NCBI GenBank assembly: GCA_963717465.1
Contig: OY970340.1
Location: 1,920,001-1,984,000 of the forward strand
Direction: 5' to 3'
Length of the DNA stretch: 64,000 nucleotides
Origin: Candidatus Bathyarchaeota archaeon
GTDB lineage: Archaea; Thermoproteota; Bathyarchaeia; Bathyarchaeales; Bathycorpusculaceae
This document shows positions 1 to 64,000 of this stretch, one piece after another; positions within the stretch are counted from its first letter, which is position 1; the number at the start of each line of letters is the position of its first letter. A program made the position numbers and the translations under genes. The notes under the pieces are model-generated. The model worked only from the letters and a program-made list of their open reading frames with translations. It was not told the origin of the DNA and did not search any database.

Positions 1-1781
1 TTGAAACTGATATAATGTGAGGTGCCTCAACATCGGTGAACGTGTAGCTTCCAGTGATTTGCACAGAAGAATCGTCAACCAGCACTTGGCTAATTTTATA
101 GCCGCTTTTGGCACCGTATGTGAATGTTTGATTGCCGCCGTTATCAACGTCTATGAGACCTAAAGGAGTAATAATGCTGTCGTTGTCGCTAACAGCAGTA
201 ATAGGCTCATCATTAGGATGGCTTGCCGGGTGGCTAACTGTTCCAAGGTAGATTCTTGATGAAGGAAGCGAGGATATTAGAGTTTCATTCAACAAACTGT
301 TCCAGTCACTAGCGAAATCCAACTGCCAAATCCCAGAACTATTCAAATCATACTCAAAAATACTGGTCCCAAACATGGATAGGAAAGTGCCAGGTGAAGA
401 CACACTTACAGTAACCGTTCTAGCAGTGAGATTTATGCTGCTGACGCCACCATCCACTATATTATTGATATCCTCATAGGCAGATTCTGCCATGGGCACA
501 GCCAAAGACCCATTCACCGGAACGGTAGATAAAAGCATAATTAAAACGGCAGCATCAGCCGTTGCCTCCACACTCTCCGTAGTCTCAGAATTCAACCTGA
601 ACATACCTACGGAACTATTATACAATTCACTTTGCATAAGCAAACTCCAAGCAGGAGCTGAACCCGCAGAGCCATTCAACAAGCCTTGAACTTGACTCTG
701 CATAACGCTTGTCATATTACCATAAAATCCAAGAAGCGCAGACCAATACATGATAGTGTTCTCAAGCCTCTCCTGCGAGTTGCCTTTAGTACCATTAACT
801 CCCGTGGCATGAACAGCAACATAATCAAGCCAACCTGAACTGCTCCAACCTTGACTCAACAACCTGGTTTCCAAATCCGCAAACAAATTACCTACATCTG
901 AGATTGTTGGATCATAATAGTTAAGCTTAGAAATAATCTGATCAAACCCACCCGCTTCACACTCAAACGCAACCCAATTATAAGCATACTTATAGAAACT
1001 CCCACCCGAACATGTTGTATCCCAAAGATTAGCGTTAGTCCAGTTCCACCAGTACTCAGCCTGAACAAGCGCATCAGGAACACCCAACAACCAGAAGGTC
1101 AAATACATATCAACCGTTTCTCCACATTCATCATAATACCTCGGCCCGTAACTTATCCCCCAACCATTTCCATCAGACCCTATGCAGAGAACCGGCTTAC
1201 CATACTCAGCCACACCATAATTAAACACCGCATAAGCAGCAGACAAATTCCACTTAGAAGTCTCATAATTCAACTGATCCGCCCACTGATAAGCATACAA
1301 ATCAAACCTGTTATAGAGAAGAAAAGATGCAATACCAACTCCCGCATTCACGTTATCAAAATCATAAGGCAACCCTCCTACCGCTAGGCAACATAGAAAC
1401 CTCATTTAACGCCGCCTCAACCGTAGTCACATTAATTGCAACACCAAATTTCGCCAACTCAAAATACCAATAAAACACACTCTCAGCCGCAGACGTAGAA
1501 TTAACATTAATAGCATCAACAGCACCTTGAAGCTGACCCACCGTAGTTTGCCCCAACACAATCCCATCATAAATCGACTGCAAACTACTATTCCAACCAC
1601 CATTCGCCCCAACACTACTCTCCAAAGAAGCAATCACCGAAGCAGAACCCATAGTCTGCGTTACTAAATCACTCGCTTCCCCACCGACAACACTCACCGC
1701 CCCAGAAAAACAACTCACAGATAAAAACACAATTATGAACAACGCAGTTGCATGAATTGCATTAAAAATTTTTTTTACCAT
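1..1781 (-). CDS. Large secreted/surface protein, frameshifted near 1385, truncated by the left window edge; InlB B-repeat-like domain towards the C-terminus
   Basis: Signal peptide MVKKIFNAIHATALFIIVFLSV. Removing one base near 1385 gives an open frame to position 1 (…GPRYYDECGET…GGNQTFTYGAKSGYKISQVLVDDSSVQITGSYTFTDV). Confidence 0.7.
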
Positions 1782-2326
1782 ACACACTTCACTTATCATA
1801 TCAACAGTTAAAAAACCCCATAAGACGCTTAGTAAACGCTGTAAAACAAAAAGCAACCAAAAAACTCTTCATCAAATAACAAAAATGAATCCTTGAAAAA
1901 TAAACATCAAACACGGCAATCCCCCAGATCAACTACCACATAAATTCCAGTTATTAAAACAAGATTAAATTTAAATTTTTAGGTAACTCTTAGACACAAT
2001 TAAAACCGCTCAAAACAAAGACAACATCATTTTCAAAATACTAAAAAAAACCTAAATTTATGAAAACAATTAAGACTAAACGACAACACAAAATAAGAAA
2101 AAACTTTGAACACACGCTAAAAAAAAACAACCCTAACCACACAAGCAACACCAATCAAAAACTCACAACAGCACTCAGCCTAAACCAAACAATAGCACGT
2201 GCCAAATAGAACCAACATAAGCCTCCCAGAAAACTTTTATTTACTAATCACAAGCATCTTTACAAACAGAACCTAATTGGGAAAAAGGAGACCCCGTAAA
2301 ATAAAAAATCAGGAAAAGGAAACAAC

Positions 2327-3961
2327 ATGACTCTTCTCAGCCGCCTATTCGCAAGGATGTTCAAAATGCCTGCAGCAGAAACATACGACACTGCAATCGA
2401 GCGCGACATCAAAGTACCAATGTCAGACGGCGTCGTTTTACTGGCAGACCACTATTACCCCCGCAAAAATCCTAATGTACCCACACTATTGGTCAGATCA
2501 TGCTACGGCAGAAGCGGCATGCTTGGAGTAATGTACGGACACTTATTTGCCGAGCGCGGCTACCAAGCATTGATAGAAAGCTGCCGTGGAACAGCAGGAT
2601 CAGGCGGAAAGCTTAACCCGTTCTTTGACGAGCACTCCGACGGCATAGACACGATTGAATGGATAAAAAAGCAGAGTTGGTTTAATGGCAAGTTAGCAAC
2701 AATGGGGGGAAGTTACCTTGGTTATACACAGTGGGCTCTCGCTGCTGACGCAGCTAAAAGCTTAAGCGCCATGGCACTCACAGTCACCGCATCACAGTTT
2801 AGAGGACAAACTTATCCAGGCGATTCCTTATCTCTTCAGGACCCATTCTCCTGGACCTTAACTATGGGCTCTCCAGGAAAAACAGGATCCACAAATTTTA
2901 AAGTGATGCTATTTGGGCTACCATCAAAAAAAATACGACATTTGCCACTCGGTGATTTAGACAATCTTTTTATCGGCAAAAAAGTTGATTTCTGGCAAGA
3001 TTGGCTAAAAAACAGTGAACCTGAATACGAATGGTGGAAACCAGCCGATTTTAGCGAATCTGTAAAGCGAGTTAACGTTCCAGTAAATACGATTGCTGGC
3101 TGGTACGATATTTTCTTGCCTTGGCAACTAGACGATTATGTATCATTAAAAGAGGCAGGGTACTCGCCATACTTAACTGTTGGGCCATGGCAGCATACCA
3201 GCATGAAGGTTAATGAATACGGCCTTGCGGAAACCCTAACGTGGTTTAATGTAAAGCTAAAAGGTAAACATGACCAGTTAAGGAAATTACCCGTTCACAT
3301 TTTTGTCATGGGCTTAAAAGAGTGGAAGGACTTTGAAGAGTGGCCGCCACGTGATTACAATCCTGAAAACTGGTATCTCCAGACTGGAAAAAAGCTAGCT
3401 ACTGTTTCACCCGCTAGTTCCGACCCTGATACTTATGTTTATGACCCAGCCGACCCAACACCATCCATCGGCGGTGTAGTAATTTCCAAAGGAGGTTCCC
3501 AGAATAATCGAAAATTGGAAACTCGTGCAGATGTTCTTACCTTCACAAGTGATTTACTGGAAAAGGACACCGAAGTGATTGGCCCAGTTTCAGCTGAAAT
3601 CTATATCAAATCAAATAGGGAATATGCCGACTTTTTCGCCCGCGTTTGCGACGTTTATCCTTCTAACAAATCAATGAATGTTTGTGATGGAATCAGGAGA
3701 ATAAGACCTGGAAAGCCAGAACCAGAACCAGATGGCACTATCAAAGTAAAAATAGAGCTATGGCCAACAGCCTACATGTTCAAGAAAGGCCACAGCATCC
3801 GACTGCAAGTATCCAGCGGCGCGTTTCCCCGTTTCGCTCGCAACCTTGGTACCGGGCAACCTCTGGCGACAGGCGTGGATTTTCTTAAAGCAGAGCAGAA
3901 AATATATCATGACCCAGCACACCAATCGGCAATTATTCTACCAGCAAAGAGGTATCCGTAA
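2327..3961 (+). CDS. CocE/NonD family hydrolase (peptidase S15)
   Basis: VPMSDGVVLLADHYYP, GGSYLG nucleophile elbow, GPWQH, C-terminal SSGAFPRFARNLGTG. Confidence 0.92.
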   Translation: MTLLSRLFARMFKMPAAETYDTAIERDIKVPMSDGVVLLADHYYPRKNPNVPTLLVRSCYGRSGMLGVMYGHLFAERGYQALIESCRGTAGSGGKLNPFFDEHSDGIDTIEWIKKQSWFNGKLATMGGSYLGYTQWALAADAAKSLSAMALTVTASQFRGQTYPGDSLSLQDPFSWTLTMGSPGKTGSTNFKVMLFGLPSKKIRHLPLGDLDNLFIGKKVDFWQDWLKNSEPEYEWWKPADFSESVKRVNVPVNTIAGWYDIFLPWQLDDYVSLKEAGYSPYLTVGPWQHTSMKVNEYGLAETLTWFNVKLKGKHDQLRKLPVHIFVMGLKEWKDFEEWPPRDYNPENWYLQTGKKLATVSPASSDPDTYVYDPADPTPSIGGVVISKGGSQNNRKLETRADVLTFTSDLLEKDTEVIGPVSAEIYIKSNREYADFFARVCDVYPSNKSMNVCDGIRRIRPGKPEPEPDGTIKVKIELWPTAYMFKKGHSIRLQVSSGAFPRFARNLGTGQPLATGVDFLKAEQKIYHDPAHQSAIILPAKRYP

Positions 3962-4082
3962 CATCTAACACCTCCTCTAGAGAATAGACGCACCAAAAAA
4001 GTTCAGTGCACCTTTTTTCGATGAAACGTGGCCCTCAAATTACCTATTTCCTGAAAAAACATTCCAAATTTAATCATTCAAA

Positions 4083-5607
4083 TTATGACCCAGCGCCTAT
4101 TGTGCCATCCCAAGTGTCAACTTTTGTCTTTTTCTGTTCTTCTTTTGTAAACCATGTCGTAGTTACGCATTTTGTTTCTGTAAAGAACTTTAAGCCATCC
4201 TCGCCTAACACGTGTAAATCTCCGAAAAACGAGTTCTTATGCCCAGAAAATGGGAATATGCTCACTGGCACAGGAATGCCGACGTTGATTCCCACCATGC
4301 CTGCATGGGTTCTCAAAGCAAATTGCCTGCTGTAGTAGCCGCTCTGCGTATAAATTACTGAGCCGTTAGCATAACGACTTTTATTCATGAGTTGAATGCC
4401 CTCTTCAAAATCTTTCACTCTTTTGACGCATATGACTGGGCCGAATATTTCTTCGTTGCCTATTGTCATTTCTGGTGTGACATGATCAAATATTGTAGGT
4501 CCAAGATAGAATCCCCATCGGTAACCTTTAACCTTGATATTCCGCCCGTCTAGAACCAGCTTGGCACCTTCTTCAACGCCTTTTTCAATCCATTTAATTA
4601 CAGATCGTCTATGGGCATCTGTTACAAGTGGCCCAAGTTGCGATGTTTTTTCATATGCAGGACCAACTGTGAGATCTTTTGCGTATTTTACAAGTAACTC
4701 AACCAGTTTATCGGCGATGCTTTCCTGCACGACAACTACTGGTAACGCCATGCATCGTTCTCCTGCGCAGCCAAAACCTGAATTAATTATGCCTCTAGCA
4801 GTGCGTTGCAGTGCGGCATCTTCCAGGACCAAAGCGTGATTTTTGGCTTCGCTAAGAGCCTGGACTCTTTTGCCGTTTGCGGCAGCGGTGGAGTAAATAT
4901 GAAGTGCCACAGACATTGAGCCAACAAAGCTTACTCCTTTTATGTCAGGGTGCCTTAGGAAAATTTCTGCTTCGTTTCTGCTGCACGTTAAAATGTTCAG
5001 CACGCCGTCGGGCAATCCGGCTTCCTGCCAAAGTTCCGCGCACCGCATAGCTGTCATAGGAGTCATAGAGGCTGCTTTAATAACCAACGTGTTTCCTGTC
5101 GCTATGCACATGGGTGCCATCCACCCCATCGGAATCATTCCTGGGAAATTGAAAGGAGGAATACAGGCGAATACGCCCACTGGCTCGCGATACATCACTG
5201 TATCGTACCCGGTTGAAGTGTTCATAAGCGACTGTCCCATCATAAGGGTAGGCGCGCCACATGCAAGTTCTACTGGCTCTTTGATTTTCAGTATATCGCC
5301 TTTAGCCTCCTCCCACACCTTGCCATGCTCTCTTGCAACCATATAGAGTCAGTTCATCCAGGTTTTTGCCCAATAAATCTTTGAATTTGAATAGCACCTG
5401 GACTCTTTTCATAACGGGCGTCTGTGACCATGTTTCAAAAGCTTTTTTAGCAGCTTGTATAGCCGCTTCTACCTCGTCAACTGTGCAGCAAGGCGTTTGG
5501 GCTATGACTTCTCCAGTGCTTGGATTATAAACATCCATATACTTGTCAGTGTTGGATTCTAACCATTTTCCGGCTGCAAAGTATTTTAGTTTTTTAACAT
5601 TAGTCAT
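4083..5607 (-). CDS. mmsA: CoA-acylating (methyl)malonate-semialdehyde dehydrogenase, split by a 1-nt insertion near 5343
   Basis: ORFs 5302-5607 and 4083-5342 join into one ALDH: PFNFP, AKNH, GCAGERCMA, EEIFGPV, GINVGIPVP, FSGHKNSFFGDLH. Confidence 0.88.
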
Positions 5608-5674
5608 TCCTGGGGCTTCCTAAAGCTATTTTTTCAATCATTGAAGTATTTTAATTTTCTTTCTGCTTAATTTC

Positions 5675-7349
5675 TTATTTCTTCGTTAAATTGAGTTTTT
5701 TCGGGCTCAATGTTCTGTAGTAACTGCCGCAGAGATTTTTTGGATTAAATGTTTCACGCACTTTGTATTGATAAGCTGTTACAAGAGGCTGAGGCAGTTT
5801 GGAAAACATTTCATCCTGTTCTTCTTGGCTTAAATAATATCCATCTGGACGACGGGCACTCTGGTTCCATTTGCCCATATCCACTCCGAGCTTCTTTTCA
5901 TTCATCCAGTCCTGTGTCGCGTTAAAAAAGTCCGCTGTACCTTTTACCGATGATTTTTCGTAAGCGTCAAAATGGGTAAAGAACTCCCAACCGGTACTTC
6001 CACCGCCGCCCATGATGGTGATTGAGCCCATATCCGAATCTCCGCCGACCTTGGCAATATGGTTGGTTTCATCTTCCCATTTCTTCTTAAGTGCAGAAGC
6101 TTCTTCCATCACCGAAGAGGATACAAACACGTTATTGGATAACCCAAAGTTACCTTCGTAGGCGCCGCACATGACGTAATTCAAGTTTTTATGACCCATG
6201 CGTAGCAAATACATGAGCGTCCAATCTTTTAGCTCCGGATCCAGCATGAAGTCGCTCTTCCAGCCGCCTACTCGCTCAAGAATTGTGTCCAAAGCTTTTT
6301 CTTTATAGTCTAAATCTCGTTTTGTCATGCCTGCAATGATTACTTGTATGTCTATCTTCATGTCCTTGTTAGCTTTTTTCAATTCTGGATCATTGACATA
6401 TTTCTCCAGGTCTGAAAGTTGCCCGTTCGGATCGTTGAGTATTTTGATCATTGCCGTTTTAATGTCGCGTCCAAACATGTTGAATTGCCTGTGACCAAGG
6501 TAGAGAATCTCTGCCTGATGCAGCAGATTAATACCGTTTGAATAGGCATCCCAGTTTGGGAAACACAACGTATACGCCTTAAAGTTGTCTGGTAGACACG
6601 CCTTATAGGCTGGTGCCTGACCGCGTGAAGGAATAAAGGTTGGTCCTGGCCAAGGATGAAGCCTGACTGCAACCCTTGTGCATACGCCGAATGAACCTGC
6701 AGTTCCTTGTTTAGCACGCAGTATTGCCCTTGTACTTATGCCTGGGCCATCTCCGCTGAACCAGCCGGAGCCTGCTCCGAGCGATCCAGTTCTTAATATT
6801 TCACCATTAGGCAGCACCCATTCTGCAGCCAGCATGTTTTCTGTCACTGCACCCATAAATATTGTTTGGGGACCAAAGCCTACCCACCCTGCTGTACTCG
6901 CTGCAACAGAGCTTGAGCAGCCTACCCCGGGTAAATTTAAGGTTCAAGCCGACTTTCAATGCTTCTGCTTGCACAACTGCACCAATTGCATAAGGTTCAA
7001 CGATTGCGTACATGTTTTTTGCATCTATTTCGATTCTTCGCATTCGACGCATATCCAGCTGAACCGAGTTGTCCCCTCCAATGTACCCCATAACAGACCA
7101 AAATGTGGTGGATGCCTTGAATTGGATGTTGTACTTGTTGCATAATTTGATGATTTTTTGAACTTCCTCTGTGCTTCCCGGTAGAATTACTGCAAGTGGA
7201 AGAGGCGTCTTGGTTGAATAAGGACCTCGATGATCTGAGGATTGAGCTGGAATAGCCCTGTAGGTTTCACAAATTCCAATGTCTTCAGATATATTTCTGG
7301 GTCCCACGATATCTTCAAATGCCTTGTACACTTCTTTTGCCAAAACCAT
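5675..7349 (-). CDS. FAD-binding oxidoreductase (FAD_binding_4/VAO-like), split by an extra A near 6937
   Basis: LAVILPGSTEEVQKIIKLCN N-terminus; after the shift, WVLPNGEILRTGS and GTAGSFGVCT; FNPKNL C-terminus. Confidence 0.8.
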
Positions 7350-7360
7350 GTGATTCCCTT

Positions 7361-8635
7361 CTAAAGGGCCTTCATGACGAGATCAATAATATCATAAACC
7401 ATGATTCCGTCATCATTCTTGTCTAATGACCCGATAAAGTTGCTTTCACACCAGGGACATGCAGTTACCAACGCTTCTGCGCCAATAGCTCTCGCTTCCT
7501 GTATGCGTTCTTTGGCTGTCCATGCAGAGAAATCTTTTGAGAACTCGCCGCAGCCGCCTCCTGCACCGCAACACCAAGAATATTCGCGTGTGCGTTCCAT
7601 TTCTACGAGGTTGATTCCTGGTATTGCCTTGAGCACGTTTCTTGGTGGATCATAGATGCCGTAAACGCCGTTGTATCGTGGGCGCGGAGGATCCCATGTG
7701 TGAATTTGATTGCGTATCTTCTTTTCTTTGCCAACCCATGGAACGTAAGGCTCACCCTGTCGCCCCAAATGGCAGGGATCGTGATAAGTGACTGTCATGT
7801 TTACAGGTTTCGTAAATCTGATTTTGCCTGCGTTGATCAGTCTTTCTAAATATTCAACTATGTGTAGCACTTCGATGTCAAGCCCTAACTTGGGGTACAA
7901 CCTTTTAAATCCGTGGTAGCAGTCTGAGCATGGCGTAATTATTGTTTTGACTTTTGCTTTTTGAATAGCTTTGATATTCGCTTTCGCCATTTGATTAAAT
8001 TCGTCCATAAACCCCATTTGATACGCTCTTGCAGCACAGCAATTGTCAGCCTTGCCGAGTACAGCCACATCAGTGCCTGCATCTTGCAGTAATGTAACCA
8101 TCATCTTGGCTTTCTTTGATAGATCTTCATTGTAACTGTATTTGCAGCCTGGGAAAAACAAGATTTCAGAGTTTTCTGTGAGAGCATCTTTTACTTTTAA
8201 GTTTTTCATCCAATTGTTTCGGTCAGTTTTTTTCTTTCCTGAAAGCATGGTCTGTTCCTTTTTTAGGCTACCAATTATTTGTTCTTGTCCGGGGAGTGTT
8301 TTTCCTTTTTTTATTGCATCGGCTTTAAGTGCAATATTATGATCTAAAGGCTCTAAGTTGTATCGGCAGATTTTGCAGCTTACGTCGCAGGAGCCGCAGG
8401 TCATGCAGTTATGCACGACTTCTACTACTTTATCGGTGTACGGTGCATCTCCATCCAGAATAGTTTGTGCAAGTTGGAATCTTCCTCGTGCAGAATAAGT
8501 GTTGAAATTATAGTAGCAGACACTTGGGCAGTTCTCGCTGAACCTTTGGCTTTTCATTTTATCGAAAGGTATCCATTTGCAGCCTGAGCAGTTGCTGCAG
8601 CGTTCCATCATAGGTCTGTATTCATTCAGAGACAT
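7361..8635 (-). CDS. Fe-S oxidoreductase, GlcF/HdrD-like (two 4Fe-4S motifs + two CCG domains)
   Basis: CSNCSGC, CMTCGSCDVSC, NCC, YHDPCHLGR, WCCGAGGG, TACPWC. Confidence 0.88.
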   Translation of the reverse strand: MSLNEYRPMMERCSNCSGCKWIPFDKMKSQRFSENCPSVCYYNFNTYSARGRFQLAQTILDGDAPYTDKVVEVVHNCMTCGSCDVSCKICRYNLEPLDHNIALKADAIKKGKTLPGQEQIIGSLKKEQTMLSGKKKTDRNNWMKNLKVKDALTENSEILFFPGCKYSYNEDLSKKAKMMVTLLQDAGTDVAVLGKADNCCAARAYQMGFMDEFNQMAKANIKAIQKAKVKTIITPCSDCYHGFKRLYPKLGLDIEVLHIVEYLERLINAGKIRFTKPVNMTVTYHDPCHLGRQGEPYVPWVGKEKKIRNQIHTWDPPRPRYNGVYGIYDPPRNVLKAIPGINLVEMERTREYSWCCGAGGGCGEFSKDFSAWTAKERIQEARAIGAEALVTACPWCESNFIGSLDKNDDGIMVYDIIDLVMKAL

Positions 8636-8656
8636 TTCAATATCCTCACAATTAAT

Positions 8657-10165
8657 TTAATAATTAGATAGCTTACCAGGATTCAAAATGTAATTCGGGT
8701 CGAATATCGCTTTAAGCTGCTGTTGGACTTTGTAGTTTTGTGCGTCTTTATTCAATTGAAGTTTCGACCAGATGCCATACGGGCGGAAATAGTACGCGCC
8801 CATGTGTGAAAACTCGGTGCTTGCCTTTTCAAAAAGAGCTTTAGCCTTGCCTACCTCTTCTGCGCTATTCACGTTGTAGGGGAGTGTAAATGAACAGTGA
8901 TACGATGTTCCCATATTCTCAGGCTGAAGATATACTCCGATATCCGAAACTGGGTAGCCCGATTCGGATGCGAGATCCATCATTTTTTGTATAAACCTCG
9001 GCGTTTGATCCAAGGTGGTTGAAAAGAATAAGTCTTCGAATGTGCCCTTGTAGGTTTCCTTCCAGTAAGTGCTACCGCATGGATTTGACGATTTGTTCAG
9101 TACCGCCTTACCCGATATGCCGCCAATCGTCGATAGCAATTGCAATCCATATTTTTGTGCAATTTCGCTGATATCTGCCTCCTGAGACGCTACCCGCTCT
9201 TTGGGCAGTATTTCTCTTCCTACAATACCGACCAAGACAACCCACGACGGCAACTTCATCTTTAACTTGTTAATATCCTCTTGGTCTTTTGCCATTAAAC
9301 AGGCCAATTGAGCGTTATTCATTAAAAAGAACTCTTCACTAAAACGAAATCGAAGCACGTTGTATGCAAAATCGATTAAGTCTTCCAGCTTCTTTGCGGG
9401 CACAAGGTATCCTTTGTGAACTTGGGGTTTGATTTCGCATCGAACAGACACCCATGTAACAATACCCATTGTGCCTTGTGCACCTGTCAGCAGCCTGTAA
9501 AAATCAAGCATCATTGGGCCTGCTGGCTCAACTTGCCATTTGTTTTCTTTCCACTGTTTTTCAAGATCCATCACTGAGCCGCCAGCTTCTCCTGTATACA
9601 TACGGTTGCCGTCTCCCCAGGTAACTTCCACACAGCGCAACGGGTCTAAATCGCACCACTGATGCAATACGTTTAGACGAGGTTCAGTTTCAAGCAAGCT
9701 GCCCACCACAGACTTGCCTTCTCTTGGCGTTAGTGGAAGAGATACTGTCATGCCTTCCTTTTCAAGCGCTTGCATCAACTCACCATACGTAACGCCTGGT
9801 TCGATAACTGTTATTCTATGCGTACGATTAATGCTCAATATTTTTTTCATTTCTGAAAGATCAACAATGATTGCTTCTGGTACGCTTGGCACTGTGTCTC
9901 CCTTATAATGTGGAGCTTTTGAACTAACAGGTACAAGCGGCGTTTTTGTTTCATTAGCCAGTTTTACTAGTGCACCAACATCAACTGCACTGTGCACTTT
10001 GACCACGAATCGTGGTGCCATTTTCGTCGCGAAACTTCTATCCTTAGAATAGCACGAAAGTACCTCGGGATCATCACTTACATTCTCTGATCCAAGGATT
10101 TTAATTAAATCCTTCTTTATGTTTTTCATGTTAAATCTCCATAAGCTTTTGGTTTTTTCAAACAT
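8657..10165 (-). CDS. FAD-binding oxidoreductase (GlcD-like)
   Basis: VIEPGVTYGEL, GAQGTMGIVT, C-terminal FDPNYILNPGK; true start probably the second Met (MKNIKK). Confidence 0.88.
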   Translation of the reverse strand: MFEKTKSLWRFNMKNIKKDLIKILGSENVSDDPEVLSCYSKDRSFATKMAPRFVVKVHSAVDVGALVKLANETKTPLVPVSSKAPHYKGDTVPSVPEAIIVDLSEMKKILSINRTHRITVIEPGVTYGELMQALEKEGMTVSLPLTPREGKSVVGSLLETEPRLNVLHQWCDLDPLRCVEVTWGDGNRMYTGEAGGSVMDLEKQWKENKWQVEPAGPMMLDFYRLLTGAQGTMGIVTWVSVRCEIKPQVHKGYLVPAKKLEDLIDFAYNVLRFRFSEEFFLMNNAQLACLMAKDQEDINKLKMKLPSWVVLVGIVGREILPKERVASQEADISEIAQKYGLQLLSTIGGISGKAVLNKSSNPCGSTYWKETYKGTFEDLFFSTTLDQTPRFIQKMMDLASESGYPVSDIGVYLQPENMGTSYHCSFTLPYNVNSAEEVGKAKALFEKASTEFSHMGAYYFRPYGIWSKLQLNKDAQNYKVQQQLKAIFDPNYILNPGKLSNY

Positions 10166-10334
10166 TGATGCGAAAGAATCAAAGAATTAATTGGAGAAAG
10201 TGAGGTTAAAAAGCATGCAGAGAGACTATTCGACTCACACTTTTGCTTAGAGAGTTGCATTAGGAAATCAGAAATGGAATAAAAAGCCCCAACTATATAA
10301 CCATTTTTAATTCACTCTATGACTAGCTGATTCG

Positions 10335-11384
10335 TTAATGTTCTGGTTGGTTAGGCTCTAAGATAACCTTTAATGATGCTCCTGCTTCTGCCATGAGTCT
10401 GAAGCCTTCTTGGGCTTCGCGAAGACTAAGCTTATGCGTAATCATGTCTTTGACATTCATTTCTTTCTTTGCTAAAATAGCTAGGGCATCTTCTAAATCG
10501 TTTGGGGCTGCGCCATAACTTGTTTTTAGGGTTATTTCGTTTCTCCAGAACTGGTTAATCGGCACTGGGAATTTTTACGCTTGGGTCTGGTACGGCAAAA
10601 AACAGGATGGTGCCCCCTTTGTCCACGCAGTCCAATGCTGATATGGTGGCTGAAGTTGCGCCAGTGCAGACGATCACTTGATCCGCTAAGCGTCCATCGT
10701 TTACTTCTTTAATTTTCTCTGGCATAGTCACCTTTCGCGTCTATTGCATGGTGAGCACCAAATTTCTCGGCAAGCTTTAATCTGTAAGGGTTAATGTCGG
10801 CCACGATGATATTTTCGACTCCCTTGTGTTTTGCCAGTTGAACGTGAAGTATTCCAGATACTCCGCTTCCGATTATCAGCAGCTGAGTCATCTTTTTTCA
10901 GATTAGCCAATCTTTGACCGCGAGAAACACATGCCAAGAGGCTCAATGAATGTGCCTTCTTCAAAAGTCATGTCGTCTGGCAGCTTGTAGACGCCGAATT
11001 CAACGTTTATTTTTGGCACTTGAATATACTGAGAAAATCCGCCTGGGTAATAATTTGTTGTATGTAGCGTCTCGCAGGCAGTATGATATCCCCGTATGCA
11101 ATACCGGCATTTGTTGCATGGAACATGATGCGAAACAAAAACTCGGTCGCCAACTTTTAAGCTTGTAACTTTTGCGCCGACTTTATCTATGACTCCTGTT
11201 GCCTCGTGCCCAAGCACTCTTGGAGCTTTAGGTACACGTACCATTCTATAACGTCGCTTCCGCATATGCCGCTTGCCATAACCTTAAGCAAAACTTCCTC
11301 ATCGCCAATTTGAGGAATGGGAAACTCTTGAATTCTCACATCATGATTATTATAGTAAACTGCAACGAGCACTAAATTCACCAA
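10335..11384 (-). pseudogene. Zn-dependent alcohol/polyol dehydrogenase, broken by about five single-base indels (decay or assembly error)
   Basis: Fragments GICGSD, LGHEATG, CNKCRYC…C, IIGSGVSG and KVILEP lie in successive frames. Confidence 0.85.
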
Positions 11385-11398
11385 AAAAATAGAAAAAA

Positions 11399-12197
11399 TT
11401 ATGCTTTTCCAGTTTTCACTTGTTCAAACAGGTCTAATGCTTCTTTTGATGTGTAATTGTCGTGAATTATGGCTCTTATCGCTTTTATCGCTGCGACAGG
11501 GTGCTCTGTTTGCCAAATGTTCCTGCCAAGATTAACGCCTATTGCACCTTTCTGCATTCCGTCATAGACAAAATCAAAAACTTCGGCTTGGGTTTCAGTT
11601 TTCGGTCCGCCTGCAATTACAACTGGGACTGGGCATCCGTCGACGATTTTTTCAAAATTCTCTTTGCAATAATAGGTTTTGACTACTCGTGCTCCTATTT
11701 CTGCGGAAACTCGTGCGGCTAAGGCTAAGTATCGTGCTTCTCTTTTTTCAAGTTCTTTTCCAACTGCGGTTACAGCCATAACTGGCATACCGTAGTCTTC
11801 ACATTCGTCAACGAGTTTTGCGAGGTTGCTGAGGCTTTTATTCTCGTATTTTGAGCCTACGAATACTGACATGGAAACTGCTGACGCGTTTAACCGTAAA
11901 ATCTCCTGAACAGACGTGACTATGCTTTCGTTTGCTAAATCTTCGCCAACAACTGTTACCGCTCCAGAGACTCTCAGAATGAATGGCTTGTCAATTGTTG
12001 GGTCAATGCAGTTTCTAAGAACTCCCCGTAGTGAGCATTACTCCATCAGCGTACTGCCAGATTGGCTCGATAGTTTTTCCTGGCTTCTCCAATCCATGAG
12101 TTGGCCCTTGAAAGTAACCATGATCCACTGGCAAAAAGAGGGCTTTACCATCTTTTTGGAAAAGTCGGCTTAACCTGTTTTTCATTCCCCAATCCAT
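11399..12197 (-). CDS. lsrF: LsrF-like class I aldolase/thiolase (DhnA family), 1-nt frameshift near 12030
   Basis: MDWGMKNRLSR…PVDHGYFQGP N-terminus; VKTYYC, VIAGGPK, GRNIWQ. Confidence 0.8.
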
Positions 12198-12368
12198 AAC
12201 TTATTTCTCCGCAAAATCTTTTAGCTTCAGGATTAAATAACCTTATCTATATAACCCGCTCAATTAAATAGGCTTGTATTAATTAGGCGTCTCGCTTTCC
12301 GCGCTGATTTTGCTTATAATTTTTAATTTAGCCAAACTCTTTTATAACACAAGCAGAATAGCTTTTTT

Positions 12369-12920
12369 GTGATTTCTAACCCAGTTATTGATGCAATAAA
12401 AGCACGAAGATCAATCAGAAGCTATCAAGATAAACTAGTGCCACAAGAATTGATTGACACCATTATTGAAGCTGGCACATGGGCACCAACAGCTTGCAAT
12501 ATTCAACCCTGGAAATTTACAGTAATAAAAGGCAGGACCGCATGCAAAACAATCTCTGACAAAACCAAAACAATCATATCCAAAAATGCAGATCCAAAAA
12601 TAAGAAAACGATTTAGCGATCCACAGTTAGACTTAACTTTTTGTGCTCCTTTGGTTATCTTTATTTCCGCAGCTAAGTCGCCTTTTGCAGCAATTGACTG
12701 TAACCTGGCTGCTGAAAACATGGTTTTAGCCGCTTACTCGCTTGGCTTAGGCAGCATCTACAGCGGTACATTGATGAGTTTAAGTCAGGACCAAAAGACT
12801 AAAGCTGAGCTTGGCATTACAGGCAACAACGAGGTTTATGCTGCAATAGTGTTTGGCTACCCTAACGAGCAGCCTAAGGCATCGCGAAATAAACCAGCGA
12901 TTATTAAACAGATTGAATAA
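12369..12920 (+). CDS. Nitroreductase family protein
   Basis: RRSIRSY, APTACNIQPW, NMVLAAYSLGLGS. Confidence 0.92.
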   Translation: MISNPVIDAIKARRSIRSYQDKLVPQELIDTIIEAGTWAPTACNIQPWKFTVIKGRTACKTISDKTKTIISKNADPKIRKRFSDPQLDLTFCAPLVIFISAAKSPFAAIDCNLAAENMVLAAYSLGLGSIYSGTLMSLSQDQKTKAELGITGNNEVYAAIVFGYPNEQPKASRNKPAIIKQIE

Positions 12921-13010
12921 TAATCCCTTACTTTCTTTTTTGAAATCTAACAGATCAGCAACAAAAAGATAATAAATCAGCAAGCCATTAAATGCCTAGC
13001 TAATAGAATT

Positions 13011-13514
13011 TTGGAGGTTTTTGTAACGGTTAATGTTGGAGAAAAGGCTCCGGATTTCACTTTGCCTTCTCAAATGGGGGATAAAGTGACACTCTCGGAA
13101 TATTTTGGTAAAAAGAACGTTGTTCTCTATTTCTATCCTAAAGATGAATCAAGTGGTTGTACTAAAGAGGCTTGCAAATTCAGGGATAACTATGACGTCT
13201 TTACAGGGTTAGGGGCGGAAGTTCTTGGTGTGAGTTCGCAAAGTGTTGAGTCGCATAACTCCTTTGCTTCGCACTATGGGTTACAGTTTATTTTGCTGAG
13301 TGATGAAAAGAAAGAGGTTAGAAAATTGTACGATGTTGCGGGTTCAATGGGCTTTCCTGGGCGAGTCACCTTTGTAATTGATAAGAAAGGGATAGTTCGC
13401 CACATATTTTCTTCGCAGCTTCAGGCTGAACAGCATATTGAAGAAGCCCTTGTAACGCTAAAGACACTGGAGGAAGAAGAGAAAAACCAAAAGACCGATA
13501 ATCTGCCTAAATAA
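13011..13514 (+). CDS. bcp: Peroxiredoxin, BCP/PrxQ type
   Basis: YFYPKDESSGCTKEAC motif, GRVTFVID. Confidence 0.92.
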   Translation: MEVFVTVNVGEKAPDFTLPSQMGDKVTLSEYFGKKNVVLYFYPKDESSGCTKEACKFRDNYDVFTGLGAEVLGVSSQSVESHNSFASHYGLQFILLSDEKKEVRKLYDVAGSMGFPGRVTFVIDKKGIVRHIFSSQLQAEQHIEEALVTLKTLEEEEKNQKTDNLPK

Positions 13515-13642
13515 ATTACTGTAAATTACTGCGCACTAATTGGTAGGATCATAAGCAAATAAAGACTAAAAAAACGCCCGCTTTCTAGAAAGAGAAATTA
13601 ATCGTTATACACTTATCATAGTTAGAAGTTTTTGGTGTCATC

Positions 13643-15293
13643 ATGTCAAGGATATTGGATGAAACAGTTAGCTCTAAATTGAAAACGGCATTTGAGGCTT
13701 TAGTTAATCCTGTGCGTCTTATTTTCTTTACTCAAGAAAATGCGTGCCCCAACTGCTTGGACGAAGGCAACTTGCTGAGAGAAATAAGCGAATTATCAAG
13801 CAAGATAACATTGGAAGTTTATGACTTTGTTTTGAATAGCGATCAAGTATTGTCGTATAAGATAAATAAAATACCTGCAACGGCAATTGTGGGCAAGCGT
13901 GACTTTGGAATCCGTTTCTATGGGTTAACTCTTGGTTACGAGCTTACATCGCTCATAGAAGCCATTATTATGGTTTCAACTGAGCAGACAGGTCTTGACC
14001 CACGCCTGGAAATACCAGTTAAAACCATTGCTGATAGCGTTCATTTGCAGGTTATGACAACGCTAACATGCCCTCACTGCCCAAATATGGTGCGGATCGC
14101 ACACCAGTTTGCTTTTCTTAACGATAAAATTAGTGCAGACATGGTTGAAATGACCGAGTTTCCACATCTTGCCCAGCGATATAACGTTACTTCGACACCG
14201 AAAACAATCATAAATGAATCACAATCATTTGTAGGTGCACTCTCTTCTGAAGCTGTTTATCTGGAAATAATGAAAGCTGTAAATCCACAAAAGTTTAGAG
14301 AAATTGAAGAAGAACTAGCTGGCACTCAAGCGCCTAAAACTGGAAGCTTCAAAGAAATGCATGAATATCAGGTTGCTATTGTAGGCGGTGGACCAGCAGC
14401 CATGTCAGCTGCAATTTATGCTGCACGTAAAGGCTCAGAAGTTATTCTCATAGCCAAGAAGATTGGAGGACAGATTAACTATACTGCGTCAATCGATAAT
14501 TATCTTGGTTTGCCGGAAACAAGCGGTACTGATATGGCGCAAGCTTTTTTGGCACATATAGAAAAGTTTAAAATAGCAAAGATTTTCGGCTTAAACGTAA
14601 GTAAGATTGAACAGACACAATCTGGTTTTGAGCTTCTTATGGAAGATAATCAGCGCATTAAGGCTAAGTCTGTCATTTATTGTGCTGGAAAAGAATACCG
14701 CAAGTTAGGAGTGGCAGGCGAAGAACGTTTTATCGGAAACGGTGTTGGGTTCTGTGCAACCTGCGATGCCCCGCTCTATGCAGGGAAACGTGTTGCGGTT
14801 GTAGGCGGCGGTAATTCAGCGTTTACGAGTGCACGGGATCTTCTTAATTATGCTTCTGAGATTAACATTATTCACCGAGAAAATGAGTTTACTGCAGATG
14901 CGACGCTAATCCAACAAGTAAGGCAATCAAGTAAAGTTAAATTTCATAAGCCGTTTGAAGTTGAAGAGTTCTTAGGCACCGATAAATTGTTAGGACTTAG
15001 ATTAGAATCCATAAATAAAAAAGAACGATATGACATTTCCGTGGATGGTGTATTTTTGGAAATTGGCTTAACGCCAAATAGCAAACCACTAGCGAGTTTG
15101 ATTAATTTAACCCCGCAAGGGGAAGTACCTGTTAACCGTGACCAATCAACTCAAATCAAGGGGCTTTTTGCAGCAGGTGACGTAACTGACACCGAGGAAA
15201 AACAAATTTCGAATCGCGATTGGACAAGGTGCCGCAGCGGCGTTATCTGCCTACAAATATCTAATTGAAAATGAACCTGTAACCAGAAAATAG
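13643..15293 (+). CDS. AhpF-like fusion: protein-disulfide oxidoreductase (two Trx folds) + thioredoxin reductase; extra A near 15211 shifts the last ~27 codons
   Basis: CPNC and CPHC in the N-terminal half; GGGPAA, CATCD, GGGNSA, FAAGDV; corrected end IAIGQGAAAALSAYKYL…TAG at 15293. Confidence 0.88.
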
Positions 15294-15445
15294 GCGGGCA
15301 AAGAAATCTGGGAATAGCAAGCGCGCACTCAAAGGAAGAGCTGGTAAATTACGAGAAGAATTCTAGAAGGCAACAACAAACTAGAACAAACCATGCTCTT
15401 TCCAAAAGACCCTTAATTGGCTTAAAAGAAAAATAGACTTTGCAA

Positions 15446-15859
15446 CTATGCTAGCTTTTTGCTATTCGCTCCAGGAGATGCAGAAAATACTTCATCGATT
15501 TTTATGGTGCCAACACTTTTGATAGGCGGAAATTTGTGTTCAGCCATCTTTTTAGCAAAGTTATCAAATAAAGGACCTGATGTTTGGAAACCAAGAAATT
15601 TACCTTTCAATTGGTAAGCAGTTGCTGGAAGTTTGAAAACTGTTACTGATGCTCTCTTGGTTTTTTCCAAGTTATGTTTTGTATGTATAATCATCATTTC
15701 TGCAAAAGCTAATGTATCATCACCAATAGGTGTTATACTGTAAACAGGCACTGCATTAGGAACCCCATTTTCATCAACTGAAACTAAAATTCTAATTGAA
15801 TCTTGTGCATTAAGAACATCTACAACCTCTTTTGGAATAACTGTCAAAATTATCACCAA
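15446..15859 (-). CDS. Pyridoxamine 5'-phosphate oxidase-like FMN-binding protein
   Basis: SVDENGVPNAVP, HTKHNL, AYQLKG, IDEVFSASPG. Confidence 0.85.
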   Translation of the reverse strand: MVIILTVIPKEVVDVLNAQDSIRILVSVDENGVPNAVPVYSITPIGDDTLAFAEMMIIHTKHNLEKTKRASVTVFKLPATAYQLKGKFLGFQTSGPLFDNFAKKMAEHKFPPIKSVGTIKIDEVFSASPGANSKKLA

Positions 15860-16266
15860 TTACTTTGAATAACTATTAAGTTATAAAACTTTGTCGTTGC
15901 TATTTAGCCACACTAAAAAGCACACGTGCTTATGATATTTATCCACGCACACGATTCAGTTCGCGTCTTCCCAAGTACACTAATCTTCTTTTGGTCCAAA
16001 TAATGCTTCTCCCATAATTTATTGATAGTTTATTAGGGGCGATATAGGGTTAAGCGTTTCTTGTGAAAATCCAGTTATAAGCAAGGACTTACTTGCGAGT
16101 AATTAACTTGCAAATTCTTGTCAGTTACATAAGAGAATGAAGAAAATAGTAATCGCTGAAAATAAAAAATGCAGGTCTTTAAGCAGTCAATGTTTGTGGC
16201 TGCATTTGTGTTTACACATATTGTTAATAGCGACATTTTCACCATCCATTTTATTGGTGATTAGTT

Positions 16267-16737
16267 ATGTCAACTGAAAATCCATTAATAATGAAAGAAA
16301 AACGCGGCAAGATCATGGGTCCAGTAGATTACTTGGTAGTAAGGTTTCCAGGAAATAAATTCAGTGGCAAAATCATCCCGGAACTAGTTAATCTAGCGAG
16401 GAGAAACATTATTCGCGTTTTGGATTTAGTCTTTGTCTTCAAGGACGGGGATGGAAATCTGTCTATTACTGAAGCAAAGGACTTAAAGGATGATACAGGC
16501 ACACTCGGAGAATTGACTAGGAACACCGGTGAATGGTTCTATGAAGGCGATATAGATGCGATTGCAGCATCGTTAGAAAATAATAGTTCAGCGAGTATTT
16601 TGCTGGTCGAGAACATTTGGGCCATCCGTTTTAAAGAGGCACTGCTTGAGGCCAATGCAGAGCTAATCGAGATGGGTCGCATTCCACCAGAAACGATTGC
16701 TAAAGTAGAAAAAGCAATAGTGCAAGGAGGCACCTAA
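16267..16737 (+). CDS. DUF6325/DUF1269-type protein
   Basis: MGPVDYLVVRFPGNKFSG…ENIWA…GRIP; usual partner of a downstream SHOCT protein. Confidence 0.75.
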   Translation: MSTENPLIMKEKRGKIMGPVDYLVVRFPGNKFSGKIIPELVNLARRNIIRVLDLVFVFKDGDGNLSITEAKDLKDDTGTLGELTRNTGEWFYEGDIDAIAASLENNSSASILLVENIWAIRFKEALLEANAELIEMGRIPPETIAKVEKAIVQGGT

Positions 16738-16740
16738 AAC

Positions 16741-16989
16741 ATGAGAGGAAGAGGAGTAATGCTTGTAGCGGGAACACGAATGGGCGAGAAAAAAGGAGAA
16801 CAGCAAGCACAAGCGCAAATGCAAGCCCAGCAACAGCAGCAAGCACAACAGAAGACACAGGCTCCGTCAACTGCACCAGCACCAACCAAAGATGTCACTG
16901 CAGAACTGCAGAAACTGTCAGAACTTCACAACTCAGGTGCACTCACAGAACAAGAATTCGCTGACGCCAAGAAAAAGCTCCTAACGTAA
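16741..16989 (+). CDS. Gln-rich small protein with C-terminal SHOCT domain
   Basis: ELQKLSELHNSGALTEQEFADAKKKLL. Confidence 0.85.
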   Translation: MRGRGVMLVAGTRMGEKKGEQQAQAQMQAQQQQQAQQKTQAPSTAPAPTKDVTAELQKLSELHNSGALTEQEFADAKKKLLT

Positions 16990-17258
16990 TAGAGACCTGC
17001 AAAAAGAATAAGTGACAATGGAACTCTTTTTTTGAAAACAGGTTCTTTAACAAACCAAAAAAGAAAATTGTTGCACAAAAAGTGGCCAACTTGGTCTAAT
17101 CAAGTGATCTTTCACGCAAGAAAAATGTTCACTTATAACATATCAACGGCTTTAGCAGCTGAAAAACTTGAGTTAACGAAAAAGGGAAAATAAGGGTGAA
17201 AAGAGAATAAGTGCTCTTCTAGAGTAGCAAGTACTAACGTCTTTGGATGGGAGATGTC

Positions 17259-17441
17259 TTATTCGATTATTTGAATTGCGGCTGTAGGACATTGAACTTC
17301 GCATGCTCTGCAGACAATACAGTCGTTAGCTCTTACTGGTACGGATTTTCCGTCTTTCATTTCAAAGACATTAACAGGACAAGTGGTTACGCAGACTTCG
17401 TCTCCAGTGCATTTAGTGTTGTCAACTATTACCTTTACCAT
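17259..17441 (-). CDS. Dicluster ferredoxin
   Basis: CTGDEVCVTTCP and CIVCRACEVQCP. Confidence 0.92.
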   Translation of the reverse strand: MVKVIVDNTKCTGDEVCVTTCPVNVFEMKDGKSVPVRANDCIVCRACEVQCPTAAIQIIE

Positions 17442-17591
17442 TTTTCTTACCTTCTACTGAATTTTATCAAAAGCAAGCAAGAATGATAAAAACATTTAGG
17501 CTCATTAAACGTAGTTCTTTATTAAATAGTATACGTAAAAACATTTTTGCAAATTCACTTTAACTTCTTAAACTAAGCGAGAAAGAAAGAA

Positions 17592-17608
17592 AGATTTAAT
17601 TTTAATCT
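17592..17608. repeat. Degenerate copy of the 17-bp palindrome (AGATTTAA-T-TTTAATCT)
   Basis: Matches GGATTAAAWTTTAATCC with 3 mismatches; purine-rich left flank, CAAACT repeats on the right. Confidence 0.5.
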
Positions 17609-17713
17609 TCAAACTCAAACTCAAGATTCATTTTGGCTTCTCTTTGTAAAGAGAAACAAATGACTTTGATCTCGGTGGGTCTATTACCGTGCGCAAATTT
17701 GTTCTTCAGTGAG

Positions 17714-18622
17714 CTACTTAGACAGGAACCTCCAAGATAGAACGATTCCAATTGCTGATAATATTGCTGCAAAGGCAATCAAGACTGCAAAATCCACACC
17801 AATGCCGAATGTACTTGCAGAGTTGAGCAAGAGGTATCTTGTCGCGTCGTTAGTATAGCTGATGGGGTTGTACTTTACGACCGTTTGAAGCCAATCAGGC
17901 ATTATAGTTGTTGGGAACAGTGCATTGCTTGCGAATATCAATGGCAGACTAAGCAGGTTAACTATTGCTATTTGTGTTTGCCAGTCTGATGATCTTAATG
18001 CTAGCATTGTAAACAATGCTGATAGGCCCATTCCCATTAGGAATATGGCTGTAAATGCTCCTGCAATTCCAAGGACGCTGAACTGACTTACATCCATACC
18101 TAGTAACACTGCGATGACCAGGATTATGGCACTTTGAACCAGTGATCTGACGACACTTTGAAGGATTTTGCTCATCACTATTGTTCCACGTGCAACAGGT
18201 GTACTTAATGCTTTGTTCATGAAGCCGAATCTTCGGTCAAAAACCACTGACATCCCGCTGAATGATGAAGTGAAGACAACTATGAAGGCAAGCATTCCAC
18301 AGGCTAAAAATGAGAAGTAACTTGTGGTCCCGAAAAAGTGTAACAGTATTGCGTTTTGTTCAGCTTGTGTGACTCCCGGTCCTGAGATGAAAGATCCGAA
18401 GTTTAATGCTTTCCCGAATAGTCCAAGCCAAACTACAGGTTGGATTAGTGATAAAAGGAGTTGAATTGGATTTGTGTACCATTTTCTCAAGTCTCTGTTC
18501 GTAAGTGCCCAGAGTGCATGTAGCGGACTTTTGTTTATTTTTGGAGGGTTTCTTGTTGTTTTCGGGGTTACACTTGTTTCTGTTGGTTGCTTTTTTGTTT
18601 CATTTTCAGTCATAATTTTCAC
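17714..18622 (-). CDS. ABC-2 type exporter permease (DrrB-like)
   Basis: Multiple TM helices, DRRFGFM, SNALFP…MPDWLQ…NPISY. Confidence 0.9.
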   Translation of the reverse strand: MKIMTENETKKQPTETSVTPKTTRNPPKINKSPLHALWALTNRDLRKWYTNPIQLLLSLIQPVVWLGLFGKALNFGSFISGPGVTQAEQNAILLHFFGTTSYFSFLACGMLAFIVVFTSSFSGMSVVFDRRFGFMNKALSTPVARGTIVMSKILQSVVRSLVQSAIILVIAVLLGMDVSQFSVLGIAGAFTAIFLMGMGLSALFTMLALRSSDWQTQIAIVNLLSLPLIFASNALFPTTIMPDWLQTVVKYNPISYTNDATRYLLLNSASTFGIGVDFAVLIAFAAILSAIGIVLSWRFLSK

Positions 18623-18625
18623 CTT

Positions 18626-19651
18626 TTATGCTCTTGCTCTGCTCAGAGTTGCCCGGCGACTCATCATATGGAGTTTATCAGATTCTTCTTCTCGCAGTTC
18701 GTGTCCTGTGAATTCTAAGTATACTTCGTCTAGCGTTGGCTTTGTTAATGAGATTTTGGTTACGTGTAGTCCTTTATTTCGGATTAGGTCTGTGATTTGA
18801 GGGGAAGCTTCTTCTCCAAGCTCCACCTTGATTCGGTAATTCTTATCGCTTTTCTTAACATCTTTAACCAATTTTATTTTGGCAATAGCACTTGAAATGT
18901 CGGGTTCCGTTTCTTGAACGGTTACTGTTATCACGTCTCCTCCTATGCTTGCTTTGAGCTCTTCCGGGGTGCCGATTTTTATAATGTGCCCATGGTCAAT
19001 TATGGCTATTCTGTCACAAATCGAATCAGCTTCTTCGAGGTAATGGGTAGTCATGAAAAGTGTCATTTGGTATTCTTCTTTGAGCTTTTTTATGTATTTC
19101 CAGACTGCAGTTCTTGTTTGAACGTCAAGGCCAAGTGTTGGTTCGTCTAAAAATAGTAGTTTTGGATAATTAATTAAGCCGCAGGCTAATTCTAGCCTTC
19201 TGCGCATTCCTCCTGAGAATGTGCTGACTTTTTTGTTTTCGGCGTCTTGGAGCTCGACTAGTCTTAATAGTTCTTTTGCGTGTGGTTTCGAATCACTTCT
19301 GGATATGCCGTACAGGTCTGCGCAGAGGAGGATGTTATTAATTCCGGTCATATCTTCGTCGGCAGTGTATTCTTGTGGCACAACTCCGATGTTGCTTCGC
19401 ACTTCGTTTGCGTGCTTAAGAATATCGTAGCCGCAAACCTTTGCATCTCCAGAAGTGGGCTTTAAAATAGTGATGAGCATATTGATGGTTGTAGTTTTCC
19501 CTGCACCGTTTGGTCCAAGAAAACCGAAAATTTCCCCTTTCTTAACATAAAAGTTGATGTGGTCAACCGCGATTAGAGTTTTATTAAAAACTTTAGTTAA
19601 CCCTTCAACTTTAATTATATCTTCATTTTCACTCATTTTTTTTACCTTCAA
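18626..19651 (-). CDS. ABC exporter ATP-binding subunit (DrrA-like)
   Basis: GPNGAGKTT, FSGGMRRR, LFLDEPT, TTHY. Confidence 0.95.
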   Translation of the reverse strand: MKVKKMSENEDIIKVEGLTKVFNKTLIAVDHINFYVKKGEIFGFLGPNGAGKTTTINMLITILKPTSGDAKVCGYDILKHANEVRSNIGVVPQEYTADEDMTGINNILLCADLYGISRSDSKPHAKELLRLVELQDAENKKVSTFSGGMRRRLELACGLINYPKLLFLDEPTLGLDVQTRTAVWKYIKKLKEEYQMTLFMTTHYLEEADSICDRIAIIDHGHIIKIGTPEELKASIGGDVITVTVQETEPDISSAIAKIKLVKDVKKSDKNYRIKVELGEEASPQITDLIRNKGLHVTKISLTKPTLDEVYLEFTGHELREEESDKLHMMSRRATLSRARA

Positions 19652-20237
19652 TTTTTTTTGTTAATTTTCCAAATTTTTCAGAAGTATCATCTATTATTTT
19701 TTTCATTTCATCCAATGTTTCTTCAGAAAAGTTTTCTTGCAAGGCATTGCTCAATTGTAACATTGCTCGACCAGCACGCATGAATGTTTCCCGAACGATC
19801 GCGGTCTTTTCAGGAGGAACTTTTCTAAAGAAGTCGCCGAAGGGCCTTTGCTGAAAACCCATTGTTTCCTTATATTTTCCCATAATGTTTCTTTGATTTT
19901 CGAGTAGTACTTTTCCTTTTTCATTGAGCTCGTAGCGTTTCATGCCGTTTTCGGTTGGGAGTTCTCTTATGTAGCCGCTGTCCTGCAGATAGGCTAGAAG
20001 AGGGTAGATTGAGCCTGGGCTTGGTTTCCAGAATCCGCCAGTAAACTTTTCGATATTTTCGATTAACTCCGATCCAGATAGGGGCTTTTCATTAAGAGCA
20101 ATTAGGACTTGGTGTCGAATGAATCCTTTCGGAACCGTGGCGGTGTGTCGTATCCATTTGCGCTTTTGCTGCAATAACTGTTTTTCTTCGCGCAGTTGTC
20201 GTCTTATTCTATTTCTTTCTCTCCGCTCTTCAGCCAT
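19629..20237 (-). CDS. PadR family transcriptional regulator
   Basis: WKPSPGSIYPLL, YELNEKG; first gene of the ABC operon. Confidence 0.9.
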   Translation of the reverse strand: MAEERRERNRIRRQLREEKQLLQQKRKWIRHTATVPKGFIRHQVLIALNEKPLSGSELIENIEKFTGGFWKPSPGSIYPLLAYLQDSGYIRELPTENGMKRYELNEKGKVLLENQRNIMGKYKETMGFQQRPFGDFFRKVPPEKTAIVRETFMRAGRAMLQLSNALQENFSEETLDEMKKIIDDTSEKFGKLTKKIEGKKNE

Positions 20238-20780
20238 AATGTTATGCCGCTATGGATATTATTGGATTAGTCATGTGTGATATCATTTGTGATATTTAAA
20301 GTTGCTGGAAAACAAGTAAATTTTTTTAAAAAAAAACAAAATCAATATGCAAAAAGAGAATTAGCTGATTAACGTTCCAAATTTTCGCCTTTAATGGCCA
20401 ATAAAATATTTTCAGGAACAAAACCGTTAAAAACAATCAGTTTCAGCTGGTTACATTTCAAAACCTTAACAGCCTCAGGATCAATTAATCAATTACATAG
20501 TGCATTCCTGCCTTATGCGCATTCTCCTCAAAAATCTAAGGCAATCATCAAAAGACAAGCGATCCAACTTAACAGCGCCAGCATACTTGCGGGAGTCCTT
20601 GTCATATACGCCATCTTGATCTGTGCCCTTTATAAGCAGATATGCTTTTCCTTCGAGTAGTTGAGCGGTTCAATCGACCAGAGTAAATGAGTTATGCGAG
20701 TAGAGTAAGTGCGGTGAGCAAGAGGATAGAAGAAGAATAAGAAGAAGATAAAGAAGTAGTTGTTAATGAAGAAGAGAGAG

Positions 20781-20797
20781 AAATTAAATTTTAATCC
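20781..20797. repeat. 17-bp palindrome copy (AAATTAAA-T-TTTAATCC)
   Basis: Right arm perfect; preceded by a GA-rich low-complexity tract. Confidence 0.6.
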
Positions 20798-20845
20798 AAA
20801 AAAGAGTGTTCAGTAAAAGCAAGTTACTCAAACATGGTGATCTTT

Positions 20846-21296
20846 TTATTGCACAACTAAGACAGGGCATTTAGCTAAATGAACAATTCTTTCACTTGTG
20901 GTTCCCATGAAAGTCTCATGCACTCTACTTAATCCTTTATGACCAATCACGATTAAATCAAAATTTTTTGTTGCATCAACGATTTCGTGAATCGGATTAC
21001 CTTCTTTTACCAAAGGCAAAAGAGTCATGTTTGGTTTAAATTCTTTAAGCTTGTCAATTACATTAGCTATTGCCTGTTCACTCCTTTTTTTTCTTTCTTC
21101 TATGATTGATGGATCGAATTTTTCGATTGGTACGTTCCCAGCCGCTCCAAGCCAAATATCTGTAGGCGGCGGAATTTGAACAACATTTAAAATAGTAATC
21201 GAAGCATTCAGTTTTTCAGCTAAGTCTACAGCTGCATCCACAGCTCTTTTTTGAGTTTTCAGAAAAATCAACAGATGCCAATATTTTACTTATCAC
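20846..21296 (-). CDS. Universal stress protein (UspA family), homopolymer frameshift near 21250
   Basis: GTG start VISKILASVDFSENS in the adjacent frame; DLIVIGHKG…GTTSERIVHLAKCPVLVV. Confidence 0.88.
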
Positions 21297-21658
21297 AAAA
21301 ATAGTTAGGCGTTAAACGCTTAATAAATTTTTTCCGCACTGAGCTGGTTGTTAAGTTCTGTTTTTCTTGTTTTAAACCGAGCTTAGTAGTATACTCAATT
21401 CTTTAATGTACGTGTGTTCTTATTTTATTTGATTCTGGTTTCTTTAGCGGAGTATACTAGATTCCGACATTGTTTTTCGAGTATATCCTTTTTCCCTTAG
21501 GGATATACGCGTTTTTTTTATGTTGGTGTAATACTTGAATATCCTGATTTATGCTTGAACATCCTTTACTTGAAATGATATAATCTTTCTTCTTGCCTGC
21601 CTTTTCAAGCAATTTTCAAGCAAGGCAGAATTAACCCGTGTGTGTGAGAAAGAAGAGG

Positions 21659-21675
21659 GGATTAAAATTTAATTC
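21659..21675. repeat. 17-bp palindrome copy (GGATTAAA-A-TTTAATTC) overlapping the methyltransferase stop codon
   Basis: 16/17 match to the consensus. Confidence 0.65.
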
Positions 21676-22268
21676 AGACAACGTTCCCCGACTGTAACGA
21701 CTTGCCACAGTGTCCACAACCTTCTTTGATTTCGAACCTGAAATCCAGCACGCCTAAAAGTTTCCCGTATTGCGTTTGGATTGTTGGTTCGAAAATGACT
21801 GATGAACTTGGATAATCCCAGCGGTAGCCAAAAATCGGCGATAAACAATAGACCGCCTACTTGCAAAACACGTTTTATTTCTCTTAGACCTTGCTCTTGA
21901 TCTTGCCAGTGATGAAACGAAGCCGTACTGAAGACAAGATCAACCGATTCGTCAGGTAAAGGGAGCGATTCAGCCTTACTAATGTAGAATTTTGCGTCAG
22001 GCGTTAATCGGCGGGCGTTCTCGATCATGCCGTCAGCTGGATCAACGCCGATTAACTGTGCTTTGGGCCAGTACTTTCTGGCTTTGCGGAGCAATCGTCC
22101 AGTCCCGCAACCGACATCTAAAATCGTGTTAGGGGTATGTCCTTTTTCAGCCATGTTTAGCACGCGCCTCTGAATTCGGTCGAAAAGAAACCGCTGCCCT
22201 AACGAATTCTCATAAGTCAAGGACCAACGATTGAAGCGTTCAATGTCATCCGTTTTCTTTACAGCCGT
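21669..22268 (-). CDS. Class I SAM-dependent methyltransferase (start uncertain; ORF track extends to 22394)
   Basis: ILDVGCGTG, AESLPLPDESVDLV, SFHHW. Confidence 0.88.
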   Translation of the reverse strand, partial: TAVKKTDDIERFNRWSLTYENSLGQRFLFDRIQRRVLNMAEKGHTPNTILDVGCGTGRLLRKARKYWPKAQLIGVDPADGMIENARRLTPDAKFYISKAESLPLPDESVDLVFSTASFHHWQDQEQGLREIKRVLQVGGLLFIADFWLPLGLSKFISHFRTNNPNAIRETFRRAGFQVRNQRRLWTLWQVVTVGERCLN

Positions 22269-22421
22269 ACGTGATCCCTCAAATTTGCAATGACTCTTTG
22301 TATTTTTTAGCGTGTACACTATAAATGGATTTTTCAGATTTTTACTTAACTCTTTACTCCATTCTTCCAGATATGGTATTTGGATTATGTGCACCGAACA
22401 ATCATGTACATACTTAAGTGA

Positions 22422-22631
22422 CTATGGTACAGGCCAATCTTTGAGTCTAACGTTCTCTGAATGCAGCTGTCCCTCGGTTGCCCAGTTTGTCTTCGGGACC
22501 TCATAAATGATAATCTCAACTGCTTGACGGGGTATGCCTAACTCCTCAAGCACCCTCGTCATCCCTTCAACAAGTTTCTTCTTATTCTCTTTAGTAATAC
22601 CTGCCCAAACACTTACTTGAACCAAAGGCAA
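22422..22631 (-). CDS. 4-oxalocrotonate tautomerase family protein
   Basis: N-terminal catalytic Pro (MPLVQV), EVPKTNWATEG. Confidence 0.9.
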   Translation of the reverse strand: MPLVQVSVWAGITKENKKKLVEGMTRVLEELGIPRQAVEIIIYEVPKTNWATEGQLHSENVRLKDWPVP

Positions 22632-22903
22632 TGCAACTACCCCAAATAAAATATCCTTTTCTACCTATTAAAACAGTATTACTCATTTCCTACTATACCT
22701 GTGCACTATACAGAAATTGGCTTGTTATAGGAGTATGCTCGATTCCGATTCTATAGTCTTATCCTATATTGATTATGATTTTATTCTATACCTTTCTTTA
22801 TGCCCTGAGTTTGGTTACTGCATATGCTGAACCGTATACACTGCTTTCTCTGAATCGTTGATTTTATGCCCGAAACCACTAAAAATCGTTGGATGGATTG
22901 GTT

Positions 22904-22920
22904 GGATTAAAATTTAACCC
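22904..22920. repeat. 17-bp palindrome copy (GGATTAAA-A-TTTAACCC)
   Basis: 16/17 match; left flank gttggatggattggtt, right flank caaaataacctaac. Confidence 0.75.
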
Positions 22921-23197
22921 CAAAATAACCTAACTTGGATTTTTCATTTTTCAAGATTAAACAAAAACTGCTGCTAATATTTTCAGGGTTTGCAATTATT
23001 CTTATTTGTTCTTTTTCTGCTGTCCATTATAATTTAGCTGATTTAGGTACTAGTACAATTACTTTTGTCATTTCGGGACTTTTACGACTTTCATTATACG
23101 ATTGATTCTTATTTCTTTGGCAAAAAGGAAAAAGTAAAACTGTGATGATATGCAGGAACAGGATGTACGCAATCAACGAAAATTAGCTAGAAGATTT

Positions 23198-23371
23198 TCA
23201 CTCTTCTTTAATCCTTTTTTCGTACTCCTCATCCGTTATGATACCTTTCTCAATTAGCAAGTCAAACGAGGCATAGTGCATCTCGTCGTTGCTAAATCTG
23301 AAAGTTTTAGCCTGTAGCTCACGAAGATCACATGTTTTTCGTCTAGTAGTATTTTTACGCAGAAATAACAT
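23198..23371 (-). CDS. Small (57 aa) ORF ending in a SHOCT-like motif
   Basis: Manual translation ends FDLLIEKGIITDEEYEKRIKEE*; shorter than any ORF in the track. Confidence 0.4.
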   Translation of the reverse strand: MLFLRKNTTRRKTCDLRELQAKTFRFSNDEMHYASFDLLIEKGIITDEEYEKRIKEE

Positions 23372-23505
23372 TGTCCTTGTTTTTCGATTTTCACATGCCG
23401 TTCCCAGAATTTTCCAGATTCACTTTTTAGCTTCAGGAATTTTCCCATTTTTCCGGGATTATTCGCGGGTACGACTAGCTCAATTTTTATTCGTGTTTAT
23501 TGGAT

Positions 23506-23895
23506 TTATGTGTTCAATACTGTTATTTTTGTGTTTTCGAAATTTAGGAAATCCTTGTCTTTTGTAATCAGCGTTTCATTGTTTGATGTTGTCATGGCTA
23601 CTATGAGCACGTCAAATTCGTTTATCATCTTGCCTTCTTTTGCCAGTTTCTTGTAGGCTTTGACTGCTTCTTTTATGATGGAATCGTTGAACTCATACAT
23701 GATAAATTTATTAAGCAATTCAGAAACAAAGCCGATATCTTTCTCCGGGGTTCCTCTTAAGATTTCGTACTTGTTGATAACCGTGGTGGCAATCTGTTCT
23801 TTATTTGAATATGCTTCAATCAAATTTAGAGCCGCTTGCTTTCCTCTTAGTATGTCAATGATTATCGGCGAGTCAAATACAACCATTAAAATCAC
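23506..23895 (-). CDS. vapC: PIN-domain toxin, VapC family
   Basis: VFDSPIIID, KYEILRG, EFDVLI, LITKDKDF. Confidence 0.9.
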   Translation of the reverse strand: MILMVVFDSPIIIDILRGKQAALNLIEAYSNKEQIATTVINKYEILRGTPEKDIGFVSELLNKFIMYEFNDSIIKEAVKAYKKLAKEGKMINEFDVLIVAMTTSNNETLITKDKDFLNFENTKITVLNT

Positions 23896-24155
23896 TCGAC
23901 CACGATGTTTCTTGGGACTGCCCGCTTTCTTCCTTTCTTCAACTCCGCAGTTATTGTCTTTGCGCTATCTTCACTAATAGGTTCATGAGCCTTTAAGAAA
24001 TCGATTATTTTCTTTGGATCCCCTTTGATCTCGCATCTTTCAATGAGCGACTTTAGTAGTTCTGTAAAAGACATGCCGTTTTTTATTCGAGAAAGCTCAA
24101 AGTAAACTTCATCTGATATTGATATTACTCGCACCAATGGTGGATACCCATTCAA
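23892..24155 (-). CDS. vapB: Antitoxin, VapB (DUF217-like)
   Basis: VISISDEVYFELSRIKNGMSFTELL; overlaps the vapC start. Confidence 0.85.
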   Translation of the reverse strand: MNGYPPLVRVISISDEVYFELSRIKNGMSFTELLKSLIERCEIKGDPKKIIDFLKAHEPISEDSAKTITAELKKGRKRAVPRNIVVE

Positions 24156-24361
24156 TGATATATCTATACATACATATATACATTATTTCTGATTAAACTT
24201 CCCGATCAAAAGGCAAAGAAATAACCCAAAAGAGTTTCAGAAGACCAAATAATGCTTGAGGTAGCAGGTTGTAAATGTGTCTTTCATGAGTGTTAAGTTA
24301 TCCATAATTTCAGCGATAACTATTAATATGATCTTGGTGATTCATGCGTTTAAACGGCTAT

Positions 24362-24427
24362 GGCTATGGCATTAGCCTTGGGCTCTTTGCAGTCTGAACC
24401 GCATCTTTGGGTGCTAATAATGCCTAC
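24362..24427 (+). promoter_or_regulatory. Fluoride (crcB) riboswitch
   Basis: GGCTA-TGGCAT-TAGCC … AACCGC…GC-TAATAATGCCTAC fits the fluoride aptamer pattern (P1 plus GGCAT/ATGCC pseudoknot), directly upstream of crcB. Confidence 0.9.
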
Positions 24428-24461
24428 CTTAAATTGGAGTAAACTAAGGTTGGGCAAAAAG

Positions 24462-24851
24462 ATGCAGTTAACAGACGCATTACTGTTAATAAGTGGAGCT
24501 GTAATTGGTGTTCTTTTACGCTATGAGATAGTTGAATCCCCAATTACTTTAGGCGGCTTGCAGGTCAACGTCCTAATGGTGAATATTATAGGCAGTTTCA
24601 TTTTAGGTATTTTTTCAGTAGTTGCACTCTTCTTTAACTTAGATGCCAAATATTCACTTCTAGTTGCGATTGGATTCTGCGGCACATTCACAACAATGTC
24701 ATCATTCGCCCTGGAAACAACCAACCTACTGGAAAGCAATCGGCTTGGCTTTGTGGCATTAAATATTTTAGCGAACGTAGGCTTATCATTAAGTGCAGTC
24801 TTAGGCGGCAAAACTTTAGGCACAATAGTGTTGGAGCAACTGATAAAGTGA
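24462..24851 (+). CDS. crcB: Fluoride channel Fluc/CrcB
   Basis: GAVIGVLLRY, VNIIGSFILG, GFCGTFTTMSSFALE; start at ATG 24462. Confidence 0.95.
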   Translation: MQLTDALLLISGAVIGVLLRYEIVESPITLGGLQVNVLMVNIIGSFILGIFSVVALFFNLDAKYSLLVAIGFCGTFTTMSSFALETTNLLESNRLGFVALNILANVGLSLSAVLGGKTLGTIVLEQLIK

Positions 24852-25159
24852 AACAGAAAATGTGGAACCTCACCATCTGGATAAAAAAGAACGACCAGCT
24901 CGGCGGAAAGCGTCTTGAAACCCTAATAATGGACCTGCTAATCAAAAATCAAATTGCAGGAGCAACAGTCTGGACAGGAGTTAACGGATTTGGCAAAAGA
25001 GGCAAATCAACACTGCACATGGAAGGAATCTCAATGAACATGCCACTAATAATCGACGTAATCGATGAACAAGCAAAATTAGAACCACTACTCACCGAAC
25101 TAAAACGAATCGTCGACGACAACGGACTAATAAGCATAACAGACGTTTATGTCCTGTAA
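24848..25159 (+). CDS. DUF190 (PII-like) protein
   Basis: IAGATVWTGVNGFG, MPLIIDVID; usual crcB neighbour. Confidence 0.9.
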   Translation: MKQKMWNLTIWIKKNDQLGGKRLETLIMDLLIKNQIAGATVWTGVNGFGKRGKSTLHMEGISMNMPLIIDVIDEQAKLEPLLTELKRIVDDNGLISITDVYVL

Positions 25160-25249
25160 CCAAACAACCTTCAAAATTAACAAGGTCAACTAAGACAAAT
25201 ACTCTTATCCATTAGGACAGCAACTTAACCCAGAAATATTTCACTGTTA

Positions 25250-25582
25250 TGATTTTTTCCAGATTTCCCATAAGATTCACGGAATTTCCAGATTTTTTCT
25301 AAAACCGCAAACTGTTTTTACTGGCTTTCTCCAAACTTTCAATGCCGTTCGCGGAATTCTCCAGATTTTCCCAATTTTCTCAGGATTTGAGCTACGGATT
25401 TTCTCCATTTTCGGTTCATTTTAGCTCGTTTGAACCTGCCTAGGTAAACGTTGTTCTTCCGTCATTTTTTTGCCTTTTTGGCATTCCTCAGAAGTAACAA
25501 GATCACTTTGCTTTACACAACGTAAACGCTGTTCCATTAAAGTCAGAAAAGGCAAAACTGAAAAAGACGAATCAGAACCCAT
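25250..25582 (-). pseudogene. Decayed paralogue of the 32344 ORF
   Basis: Reverse complement of 25529-25565 (tttttcagttttgccttttctgactttaatggaacag) closely matches 32361-32397; followed by GGAAAATCTGG-type repeats. Confidence 0.55.
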
Positions 25583-25696
25583 TATCAATCGGCAATCATT
25601 GTCACATTTGACCTTTATGAAACTGACAGAACCTCTCCAATGATTATTGAAATTGACACTGAGTACTTTTTATAGACTATCAATTCTATTAATTAC

Positions 25697-26329
25697 ATGG
25701 CTAAACTGTACCTTCTAGGCGGAGAAAACATAATCCAACAAGATGCACGAAATATTAATCAAAGTGCATTCCAAGACGCTGGTGAATTACCCGCGGTCCT
25801 AGTCTTTCCATGGGCTAGACCATCTTTTGATAAAACCTACAACCGTAGAAAAATTCTAGTTGACTACTTTAAGTGCCTTGGCGCAAGCACGGTAAACTTT
25901 GCAGAATACTCGGATGACAAAGAAGAAATCAAACAGAAAATTTCTTGCTCTGACCTGATTTACTTGACAGGCGGACAGGCAAGTATTCTGGTTGAACGCC
26001 TAAAAAACACGGCAGTCGACCTTTTGCTATTCAGTTATAGAGGCGTTATCGTTGGAAGAAGCGCAGGGGCACTGGCCTTAAGCCGAAAATGCATAGTAAC
26101 AGGCAAAGGCAAAAAAACAAAAATTGTAAACGGGCTTGGCTTAACAGATCTCACGCTAAAAGCTCACTACACGATTAGAAATGACGCATTGCTGTCAAAC
26201 TTATCAAAGCAAGAAGCCATATACGCTGTGCCTCAAGCATCCTCACTCATTGTTGACAACGGTGCCTTATCAAATATTGGACCGGTATTTTTGTTTGAAA
26301 ATGGTCAAAGACGCCAATTCGGTTCTTAA
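25697..26329 (+). CDS. Peptidase S51 (dipeptidase E/cyanophycinase-like) protein
   Basis: LIYLTGG, GRSAGA nucleophile, GLGL…AHY. Confidence 0.85.
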   Translation: MAKLYLLGGENIIQQDARNINQSAFQDAGELPAVLVFPWARPSFDKTYNRRKILVDYFKCLGASTVNFAEYSDDKEEIKQKISCSDLIYLTGGQASILVERLKNTAVDLLLFSYRGVIVGRSAGALALSRKCIVTGKGKKTKIVNGLGLTDLTLKAHYTIRNDALLSNLSKQEAIYAVPQASSLIVDNGALSNIGPVFLFENGQRRQFGS

Positions 26330-26339
26330 CTTCTTGCAT

Positions 26340-27389
26340 TCAACAAAAAGTCTTTGCTGAATGTTTTGCTGAATCTAAATCTCCAATCCAGAGACTGTTA
26401 ACGGATTCTTTAGTTGGCACATTTACGGTGATAGATTTGTCCAGTTTTTCTCTACCAAAGCCTACCGTGACTTCACTTGTTTTAGCGTCTGAATAAAACG
26501 CAGTCAACTCTGCCGCTACTTTAATGGCTTTTCTTGTTTTCGGTCCCTGCAGAATCGAGATTGGACCAACGATAACTGGCAATTCAAAATAGAATTCACC
26601 AGAAACTTTACGAGCTACCAAAAACTTGTTTTCAGACTCGCTTCTTCCCACTATTATCTTGTTTTGGCCAAATCGAAAGTGTCTGCCAACCTTAAGCAAA
26701 GAAATATCCTTCATGGACACGCGTTTCTTATGTACGAGAAGGTCTCTTAACTTATCAGCATACTGCTTATAAGTCAACAAGCAACCGCCAGAAGGACAGG
26801 GAAAATCTTTGATATCAAATTCTTTAGCAAGCCTAAACTGAGGTTTCCTTGACCTCCCCTGAAAATCCAAAAGCTTACCCCGATCAACCAACCCCTTCTT
26901 TTCTATAAGGGTCTCAGGCAGCACTTTAGCAGACAGCGGTCTTAAGATTTTGCCGTCCAAGCCAGCTTCTCTCTCAATCAACTTCATTGCAGCATAATGT
27001 TGCGACATTGGTCTTTCATCCAAAACTTCACCCGTGAAAATAAAGTCCGCCTTGATTTCACGCGCGTACTTTCTAGCTTTTTTAAAGAGAAATATTCTGC
27101 AGTCTATGCATGGATTCATGTTTCGGCCGTAACCGTGTTTAGGGTTGCGAAGTATCCTTAGATAATCGTCTCCTGCTAAAACAGTCTTTAACGGTATACC
27201 TAATTGCTTTGAAGCATCAACGGCAGCGCAACCGCCTTTTTTACAAAGACAAAAAGGGCTCCTAACATTGAAAGCTACAACATCTATTCCTTGGTTCAGA
27301 ACCATTTTTGTGGCAAGTATACTATCTAATCCACCTGAAAGCAAAGCCAAAGCCTTAACATTAGTGCTCATGCAGCAAATAGCATTCAC
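26340..27389 (-). CDS. PP-loop tRNA thiolation enzyme (ThiI/MnmA-like, with DUF814-like C-terminus)
   Basis: LSGGLDS, NPCIDCR, ERPMSQ, PSGGCLLT, GRHFR. Confidence 0.85.
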   Translation of the reverse strand: MNAICCMSTNVKALALLSGGLDSILATKMVLNQGIDVVAFNVRSPFCLCKKGGCAAVDASKQLGIPLKTVLAGDDYLRILRNPKHGYGRNMNPCIDCRIFLFKKARKYAREIKADFIFTGEVLDERPMSQHYAAMKLIEREAGLDGKILRPLSAKVLPETLIEKKGLVDRGKLLDFQGRSRKPQFRLAKEFDIKDFPCPSGGCLLTYKQYADKLRDLLVHKKRVSMKDISLLKVGRHFRFGQNKIIVGRSESENKFLVARKVSGEFYFELPVIVGPISILQGPKTRKAIKVAAELTAFYSDAKTSEVTVGFGREKLDKSITVNVPTKESVNSLWIGDLDSAKHSAKTFC

Positions 27390-27572
27390 TCAGAGAAATA
27401 ATAATGTTATCCGATAATTCAAAAAAAATCTTGACATACAGCTATTTTTAATCGAAGGCACGCGTAGTTTTTAAACCATATTGTTAATTTTTTGGTGACA
27501 ATTGGGCGAATGTTTAATAAAGCAATGTTTCAATTAAAACTGCCTATTCGCTTTGTATCTTTGAACTTGGGG

Positions 27573-28684
27573 TTGAAAAAAAACTGGATATAAGTATCTT
27601 CATTCCAGTTTACAAAGACTCAGATCAATTAGTAAACATGCTCAAAAAACTAATCAAACAAAATGTTCAAAAAGAAATCTTTGTAATCATCGACGAGGCA
27701 ACTCTGAGTTTTCAGGAAAAAATAAAAGTCTTCACCAATCACGTGAACTTTGTCTTCAACAAAGAAAGGATTGGAAAAGCAAACGCGCTAAACAACACTG
27801 TTCCTCTCTCTTCAGGTAAAGTTCTAGTTTTTCTGGATTCTGACGTTGACATCGATGATGACCCTGATTTCTTGAAGAAAATTATTATGGAAATTCAAAA
27901 TGTAGACGTATTGGACATTAAGAAACAAGTTGTTAAAACATCATCTTTCCTATCAACAATGGCGTACTACGAGTACTTCTCGTTTAACCTTAGCTCATGG
28001 TTATTGTCCAAAGTTATGAAGAAATGCCCAGCTTTAAACGGTTCAGCCTTCGCAATAAAACGCGAAACGTTCGAGAACATTAATGGTTTTCGACCAGTTG
28101 TAGCTGAAGATTTTGATATCGCCACCAGAGTCTTCCTCATAGACGGCAGCTTTGCTTACACATCAGATGTCGGAGTTAAAAACGAAGTTATTTCAGATTG
28201 GAAAAAATGGTTTAAACAAAGAAACAGGTGGGCAATCGGTCAAGCATTATGGGTTAAAGAATGGTATCGCGCTCTGGGAAAAAAGTTTTACAGTAAACCA
28301 CAAGTCTACATGCCCAGCCTATTCTTCCTGTATCCTTCAATTGCAATACTTCTTGTCAGCTTCGCTGTGCCCAACGGCTGGATGTACCATTCTTTCTTGT
28401 TCATGATGCTATCCCTCTCAGTAACGTTTAACATCGTGTTGCCTGTCTTCTTGTTCACGCTCGCGACAGTTGACATATTACGAGCAACATTATTTTCGTT
28501 CCTTGGTTTCGCTCTAACATCAGGTGTCTACTATGGCTTTTCAAAACAATTCGGATACAAAATAAAACTCCATGAATTATTCGTCTACTACTTCTTTTAT
28601 TCAACACTATGGATCATAATCACAGCCTTTGGCTATATCCAAGTGATTTTTGGCAAGAAAGGCGTCTCAAGCTGGAAAACCTAA
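27573..28684 (+). CDS. GT2 family glycosyltransferase with C-terminal TM helices (start probably TTG 27573 with an A-run indel; ORF track starts at 27638)
   Basis: ISIFIPVYK upstream in frame, GKANALN, FLDSD, AED, QRNRW. Confidence 0.88.
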
Positions 28685-28746
28685 AAACTGATGCTCTGAA
28701 AAGTGAAATAGTGCTCAAAAATTGCTTATCATTTCTGAAAAACAAA

Positions 28747-29154
28747 TTACGGTGGAGGCTTTTTTTGGGCGTACTGGTATCGGCGAGGCTTCCCAATTCG
28801 CGTAAGGATGTTATCTTTAACCAAATCAACTAATGCATGGGCAACAGCAGTGCGGTCATAGTGAAATCCTTTTCTTGCGAGTTCAGAATGGACTTCATCC
28901 AGGTTTTTTGGGGTATTGAACCAGTTTTCTTCCCAGAGTTTTTGGATTACGCCCTTGCATGTTTCCGCTCGAGGTGGTGGAGCTGGTCGCTCGGCTACTT
29001 GGGCAAGACTTGTGTTTCTTAAGCGCTCAGTTACTGTAGCGAGTATTCTGTCAACAGCGGTTTGGATTTGGTCTTCTTGAGATTCTATTTCAAATTCTAT
29101 GTCGCCGATTTTCATTTTTACTCGTATTGGTGGTTTTTGCTGTTTTTCTGTCAA
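28747..29154 (-). CDS. Winged-helix DNA-binding protein, divergent from nurA
   Basis: ENWFNTPKNLDEVHSELARKG…LVKDNILTRIGKPRRYQY. Confidence 0.65.
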   Translation of the reverse strand: MTEKQQKPPIRVKMKIGDIEFEIESQEDQIQTAVDRILATVTERLRNTSLAQVAERPAPPPRAETCKGVIQKLWEENWFNTPKNLDEVHSELARKGFHYDRTAVAHALVDLVKDNILTRIGKPRRYQYAQKKPPP

Positions 29155-29243
29155 GTCTTCACCTATTGTATATTGTATTGTACAAGATGCACATGCACAA
29201 TATTTAAATATTTCACCAATAAGCTATTGTATATTGGTGAATC

Positions 29244-30329
29244 TTGGTGATTGAACAATATACTGTAACAACTCAAACATATAACTTTCCACAACACACT
29301 ACAGACACAACGCTCCCACAGCGCTTCCTAGAACAAAGCATACATTCACTAAAAAAAGTCCAACAAAAAGCCGAAGCGTTTCAATTAAATCCGCAAAACC
29401 TTCAACAGTCCGTCACAGCACAGCAATACCAAGCCAATCTGCAACTGAAGCACGAGGCAATTTCGCTGAAACCAGATCACCAAGAAACAACAATTGCAGC
29501 AGTTGACACTTCCACAATAAAAATCGGCGAAACCAGGACAGGCGTACTAATTGCCATCAGAGGAGCAACAACTTGGCGGCAAAACCGAACCTACAATTAT
29601 ACCCGCCTTGGGCCGTTCATATTTCATATCACCGAAGAAAACAAAAACCAAGTTTTTAACACACTTGAAAAAGCTTACTTCAGCGCAACTGCCCAAGGCA
29701 GCCATCAAGCAGCACCAAACCTTATGCAGATACCCACAAGGCTGGCCAGCCTGTTGGAAAGATGGTTACAGGCTATGCTTGCGAAAACCGTTGTTAACGG
29801 TATACTCCTTTTTGATGGCTCATTAACCTCAGGTACGTTTGACACTCCTGCCCAACGAATGAAAGACATCTTGTGCAGTGCAAGGCGGAATCATACGACT
29901 GTGCTTGCCTTCTCAAAAATGACTACGTTGCGGGTGAATGGTTATCTTATTACTGATCAATTGCCCAATCAAGATCCACCTTACCTGCTTGAAACCTCTA
30001 ATTTGTGCTTTAAGCCGCCGCTTGTAATGTTAGGCGATGTTTACGTGGCTAGATTGAGTCGTGCAAACTTGGCTTTTCGACTTGACATTGACAGTGAAAT
30101 TCCGATTCTGCAAAGGCTGGAGGCGATGCAGAAATTGTTGGGTAATGATGTTTACTCGCAGAGTTACCCTGAAACCCTCAGGCTATCTCATATTTTGTGC
30201 ACGTTTACAGCCAACGAGTTGTTGGCGATTCAGCATTTTATCACCCGTAAGCATGGTATTCAAATCGTCAACAGACCCGACATGCATAGACTGCTTTTCG
30301 GCTCGTTTGGAAAAGGAGAGATTAGCTGA
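29244..30329 (+). CDS. nurA: NurA-family nuclease
   Basis: IAAVDTS, LLFDGSL, FSK, YPETLRLSH conserved NurA pattern. Confidence 0.8.
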   Translation: MVIEQYTVTTQTYNFPQHTTDTTLPQRFLEQSIHSLKKVQQKAEAFQLNPQNLQQSVTAQQYQANLQLKHEAISLKPDHQETTIAAVDTSTIKIGETRTGVLIAIRGATTWRQNRTYNYTRLGPFIFHITEENKNQVFNTLEKAYFSATAQGSHQAAPNLMQIPTRLASLLERWLQAMLAKTVVNGILLFDGSLTSGTFDTPAQRMKDILCSARRNHTTVLAFSKMTTLRVNGYLITDQLPNQDPPYLLETSNLCFKPPLVMLGDVYVARLSRANLAFRLDIDSEIPILQRLEAMQKLLGNDVYSQSYPETLRLSHILCTFTANELLAIQHFITRKHGIQIVNRPDMHRLLFGSFGKGEIS

Positions 30330-31789
30330 TGAAACTTTACAAGAAAGAAGGCAATATCCTGCAGATAATTGGTTTTCCAGCGGAAAATGCTGAAAAAGGC
30401 GATTACCTTCTTGTTGAAGACCCTGATGCAGCGAAAGCTTTAATCGCTCAAGTAATCGACGTCCAATTCGCCGCTGTGCCAGGTGTGCTGGAGGAGTTGT
30501 TGCGGACTCTTCCGGATGGCGGTGAATCTTTAAGGGGGGAAGACATAGACCCGATGGAAATTGCCCCTCATATCACGTATATTCAAGATGCGAGCCTTGT
30601 GATCTGTAAAATAAGGGCGACTGTTGAAAATGGAATGCTTAGTCCAAGCAGCAGTTGGCTGCCAAGTCGTTCACAATCAACCATAAAAAAACTCTCCATT
30701 CCGTTGCTTATGAAGCTGGCAAAGATCGAGGGTAAGCTTCCGATAATTCTTGGGTGCACTAAAGACTCGTCACTTCTAACGATTGATGCTTCAGCACTGG
30801 ATGGAACATTAAACATTATAACGGGTAAGAAAGGTTGTGGCAAATCGCACCTTTCCAAACTCTTAATGACAAACTTGGTGGGCTTCAAAGCAGCAGTGGT
30901 AATTTTTGATTTGAACGGTGAGTACTCAAGCCTGGGCATGACAAACGATGGGAAACGAAACATGTACTACGATAAAATACACTCGCTGGTTCCTTCGCAA
31001 AACTTCAAAGTAGCCCTCGAACAACTTCATTTGAACACGGTGATGGGCATACTGATCAACGCGTTGCATCTGCCTGGCAATTCAGCCCGAGAGTTTAGGC
31101 GACTCTGGAAAACGCTTAAGGAAAAAGGAAAACTCAACATGCAAGAACTAGGCGAAGCCATAAGCAACTTAAACTGCAACCAGCACGTGCGCGATGCGTT
31201 AGCTTCACGGGTCCATTCACTTGCTAACTCTGGATTCTTCACTGATTGCCCAGGAGAAGCAACTTTACTGGATGAATGCTTCATTAAAGCAAAAGAAAAC
31301 GGGGGCGCAATAATCATAAACCTGCGCAATACCTCTAACATCGACCGCCAAATCGTTGTGGAGTACGTTCTTGGCAAACTCGTTGATTGTCTTTCAAGTT
31401 GGAAGTTAAACGCTGTTTTCTTGTTCGCTGAAGAGGCGCATCTTTACCTGCGCGAAACATACTGGGATGACATCGTAACACGTATGCGACACTTTGGAAT
31501 ATTCACTACTTTTATCACTAATCAGCCTGACACCATTCAGGAAACGATTTATCGTCAAGCCGACAACATTTTCCTCTTCAACTTCACCAATGAACACGAC
31601 TTGGAAGTGGTTTCAAGGGCTGCACGCGTGGACGCTGAAACAGTAAAGTCAATAGCTAAGGATTTGCCCCCGCAACAATGTTTGACCTTGGGAAAAGTCG
31701 TGAATGATTTTCCAATCGTTACACGCATAAGAGCACTTGACATTAAAACGATGGGTGAGACACGCCTATTTTTTAAGAATAAGAATTAA
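30329..31789 (+). CDS. herA: HerA/FtsK-family ATPase (DUF87) with N-terminal HAS-barrel-like region
   Basis: GKKGCGKS, FDLNGEY, AEEAHLY, RMRHFG, TNQP; start overlaps the nurA stop. Confidence 0.85.
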   Translation: MKLYKKEGNILQIIGFPAENAEKGDYLLVEDPDAAKALIAQVIDVQFAAVPGVLEELLRTLPDGGESLRGEDIDPMEIAPHITYIQDASLVICKIRATVENGMLSPSSSWLPSRSQSTIKKLSIPLLMKLAKIEGKLPIILGCTKDSSLLTIDASALDGTLNIITGKKGCGKSHLSKLLMTNLVGFKAAVVIFDLNGEYSSLGMTNDGKRNMYYDKIHSLVPSQNFKVALEQLHLNTVMGILINALHLPGNSAREFRRLWKTLKEKGKLNMQELGEAISNLNCNQHVRDALASRVHSLANSGFFTDCPGEATLLDECFIKAKENGGAIIINLRNTSNIDRQIVVEYVLGKLVDCLSSWKLNAVFLFAEEAHLYLRETYWDDIVTRMRHFGIFTTFITNQPDTIQETIYRQADNIFLFNFTNEHDLEVVSRAARVDAETVKSIAKDLPPQQCLTLGKVVNDFPIVTRIRALDIKTMGETRLFFKNKN

Positions 31790-32343
31790 GCGTTCTTAAG
31801 AGATTTTGGTAGCAGAAAAGCTCATCGGTTAATCTCTTTGGAGGCATGGGCGCTGAAGTGCCTAAAATCAACAGTGCTTCATGAAGCGCTCGTGAAAACA
31901 TGGTTGGAAAGCTTAATTTTATTGTTGATGCAAGCGAGGTTGTTTTCCTGTTACTAATCAGGTTGCGGTGAAAGCGATTAAGAATCGGCTTAAAAGATAT
32001 TTCTTTGTGGCAGATCACTTGGATTTAAAAAATTAATTTCAGATACAGATTATGTGTGCGTAAAGCTTTAAGGGTAAATTCTCAAAACATTGTTTGGGGT
32101 TAAGCTGGACTGCAGTTGATGGCTCGCCATCACATTTGCATCTCCGCATAAACTTAACCCCCCTTACCCTCAACTTACTTCTAAAAAAATTATCGCTAAA
32201 AACTTGCTTGCTATGCAACGAAGTGATGCTGAACAAAAGTTTAGACTCTGTCGATACAATTACTTAAAAATAAAAGTGATTAATCATGACATTAGTTGAC
32301 TGCAATGAATGATGATAATTAGGAAGCGTCAGAAAACCTGAGG

Positions 32344-32904
32344 ATGGTTAAGCCTAATTCTTTTCCAGCTTTGCCTTTTCTGACTTTGGAGGAACAAAGA
32401 GAACGTCGAGAAAAGCGATTCACTGTGTTCGTAAATAATGCTGAAGTCTCGGATAACATGGAAAATCTCGGAAAACCAAGTCATACTCAAACTTTTCAGT
32501 TGAAAATTGCTGCTCGACGTCATCGAGTTTATGAGTTGCATGCTTTAGGGTTGAAGCATCTTCAGATTCAAGAGGCTCTTGCTAAGGAAGGGCAGTTTTG
32601 GAGTTTAGAATACAATCGTGAGGATTTGAGAAGTGAGACAACTGAGGAAAAGCGTCAGGAGCTTGAGCGTTTGCAGTCTTGGGATATTGCTATGGAAGAG
32701 GTTCGTAAAGTCAGTTGGAGTTTCGTGTTCGATTTGATTGAGCATTTTACGCCTCGTAAGAGTCCAGATGTGTAGGTTCAATTAGCCAATCAAGTAAAAT
32801 TTGAAGAAAATCGACAATACGAAAATAACTTGCTAAAGACGCTGTCGCCAGAAGACCAAAAAGTACTCTTACAGCTGAAGAAATCCTTACACAAGCAAAT
32901 CTGA
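32344..32904 (+). pseudogene. Unknown HTH-like protein (possibly terminase small-subunit-like) with an in-frame TAG at 32773
   Basis: RRHRVYELHALGLKHLQIQEAL helix-turn-helix-like segment; frame continues past the TAG (VQLANQVK…LLKTLSPEDQKVLL). Confidence 0.4.
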
Positions 32905-32950
32905 AACAGCAAAATAAGTTAAACCGTAATTAATTTTTTTTAGGTTGGTT

Positions 32951-32967
32951 GGATTAAATTTTAATCC
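32951..32967. repeat. 17-bp palindrome, perfect copy GGATTAAA-T-TTTAATCC
   Basis: Left flank taggttggtt, right flank caaacccaaactc. Confidence 0.85.
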
Positions 32968-33114
32968 CAAACCCAAACTCTGCTTCTCATATACCTCTCA
33001 ACATGCACAACACCAACACAACACAACATCAAATGATCCAAACACTTTTAGAAAGATAATTAGTGTGAGAAATTTTAAATAAAACATACTTCAAAATAGC
33101 TAACTGGTTTTTAT

Positions 33115-33513
33115 ATGAAAGGATTCAAATCCCATATTGAGAAGACCGTTGTGGGCAACCACTATTTCAGGCGTGTACTCTACACAGGCAAATACAGTCA
33201 GCTTGTTCTGATGAGCCTTAAGCCAGGCGAGGAAATTGGAGAAGAAGTTCACAGGAAAGTCGACCAATTCTTCAGATTCGAAAAGGGCACAGGAAAAGTC
33301 TCTATAGATGGCGTCAATAAATTAGTCACTAATGGAGACGCTGTTATAGTGCCTGCTGGAGCAAAACATAACGTAATTAATACATCAAAGACTAAGGAGC
33401 TTAAATTGTACACCATTTACTCGCCCCCAGAGCACAAGGACAAAACAATACGTAAAACAAAAGCTAATGCTTTAGCGAAACCAGAAGAGTTCGATGGGAA
33501 AACTAGCGAATAA
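33115..33513 (+). CDS. Cupin domain protein
   Basis: GEEIGEEVH…DQFF, VPAGAKHNV, LYTIYSPPEH. Confidence 0.92.
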   Translation: MKGFKSHIEKTVVGNHYFRRVLYTGKYSQLVLMSLKPGEEIGEEVHRKVDQFFRFEKGTGKVSIDGVNKLVTNGDAVIVPAGAKHNVINTSKTKELKLYTIYSPPEHKDKTIRKTKANALAKPEEFDGKTSE

Positions 33514-33750
33514 TCCACTCTTTTTTTTATTTAGAGCACGCTTTTTTACACCCTTATATCATATTTTTAGTTTACAGTGGGTAATTTTTCCATCATTTTT
33601 TACCCCTCACCTTTATACTTTATGTTATATTTTTAGATTGAAGGGGTAATATTTTTAGTATTTTTTCCTCCTCAAATATTATTAATATATGCCTATACCA
33701 ATATACCTATACCAACCTTGTATTTGTTCATGATTTTTTCTAAATTTTAT

Positions 33751-33810
33751 GGTTGATTGGTTGGTTGGATTAAATTTTAATCCCCAAAACCCAAACCCAA
33801 CTAATCAAAC
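33751..33810. repeat. Perfect 17-bp palindrome (33767-33783) inside a ~60-bp imperfect inverted repeat
   Basis: ggttgattggttgg…GGATTAAATTTTAATCC…ccaactaatcaaac. Confidence 0.85.
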
Positions 33811-34110
33811 GCCTACACGCCTAACACGTACTGCCAACACGCTTTCCATTTCTTCTCTCTCTTATCCCCCTCAAAACACAATTACAATTACATACAATTA
33901 CAATTACAAAAAATTGAGCGTTAATCAGTCGCTCACTCCTTCCTCTACTTCCCTACTATATTCTATTTTTCTCTTCTCTCTTATGCACACACACAACGCG
34001 TATCACGTGTAGTGTATATCACTCGCGCGAATAATTAAGAATAGAGTGTATATACCTAAACCTCTTAAAATGAAAAGGAATTGAATGAATAGAGAATTAA
34101 GGAAGAAATT

Positions 34111-34875
34111 ATGAACTTATCAAATCTTTCAAGAACGGCGGTGAATACTCTCATTTGCCGAGCAGTTGAATCGGAATTGAAAAATTCCAAATTACATGAT
34201 CCTATGGCGGTTCAGATTTTAGAGACGTTGTTATCAATTTCGTCAGAAGAAGACAAGAAATGGATATTAAAGTGGAAAAAGAGGTATGGAAGTTTTTGGT
34301 CTGATGACAGGAGACAAGGTATTGAAAGGGTAAACAAGTTCGATAAGATAACAAAGGACTATATTTCCCAGAATAATAATTGCCATATCGTTAATCTGGG
34401 TTGTGGTCTGGATACCATGTACTGGCGAATCCAATCCGATACGTGCACATATATCGAACTGGATTTACCAGAAATTATTAATCTAAAAAAGGAACTTTTG
34501 GGGAATCAAATTCCCTATGAAATGATCGCATATTCTGTATTAGATACAAACTGGCTTGATACAATAACTGAACCCGGCAGTTCAAATTTTCTATTCATTG
34601 CCCAAGGATTACTCTATTATTTACCCAGAGACGGCGTTATTCATCTTTTTAAAACGATTTCGGAAAAAGTAAACAAATCTGAAATAGTATTTGATTTGAT
34701 GCCTCGCTTTTTAACAAGAGGGTTATTTAAATGGTTAGAGAAATTAGTTTTCGGAATTACGTTCACGTTTAGCGTGAAGAATGAATCCGAAATCGAATCA
34801 TTTGCGAACGGTCTCAAAGTTACATCCTTTGATAAGGCGTTCCCATTTCAATATATTACTGTTAACATAAATTAA
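34111..34875 (+). CDS. Class I SAM-dependent methyltransferase (LCM/TcmP-like)
   Basis: CRAVES…DPMA, IVNLGCGLDT, ELDLPE, AQGLLYYL. Confidence 0.9.
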   Translation: MNLSNLSRTAVNTLICRAVESELKNSKLHDPMAVQILETLLSISSEEDKKWILKWKKRYGSFWSDDRRQGIERVNKFDKITKDYISQNNNCHIVNLGCGLDTMYWRIQSDTCTYIELDLPEIINLKKELLGNQIPYEMIAYSVLDTNWLDTITEPGSSNFLFIAQGLLYYLPRDGVIHLFKTISEKVNKSEIVFDLMPRFLTRGLFKWLEKLVFGITFTFSVKNESEIESFANGLKVTSFDKAFPFQYITVNIN

Positions 34876-34913
34876 ATCCTTATAGTGGACTATATCAATA
34901 GAGTTTAGTTTGT

Positions 34914-34946
34914 GGATGCTCGCGGCGGAAGCCGCGAGTAGTTCCC
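34914..34946 (+). other. GC-rich hairpin between convergent genes; resembles an IS200/IS605 end and may also act as a terminator
   Basis: ggatgCTCGCGGC-GGAA-GCCGCGAGtagttccc. Confidence 0.5.
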
Positions 34947-34952
34947 TTTCTT

Positions 34953-36533
34953 TTAGAACCTAGCCCCAGTTCCTACTTTGTCAACTGCGTAACCACCTAT
35001 CTGTAGTTTTTTGTCCCAGTTGGCTATGATTGCATTCATTCTGTCTGCTACATCTTTTGGTGGTAGTGGAGCAGGAAATTCCTTAACGATCTTGTTGTAC
35101 AAAGCAAATGCGCGGTCATCCATGTTTAACTTGTCTTCAATCCACCGTAAATATTGTCTTGTTTCGTATAGCCCATAACCGTGACGCATGGGATAGAATG
35201 CGTTGTCTAGTAATTTTGGAATGATCGTTTTATCTTTTAGGAAATCCCCCCTGGGACCTTTTGTAAGCCATGTTTCAGCCATAAAGGCATCGGGTGAAAA
35301 GTCGAATTCCTTAAGCTGAACCGCCATATTACGAATCCATTCAGCGGCTATAGCGTAACCCCAGGGATTGATTCCGTTTGGACCTACGGTTGCAGACCAA
35401 AATCCAGTTTGATCAGTACCACTAATCAACGCCAGCAAAAGACTACTAGTATTAATGCCCGCTTGCGTGTCTGACGCGCCCGCTGGACCTCCTATGCTTT
35501 GGCCGGGCCACATGGTCGCCTTTGGTGCACTGTATGTTCGGTGCCAAAAGTTAACATGAAGAGACAAAGCTGTGGTCAGTAAGCCTAATTGTTGGGTGTA
35601 TGGATCCATTGGCATCACTAGGTCATAGGTCATGACGGGGATATGCCCTTTTGCAATTCCATCTTTTCCCAGACCTAAACCAACGATCATTCCTGTGGAT
35701 GAAGCAACGGTTACTGCGTAAGCTCCAGTAATGCTTGAGGGGCCTTGGAAACCAGGTATGCAAACATCCGTGAAATCTATAAGCAGAGGCGTTCCTTTCT
35801 CCCAGCCTTCCAAGACGCCAGTCATTCTGTCACTAGTCTTTTGGCCATAAACTAAGCCTGGTGTGTCTCCATGGTTAGTTATGAACGGTCTCTTACGAAG
35901 CTCTTCAAACCCTCCCAGAACCTCAGCAGCTAACTCAGCGTAACATTCAACATGGTCAATTGCGTCAATGTGCCAAATATGCTTGGTATTGCACTGAATA
36001 TTGCTATTGAGATCATGAGTGTCCACTGGTAAGCCGGCTTCAGCCAAATCCATAGGTAAATACAAGGCACTTGTCATGTCGTACTCGGGGAAGAACTCAA
36101 AAATCTTCTGATCTCTCCAATTGTCTGCATCTGTCGCATCTCGGAATTCAAAAGTTCTTGTAGCTGGATCCCATTTGGAAAACAGAGCCATGACACCAAA
36201 TCCACCACAAAGGGTTCTTCCAGAATTGGCTTCTAAAATACAGTCTTCCTTAGGGTTCCTACCTGGCAGAATGAACAAGCTTGATAATGCATTTATGCCT
36301 TCCACTGCGAGAGATTGCGGTATCATAACAGTGCCTTTCTTCTCGTCAACAATAGTGCAGCCTAAATCCTTGTAGATTTTTTGTAGCTTAGGAGTGACGC
36401 CGCCTATTCCAACTTTTTCTAATAGAAACATTGCATTCTCATGAATTTTCATGAGCTCCTCTTTAGTGGCTATCGGAGGAGTAAACCTTGTAGATGCACG
36501 TATTCCATATCTCATTTTTTTTTTACTTCCCAT
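34953..36533 (-). CDS. Divergent trimethylamine methyltransferase (MttB) family protein, non-pyrrolysine
   Basis: KIHENAMFLLEKVG, LPGRNPKED, LGGFEELRKRP, GPSSITG, GPRGDFL; 526 aa with no internal amber codon. Confidence 0.75.
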   Translation of the reverse strand: MGSKKKMRYGIRASTRFTPPIATKEELMKIHENAMFLLEKVGIGGVTPKLQKIYKDLGCTIVDEKKGTVMIPQSLAVEGINALSSLFILPGRNPKEDCILEANSGRTLCGGFGVMALFSKWDPATRTFEFRDATDADNWRDQKIFEFFPEYDMTSALYLPMDLAEAGLPVDTHDLNSNIQCNTKHIWHIDAIDHVECYAELAAEVLGGFEELRKRPFITNHGDTPGLVYGQKTSDRMTGVLEGWEKGTPLLIDFTDVCIPGFQGPSSITGAYAVTVASSTGMIVGLGLGKDGIAKGHIPVMTYDLVMPMDPYTQQLGLLTTALSLHVNFWHRTYSAPKATMWPGQSIGGPAGASDTQAGINTSSLLLALISGTDQTGFWSATVGPNGINPWGYAIAAEWIRNMAVQLKEFDFSPDAFMAETWLTKGPRGDFLKDKTIIPKLLDNAFYPMRHGYGLYETRQYLRWIEDKLNMDDRAFALYNKIVKEFPAPLPPKDVADRMNAIIANWDKKLQIGGYAVDKVGTGARF

Positions 36534-36728
36534 CTTTTTATGTGCCTTCTAGCACACAATTGAATATGCGCGCTAGCGCATTTAAGATTAGATTACAAAC
36601 CAGCGTAATTTTTTCCATAAAATCGTGAAATTTGTCGTAAATATTACTAAGAATTGCATCATTCACATATTATTTTAGCACAACGTTAACAAATTTTCTC
36701 AATTGAAACGTTCGTTGGGTTGTATGTG

Positions 36729-36745
36729 GGATTAAAATTTAATCT
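36729..36745. repeat. 17-bp palindrome copy (GGATTAAA-A-TTTAATCT)
   Basis: 16/17 match; right flank aaccaaccaac is the reverse complement of the GGTTGGTT left flanks of the other copies. Confidence 0.8.
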
Positions 36746-36949
36746 AACCAACCAACAACAGACAAATAAATAAAAATAAAAAAAGCACTCCCTCACAAAC
36801 TCAAACTAGCACTTGCTCTCACTCACTCTCTCATGCTAACAAACAAACGAGTTTTTTCTTATCCGTTGTTGTATTTCATGGATTCTTGCCATGACTTGAA
36901 ATCGACATAAACGATCCCCGAGCTTTTTGTTTGTATAAATTTGAAAAAA

Positions 36950-37141
36950 TTATGGCGAACTTGGTTTAGTTGGTTTGGGTTCTGCTTCTCTGACTGCTTT
37001 TACTAATGCAGTTGCTGCATAGATAGCGCCGATTAAACCGACCGTAAAGAACAAGATGGTACCAATAATTTGCAGGAGTGTCCATGCAACTAAGCTACCA
37101 ACTGGCGTAGTTAGCCACGGTGCAACTGCACCAACGAACAC
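36950..37141 (-). CDS. Small membrane protein (5' end possibly disrupted)
   Basis: Hydrophobic helices; in-frame TAG shortly upstream. Confidence 0.45.
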   Translation of the reverse strand: MFVGAVAPWLTTPVGSLVAWTLLQIIGTILFFTVGLIGAIYAATALVKAVREAEPKPTKPSSP

Positions 37142-37467
37142 TACAATGTACAGAGCCAGATAAACAACAGATACCCGATTCTAATCATTCAGTTTCACAT
37201 CTTATTTTGGAGTATTGCTGCGATAGTTTTGGTATGAGCTACTTGATCTATGTTTTACCACTCCAATTAACATCCAATTAACAAAATAAAGAAATTATAA
37301 AAGAATTTTGACAAGATACTTCTTGAAATGTACCATCCCTTAGCAACTTGCCCAATATCCTGGTTATTTTGACTGTGAAAGTGTACATTTTAAACATCGG
37401 ATTGTGGGCATAATTGAGAATAAATCTTAAATAAAATAAGGCTCAACAGACTTTGTTGGCGAAAATG

Positions 37468-37578
37468 TGGTGGGGCTGCCCGGATTTGAACCGGGGTCTA
37501 TAGCGTTCTCTGCAAGGCTCGCATCCTGTAGCCAAGCGCCCGAGGCTACAAGCCTGGACCAAACTAGCCGACAGCCCC
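37468..37578 (-). tRNA. tRNA-Pro(CGG) with 33-nt intron at 37/38 (37506-37538) and encoded CCA
   Basis: GGGGCTG/CAGCCCC acceptor, GTAGC-CT-CGG-G|intron|C-GCTAT anticodon arm, CCCGG-TTCAAAT-CCGGG T-arm. Confidence 0.95.
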
Positions 37579-37756
37579 AAATAATTTGTTACTTTTTTGC
37601 TGAGGTGTTAGAGTAAACACTGTTTAGGCATTAAACCTTAACGGTTGACTAAATAACAAAGATTGAAAACTGGGCTGGCTTGCCTTCCGTTCCAAACGCT
37701 GACTATCACTATGACTGTTTTCCTTACGAGTTGCTTGACCTTGGATCATTAGTTGC

Positions 37757-38518
37757 CTATGCATTAGAATCGTTTGAGTTTGAGTCCACACTTGTACGCT
37801 CAGCGTCATTAAACGGCGTACTCAAAACCTCTTTGACTTTGTTGGTAATCACTGGTCCAAGTCCATGCACTACTTTGGGCCAGTCAGCGATGTTGATGAG
37901 CGCATTTAGAGGCGTTTGGTAGGCTTCAAGAATAGCTTTCGCTTTTTCGCTGCCGACGTTTGGCAAACTGGCTACTAAGTAAATTTGGGCGTCGGCTAAA
38001 GTTTCGCATTTTTTGAAAGCATGCACTGTGGGAAAACGCTTTTCAGTAATCTGCTCTTGTCTAGCGGCTACGTAAAGAAAATCGATTGTTTCTTTGTAAG
38101 ATGCAGTATTAACTAGTGAAATCCCGTTTTTTGCTAAGTTAAACATTGCACCCCAAACAGCTGCAGGCTGAATATTGCTGAACTTATAAACGATTGGCAA
38201 ATACCCTTCCAAAATCATAAGTGATTTTGGGTAGGCTTCTTTGAGCTGAAATATCTGCTCAAAAAGGTACCTTCTAGTAAGTGTATAAACAAAATCCTGA
38301 ACTGTTTTTCGCTCAACTGCGCACTGGTCTGAGAGAATATAGTCGCCTTTTTCTAACTTTTCAGTTTTAATCTTTACTCCACGCTCAACTAATCCAATAA
38401 CAATTTTAGAGGCGGAGTTAGCTTCACGACTATCCACAATTATTGATAGTTCTTCCTCAGTGTTTTTTTTGCCTTTTACGTATGGCAGTAACGTATCTGA
38501 GCCTGACAAAGCATTCAA
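37757..38518 (-). CDS. xpf: Short XPF/ERCC4 structure-specific endonuclease
   Basis: IIVDSRE, GDY, VERKT, C-terminal HhH (LPNVG…GLG). Confidence 0.9.
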   Translation of the reverse strand: MNALSGSDTLLPYVKGKKNTEEELSIIVDSREANSASKIVIGLVERGVKIKTEKLEKGDYILSDQCAVERKTVQDFVYTLTRRYLFEQIFQLKEAYPKSLMILEGYLPIVYKFSNIQPAAVWGAMFNLAKNGISLVNTASYKETIDFLYVAARQEQITEKRFPTVHAFKKCETLADAQIYLVASLPNVGSEKAKAILEAYQTPLNALINIADWPKVVHGLGPVITNKVKEVLSTPFNDAERTSVDSNSNDSNA

Positions 38519-38882
38519 CTCAAAATACGTAACCTTGCCTTCGCTATATTTTATTTACGCTCAAAAAACAATTCCAGCAACTTTACACTTGAGCGTATTT
38601 TCTAAAAAAGTTTATTCGTATCTTTTTAGAAACAAAGGTTTGCCAGCTTCCTTGCGTCTTTCCTTTAACGGCACGTCCCGCAAAGAGATAACTGCCACAT
38701 CATAATTTGAAAATTCAACAAAATTTTTTAATTCTTTTTTATTAACCATCAATTTTTCCCTTTGCTAAAACTAAACAAATTCAGCATAAAATATTAGCAA
38801 TTGTGATTGTACTATTACAACAACTAAAATTATCGATTATAATAAAAAATGGTTGCAAAAATCAAAAAATAGAACAGGGTTT

Positions 38883-40208
38883 TTATGGACCCTTTTTGGT
38901 AATTTCTTTAACTGCACCAGCTGCGACTGTGGTGCCCATGTCTCTAATCGCAAATCGCCCGAGTTCTGGAAAATCAGTGAAAGTTTCGATTGCAATCGGG
39001 TGAAGTGGCTCCATTCTTACCCAAGCTGCATCTCCAGTCTTTAGGAAACTAGGATGCTCTTCAGTGACTTGACCTGTTCGCGGATCAATCTTCTTGACGA
39101 GTTCAGTGAACCTGCATGCAATTTGACCTGTGTGGTAGTGTAGAACTGGAGTGTAGCCTGCTGCAATTGCTGTCGGATGATAAATGACAATTATTTGGCC
39201 TATGAATTCTTTTGCAACTGTTGGCGGATTATCGGTTGGTCCAGCAACGTCCCCACGGTGTACGTCAGTCTTTGAAATGCCTCTAACGTTCATTCCAATG
39301 TTGTCACCTGGTTCAGCCTGTGGAATTGCAGTGTGATGCATTTCTATAGATTTGACTTCAGCTGTCTTGTTAGAAGGCATGAATATAACGTTTTGACCTG
39401 GTTTTAGAATGCCTGTTTCAACTCGTCCTACTGGAACTGTTCCGATTCCAGTGATGCTGTAAATGTCCTGAATTGGAACACGTAATGGCTTGTTTGTTGG
39501 TTTAGCAGGTATTTCTAACAGATCTAAAGAGTCAATTAAAGTTGGACCAGTGTACCAAGGTAACTTATCGCTTTTCTTAGTCAAGTTGTCGCCTGTCCAG
39601 CCTGAAACTGGAATAAAGTTTATCTTTTCAACCTTAAAGCCTACCATTTTGAGCATACGTGAAACTTCATTCTTTATTTCTTCATACCTGTCTTTGCTCC
39701 AGTTAACAGATACGTCATCCATTTTGTTAACTGCAACAATCAATTGCCTAATGCCTAACGTGAATGCAAGAAACGCGTGCTCGCGTGTTTGACCTCCAGG
39801 GCCAATTCCCGCTTCAAACTCGCCTTTTTTAGCCGAACAGAAAAGCACAGCAGCATCAGCTTGGCTTGCACCCGTAATCATGTTCTTAACGAAGTCCCTG
39901 TGACCAGGCGCATCGATTACTGTATAATTGAATTTCTTTGTTTGGAATTGCAGGAAACGTAAGTCAATTGTAACTCCTCTTTCTCGTTCTTCTTTCAAGT
40001 TGTCAAGTACCCAAGCATACTTGAACGTGCCTTTACCCATTTTTTCAGCTTCTTCTTGATAAGCTTTGATTGTTCTTTCATCGATTGCACCTGCTAAGTA
40101 AAGTAGATGTCCTGTTGTTGTGGATTTTCCGTGGTCAACGTGCCCCATGATAATAAGATTTAAATGGGGTTTCTCGCTTTTGCTCATTTTTTCTTCCTCA
40201 TTATTCAA
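38883..40208 (-). CDS. tuf: Translation elongation factor EF-1alpha
   Basis: [38 protein letters not shown]. Confidence 0.99.
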
Positions 40209-40880
40209 TTTACTTTAAATTTTAGTGAATTCGTTAACACATCAGTTCGACCAATTATTTTAAGTTTACTAATATAATTCTACGTTTACTAACTAGCACT
40301 CTAGACACCCCAAACCGTCTTGGCCGATTGAAAAGGGAAATATACTATCTTTCCGCGGACACAATCGATAATACTGGAAGTTTGCTACTTGTACAGTTTG
40401 ACGCATAAAGTTTTTCGGTCCTTTCTTCAACTCACATTTGGAAAATAGCTTACTAGCGGTTCTAACTATTTGGGCTTCTTAATCAACTTGACTAAAAATG
40501 ATGTCCACAATTTTGAGTATCAAATTTTGAACCGAGTTCAAGTTGTTAAGGCCTTAAACTATCAGCTAAACAATAGAATTGCGTTGATGGCATGCAGAGT
40601 TTTGGGGGCTGAGGTGAGGAGAAGAAAAATTGAGACTCTTTTCTTTTAGGACAAGGAAGTAAACCGTCAGCCTTACCCACTCTACGTGTCACCAGCTTTA
40701 TTTTTATTGTTGTATTGTGGTAATGTTGCCACATAAGCTTTAGTTACTCTTGTTTAGTTTATAAGTTTTATGGTAGATTTGTGATACTGGTGCTGTAAAA
40801 GTGTAGCTATAATTATTGTTGTCTTTTTAACATTTTCCTGATTCAATTACCCATAAATTTTTTATGGCAAACATGCCATA

Positions 40881-41324
40881 ATGCTCAATATACATGCTAT
40901 CATAGAAGGGAGAAGCAAGATATCGAAGGGCGCAAAGGAAATAAAAGATTTTCGCGGAGTCAGCCTGAAGCGTGAATTGGTTGAGCAGGTCGAACGTTTC
41001 GTAGTGGAGCATCCTGAGTACAAGAATATCGCTGACTTTGTACACGAGGCTGTACGCGTTAGGATGGAAGAAATTAGAAAAAGTTATCCCGTCGCCTTGC
41101 CCCGTTTTGAATATTTCATAGATTCAGAGCATAATGAAGTGCGAGTTACTGACCGCAAAATCAACCGGCAAACAGACATCTACTTCACAATCCAAGGAAT
41201 ATACTGCGAACTGGACAAGACTAACGATTGCCAGCATATCCAATACATCCTAACAATTCCAGAAATCCAAGAAATCATAAAGAAAAAACGAAAAGAAGGC
41301 TGGCAAAAACTACCCGACATCTAA
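40881..41324 (+). CDS. Ribbon-helix-helix protein with C-terminal Cys/His domain
   Basis: GVSLKRELVEQVERF…NIADFVHEAVR; CELDKTNDCQH. Confidence 0.65.
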   Translation: MLNIHAIIEGRSKISKGAKEIKDFRGVSLKRELVEQVERFVVEHPEYKNIADFVHEAVRVRMEEIRKSYPVALPRFEYFIDSEHNEVRVTDRKINRQTDIYFTIQGIYCELDKTNDCQHIQYILTIPEIQEIIKKKRKEGWQKLPDI

Positions 41325-41355
41325 ATTACAAAAATATTCAGCAAAGTTTGAATGG

Positions 41356-41676
41356 CTAACTTAGTTTCTTTCCGCATTTAAAGCAGAAACTGTCCCCTGC
41401 ATAATTTTTTTCGCCGCAACTTGGGCAGATAACTATTCCTCTTTGGGAAGCTTTCTTTATTTCCTCTTTTGCTTTGTCGAAAGCTTTTTTCATTTCATTT
41501 GAAATTTCTATAAAATCTTGTTCTAACTGCTTGCCTAGTTCCTCAAACATGTCTCTATAAGGCACAGATACGTTATCTTGAGCGCCTCGTGCTGTTTTTA
41601 CACCGCATTTTGGACAAAAATACGCGTTTTCAGGAAGTTCATTACCGCATTTAGAACAATAGACCATGCATACCAC
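41356..41676 (-). CDS. Double zinc-ribbon protein
   Basis: CSKCG…CPKCG and CPSCG…CFKCG. Confidence 0.85.
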   Translation of the reverse strand: MVCMVYCSKCGNELPENAYFCPKCGVKTARGAQDNVSVPYRDMFEELGKQLEQDFIEISNEMKKAFDKAKEEIKKASQRGIVICPSCGEKNYAGDSFCFKCGKKLS

Positions 41677-41886
41677 TTTAATCTTACATGTTCAATAATC
41701 AAAGTTTTACTTAAACAATTTCTTTCAAAAAATTGATTTCAATCGTGTTTACTCGATACGTGGGGCCAATCTACGGTGAACTGCCGTTTTCCTTTTATTT
41801 AGATTTATTCGCATTCAAAGTTTAGCAAAAAGAATCCTAATATTTAAAGAAGACTATGTTATCTTAATGTAAATGAAAAGTGATAG

Positions 41887-42135
41887 ATGACGGCTAGTCG
41901 AAAAATTTTGGTAATCAAAGTTATAGGTCAAGCCTTGTTTTTATACGGCTTTTTAGCTTGGCTTTACGGAGTATTGATTAATCTTTTTTACCCTGATTGG
42001 CTTTCATTACAAGTATCGCATCTTACATCTTGGCTCAGAACCGACACTTTTACAATCTTAGCTTTTTTTGCTAGCGGACTTGGCTTCTTAATTTGGAGAT
42101 TAACAGCCGAGTTAACAAAACCCAACAAGGACTAA
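41887..42135 (+). CDS. Small membrane protein
   Basis: Two TM helices. Confidence 0.65.
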   Translation: MTASRKILVIKVIGQALFLYGFLAWLYGVLINLFYPDWLSLQVSHLTSWLRTDTFTILAFFASGLGFLIWRLTAELTKPNKD

Positions 42136-42386
42136 AATATCATCGGACAAAAGCTTGCTTCTGACTACTTGACCGAACACTAAACGTTTCACTTTCGCTT
42201 AAAACTGCTCATGATTTTTTGGCTTAATGGAAAATTTGGCAAAGATGAGATAACTACGTTTTTGCTTTTTAGACTCTCAACTTTCTTTTGAACCATTTTT
42301 CTTTTTATACTTAGATCAGATCACTAAAAGCAAGAAGGCTACTAGCCAGCTGCTTTTTATCAAAATATTCGCGGTGTGCATCATTT

Positions 42387-43583
42387 TTAGAGCAAAGAGG
42401 TAAGTCCAAGTATTCCACATGCAACTATGATGAGAGCAGCTGCCCAGTAAGCGATTTTTTCATTCTTTTTGTATTGAAGTCCATTCATGACGTCGCTTCG
42501 GCCTACAAGCTTGCCCAAGAAGTACAAGGAAGGTATAATGACTATTGGAAAGATGAACATCATGCTAAGCATCAGTTGAATGTAGCCGCTAATAGTTCCT
42601 ACTAAAATGACGGCTGGAACACTTTCTAAAGCATAAATTGTTAAGAAACTTTTTCTTGAATTTTGTTGCCCTGCGGCTTCGAGAACTCCCCACACTGAGC
42701 CGAGTGATACTACTATAAGGGCTAGAAATCCTGCGAAGATAAAAATCAATCCGATTATCAGTGAGGCATAGTTGCCAAAAACTGGCAGTATTTTTGGAAG
42801 GTCTCCGATGCTGATTATGCTGCTTCCACTCCACACGTTTAAGCCGACTATAACAGTTATGATCATGAGGATTTCTGAAACTACTGCTCCAATTAACGTT
42901 TCGATTCGTTCATTTTTCAAGTCGCTGACTTGTTTGTGTTTTCTGGAGTCTGCGCCTGAGTGGAAATACAGCATCCAGGGCATCACGACTGCGCCTACAC
43001 CGGCTGCCAGTAGGTAGGCATAAGATGGGTTGCCGTAGGGTTGTATGGGTGAAAGGCCTGTGAAAATAAACGCGTTCGCGTCTAAGTGGAAGACCAATAT
43101 GGAGCTGACTATTGCTATTACTAGCAAGAAGCTTAATGGTATAAGCACTTTTTCTGCTTGTCTATACTGTCTGCCCACTACGATTGACGTGTGAATTGCG
43201 AACGCAATCATTAATCCTAAAATTACAGGAAATCCTATGAGGCTTAGACCTATTGCTATGCCTGCATACTCGGCGATGTACTCCAAAAAATCGCTTACAC
43301 CCATTGGGATTGCAGCTGTTATTGCTGCTCGTTTTCCGAAGTTTTTTCTGATTTGTTGTCCTAGTCCTCCGCCTGAAGCTATCCCCAGGCGTCCTGCGGC
43401 GTCTTGGATGATGAAAAGTGGGAAAATGAGTATTATGAATATGGAGATCATGTGGTAACCCCACGTTGCGCCAGATTGGAGGCCAGTTATGACTGAGGCT
43501 ACATCTACGTCTGCTATCATAACGATCCATGCTGGACCGAAATTTCTTAGCCAATCAGCCATTTTCTGGTTCATTCTCTTCAC
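42387..43583 (-). CDS. NRAMP-family divalent metal transporter
   Basis: GPAWIVMIADVD, GAVVMPWMLYFHS, about 11 TM helices. Confidence 0.9.
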   Translation of the reverse strand: MKRMNQKMADWLRNFGPAWIVMIADVDVASVITGLQSGATWGYHMISIFIILIFPLFIIQDAAGRLGIASGGGLGQQIRKNFGKRAAITAAIPMGVSDFLEYIAEYAGIAIGLSLIGFPVILGLMIAFAIHTSIVVGRQYRQAEKVLIPLSFLLVIAIVSSILVFHLDANAFIFTGLSPIQPYGNPSYAYLLAAGVGAVVMPWMLYFHSGADSRKHKQVSDLKNERIETLIGAVVSEILMIITVIVGLNVWSGSSIISIGDLPKILPVFGNYASLIIGLIFIFAGFLALIVVSLGSVWGVLEAAGQQNSRKSFLTIYALESVPAVILVGTISGYIQLMLSMMFIFPIVIIPSLYFLGKLVGRSDVMNGLQYKKNEKIAYWAAALIIVACGILGLTSLL

Positions 43584-43638
43584 ACTTAGGTTTACCTAAG
43601 TTAGTTACTAAGAATATTAACATTTAGGCTAACCTAAA
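43584..43638. promoter_or_regulatory. Two DtxR/MntR-type operators flanking the NRAMP TATA box
   Basis: ACTTAGG-TTTA-CCTAAGT (43584-43601) and TTTAGG-CTAA-CCTAAA (43623-43638). Confidence 0.8.
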
Positions 43639-43779
43639 CTATTTTCATCATCAAAAATCCAAAACCGAAGAAAAAACAAAACGATATCACTAGAATCCTC
43701 AATAACAATAAAAAAATCAATTTATTAATATGCAAATTTATAAGACAAGACGAGAATCTAAGAATAGGTAGCTATAATC

Positions 43780-44193
43780 GTGTCAACAGCCGAAACAGTT
43801 GAAGAATACTTAGAGACGCTCTTAATCTCAGAGGAACAAGGACAGAAGCTTGCTCGCCTAAAATGGGTAGCGAACCATTTGGGGATAGCGGCCCCAAGCG
43901 CATTTGAAATGCTCAAAAAACTAGAAAAAGAAAAACTCGTCATATACAAGACAAGAAAAGGAATCGAACTTACCCCTAAAGGAAGAGAAATAGCCAAACG
44001 AATTATCCGCGCCCACAGGTTAACTGAAGTATTAATGAGCCAAACCTTGAAAATAGACATTCAAGAAGAAACTGTCTGCGGAATGGAACACCACCTGGAT
44101 GAAAAATTTATGGATGCCCTTTGTATGTTATTAAATCATCCAAGAAAATGTCCACACGGAAAACCGATACCTAAAGGCAAGTGCTGCCCATAG
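43780..44193 (+). CDS. DtxR/MntR family metal-dependent regulator
   Basis: EEYLE, HRLTE, MEHH, CPHGKPIP. Confidence 0.93.
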   Translation: MSTAETVEEYLETLLISEEQGQKLARLKWVANHLGIAAPSAFEMLKKLEKEKLVIYKTRKGIELTPKGREIAKRIIRAHRLTEVLMSQTLKIDIQEETVCGMEHHLDEKFMDALCMLLNHPRKCPHGKPIPKGKCCP

Positions 44194-44437
44194 TTTAACA
44201 TCCGCTTGGCATAGACAACATCTGAAGAATGGCTAATATGCACTTACTTGTAAAAAGGGTGAGTATTCGATAGGTTTTTGCATCTCATAATCGATTTTCT
44301 GAAAATTTGCTTTTACTTTTTAAAAATATAACATGTATTATTGGTTAAGTATGTCTACTCCATGAAAATAACGAAATTGGGAGAAAATTTAAAAGATACC
44401 TAGACACCGTTAAAAGAATAAAACTTGGTGTATTAAC

Positions 44438-45544
44438 TTGTATTGCCAAAATTGTGGTGCTCAGATCCCAGATCAAGCTGAATTTTGTGCTAAGTGCGGA
44501 AAAAGCACTGGGGTAAACGCGGCTAAGTCCAATCAGACTTCTAATGTTCCTAATTCTCCTGTAATTGCTCCTTCAGGGGTAACTTCCTTAAAGTGCCCTA
44601 GTTGCGGGGCGCCTATCGCGCCTAAGTTTGGCGAACTGGTCATTACCTGCAGTTATTGCGGCAGTGGCGTCACTCTTGGAGATCAAGGGTGGACTAATAT
44701 ACAGAAGCAGACAATGCTTTCTTTGAAGGTTGTCACCGTTGATCAAGCGAAGGCAATTATTAAGCCTTTGATTAATAATGGTTTTCTGCACAGGCATCGT
44801 TTTGAGGATTCCAATCAAGAGGAAATGAGCCTTACTTACGTGCCTTACTGGATTGTGAGCGTTTCTGCCCGCACAAGCATTGTTGTGGCGAATCAAGCTG
44901 CACAAATTGCACAAACTGCTACCGCGGCTGCTTTGATGGGTGTAATTCTCGGTGGTATGGGAGGTGGCGGTGGAGGCGGTGGCGGAGGTAGAAGAGGTGG
45001 ACGCGGCGGAGGTGGGCGCAGACGCTTTTTTGAACCTGGAACAAGCAACCCTTTAGAAGTAATCAACGCCTTTGAGGGTGTTCTTGGGTTAAAGCGGATA
45101 AGAATAATGGCTTACGGTATGGGAATGGGAATGGGTCGCGGAGGAGCAAAGGGAAATGCCCAACAGATGGACGAGAACTATAACTTTCCAGTGATTGCGC
45201 TAAAGGCCTATCCAGATTATCAGCCTCGTGACTATCAATTCAACCTCGCTGGCAGAGAACTTTTTGACATTTCAAAGTTACCCAAAGACGTTAAAATTCT
45301 AAATGGCGACGTCAGCGAAGAGGGTGCCAAAGCCCAAGCAAAAACTTTGGTTGATCAGCTTCAATCGCAAAAAGCACATGCCAAATATCAAGAGATTCAA
45401 TCCATAAAAACTGAATGCGAAATTGGAGATGTGGAGTTACTTCACGCGCCGATATGGTTCACAAAATTCGATAACAAAGGCAAAAAAATCGTGTTAGTAA
45501 TTGATGCTAACGCTGGCAGAGTAATCACTGCCAGTGGTCTATAA
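44438..45544 (+). CDS. Zinc-ribbon protein with Gly/Arg-rich insert
   Basis: CQNCG, CAKCG, CPSCG, CSYCG; YVPYW; poly-G/RGG segment. Confidence 0.75.
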   Translation: MYCQNCGAQIPDQAEFCAKCGKSTGVNAAKSNQTSNVPNSPVIAPSGVTSLKCPSCGAPIAPKFGELVITCSYCGSGVTLGDQGWTNIQKQTMLSLKVVTVDQAKAIIKPLINNGFLHRHRFEDSNQEEMSLTYVPYWIVSVSARTSIVVANQAAQIAQTATAAALMGVILGGMGGGGGGGGGGRRGGRGGGGRRRFFEPGTSNPLEVINAFEGVLGLKRIRIMAYGMGMGMGRGGAKGNAQQMDENYNFPVIALKAYPDYQPRDYQFNLAGRELFDISKLPKDVKILNGDVSEEGAKAQAKTLVDQLQSQKAHAKYQEIQSIKTECEIGDVELLHAPIWFTKFDNKGKKIVLVIDANAGRVITASGL

Positions 45545-45673
45545 ACTGATGTTTTGCGATCAATAATCTACATTTTTCTTTGCAGTGCGTTTACGCACCT
45601 TTTCAAACTAGCGACCAAAGGTTCCATAAAAGGAAGAAGTAACTTTTTTTGACTGTATGACTAAAGGGTGACG

Positions 45674-46561
45674 TTAAGTCTTCATCGAGTTTGGATGTAT
45701 TTGATTGGGTTGCCAGATGGCGAGTTCTTCTTTCAAGGTTCTTGTAATCTCCTTATCCATCACAGATGCCGTTTCTTTACCATCTATTCCATAATTTTCG
45801 ATTGAAGCGAAAAGTTGTTCGATTATTTTTTTGTGAATTTCGCTTGGAATGTTTGGTTGCCAGCAGAACGGTCCATGTTGAAACCTTGTCATAAGATCTT
45901 TTAATTTTGTTGTAACAACTTCATTACTTACCTCTACAATTTTCGATGGGGGCAGTTTAGATCGGATTTCGATTTCATTCTGCCACATTCGTTTATTACG
46001 CCTGATTGGGTAACCGTTCTGTTCTCTCAACTGAGCGTATCGTGTCCATAGCTCTGAAACTGTTTGAGATGAGCCGCCTGAAACGTTAAATTCGCTGTTC
46101 CATTCTCCCTGCCTGTTACTTAGCAATGCTGCCACTTTATTGGTGGTTACTCGTCCCATCTCCTCTATGACGCCTAGCCAATCTGGCAGAAGATGCAGGA
46201 CATGAATGATTATTGAAGCGTCAAATGATCCATCCTTGAATGGCATGGCGTGAGCGTCAGCCAATACGAGATTGCGGAATCCCTTCTGTTTTGCCTTTAA
46301 CACCATTTTGTGCGAGAGGTCTATTCCAATAATTTGAAATCCACGGTCCGAAAGTGGTTTAGCGAATCTGCCTGTTCCAACCCCAACATCGAGAATTGTG
46401 CGGCATTCTTTGAGCTCAATTGAGATTGCGTTCAGTTCGGCTTCTGTAGCCGCATGCCTAGTTGAGTCATAAATTTCGGATATATCATCAAACTCTTCAC
46501 CAATTGTTACAGGCTTGCCCTCATTTAAGGCGGGCCTGTTATTGCAATTATCGAATGACGT
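45674..46561 (-). CDS. Class I SAM-dependent methyltransferase (frame open to ACG at 46561; ORF track starts at 46306)
   Basis: ILDVGVGTGRF lies upstream of 46306 in the same frame; DAHAMPFKDGSFD. Confidence 0.8.
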   Translation of the reverse strand, partial: TSFDNCNNRPALNEGKPVTIGEEFDDISEIYDSTRHAATEAELNAISIELKECRTILDVGVGTGRFAKPLSDRGFQIIGIDLSHKMVLKAKQKGFRNLVLADAHAMPFKDGSFDASIIIHVLHLLPDWLGVIEEMGRVTTNKVAALLSNRQGEWNSEFNVSGGSSQTVSELWTRYAQLREQNGYPIRRNKRMWQNEIEIRSKLPPSKIVEVSNEVVTTKLKDLMTRFQHGPFCWQPNIPSEIHKKIIEQLFASIENYGIDGKETASVMDKEITRTLKEELAIWQPNQIHPNSMKT

Positions 46562-46743
46562 TTATCCACCTAAATTTAAGAAACTTTGAAAGACCTTAAT
46601 AACCTTTAAAGGTAAAACTGCGAAAGCAAAATAACACGTTGCTTAGAAAAATCAGCGATGACAGAAATTGTAAGAGAAAACCGTGATGCTTTTCAAGTAG
46701 CCAATCGCCTAAACGATTAGTCAATAAAAAGAAAAAAGGTAAG

Positions 46744-48120
46744 TTACTGTGGAAAGGATGGGTAATTCTGGTACTGCTTCGGTTTGCGGGTAATTCTAAC
46801 TATAACGAATATTAATACGCCTACCACGATGATTACAATTGCAGCTATAATAATAATGCCTTCCAAGGAGCTCCAACTGAATCCTGAACTAGTTGAAGTG
46901 TTTCCATTACTATCTGTTTTTACTAGGTAAAAGTCCCAGCCGCCAGCTCCAGTTGCGTCAGTATAGCCTGCTATCGCGTAGCCGCCGTCGCTTGTTTGAA
47001 CCAAGGAGGTAGCATAACTGTCCCCAGCCTCATACTGTTGGCTCCACGTTAAGTCACCATTAGCGTTCGTCTTTACCAACCAAAAAGCTTCACCTGAGCC
47101 TGAACTGGTGTCTATAGACCCAGCAATCGCGTAGCCGCCGTCGCTTGTTTGAACCAACGAGCTGGCTTCACTGTCACCGCCGCCATCGTAGGTTTGGTTC
47201 CATTGTTGATTGCCGTTTGCATCAGTTTTTACGAGAAAGAAATTATTGTAATCATCGGTGAAAGAATACGAGTAACCAGCTAACGCATAGCCGCCATCAC
47301 TGGTTTGAATAAGCGAGTATGCAACATCATCTCCAGCATAACCGTACGTTTGGTTCCACAGCTCCACTCCATTTGAGTCTACATTCATTAAGAAAAAGTC
47401 CAAGCCGCCATTTCCTGCCGTGTCAGTGGTTCCAGCTACCACGTAGCCTCCATCGCTTGTTTGAATAATTGCGTTTGCCTCGGTGTCACCAGGTCCACCG
47501 TAAGTTTGGCTCCATTCCTGAGTGCCATTTGAATAAGTTTTGACAAGTAAGATCTGGCGTCCGCCATTTTCAGTTGTGTAGCCTGCCAAGATGTATCCGC
47601 TATCATTTGTTTGTGCAAGAGCATAAGCTTCATTGTCTCCTGTTCCACCATAGCTTTGAGCCCACTGCTCGTTTCCGCTTGAATCGGTCTTTACAAGATA
47701 GAAATCGTAAACGCCAGGTCCAGTTGAATCAGTAAATCCAGCTAATGCGTAGCCGCCATCATTAGTCTGTACCAGAGCGTATGCTTCAGTGTCACCTGAG
47801 CTGTCGCCTTGGTTTCCGTACGTTTGAGTCCAGTTTTGGCTACCTGAACTCGTCGTCGTAACTAACCAAAAATTGTATGCACCGTTGCCGTACGATGCAG
47901 TCCAACCAGCTATTGCATAACCATCACTTGTTTGAATCATAGCGTTTGCTTTGTCATCACTTGAGCCTCCATAAGTTTGACTAAAAGTTGTAACTGAAGC
48001 TGCATGAACTAAACCGCCTAATCCGCCAACAATGCAAGTAAGCACAATTATAATTATCAGCAAAGTTGACCACATAACCGATTTTCCTATTTTCACCTTC
48101 ATATTTATCTCCTCGAACAA
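46744..48120 (-). CDS. Membrane-anchored secreted repeat protein (beta-propeller-like)
   Basis: Signal peptide, about 7 repeats of QTSDGGYAIAG…FxLVKTDxxG…WxQTYG, C-terminal TM helix. Confidence 0.85.
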   Translation of the reverse strand: MFEEINMKVKIGKSVMWSTLLIIIIVLTCIVGGLGGLVHAASVTTFSQTYGGSSDDKANAMIQTSDGYAIAGWTASYGNGAYNFWLVTTTSSGSQNWTQTYGNQGDSSGDTEAYALVQTNDGGYALAGFTDSTGPGVYDFYLVKTDSSGNEQWAQSYGGTGDNEAYALAQTNDSGYILAGYTTENGGRQILLVKTYSNGTQEWSQTYGGPGDTEANAIIQTSDGGYVVAGTTDTAGNGGLDFFLMNVDSNGVELWNQTYGYAGDDVAYSLIQTSDGGYALAGYSYSFTDDYNNFFLVKTDANGNQQWNQTYDGGGDSEASSLVQTSDGGYAIAGSIDTSSGSGEAFWLVKTNANGDLTWSQQYEAGDSYATSLVQTSDGGYAIAGYTDATGAGGWDFYLVKTDSNGNTSTSSGFSWSSLEGIIIIAAIVIIVVGVLIFVIVRITRKPKQYQNYPSFPQ

Positions 48121-48748
48121 TAGTTACCTATGAATATGTTAAGGCTAACATTTTGTAAAAGTCACTCTTAAAAATTTTTGCCCAAATTCCCCAATTTCAT
48201 GAACATCAATAGGTAGCAGTCAAATCCTAAACAAACGAAACTAAAGAAAATAAGTCATTATAAGATAAAAGGCTACAAAGTTGATTTTTCATTGAAGCAC
48301 ATATATGCTTCCAATTTCAGCTAATGCTCTTATTACTTCAACGCGTGCTTCTAATTTTTGTGATGAATTATATATTTTCGTTAAGCCGTTAACATCAGCT
48401 TTAATTTTCAAAGCTTTAATTCTGTCAGAATCCGCTTTTCTGGAACTGAAAAATGGAAAATAGCCCTCGCTTGGCTTCGCCTATAAATCTCACTAATCGC
48501 TATATTTAGAATTCATTCCACAATAATGCAATGAAAAATTCGTGAAATTGTCAAGTACTTTTCCGGATTCTTGAAACAAAAGCTTTTTTGCCTTTTTAGA
48601 ACTATTTTATCGCCTTGGTGACTTTCCATTTCTTGGCTGCCGTATTGCATAGCTATTATTTTTGAATACCTCTTTTCCCATTTTCTATTATTTGGTCTCA
48701 TGAGAACATTTATGGGATAGTTTTCTACTTGTATCACAGTACCTACTG

Positions 48749-49309
48749 ATGAATGGCTTTTTGCATAAAAAAATAAAGTACCCAAAATTAATGCTGTTCA
48801 TAATAACCGTCGTTGCAGTTTACTTTCTTTTTTCTGGCTTATTATACGAGCCTTTACATGAAACCCTTCTATTTTTAGGGTATTTTGGGACTTTTCTCGC
48901 CGGTTTACTCTACCCTTATGCATTTACTTCTGCAGCGGGTACTGCGATATTACTTATTCTTGCAAAAGGGCAAAACTTGCTCTTAGCAGGAGTTATAGCT
49001 GGATTTGGCGCTTTTATAAGTGATATCGTTATCTTCTTTTTTGTGAAACGTGGCTTTGGCGACGAGGTCGAAAAATTGTCAAAAGAGCCAGCTGTTCAAG
49101 CTGTCAGCAGACGGATACCTGATTCTGTTAGAACGTATTTATTTGGGACGCTTGCTTGCTTTTTCATTGCATCTCCTCTTCCGACTGAAATCGGCGTCAT
49201 GATGATGACCTCAATGAGAAATATGTCCACTAGAAAATTTGCAGTCATAGTAGATATTTTACATTTAAGCGCAATCTTCATAATTCTTTTAATCGGCAAA
49301 ACTATATAA
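48749..49309 (+). CDS. Membrane protein, unknown function
   Basis: About 5 TM helices, IASPLPTE motif. Confidence 0.7.
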   Translation: MNGFLHKKIKYPKLMLFIITVVAVYFLFSGLLYEPLHETLLFLGYFGTFLAGLLYPYAFTSAAGTAILLILAKGQNLLLAGVIAGFGAFISDIVIFFFVKRGFGDEVEKLSKEPAVQAVSRRIPDSVRTYLFGTLACFFIASPLPTEIGVMMMTSMRNMSTRKFAVIVDILHLSAIFIILLIGKTI

Positions 49310-49614
49310 TTCAATTCTTTGATTTCTGCAATTTCTTGAAAACTGGCTAAAAAAGCAAAAAGAGCCTACGTTCATTAAGTCAAAAAAGCCTCTTGCAGGT
49401 TTTCAATCGTGCATTTACGCCTTTATCCCTTACTAAGCAGGCAAGCAACCGTACTAACTTAGTGGTCTACTAAAACACCTATAACCTAAGAAGCGAGAGG
49501 ACAAGCTTACCGCAAAGCATAATTTGTACGAGAAAAATTATTGCTGGAAATTCACGCTTTAAATATCAGCTTACTCAATTGCACCTGTATTTGGATTAAG
49601 ATGGATGGAAAATT

Positions 49615-50196
49615 ATGCCTTCGCTTGACCTTTTCCCACTGCTTGCCTCTTTTGTTGTTGTGGCCTTGGCAGAGTTTGGGGACAAAACTCAGATTGCGAT
49701 TGTAAGTCTGAGTGCCAAGCATAGCCCAAAATCCGTCTTCATAGGCGGAATTCTTGCATTTGCTATTATCGATGGAGTTCTAGCTTTAATCGGCGGGTCA
49801 ATTGCCTCTTATTTCCCCTTAAGATGGATTGACATTGCAAGCGGCATTTTATTCCTGATAATCGGAGCCTACACTCTTTTTTCAAAAAGAGAACTCACTG
49901 TCAAAATTAAAGAACATTCAAGTGCTGTTGCAACATCCTTCTTGCTTGTCGCAACACTAGAGTTCGGAGACAAAACCCAAATCGCTGTCATAACGTTAGC
50001 GGCACAATACAACGCCCCGCTTCAAGTATTCGTCGGTGTAATGCTCGCTTTTATCTTACTTACTGGTCTTGGAGCAGCTTTCGGCAGTGTTATTAGTCGA
50101 TACGTTTCTGAAAAGTACATAAAAATCGCTTCAGGATTGCTCTTTTTGCTTTTCGGTGTACTTTTCTTGCTGGAAGCAACCTTGACTTTCCTCTAA
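49615..50196 (+). CDS. TMEM165/GDT1 (UPF0016) family Mn2+/Ca2+ transporter
   Basis: Two EFGDKTQ motifs. Confidence 0.93.
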   Translation: MPSLDLFPLLASFVVVALAEFGDKTQIAIVSLSAKHSPKSVFIGGILAFAIIDGVLALIGGSIASYFPLRWIDIASGILFLIIGAYTLFSKRELTVKIKEHSSAVATSFLLVATLEFGDKTQIAVITLAAQYNAPLQVFVGVMLAFILLTGLGAAFGSVISRYVSEKYIKIASGLLFLLFGVLFLLEATLTFL

Positions 50197-50424
50197 AATG
50201 ATAATAACCCTGATTTTTCTTGATTTTGGCTCTTGTTTGATTCGCTTTGTTAAAACCGATTGAGGAACACTCCCAACAGTTTAAAGAGTTTATCTACAAT
50301 AATTGAATTAGCAATTAAGAGTTAACCTGATAGCCAATGAAGCGGAACCAAAGTAGGACGCAAGTACCCTTCTAAAGAATTCAATAATACCCCCGAAAAC
50401 GTAAAATTTTTATGTAGTGACTTC

Positions 50425-50877
50425 TTGTTTGTTAACAGTGAAAACTCTTTGCCAACTGTGAAAGATATCATGACAAAAAATGTAGTTACAATCGATATTA
50501 ACAAAAGTGTTCTCGAAGCAGCAGAGCTTATGACTGAAAAGGGCAAAGGCTGCTTAGTCATAACAGATGGCGATTCACCTGTGGGAATAGTCACTGAACG
50601 CGACGTTGTTAGGCGGCTCGTAGCAAAAAAGATGCCGCTTGACATTAAAGTCTCGGACATAATGACTAAGAATCTAGTCACGGTTAAACCTAATGCGTCG
50701 CTTAAGGAGGCGGCGCGTTTGATGTCGGGCAATAAGATAAGACGACTGCCTGTTTTAGAACAGAATAAACTAGTTGGAATAGTTGTTGCTTCAGATTTTG
50801 TGCGAAATGTTGGAAAGAAATCTTTATCGGAAGAAATCCTTGAAGCAATGGGCCGTTACTGGGATTTCCCCCAATAG
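50425..50877 (+). CDS. CBS domain protein
   Basis: Paired CBS motifs (VKDIMT…GIVTERD; IRRLPV…GIV). Confidence 0.92.
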   Translation: MFVNSENSLPTVKDIMTKNVVTIDINKSVLEAAELMTEKGKGCLVITDGDSPVGIVTERDVVRRLVAKKMPLDIKVSDIMTKNLVTVKPNASLKEAARLMSGNKIRRLPVLEQNKLVGIVVASDFVRNVGKKSLSEEILEAMGRYWDFPQ

Positions 50878-51158
50878 AGGCTCGTTCTCTAAATAACTAC
50901 TGACAATCTACAATAAAGACAAACAGTACTTTTAACTTCGTAAAAAGATTAAAGCAAGAGAAATAGAGCCAAGCTATGTCCTTTTCGAAAGCTTAGCTTC
51001 TTGTGATTTACATGTCCGAGTTACTTTTGAGTTAGCCTGATTATTTTTTAGTTTTGAAAGCTTTCAACTTATCGACCAATATGGTTAATGATTTTTCAAG
51101 ATATAATATGGGGAAAAAGTTTTTTATGATGCGTCGCAACTGAAAAGTTAGAGCTAAA

Positions 51159-51443
51159 ATGAATAAAGCTGTTGCGTTTATGGGAAGTACCCATCGATGG
51201 AGATTTAGATTAAGTGTCAAGAAGAAAGTAGCTGTCGCGTTTAGTGTTGCCTTCGCCGGAATTTATTCGCTTTTCATAGCTAACGCCTTAACAACCCAGT
51301 GGGAGGGAGTAAGTACAAACTATATACTTACTATTAACATAGCGCCCTCATTAATCTGTGGAGCTATCATTGCATTGATGTATTATTCCTATGCTGACTA
51401 TCACCCTGACGCGAAAAAAACAAAAGAAATAAATAAAATATAG
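51159..51443 (+). CDS. Small membrane protein
   Basis: Two TM helices. Confidence 0.55.
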   Translation: MNKAVAFMGSTHRWRFRLSVKKKVAVAFSVAFAGIYSLFIANALTTQWEGVSTNYILTINIAPSLICGAIIALMYYSYADYHPDAKKTKEINKI

Positions 51444-51766
51444 GCTTCAAAACTGGCTCAAAAGACTTAAAAAAGAAAATTAAAATAGCGTTTAACCTCT
51501 TTTAGGTCTAAACGTACATAAGCGCACGTAATCGCTTAAACTTCAACTTATTTTTTATAGCATCCGCTAACCTTAATTTTGTTTATTGAAAAATAAAGAA
51601 AAGTAAGTTTTAGTCGAAAATTAAATAGCTTCTTAAGATGCTAGTTGACTTGCACGCGCGAATTTCGGAGGTTTAAGGGTGATATGCAACACGAACCGGA
51701 TTTGGCTTAAAGTGATTATCAATATAAGATAGCGCGCCGCGCTAGCCGTAATGAAGCTACCAACTA

Positions 51767-51862
51767 TCATCTATTTTTAAGACGATGATCAAAAATCCAT
51801 CCTGCAGCAATCAAGACAATAATGTACAAACTGCCGAACAAAATCAAATAATCAACATGCAT
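51767..51862 (-). CDS. 31-aa single-TM peptide
   Basis: MHVDYLILFGSLYIIVLIAAGWIFDHRLKNR*, starting 4 nt after the previous stop. Confidence 0.45.
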   Translation of the reverse strand: MHVDYLILFGSLYIIVLIAAGWIFDHRLKNR

Positions 51863-51866
51863 TTTC

Positions 51867-52313
51867 TTACTCAGCAGTGCCTATCAATAAAATTATGTTG
51901 CTAAAACTTGAAATGCCCGTGATATTGTCTGCGACAGTTAAAGTGACCGTCACATTCATAAATTGTCCTGCATTAAGAGAGCCATTTTCGAAACTCCAAC
52001 TACATGATAAATAGTTTGCTGCATTCGCGGGATTCCAAGTTGTTGAAGTTAGAGTACAAATTTCAGCTGTACATCCAGTGTTTTGAATGTAGAAGCAATA
52101 ACTTGTATTTTGCCCAGGAATAAGCGTACCCCATGCTATGCTAGTTAATTGCTGAGTGCAGTTCTGGTCAATAAAAGCGGCAAGGTTTATAGTTTCAATG
52201 TTGCCCTGCGAGGATATTTGATATTGACTTGTTAGCATGCCAACGCAAAGCGTAGTTAAGACTAAGAAACACAAGCAAATTGTGAATAGAGTTTTCTTAT
52301 TAATAATCATCAT
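51867..52313 (-). CDS. Secreted/membrane-anchored beta-rich protein
   Basis: N-terminal hydrophobic helix; IAWGTLIPG…YIQNTG; several N-x-S/T sequons. Confidence 0.7.
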   Translation of the reverse strand: MMIINKKTLFTICLCFLVLTTLCVGMLTSQYQISSQGNIETINLAAFIDQNCTQQLTSIAWGTLIPGQNTSYCFYIQNTGCTAEICTLTSTTWNPANAANYLSCSWSFENGSLNAGQFMNVTVTLTVADNITGISSFSNIILLIGTAE

Positions 52314-52362
52314 GAAAAATGCCTTCTAAAATTGAAAAACTAAAAAAAAGAAAGGGAAAGTT

Positions 52363-52764
52363 TTAGGATGAAGCTGTCGTAGCTGCTGGTGTAGTTGTAG
52401 CCGTTGAAGTGGTTGCTGTTGTAGTTGATGGTGTTAGGGCTTTAGCGATGCGTGCAGCCTCTTCCTTCTGGAACCAACTAACCACTTTGCTGACAAAAGC
52501 CGCTACCAGTGAAGGCGTAATCAATGTTACCCAAGCTGACCCAGTGAACGCAGCGCCGATAAGTGCTACTACCTCAACGCCCATCGTTGTAGCAAATTTG
52601 CTTGAATCAAAAGTTTCACCGCTAGAACCATAACCCAATAGCGCCCAAGCGATAGTAATAATTATACTTCCGATGTACGGAGCCAAAGCTCCCATGTTTA
52701 TCGAAACAATCATACTCATTTGATTTTTCACCTCCAAAAAATTGCATGAACAATGTAAGTTCAT
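52363..52764 (-). CDS. Multi-TM protein with Thr/Ala-rich tail (holin-like position)
   Basis: Two to three TM helices; directly downstream of the tail genes. Confidence 0.5.
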   Translation of the reverse strand: MNLHCSCNFLEVKNQMSMIVSINMGALAPYIGSIIITIAWALLGYGSSGETFDSSKFATTMGVEVVALIGAAFTGSAWVTLITPSLVAAFVSKVVSWFQKEEAARIAKALTPSTTTATTSTATTTPAATTASS

Positions 52765-52796
52765 GACTGCAAATTTGGACTAAAAAAAATGATGAT

Positions 52797-54884
52797 TTAA
52801 GGCAAGCTGCTATACCAATTGTTTGCAGCTCGTGCTTTCACTTCAAGCGCAGTAAGCCGATCACGCAATGCACGTGCAACAGACGCAGCACCTTGATTCT
52901 GGCCATAACTCCACACTTGCGTCTGAAGTTTCTGAGCAACTGGCACAAGAGAAAGCTCCACCCGGTGATTCCATCCTAGCTCAGGCGATAAGCGGTCTAA
53001 TATGTGATGAACTTCCATGAAACGGTAAGCGCCATTCGTTAAATTCCATTGATCAACTGTGACGTTTACTTTGTAACCTGGCTGCGTCATCCAGCCTTGA
53101 CCAGCAACAAAAGCCGCATCACCTTTAATCCACAAAGTGATTTTGTCAAGAGGCGCCTTTCGCTTTTGATAAATACTTTGGCTATAATCATTTGCTTCTC
53201 TAAAAGTTCCAAAATCGCTTCTTGTGCTAAGCCATTGTTCTTTTCCAAAACCATGAGGATAAGTTACCCCGTTAACAGTGTATGGTGCATTATAGTTTGT
53301 TGGATCTGGGTCTATTGGGTTTGCATTTGCCCAGTATGCGACAGCTACAGGAGTAACACCAGGAATTTGCAAATTATCAATTAAAACATAGCTGGCACCA
53401 GATATCGAGGGAACAAAATAGCCTACAAATTCGAAAGAGACAATTCTCCAGTTAAAAGTTGTTGAACTGCCATAATAGTTCCAAGCATCATATGTCGGCG
53501 CAGGCAATCGATTATAAATAACTACTGACGCTCCTGACGCCATTGACAAGCTTGTCCACGTACCAGTATTTGATAAAACCGTATTACTAAACCATTGAAT
53601 CTGATTTCCAGCATCATCAGTCAAAATAACTGACCAATCAAATTGTACTCCGGCACCTACAGGCGCGTAAGCTTCAAACGTGATACTTTCAGGCTCAGTT
53701 AACTGGCTGTAATCAATTTTAGATATGCCATAAAGTGGGAAAACAAGCCTGCCTCCACAATAACCTGAACTAGCTTTTGGAAGCTCAATTGATGCCACTC
53801 CTGCAGTTGGAGCAATTGGCGGAGTTCCAGTAAAATCTACAGGGTAATCTATAGACTGAACAGTTGTTTGAGTAGCAGCGGGCTTCCAGTCTGAAGCATT
53901 TAGTTCGGTGAAAACATCAACATTACTTAAACTGAGCAGAGTGACAATGTAGTTTTTAAGGTCTGTTACATCGCCTTTATTCCTGTCAACAAGCTTAATG
54001 ATATTACTTGTAGGGTCGTTAGCTACTGATTTAAGGGTTAAATCGCTGCTGGGTTGATTGCTTGACCCATCATGAGGAAAAATACGCAGGACATTATTTG
54101 TATGTACAAAACCGTCATAATCAACTAGCTCTAAAACTTCCCGGACAATATCAAGCAAGTATTTGCCATTGGGCTGGTAATAAATTGGGTTTGTTGAAGT
54201 TGGAGCCGCTAAACTCACGCTTGTACCTGAATTAGCAAACACATCCTGCAATAACGCTTCAACAAGCATGGGCATATAGAACTTGTTAAAAATAAGCATC
54301 TGCAGGTTTCGTCCAAGATCCCGGCCGATAGTGGCGAAAGTGGGAATTCCTTTGGTCTGGTAATCCTCGGTTATCATTGATTCTGGAATGTCAACGTAGC
54401 CTTTCATCATCGGGTATTGCTTGTTATAAATTGCTACAGACGCTTTAGGAGCAATGTTCTCTAAGGCTTGGTTTTGATTGAAATAGCTTATTTGGAAGCG
54501 GCCTACGCCTTCAGTAGCTTTAAGCCACATTTCAATACGTTGTACATAATTGCTGTAATCAGTACCATCGATCAAGACAGTTGGCAAAGTTGAAGCGATA
54601 GTATCGAGAGAAATAATCGTGTCTATTGGGTAAGATTGGGAGTCTTTGCAGCCAACTTTTTCCGTTAGCGTTATGTTTTGGTGAGTACCGATAATTTGAC
54701 TTTGAGCGTCCTTGCAGCCTACTTTCTCTGTTAAAGTTACATTGTGATTTGTTCCCGTAATTGAGTTTTTAGTGTCTTTAACTCCTATTTTTTCAGTTAA
54801 CGTTATATAGTGAGGAAGTCCGGCGATTTGAGTGTCTTTTCCACCTATCTTCTCGGTAAGCGCAACATTATATGTAGTGCCCAT
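52797..54884 (-). CDS. Putative tail-tip/hub protein with four N-terminal repeats
   Basis: LTEKxGxKD repeats; hub-like segment (IGRDLGRNLQ…LLDIVREVLELVDYDGFV); C-terminal PGYKVNVTVD…FMEVHH. Confidence 0.55.
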   Translation of the reverse strand: MGTTYNVALTEKIGGKDTQIAGLPHYITLTEKIGVKDTKNSITGTNHNVTLTEKVGCKDAQSQIIGTHQNITLTEKVGCKDSQSYPIDTIISLDTIASTLPTVLIDGTDYSNYVQRIEMWLKATEGVGRFQISYFNQNQALENIAPKASVAIYNKQYPMMKGYVDIPESMITEDYQTKGIPTFATIGRDLGRNLQMLIFNKFYMPMLVEALLQDVFANSGTSVSLAAPTSTNPIYYQPNGKYLLDIVREVLELVDYDGFVHTNNVLRIFPHDGSSNQPSSDLTLKSVANDPTSNIIKLVDRNKGDVTDLKNYIVTLLSLSNVDVFTELNASDWKPAATQTTVQSIDYPVDFTGTPPIAPTAGVASIELPKASSGYCGGRLVFPLYGISKIDYSQLTEPESITFEAYAPVGAGVQFDWSVILTDDAGNQIQWFSNTVLSNTGTWTSLSMASGASVVIYNRLPAPTYDAWNYYGSSTTFNWRIVSFEFVGYFVPSISGASYVLIDNLQIPGVTPVAVAYWANANPIDPDPTNYNAPYTVNGVTYPHGFGKEQWLSTRSDFGTFREANDYSQSIYQKRKAPLDKITLWIKGDAAFVAGQGWMTQPGYKVNVTVDQWNLTNGAYRFMEVHHILDRLSPELGWNHRVELSLVPVAQKLQTQVWSYGQNQGAASVARALRDRLTALEVKARAANNWYSSLP

Positions 54885-54898
54885 TCATTTGCCTTCAA

Positions 54899-55507
54899 TT
54901 AACTGCCTTGCTCAAACTGCACTTTTATTGTCAGATTCAAAACGTCTCCAGCACTCCAGTTCAATGTTTGCGCTGAATTCACCTGATGCATACATAATGT
55001 GTTTGTTGTGCCCTGGTCTAATCCGGACTCTGTCCATTGCATGGAACCACTAAGGCCATCTGATGAACTGAATGAAGCGGCAAACTGCGCAGTATCATTG
55101 GTACAAACTGTAGTCGCATAAGTTACATTAGCGGTCTTTCGCTTAGTTAACGATTGCAAATTAACATCACTAACATTAGCCGCTGTAGTTCCTGTGCCAA
55201 TTACAATACTGATTGCTTGCGTAACTGAACCTTGAGTGCTACTAACTAGAAGGCTTCCCAACATACCTAAACCGTAAGCAGTAATCAAATCAACGTTTCT
55301 GCCATGAGCTTTTACTTTTCCTGTTTTATCTTTGATTTCCCATTCTACAGAATCACAAATTCTTATTTTGCTCTCCATAATTTTTTCACCTCGATTAACA
55401 TTTTCATTTTTTGGTTGACTTTGATTTTGAGGCTGATTTTGAGTTTTGGATGCTTGGTTTTTCAGCAAGATATTTCTTAAAAATGCAAGAAATTGGTTTA
55501 ACCACAA
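54899..55507 (-). CDS. Putative virion fibre/collar-type protein
   Basis: DLITAYGL…IVIGTGTTAANVSDVNL…WTESGL motif typical of phage tail-fibre N-terminal domains. Confidence 0.55.
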   Translation of the reverse strand: MWLNQFLAFLRNILLKNQASKTQNQPQNQSQPKNENVNRGEKIMESKIRICDSVEWEIKDKTGKVKAHGRNVDLITAYGLGMLGSLLVSSTQGSVTQAISIVIGTGTTAANVSDVNLQSLTKRKTANVTYATTVCTNDTAQFAASFSSSDGLSGSMQWTESGLDQGTTNTLCMHQVNSAQTLNWSAGDVLNLTIKVQFEQGS

Positions 55508-55532
55508 TTTATTTTGGCCTCACACTTCTTTT

Positions 55533-56075
55533 TTACTCTGAAACTGTGCTCCGGTACACTTGACGATACTCAATACTTCGTTGCTTCTCGATCGCTTGAT
55601 TCTGGAGGTATTGTTGATACTTGGCCCATTCTTGAAAAGCAATTGTGATTAGTGGCATCAAGATAGGCGCAATGATAGGTGCTAATTCAGGTGCTATTTC
55701 CTTTAATGCTTCGTGCGATAGGAAATGAGCTGCCGCTTCTGGGCTTCTTGCTGCTCGGAACCCACGCATCATACTGCGGGTACTCATTGATTCGCCCTCA
55801 TCAGATTGCTCTTGACTCCAATACGCATTATACTCGCTCGTATCTACCATCTCTCCGTACTCTTCGGTTTCCAGTGTACAACGGCAACCAAAGTGCCCGT
55901 TAACGTCCCAGCTCTCATCTGACACACGTTCAGCATGCAAAAATAACGAAGGAATCTGGCTTTCGTCAAATTCTAATCCATCCCAGGGCAGGCAATCCTT
56001 GCAAGCACCAAGAAACACGTGATACGTAAACTTCCGTTCTGGCTGCTGCCCTCCAACTTCAGCATCTTCAGCCAT
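55533..56075 (-). CDS. Viral protein with CxxC…HxxCRC (MuF-like) motif and amphipathic C-terminal helix
   Basis: ACKDCLPWDG…GHFGCRCTL. Confidence 0.5.
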   Translation of the reverse strand: MAEDAEVGGQQPERKFTYHVFLGACKDCLPWDGLEFDESQIPSLFLHAERVSDESWDVNGHFGCRCTLETEEYGEMVDTSEYNAYWSQEQSDEGESMSTRSMMRGFRAARSPEAAAHFLSHEALKEIAPELAPIIAPILMPLITIAFQEWAKYQQYLQNQAIEKQRSIEYRQVYRSTVSE

Positions 56076-56089
56076 CCAAAGCAGACCGT

Positions 56090-56560
56090 TTACGGCGGAT
56101 AACCACTTGGAGGCGTGACAGTACAATAAAATGCTTGAAACGGGTAAACCCTGATAACTTCTTTGTCAACTTCAAAATCGCCAGGATCATCCACGGCAAT
56201 GAATCCGGTGAAGGTATAGGTCCAGGCGCGGCCAAGAGCATCTTTGGTTGTTGCGACAACGTAGGGGATTTGCGGGTTATCACCGTTTGGAACAATGTAC
56301 GCTTTGGTGCCGCCTGCAACAAGCGGATTCTTGTAAAAGGCCGCGTAGGCCTCTGAGGTGCAGTGGATTTCGCCTTTAATCATTTTATGTGGTTTATGCC
56401 AGTCAATCGGGTTTGTCTGGTTCATAACGTTTGCAGGTTTATACTCGCGTGGAACAGGCTCATACCATATGCGGCGAACATTACTAACTGACATGTTGTC
56501 GCCTGTTGTTGCTGAATTGCCGATTACAAGCGTGACGCCTGTAGTTAAAATTACAACCAT
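56090..56560 (-). CDS. Putative tail tube-like protein
   Basis: Beta-rich 156 aa, WTYTFTG, position after the terminator-like gene. Confidence 0.4.
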   Translation of the reverse strand: MVVILTTGVTLVIGNSATTGDNMSVSNVRRIWYEPVPREYKPANVMNQTNPIDWHKPHKMIKGEIHCTSEAYAAFYKNPLVAGGTKAYIVPNGDNPQIPYVVATTKDALGRAWTYTFTGFIAVDDPGDFEVDKEVIRVYPFQAFYCTVTPPSGYPP

Positions 56561-56577
56561 CTTTCTTTTTCACTATC

Positions 56578-57030
56578 CTATTGAATTATGCTAACTGTTA
56601 CCGTGATTGTCTGCTTAACCCAACTTGCAAGCTCATTTGGGATGTCGCTTTTGGGCTTGATAAAAAAATTAGTTACTGAATTTGAATTGGTTTCAATGAT
56701 GCTGTTTACAACGGCTCGAAGGTTGGCTCTTTGCTGAAGCATATTGGGTAAAGTATCGCCTTTCACGTAAACGTCAACGATTACTTCATCATCAAGGCGC
56801 CAAGCACCAGGATAAAGAAGACGAGTTTTCGGTGCTCTACCAGGATAACAAGTGATCGCTGATTTATTCTTCGATTGCGATCCAGGCCAAGCTAGCGCTG
56901 ATGGTTTATCTGTGAGCCAATCAATCTGCGTTAGGGCTGGTGCAGTTAAACCTAAAGTCGTGACTGTGGCAGCATAATTAGTGTTAAGTAAGTTGCTGAG
57001 TGTCTTCACGTTGCTTGAAGCGTTGCTCAA
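56578..57030 (-). CDS. Putative tail terminator/neck protein
   Basis: 150 aa, EVIVDVYVKG…LRAVVNSII pattern, gene order. Confidence 0.45.
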   Translation of the reverse strand: MSNASSNVKTLSNLLNTNYAATVTTLGLTAPALTQIDWLTDKPSALAWPGSQSKNKSAITCYPGRAPKTRLLYPGAWRLDDEVIVDVYVKGDTLPNMLQQRANLRAVVNSIIETNSNSVTNFFIKPKSDIPNELASWVKQTITVTVSIIQ

Positions 57031-57042
57031 TTATTATTCACC

Positions 57043-58041
57043 TTAGTAGCCGTCTGGCCAGCTGGGGTAACGATTATAAGCGTAAATATTTTGGATGCGA
57101 CTGCCGATTGCCGCGCTTGCTGAAGCACTTGGTAAGGTCACGTTTATCAAGTTGCTTTTTGCGCTTTCACGGAAGCCCTCAATTGCCATTTTAATTGCAG
57201 CTGCATAGGGTCCTGCACGCTGCATACTCATATCGCCAATTGAATAATCGTAAGCGCCTACGAGTGCACCGCCGACGCTTGCCACAAGGATTCCCATACA
57301 TGCCAAGTCTGTAGCACCTAACTCAGCGAAGGGTACACGTGAATCGTTTGACGGGTAAATTATTGACGGCGCCAAATTATATACGTACTTGTTTGCATGG
57401 TTAATCTGCGTTTGAATCGAAGAGAATGATAGATTTAAGCCATAAACCGTGTAATTCCCGTTTGAATCAGGTCCTTGGGCGCCTAAACGACTGATTACAT
57501 CATTGAAACTTGCGAAGGCAGGAGTAAAAAGTGCAATGGGTTCATAAAGAAAAGTTGCTGTTGATCCCGCTATGATTTCGAAGCCTCTTTGGCCAACACC
57601 AACCAGCGGCAGCAAATCTTCAGCTTCAACCACAGTGAAATCGTTTACTTGACCATAAACTGCAAAGGATCCGTCACTGAGAATTTCACTTTCCACAGCT
57701 AAGTTGTACGTTTGCCCAATGGTTACTGGAAAAGTTCGTGAAGCTAAAACGTTTCTTGAAGTCTCCGCGCCCTCCTCATTACGTACAACCGCTTCCAATG
57801 TTGCAACGTTATTTGCCGCGTCAAGATACATGGCTAAATAGTACTCATTCCAGCCTGCATCATATGTGTGATTAACGATTAAGCCTGCCTTGCCTGGGCT
57901 TGCTGGAATAGTCACTTGGGCTTGATGAGTGTAATTCTGATCAGTTTCTGAACCTTCCACAGCTGAGGCTTTACCCGTAGCATCAACGGTACCTATTATA
58001 GTGTTACCGTTTTGACTCCAAATGCCCAGAATAGTTTTCAA
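57043..58041 (-). CDS. Putative head-tail adaptor fused to an N-terminal beta-sandwich
   Basis: C-terminal half FASFNDVISRLG…IQTQINHANKYV…DYSIGDMSM resembles gp6/gp15-type adaptors. Confidence 0.5.
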   Translation of the reverse strand: MKTILGIWSQNGNTIIGTVDATGKASAVEGSETDQNYTHQAQVTIPASPGKAGLIVNHTYDAGWNEYYLAMYLDAANNVATLEAVVRNEEGAETSRNVLASRTFPVTIGQTYNLAVESEILSDGSFAVYGQVNDFTVVEAEDLLPLVGVGQRGFEIIAGSTATFLYEPIALFTPAFASFNDVISRLGAQGPDSNGNYTVYGLNLSFSSIQTQINHANKYVYNLAPSIIYPSNDSRVPFAELGATDLACMGILVASVGGALVGAYDYSIGDMSMQRAGPYAAAIKMAIEGFRESAKSNLINVTLPSASASAAIGSRIQNIYAYNRYPSWPDGY

Positions 58042-58044
58042 AGT

Positions 58045-60726
58045 TTAATCAAGCTCCCAATAATTAGAGAATAGACCATCAAAAGATGAGGGTCTAAAGT
58101 CGATGTATGCTGTTTGTATTCTGCTTTTTTGTAGTCTGCGGTAGAAGTATGCTACTACGGCGCCAACTCCCCCTGTAACTACAACTATAGCAACGGGCAC
58201 TGCGTAAACAGGCGGCGCATTACCATTATTAACGGTAAATGTGACTGTGCCATAAGCTACTGCGCCGTTTGCTCCTGTTACTTCGCAGCAGAGCGTTACC
58301 ATTTCCGTGTCAGTTATTCCCGTTATGTTTGCTGTTTGGCTTGTTTGGTTTGTTGTATAGAGCCATGTCTCATTCGCTAAAAGTACGTTCCAATTGAAGA
58401 CTGGAAAAGTGTCGTTGCCTGATGTAGACAAATCAACTGGTATACTGCCTTGATAAACAGTAGCTTGAGGTGAGAGAAACACTATGCCGATTGTGTACGT
58501 GTTGATAACTGCGACTGGATAGCTTGTTTGGGTAAATAATGCATAAACTATGAGATCGCTCAACATTGAAAGTGTATAAGAATCGCCTGTTAGAGTGACG
58601 TTTGAGCCATCGACGTTTAAAGCAGTAATTTGAGAGTATTGATTTGGCGTTAAAGTGATGGTTTCCTGAGTGTCATTCATGTCAGTGTAGCTTCCAGTAT
58701 TAGGCGAAACAGTATCGCCAATAGAAGGGCAGTTGAAACTCAAAACATTCACAGGTGAATAGACTGCAGGAGAGCCAGTGGATTCTTGAACGGAACAATT
58801 ATCAATATAGCAATATGAGGACGACTGATTGTTCTGATACTCAATTGATATTTGATTGAAGTATCCAGCTATTGTCGGAGCAGTTAAAGTCAGGACATTA
58901 TTTACGTAGAGTGAAGCGCCTTGAGTCGTTGACAAGGCATTTGCAACGCAACAAAGATTATACCACGTGCCATTATTCGGGTTAGCGGTAGTATTCCAAT
59001 AGTAATTAAAATGGCCAGTGCTTGAACAGATCCAAATGCCCCAAATAATCGATGAACCAGTATTGTTAACTAAGACTTCGAAGGGGTTTTGGTCGTAAGT
59101 GTTGTTTATGCAGTTGAAGAAGTAAAATATTTGTCCTGAGCCAGGATTGTTGTTCCAATAGACGGAGAAGTTGAATTCTACTTGTTGAACTACGGCTGGC
59201 AGATTATAGTAAGCGCCGTCACCGTTATATTTGACTTCCATTGAGTAAGCATCGCCTGAGTATGTTGGTGAAGGGACGAACCAGGGGCCGCCATTGTAAG
59301 TTGTTGTTCCCGACCATGCGTTTGCGTTTCCGCCTTGGAAGCTATTTTGGAAATAGAGCGTCGTGTTAAGAGTATCTAAGCTTAATAATTGTGAGTCTAT
59401 GCCATTGTCTGTTATTCCAAAAGTGCAGTTTGAAAGGTTATTCTGGAAGGTTCTTGTGTTGTAGGAGTTTGCATCGATGTAAATGCCCGTCCATGCTTGG
59501 TAATTGTTGTACTCGATAAGAGTGCTATTGCTAATGTGAATCCACATGCCATAGTCATTTGGTGAAATGGTAGTCATGGTATTGTTGAAGAAAGAGCAGT
59601 TGTAACAGGATGATACCCAAAAAATGTACCCAAGGGTTGTTGAAGAACTTGAACTATAAATGCTGTTTAAGGAGACTATTTCGTTTATTGAAGATTGCGT
59701 AGCAATAGCCCAAGCATAATTTGTACCCCAATTAGAGATATGATTCTGAGTGATCACATCGCCTATCGCAAGATATGTGAGTATTCCGCTATTGCAGTTA
59801 AAAATCACGTTATCAGCTACATAGTTAGAGTTTACCGGGTTACCTGTTCCTATGTCAATGCCATTAGTACAGTTTGACATCGTGTTTGAAATAAGCCAGT
59901 TGTCTTCGCCTGTCTGCCCATTGTTCGCTCCGTTTGACTCGATTGCTAAGCCATAATGCGATCCAGTGCCTACGCCAGCCCACCCGCCGATATAACCCGT
60001 TATGTTAAAGACCGTGTTGTCTTCAATCGTGCAACTGCTGTAAGTTGAGATTCCCACGTCGCTTGCAAAACTGCAGGTGTTGTTGATTGCTTTTGAGCCT
60101 GCGGCGTATTGTCCTAACTGAATGCAGTTCCATCCGCAATAATTGATAATGCAGTTCTCGATTATGGATGGATTGCACCCTTGCGCAGTGTTAGATATTA
60201 CTGCGCCCATCATTCTGCAGTTAGTTATTGTTCCGCCGTTTATTGTGCAGTTGTCGCAGTTTGAAAGAAAGACTCCGCAGAGAAGGCTAACTACAACCTG
60301 ATTTAACGCATTTCCATTTATCTGAATATTCTCGATTGCGCAGTTGATATCATTCTGCATTAAAAAAACAGTATCGTACAAAACCTCTGTGTTATTCACG
60401 TTATTCGGGAGAGTTAAAAGCGATCCTGACTCAAAAATAACTGTGACTCCAACACAATCAGCCATTATGATGCTTGAACCGTTATTTGTGTACGTGCCAG
60501 CATTAACGGTCACTGTTCCGCCTAAGCCTACATGATTAAAGGCATCCGCGAAGGCATCGTTGGCGCTTACTCCGGAGTAAACGCTGTTACTCACGGATAT
60601 CGTTTCGCCATTAGTGCTAATTGAGCAAGATAATGGCTGAGCTTTTACTGGAACTGAAATGCAAACAAGGGAAATAACAACTGCTAAGATAGCAGTCAAA
60701 ACAAGAATCTTTTTTAGGCTTTTCAT
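58045..60726 (-). CDS. Secreted, C-terminally membrane-anchored protein: parallel beta-helix + LamG-like + Ig/InlB-like domains
   Basis: Signal peptide, Asn/Cys-rich beta-helix repeats, many sequons, TM VAIVVVTGGVGAVVAYFYRR. Confidence 0.8.
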   Translation of the reverse strand: MKSLKKILVLTAILAVVISLVCISVPVKAQPLSCSISTNGETISVSNSVYSGVSANDAFADAFNHVGLGGTVTVNAGTYTNNGSSIIMADCVGVTVIFESGSLLTLPNNVNNTEVLYDTVFLMQNDINCAIENIQINGNALNQVVVSLLCGVFLSNCDNCTINGGTITNCRMMGAVISNTAQGCNPSIIENCIINYCGWNCIQLGQYAAGSKAINNTCSFASDVGISTYSSCTIEDNTVFNITGYIGGWAGVGTGSHYGLAIESNGANNGQTGEDNWLISNTMSNCTNGIDIGTGNPVNSNYVADNVIFNCNSGILTYLAIGDVITQNHISNWGTNYAWAIATQSSINEIVSLNSIYSSSSSTTLGYIFWVSSCYNCSFFNNTMTTISPNDYGMWIHISNSTLIEYNNYQAWTGIYIDANSYNTRTFQNNLSNCTFGITDNGIDSQLLSLDTLNTTLYFQNSFQGGNANAWSGTTTYNGGPWFVPSPTYSGDAYSMEVKYNGDGAYYNLPAVVQQVEFNFSVYWNNNPGSGQIFYFFNCINNTYDQNPFEVLVNNTGSSIIWGIWICSSTGHFNYYWNTTANPNNGTWYNLCCVANALSTTQGASLYVNNVLTLTAPTIAGYFNQISIEYQNNQSSSYCYIDNCSVQESTGSPAVYSPVNVLSFNCPSIGDTVSPNTGSYTDMNDTQETITLTPNQYSQITALNVDGSNVTLTGDSYTLSMLSDLIVYALFTQTSYPVAVINTYTIGIVFLSPQATVYQGSIPVDLSTSGNDTFPVFNWNVLLANETWLYTTNQTSQTANITGITDTEMVTLCCEVTGANGAVAYGTVTFTVNNGNAPPVYAVPVAIVVVTGGVGAVVAYFYRRLQKSRIQTAYIDFRPSSFDGLFSNYWELD

Positions 60727-61602
60727 CTATCGATCAACCCTTTTTAAAAGGCGCGAATTGGGTATGCAAGGCGAATATGGGCTAATGTACGAGTCAGCGA
60801 CAACAACATCGTCATAATAACAATACGGGTATGTTGTTCCGCCACTATAACCAGCAACAAGTCTAACTTTAGAGAATAAAGCGTTCTCAATTGCTACTAC
60901 CGTAAATGCTCCGACTTGAAAACCGTTAATATACAATACAACTGAGACATTTCTAATTCCCTGAATTTCTACGCAGTACCATATATTAGCGGTTGGGTTA
61001 GGTGTAGAAAAGAACTGCGCGTTTGACATTGAAGAGTTGGTTAAGCCCCACTCCATAGTGCCGCTAACATTTTTTATTAGAACTTGATATGGGTCTGAGT
61101 TCGCGTTAATTATATACGCGAGATAGATAATTTCTCCAGATGCAGGATTAACGCTCCATTGAACGTAAAATCGTAAATTCATCTGAACGATTGAAGCGCT
61201 CAGATTGTATTGAACTTGATATACGTCTCCGCTAAAAAGCTTGCAAGAATACGCATTACTACCGTGCGTAGGAGTAGAAACGATTACAGCACCACTTTCC
61301 GAACTCCAAGCGCTCGTAGTGCCTGACGCGAAACTATCGCTAAAAAGAACCGTGAAATATTGAGCTAAATAATTCCTTTCAAACTGGCTAACTCTTGGAA
61401 AAATATGCTCGTGTACATAGTCTTCAAGCTTCTTTTCGTCTTTTAAGTAAGTAGGCGGAATCTTCAAGGCGTTAGGATAATGTTCTTCGCAGTATGGGCA
61501 TTGATGGCTATTTCGCTTAACGGTTTTTCTGCATTTGGGACAGATATGCTCCCATAATGGAAGCAAACGCAAAAGCCACAGTGGAACGTTCACGATAAGC
61601 AC
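60727..61602 (-). CDS. Zinc-ribbon + LamG/ConA-like domain protein
   Basis: CPKC…CPYC; LFSDSFASG…NIWYCVE…LYING…YYDDVVV. Confidence 0.65.
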   Translation of the reverse strand: MLIVNVPLWLLRLLPLWEHICPKCRKTVKRNSHQCPYCEEHYPNALKIPPTYLKDEKKLEDYVHEHIFPRVSQFERNYLAQYFTVLFSDSFASGTTSAWSSESGAVIVSTPTHGSNAYSCKLFSGDVYQVQYNLSASIVQMNLRFYVQWSVNPASGEIIYLAYIINANSDPYQVLIKNVSGTMEWGLTNSSMSNAQFFSTPNPTANIWYCVEIQGIRNVSVVLYINGFQVGAFTVVAIENALFSKVRLVAGYSGGTTYPYCYYDDVVVADSYISPYSPCIPNSRLLKRVDR

Positions 61603-61603
61603 C

Positions 61604-62437
61604 TTAGCTTGCGTCTGTCGATGTGTAAATTACAGTGTAGTAAACTGTTTGAGCCGCGCTAAGATGCAAGTTCAAAGCTTTACCCTGGGCAGTTTTGCAG
61701 TCATACATAGACTCGACGCTTGTGCCATGCCTACCAACACCTTCGCGTACGTTTAAATCCCAATTCTGCCCTACTTGCGTTTCACTTCCGCCAACATCAC
61801 TATAAAACGCAGCCGTCACTACAGCAGTGTTTGCATTTGCCGCCTGCAGGCTAAAATCGTAAACTTTAATCACTTTCCCAGTTACGGCCGCAACTATCGA
61901 GTTATCTCCACTCGCGCTTACGCTTCCAGTTACAACTTGATAGGTTCGCTGTGCAGTTTGAGAAACAAGCGTAGCTAAGTTGCCGCCTGTCTCCTTAGCC
62001 ACGTTAGCTGTTTGGCTCACTATAGTTGCGAGGTTTCCGCCTGTTTCTTTTGCAACATTAGCGGTTTGGCTTGCAATAGTGGCAAGATTGCCAGTTTCTA
62101 AAGCTGGGCTAGCAGGAATATTTGCCACGCTTGTTTTAATTGCGTCTAAGTCAGTTTTCGCTGCTGCTAGATTTCCGCCGCTTTCTTTAGCTAAACCAAC
62201 TGAATCAGTACCTAACGTAACAGCTGGTAAGGCGTTTACACCAATTTTACCCGAAGAATCCACGGCAAGCATGTTTGCTGGCGTATTAGGGTCTTGAATG
62301 TGAATATTTCCAATTGATACGCTCTCAGTTTCTAAGACGGCATCAACCTTAAGCCCATTACTTGTAACTTGAAGCTGCCCAGTTGACCCATCCGCATTTT
62401 TTATAATAACTGCTTGTTCAACAGTGCTAGAACTCAA
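61604..62437 (-). CDS. Putative virion fibre protein with KETGGNLAT repeats
   Basis: Three to four ~18-aa repeats; follows the MCP gene. Confidence 0.55.
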   Translation of the reverse strand: MSSSTVEQAVIIKNADGSTGQLQVTSNGLKVDAVLETESVSIGNIHIQDPNTPANMLAVDSSGKIGVNALPAVTLGTDSVGLAKESGGNLAAAKTDLDAIKTSVANIPASPALETGNLATIASQTANVAKETGGNLATIVSQTANVAKETGGNLATLVSQTAQRTYQVVTGSVSASGDNSIVAAVTGKVIKVYDFSLQAANANTAVVTAAFYSDVGGSETQVGQNWDLNVREGVGRHGTSVESMYDCKTAQGKALNLHLSAAQTVYYTVIYTSTDAS

Positions 62438-62490
62438 TTTTAATTAACCTCCAAAATCCAAAATCAAAAGTTTTTATTTGAGAAATATTG

Positions 62491-62525
62491 CCGGCTTTTA
62501 ACGGTCCCAAGACTTAAAAGACTGG
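62491..62525 (-). terminator. Stem-loop downstream of the MCP gene (terminator or stability element)
   Basis: ccggCTTTTAA-cgGTCccaaGAC-TTAAAAGactgg. Confidence 0.45.
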
Positions 62526-62562
62526 GGCGAGGGAAAATTGTGGAAAACTGGAAACTGCATGT

Positions 62563-63462
62563 TTAGCTTGTGTTCATTCCAGTGATTGCACAGATGCAGT
62601 AGCCATTCGCAATGTAAGGAGTCTTGCGGTAACTCGTGAATGGTATAATCTTTCTAAGTCGCTTCTGGATGTCAATGTCGGTTGTGATCTCTTGCTTTGT
62701 CACCATGAAGCCCATCGGTGCATAGTTATTGTTGGGGTTTTGGCCATCGCTAATACAATATACTGTTCCTGGCGGGATTAAGTTGCTAACTAGCAGCGTC
62801 CAAATGCCAACTTTCTGCTCAACCTCATTCGTCAACGGATTCGTTACTTCACGGAAAATGTTTGGAAACGGCAAATTCCGCAAGGACTCTTCTTGGATTG
62901 GGTTGCAAGCGATGTATTTCATTATGAAGTTTTTCTGCTTTATTAGCCGGTTTGCATGGTTCAAATCTTCTAGTCCACAACCGCCGCTAACAGTGATTAA
63001 TGTGCCCGTAGCGCTTATAGTGTTGCCAGTAGCCGCGAAAGAGGTGCCGTTCAGTGTTGCAGCTGCTTGAATTGCTGTTAAGCAATCTAGCTCTATTTGG
63101 TACATGGTACGGAAGGCAAGACGCATCATTTGAGTATCGACAATCCCTAATTCATAGTCCGTGATCATTTCAATGGGAATTTCTACTTCTTCACCGTAAG
63201 TGTCAGGGGTTATTGACACGCTAGTTAAGGGTGTGAAATCCATTGCTGCGGGCGCTGCGATACCTTTTCTGAAGATTCCGACTGCAACGTTTCCGTTCTC
63301 TTTGACGTAGGTTCTTGTTCTGCCCTTAATAATTGGGTCTGGAACGAATAGCTTAGCCAGTATCATTGCGTTTGTTGCCATTTGCAGGATTTTTTGATGT
63401 AGTTCTGGGTATTGAATTGCTGCACTGTCATCCATCGTTACTTGGTCTGGAGTAAAACTCAT
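62563..63462 (-). CDS. Major capsid protein, HK97-like fold
   Basis: 299 aa; IQYPELHQKIL, SVSITPDTYGEEVEIPIEMITD, IACNP, LLVSNLIPPGTVY pattern. Confidence 0.8.
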   Translation of the reverse strand: MSFTPDQVTMDDSAAIQYPELHQKILQMATNAMILAKLFVPDPIIKGRTRTYVKENGNVAVGIFRKGIAAPAAMDFTPLTSVSITPDTYGEEVEIPIEMITDYELGIVDTQMMRLAFRTMYQIELDCLTAIQAAATLNGTSFAATGNTISATGTLITVSGGCGLEDLNHANRLIKQKNFIMKYIACNPIQEESLRNLPFPNIFREVTNPLTNEVEQKVGIWTLLVSNLIPPGTVYCISDGQNPNNNYAPMGFMVTKQEITTDIDIQKRLRKIIPFTSYRKTPYIANGYCICAITGMNTS

Positions 63463-63547
63463 TGTCTATTTTTCTCTCCTTTTTTATTTTATTTTTTAAA
63501 ATTTTTTGTTTTGATTGTTCCAAACTTAAAAGATTGGAAAATTCAAT

Positions 63548-63997
63548 TTAGAGCAAGATGGCAATTCCTTGATTGCCATTAGTCGCGCCAGTATCACAGA
63601 TCGCTTTTCTGTAACTGTGGTTTTGAACTGAAGTTGCAATACCAGCTGCGGTTCCTTCATCACCAGATGCAGCTGCTGCTAACGTTTGCAAGGTTCCACC
63701 AGGGCCTGAAACAAGCTCGTCGCCTGCATTTGTGGTACCATACGAAGTATAGCGTATTTTTGCTTTGCCGCATGTCACTGTTGCCTTGTTGTTGCCAGCG
63801 AGTGAAGATTTGATGCCTACGGATTTTACCACGCCTAAGAAATCCGCGATTCCGCTAGTTGGCTGGATTTGACCGTTTGAGCCCGGTATAATCTGCACTA
63901 TCTGGCCTACTGTAACGGTTGTTCCGCTTGGAATAATAAACGATAGGTCAGTACTGCATGGCTGCTCAACGATTGGTCCTGAATTTTCAAAACTCAT
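63548..63997 (-). CDS. Putative capsid decoration/cement protein (DUF2190-like)
   Basis: Gly-rich beta protein (VTVGQIV…FLGV…AGDELVSG) immediately upstream of the MCP. Confidence 0.6.
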   Translation of the reverse strand: MSFENSGPIVEQPCSTDLSFIIPSGTTVTVGQIVQIIPGSNGQIQPTSGIADFLGVVKSVGIKSSLAGNNKATVTCGKAKIRYTSYGTTNAGDELVSGPGGTLQTLAAAASGDEGTAAGIATSVQNHSYRKAICDTGATNGNQGIAILL

Positions 63998-64000
63998 TAA

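Follow-up and report, generated by a model that had tools for sequence, protein, structure and literature searches.

A 17-bp palindrome, GGATTAAA(W)TTTAATCC, forms the conserved core of a dispersed intergenic repeat that is clade-specific within Bathyarchaeia, and the polar base composition of its flanks is specific to this palindrome. The dyad consists of two 8-bp arms around a single A/T (8+1+8), with a strongly conserved outer GG/CC (81-83%). It is the commonest specific repeat in the genome of this soil archaeon, in which its core is the top-ranked 14-mer once simple and low-complexity words are set aside. Similarity between copies breaks at the palindrome, and pairs of copies bracket whole genes. 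The dyad may be a protein-bound site that acts as a boundary for breakage or recombination; this reading is favoured tentatively.

Copies and genomic placement

The genome contained 37 copies at no more than two mismatches (11 exact, 13 with one mismatch and 13 with two), of which 35 were intergenic according to crude ORF calls that make 77% of the genome coding. The window, i.e., the whole stretch of 64,000 nucleotides analyzed, held six of these copies, compared to 0.78 expected (P = 1.6e-4). It contained two exact matches, compared to none in 100 shuffles, and eight matches at three mismatches or fewer, compared to a shuffle mean of 0.72 (maximum 2). One of the latter, a 3-mismatch match at 10096, has a different inner order and unskewed flanks, and is therefore probably due to chance. 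The copies cluster, with 14 of 34 neighbor gaps shorter than 10 kb (random mean, 4.05), and form at least 10 separate clusters around the chromosome. Neighboring copies share the same variant (TTTAGTCC) within each of the genomes G000, G003, and G020. The original prediction was partly confirmed, as its observation was real but overstated. Its claims of non-random abundance and intergenic location hold across the genome, and the 17-mer, which it had not recognized, was absent from the papers that were searched. The motif occurs at all seven positions that had been claimed as copies, but it is exact only at 32951 and 33767, and the other five copies have one to three mismatches (Table 1).

Table 1. 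Palindrome copies, arms, and genes in the window
Feature	Coordinates	Strand	Remarks
Palindrome copy	17592..17608	.	3 mismatches (degenerate); left GA-rich, right CA/CT-rich
Palindrome copy	20781..20797	.	2 mismatches; 49 nt beyond USP gene stop
Universal stress protein (USP) gene	20846..21271	-	Between two palindromes
Palindrome copy	21659..21675	.	1 mismatch; overlaps methyltransferase gene stop codon
Class I methyltransferase gene	21669..22394	-	Between two palindromes; DNA identity 83-87% in G064 and G021
Arm M2	22680..22903	-	Second copy at 21380-21658
Palindrome copy	22904..22920	.	1 mismatch
Module: 135-aa protein (-), NurA-family nuclease (+), HerA-like ATPase (+)	28747..31789		Presence across genus tracks palindrome
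Palindrome copy	32951..32967	.	Exact; left flank GGTT-type, right flank CCAAA-type
Cupin gene	33115..33513	+	Between two palindromes; own TATA ~40 nt before ATG, T8 run after stop
Palindrome copy	33767..33783	.	Exact
Arm M1	33784..33990	+	G-poor, about 150-200 nt; homologous to arms beside three other genome copies, either orientation
LCM-family methyltransferase gene and about 190 nt upstream	33921..34885	+	96-97% identical in two other species, unrelated contexts
Palindrome copy	36729..36745	.	1 mismatch

Across the genus, the exact 15-mer core was detected in 31 of 61 genomes, and a reversed control gave 0-1 matches. On an aIF5B tree, the motif is restricted to certain clades and is absent from a 20-genome clade except for G055. 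The only NurA match of the genome, together with its HerA-like partner, has the same distribution as the motif. Among the 41 genomes that were at least 90% complete, the NurA-HerA module was present in all 21 with the palindrome and in three of the 20 without it. The link was not significant after phylogeny was taken into account (sign test median p about 0.22), as the 8-9 independent contrasts comprised 3.9 in the same direction, 0.3 in the opposite direction, and 3.8 with no difference. This co-distribution is unplanned and weak support for a link between the palindrome and end resection.

Base composition and folding of the flanks

The polarity that was originally described, C-poor to the left and G-poor to the right, was confirmed in the aggregate over sites: C makes up only 5-10% of the 40 nt on the left side, and G only 6-10% on the right. 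The skew is local and tails off by ~70 nt from the palindrome. A strict two-sided test (≤2 C in 24 nt to the left and ≤2 G in 24 nt to the right) was passed by 10 of the 24 sites at no more than one mismatch, compared to 3.0% of 19,999 random intergenic positions, two of 41 other perfect 8-1-8 intergenic palindromes, and three of 46 viral-contig occurrences of this 17-mer; the reverse-polarity version was passed by a single site (1/24). The other 14 sites were one-sided or unskewed. The skew, which had been assigned to most copies, is therefore real in aggregate and palindrome-specific, but short-range and absent at many copies. Among 133 half-sites, 85 had no more than 10% G in their first 20 nt, and 48 had more.

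The strand running outward from the palindrome consists of A.385, C.336, G.052, and T.228, compared to an intergenic background of.32/.18/.18/.32. All four bases shift as deamination of the strands that run 5'->3' towards the palindrome, with C-to-T and A-to-G changes on them, would predict. On the other hand, the gain of C (+0.155) is larger than the loss of T (0.09), and CT-type and GA-type tracts are also present; simple deamination thus fits poorly. Furthermore, the flanks are simple repeats, and point mutation alone does not make such repeats.

The flanks were also predicted to extend the copy at 33767 into a ~60-bp hairpin (33751-33810), which was not borne out: cognate flanks pair no better than non-cognate ones (3.62 and 4.00 pairs of 12, respectively), and 33746-33805 folded as DNA gave -8.9 kcal/mol with z = -1.24. 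The hairpin of the core has little stability (-3.2 kcal/mol, z = -2.0), and 22 of 200 shuffled sequences fold equally well. Because the core reaches only this energy and the flanks add no pairing, a site in double-stranded DNA is more likely than a hairpin.

Mosaic arms and bracketed genes

At the palindrome, BLAST similarity between copies sets in or breaks off. It spans +2 to +146 for the copies at genome positions 1515606 and 1953767, -1 to +176 for 1139066 and 2957102, -139 to +16 for 3028399 and 3036944, -82 to +16 for 250019 and 1940781, and +2 to +552 for 1940781 and 2643946. One arm family can occupy either side of the palindrome, and arms combine freely. The GA-rich, C-free left arm of the window copy at 20781 has a homolog in that of the copy at genome position 250019. 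Arm M2 contains a conserved 22-bp near-palindrome of the type GTATAG TCGGAATCGA GTATAC, a dyad of the arms that is common to at least five species. Runs of T5-T7 were read by eye 130-270 nt out in arms M1, M2, and M4. Arm M4 was found in none of 60 other genus genomes, and the intergenic arms could not be aligned between species. The left and right arms are not complementary and combine freely, and thus lack the terminal inverted repeats of a MITE; similarly, the end of a non-autonomous element, which was an alternative in the original prediction, is unsupported because neither flank is an inverted repeat of the other.

Single small genes in either orientation lie between copies that are 500-1250 bp apart in G000, G003, G013, and G020. 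They encode USP, cupin, methyltransferase, B12-binding, and nitroreductase proteins, as well as unknowns. Each of the nine bracketed genes examined has a TATA of its own 30-45 nt ahead of the start, and T runs (T5-T8) directly follow the stop in most bracketed genes, well before the palindrome. The palindrome is not a promoter or terminator of the neighboring genes. The bracketing may reflect only that every gap in a gene-dense island has a site. The LCM gene of the window is shared at the identity given in Table 1 with G064 and G021, compared to 72-75% DNA identity for the neighboring NurA/HerA genes and 80-81% protein identity for aIF5B, a contrast that points to gene transfer. In G064, the shared stretch ends 38 nt from a palindrome. 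Palindromes do not delimit the transferred unit on both sides, G021 has none nearby, and more distant LCM loci have no palindrome within 4 kb.

Comparison with known repeats and recombination sites

A Pfam scan of 113 neighboring proteins detected no recombinase, transposase, or nuclease near the sites, and no protein family adjoins sites in more than two genomes. G000 harbors four tyrosine recombinases, all beside tRNA genes; no serine recombinase was found in this genome, and no phage integrase targeting the palindrome was found. Tyrosine-recombinase cores do not typically have a 1-nt center. The species compared, which are too diverged for such a test and have lost synteny around the window, yielded no empty site, circle junction, or inversion. 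parS sites, which work with ParB, are few and lie in a cluster near the origin; the parS-like site that was suggested earlier gains no clear support from the copies, which are spread from 0.25 to 3.04 Mb.

REP/BIME elements are lineage-specific extragenic palindromes in mosaic combinations, mostly after genes, with a strand-specific site, a stable stem-loop, and a cognate RAYT (Y1 transposase) gene flanked by repeats. The palindrome is likewise multi-copy, extragenic, mosaic, lineage-specific, and mostly located after genes. In contrast, its hairpin is weak instead of a stable stem-loop, its site is symmetric and not strand-specific, and no RAYT-type Y1 gene is flanked by its copies; the single Y1 transposase gene of G000 (PF01797, 2333211-2333564) has no copy within about 100 kb. 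Integron attC sites are characterized by an adjacent IntI integrase, promoterless cassettes in one orientation, and an extended folded site, and pdif modules have an 11+6+11 layout. The palindrome resembles attC/pdif modules in its small accessory genes between repeated sites, which form arrays, and of which one was horizontally transferred. It differs in its 8+1+8 layout and in the absence of an extended folded site and of an integrase near the arrays, and its cassettes, each with a TATA of its own, occur in either orientation, unlike those of an integron. The archaeal dif/XerA site is also an inverted-repeat DNA site in non-coding DNA, and is described as a single site with 11-bp arms and a 6-bp spacer (11+6+11; PMC2958812). 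The original prediction had set the motif apart from dif, which is correct, since the palindrome has 37 copies with 8-bp arms around 1 nt, and its flanks do not extend the dyad.

The closest known system, by analogy, appears to be dRS3/NIME of Neisseria. As described there, the dyad-symmetric 20-bp repeat dRS3 (ATTCCC-N8-GGGAAT) delimits, in intergenic arrays, families of non-coding modules that are 30-160 bp long (neisserial intergenic mosaic elements, NIMEs); identical copies flank whole genes and were proposed to serve in integration, deletion, and rearrangement and thereby to promote gene exchange (PMC3898611). The palindrome dyads similarly bound the arm families M1-M4 and bracket whole genes. 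Unlike dRS3, which has about 700 copies, the palindrome is archaeal, has tens of copies, and consists of an A/T-rich dyad with a 1-nt center, and no counterpart of its polar C-poor/G-poor flanks was found in that description of dRS3/NIME.

Possible function of the palindrome

A protein-bound boundary for breakage or recombination is the reading tentatively preferred here. A candidate dimeric, sequence-specific protein would bind the palindrome as double-stranded DNA, and the bound site would be a place of DNA breakage or of stalled DNA transactions. It would therefore become a recombination hotspot that shuffles the modules on either side, i.e., short non-coding arms and self-contained accessory genes. 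The polar flanks might then be a scar. The strand whose 3' end lies at the palindrome, on either side of it, would repeatedly become single-stranded and drift to G+T, its complement therefore drifting to A+C, and slippage during repair would turn the flank into simple repeats. A bolder form of this reading, which is improbable, is that site-specific double-strand breaks are programmed at the palindrome in a single branch of the Bathyarchaeia. Both ends would then be resected 5'->3' by the clade-restricted NurA-HerA module, the 3' tails would deaminate and be refilled with slippage to leave polar G+T and A+C scars, and repair between copies would exchange self-contained gene modules. If so, the repeat would represent a way for archaea to exchange gene cassettes without an integrase, and a natural, legible record of resection length.

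The palindrome could alternatively be a symmetric BRE-TATA-BRE core promoter, possibly portable, with TBP on the A/T center and TFB on either GGAT arm. It would fire short, G-poor, largely unstructured non-coding or antisense transcripts in both directions, and the polar flanks would be the initially transcribed regions. This is a credible but doubtful explanation. The center (TTAAAT / AAATTTTAAT) resembles words of the TATA type with a peak at 31-50 nt ahead of start codons in the genome (46 and 46 TTAAAT in the two peak bins, about 25 elsewhere) and tRNA promoters such as ...TTTAAATCC..., and some tRNA leaders are CA-rich after the TATA. The composition is symmetric outward, as two divergent transcripts would give, and the distal T5-T7 runs of the arms are also consistent with transcription. 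Pyrococcus furiosus has documented two-way BRE-TATA-BRE promoters whose TSSs lie 49-50 bp apart; these share with the palindrome a symmetric, A/T-rich core, which in the palindrome is putatively TATA-like, mirrored flanking elements, and outward-symmetric features (PMC6640164). As described in that source, however, they are ordinary gene promoters with a by-product antisense start, whereas the nine bracketed genes examined use their own TATA nearer the start, and the outer GG/CC of the palindrome, despite its conservation, is not a canonical promoter word. TAATCC has no positional peak, the flank beside the TATA-like center is C-rich rather than A/T-rich, and G-poor sides face gene 3' ends and 5' ends about equally (8 vs. 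9). The absence of arm M4 from the 60 other genus genomes and of the motif from nearly all of the 20-genome clade also argue against a promoter. Furthermore, deamination in a transcription bubble would enrich G+T on the sense strand, which is opposite to the pattern for outward transcripts.

An operator, at which a dimer of a clade-specific global regulator or nucleoid-associated protein would bind the dyad, is rather unlikely. It would regulate adjacent stress or accessory genes, or serve as a roadblock or insulator between transcription units, and stalled polymerases could account for the flanks. The 8-1-8 dyad, its cross-species conservation, and its intergenic placement suit an operator, the dyad precedes the start codon by about 75-155 nt in six of nine bracketed genes, and the long gaps look regulatory because the arms carry the second, 22-bp conserved dyad. 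Stress-type genes seem frequent among the neighbors: USP (4), rubrerythrin (2), SOD, thermosome, an HtrA-like protease, DUF1269/DUF6325 (5), PadR together with an ABC transporter (2), cupin, Rieske, and GNAT. However, sites lie anywhere from 18 to 1084 nt from 5'-facing starts and show no tight mode of distance, many copies lie just beyond stop codons (mean relative position 0.37 from the upstream gene 3' end in tandem gaps, p = 0.02), and placement differs at homologous genes, as the site is upstream of a Rieske gene in G000 and downstream in G013. No regulator gene consistently adjoins the palindrome, and an operator alone leaves unexplained why similarity between copies breaks at the site. 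A REP-like transcribed hairpin acting as RNA, either as a two-way terminator or as an mRNA 3'-end stabilizer, is very improbable. In tandem gaps, copies are closer to gene 3' than 5' ends, divergent gaps hold fewer copies than expected (5/35, compared to 26% of random intergenic positions), and the dyad has T3-T4 runs on both strands. Nevertheless, the weak core hairpin, the lack of pairing by the flanks, the T5-T8 terminators that neighboring genes have right after the stop, and the five copies between divergent genes argue against it. Neither the symmetric TATA-type promoter nor the operator had been part of the original prediction.

Copy Number and Distribution of the Palindrome

The genome under study (G000) is a single contig of 3.05 Mb with a GC content of 40%, in which the window corresponds to G000:C1:1920001-1984000. 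Crude, ORF-based gene calls (3001 ORFs) gave a coding fraction of about 77%, and the long gaps are built from repeats. The exact pattern of the 17-bp palindrome, GGATTAAA-N-TTTAATCC, occurred twice in the window (32951 and 33767) and never in 100 shuffles. At up to three mismatches, the window contained eight matches, whereas shuffles averaged 0.72, which bears out the original prediction in part; seven of these matches are the sites that it had listed, and the eighth (10096) differs in inner order and has flanks without skew. The whole genome harbored 11 exact, 13 one-mismatch, and 13 two-mismatch copies, 35 of these 37 being intergenic by the crude gene call, and the dyad core was the most frequent non-low-complexity 14-mer of G000. 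The copies were clustered: six of the 37 lay inside the window (0.78 expected), and 14 of 34 neighbour gaps were shorter than 10 kb (random mean, 4.05). A hand count of neighbours less than 10 kb apart gave the same central A/T orientation in 14 pairs and a different one in six, which is not significant; these pairs are also non-independent. The half-site TTTAATCC alone was rejected as the unit, since with a G-free tract after it, it is nearly confined to full palindromes. Further frequent specific words, ACAACAGCAGGAGACGAA (about 20 copies), GCGTTCAAAGCATAAACGTT (about 12-14), and GAAAATCTCGGAAAACC (about 9-11), are candidates for additional repeat families of G000.

At up to one mismatch, 12 of 24 same-genus genomes carried the motif; of 16 genomes from the order's other families, three had it, each as a single copy. 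Its exact 15-mer core was found in 31 of 61 genus genomes, the reversed control yielding 0-1 matches, and the dyad is kept even where the intergenic DNA of two species can no longer be aligned. On an aIF5B tree of 56 genomes, the carriers fell into one 27-row clade and, in the other half, a group of nine rows, and a 20-row clade lacked the motif except for G055. A relaxed pattern detected no variant dyad with similar flanks in four complete or near-complete motif-free genomes (G014, G068, G046, and G008). Species-representative genomes contained at least 123 stretches. Of the 80 records listed, about half were Bathyarchaeota/Bathyarchaeia MAGs with the same flanks, and the remainder of the matches listed were scattered single matches and an unrelated gammaproteobacterial family. 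In several Gammaproteobacteria MAGs, the 17-mer makes up the loop or loop-proximal portion of a long GC-rich hairpin (GGGGACGGAG ... CTCCGTCCCC) with T runs after it; this family is terminator- or REP-like and unrelated to the archaeal one. The viral scan returned 46 single, mostly coding-like matches that were used as a control, and a viral origin of the palindrome was rejected. The 17-mer was absent from the literature searched.

Polar Flanks and Folding

The strand-skew inversion that had been described at the copies is real and tied to the dyad, but it is short-range, and more than half of the copies lack it or show it on one side only. Pooled over 35 sites, C amounted to 5-10% across the last 40 nt left of the dyad, and G to 6-16% across the first 60 nt right of it. 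Read outward over 70 half-sites, G was about 6% directly past the dyad, about 10% up to 35 nt, and near background at about 70 nt, without a sharp edge. The first 20 nt of G-poor half-sites had a composition of A.385, C.336, G.052, and T.228, the intergenic background (A/C/G/T) being.32/.18/.18/.32. A strict two-sided test (at most two C in the 24 nt to the left and at most two G in the 24 nt to the right) was passed by 10 of 24 sites with up to one mismatch, and by 1 of 24 in reverse polarity. The same test was passed at 3.0% of random intergenic positions, by 2 of 41 other perfect 8-1-8 intergenic palindromes, by 8 of 25 dyad sites in relatives, and by 3 of the 46 viral-contig occurrences. 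Junctions of a C-poor and a G-poor tract were no commoner across G000 (75 loci) than those of reverse polarity (117), which ties the polarity to the dyad and argues against a general property of the genome. The G-free tracts of G000 followed no orientation rule relative to genes. The flanks are mostly simple repeats, of the GGTT/GGGTTT/GT/GA type on the left and of the AACC/CCCAAA/CA/TC type on the right. This polar signature is unusual.

The dyad core alone folds at -3.2 kcal/mol. The original prediction had extended it into a hairpin of about 60 bp, which was rejected on both fold energy and flank pairing: the 60-nt region folded no better than shuffles (z=-1.24), and cognate flanks formed 3.62 in-register pairs of 12 compared with 4.00 for non-cognate flanks.

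Placement, Bracketed Genes, and Mosaic Arms

Among 35 copies, 26 were located in tandem, five in divergent, and four in convergent gaps, the proportions for random intergenic positions being 57, 26, and 17%, respectively. Copies in tandem gaps were somewhat closer to the stop of the upstream gene (mean relative position 0.37, p=0.02), and the G-poor side pointed towards gene 5' ends nine times and 3' ends eight times. Each of nine palindrome-adjacent genes inspected (from G000, G003, G013, and G020) had a TATA-like box of its own 30-45 nt upstream of the start codon, and most had a T5-T8 run shortly past the stop. The canonical TATA words TTTATA, TTATAA, and TTAAAT peaked 31-50 nt ahead of starts, and TAATCC showed no peak. 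The palindrome was therefore rejected as promoter or terminator of the adjacent genes.

Single small genes were often bracketed by two copies 500-1250 bp apart, in both orientations (see the table); those of relatives include genes for a B12-binding protein, a nitroreductase, and unknowns. Pairwise BLAST of flanks revealed that similarity between copies begins or ends at the palindrome, and the arms (M1-M4, families of non-coding flank modules) recombine freely between copies. For example, the copies at 250019 and 1940781 have one left arm in common and different right arms. Arm M4 had no match in the 60 other genus genomes. A variant half-site was identical between neighbouring copies in three genomes. 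Arm M2 carries a 22-bp near-palindrome of the GTATAG-TCGGAATCGA-GTATAC type that is conserved in at least five species and doubled in tandem in G042. In most cases, 100-700 nt separate this element, which resembles a second operator-type site, from a copy of the 17-bp palindrome. The arms were rejected as structured RNA in view of the Rfam matches given below, and the conserved part of M2 is this DNA-type near-palindrome without a covarying helix.

Positions of the bracketed genes, arms, and associated features (window or genome coordinates; L numbers are loci)
Feature	Position	Description
USP gene	window 20846-21271	bracketed
Methyltransferase gene	window 21669-22394	bracketed
Cupin gene	window 33115-33513	bracketed
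NurA-HerA module	window 28747-31789	135-aa protein (family unknown), 361-aa NurA-like protein, HerA-like ATPase
Arm M1	genome, right of 1953767 and 1515606; left of 1361748 and 1139066	
Arm M3	genome, right of 1139066 and 2957102	
Arm M4	genome, left of 3028399 and 3036944	
22-bp near-palindrome	window 22733-22749 and 21452-21468 (-); L043, L024, L287, L290, L295	
Gammaproteobacterial hairpin	L052, L059, L062, L073, L082, L091, L098, L103, L106, L112, L133, and others	

The LCM-family methyltransferase gene together with about 190 nt upstream (33921-34885) was 96-97% identical in G064 and G021, where it lies in unrelated contexts. As yardsticks from the same genomes, the NurA/HerA genes were 72-75% identical at the DNA level and aIF5B 80-81% at the protein level; the bracketed methyltransferase reached 83-87%. 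In G064, 38 nt separate a palindrome from where the shared LCM stretch stops; G021 has none there. The LCM protein matched five metagenomic loci (69-81% identity), and no palindrome was found within about 4 kb in the three of these that were examined. Synteny with G064 and G021 around the window is limited to the three-gene NurA module. Three runs of DNA contigs against 17001-37000 (0.05 of sampled words each) returned pieces of LCM and methyltransferase genes of relatives, as well as contigs ending in the repeats. Among RNA runs, none was listed as matching 28000-37999.

Candidate Partner Proteins

The 113 proteins near copies included no recombinase or transposase, and no protein family occurred beside copies in more than two genomes. 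G000 contained one Y1 transposase, far from all copies, four tyrosine recombinases adjoining tRNA genes, and no serine recombinase. The NurA-HerA module and the motif had almost the same distribution over genomes. Among the 41 genomes that are at least 90% complete, the module was present in 21 of 21 with the motif vs. 3 of 20 without it. On the tree, this link comprised 8-9 independent contrasts (3.9 the same way, 0.3 opposite, and 3.8 without difference), and the sign test after tree reduction gave about 0.22. The co-distribution is an unexpected lead and not a result; as a lead, it offers a concrete candidate partner for the motif in the only NurA-HerA module of G000. The 361-aa protein has close homologues with Pfam NurA and NCBI's NurA name, and is itself the only, sub-threshold, NurA match in G000; its single-sequence fold had a pLDDT of 40 and was unusable. 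The module is not adjacent to dyad copies in other genomes. It was detected in 33 of 60 other genus genomes, the G021 version being degraded by stop codons; judged by this query, NurA-HerA seems to be missing from about half of the genus. The 135-aa protein (28747-29154) was rejected as dyad binder: the lead was a weak BlaI-type one, and its own promoter region has TGTA/TACA repeats, not the motif. The gene for a 143-aa protein (32344-32775) was rejected as a partner because it is present in only 3 of 61 genomes.

Possible Functions of the Palindrome

The weak hairpin, the strongly conserved 8-1-8 dyad, and the species-specific surroundings point to a double-stranded site that would be read by a putative dimeric protein. 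Among the readings of this site, a boundary of breakage, stalling, or recombination would explain more than the others and is put forward tentatively: it covers similarity that breaks at the dyad, freely recombining arms, the bracketing of genes, their accessory content, one clear transfer, variants shared by neighbours, and the clustering of copies. Such a boundary would also account for the flanks in the correct direction: to either side, the strand whose 3' end meets the dyad is rich in G+T, as would be the case for a strand left single-stranded after 5'->3' resection or, alternatively, at forks or polymerases stalled at the dyad. However, deamination by itself is not enough for the simple repeats and GA/CT tracts, the transferred LCM gene does not have copies bounding both its ends, and the proteins near copies include neither recombinase nor transposase.

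A symmetric BRE-TATA-BRE two-way promoter, for which one study provides a precedent (PMC6640164), would fit the A/T centre and the outward symmetry, but appears rather doubtful; it leaves the conserved GG/CC, the clade restriction, and the mosaic boundaries unexplained. An operator or roadblock of a clade-specific regulator would suit the dyad form and the stress-type neighbourhood; the positions are too variable for it, and we regard it as more doubtful still. Identities with dif and parS are excluded or unsupported, and REP/BIME, attC, or pdif cassettes are looser analogues. We rate the palindrome as belonging among dispersed intergenic dyad repeats. The nearest described system is the Neisseria dRS3/NIME arrangement (PMC3898611).

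A role of the dyad in recombination or breakage would explain how single accessory genes move between species and would provide a sequence handle for variable islands in metagenome assemblies; several metagenome contigs end at the dyad. As a two-way promoter or operator, it would define a clade-specific regulatory class. Either way, the sharply polar flanks would be a rare, locally readable record of putative strand-specific DNA exposure. Bathyarchaeia are abundant, mostly uncultured archaea of soil and sediment, and to our knowledge almost nothing is known of their genome organisation and rearrangement.

Other Features of the Window and Genome

Rfam matches in the window were only a tRNA and a fluoride riboswitch, and those in 16 other loci were only rRNA and tRNAs. 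The riboswitch (RF01734, 40.7 bits; 24353-24433, +) lies immediately ahead of crcB, and thus the longest-ORF call at 24360 starts too early. The tRNA match (37471-37578, -; 44.9 bits) is absent from the ARAGORN list, and its length of 108 nt suggests an intron; a second tRNA like it is found 80 nt away from the copy at 295232 of the genome. A gap of 845 nt separates the 23S rRNA gene (genome 3024516-3027554, -; L046) from the palindrome at 3028399; between them, on the other strand, is a tRNA-Thr, and no 16S match was reported in the 16-kb locus around it. The minus-strand gene run 52797-60726 (7.9 kb) had no DNA match at E<=1e-50 in the 60 genus genomes and is probably accessory or highly diverged. 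Just left of the copy at 17592, the intergenic stretch 17259-17500 is unusually conserved non-coding DNA (72-76% identity in G021 and G064). Between the stops of the LCM gene and an MttB-like gene (34882-34955) lies a 65-75-nt element with 76-87% identity in many genus genomes and up to four copies per genome, possibly belonging to the 3' UTR of MttB-like genes.
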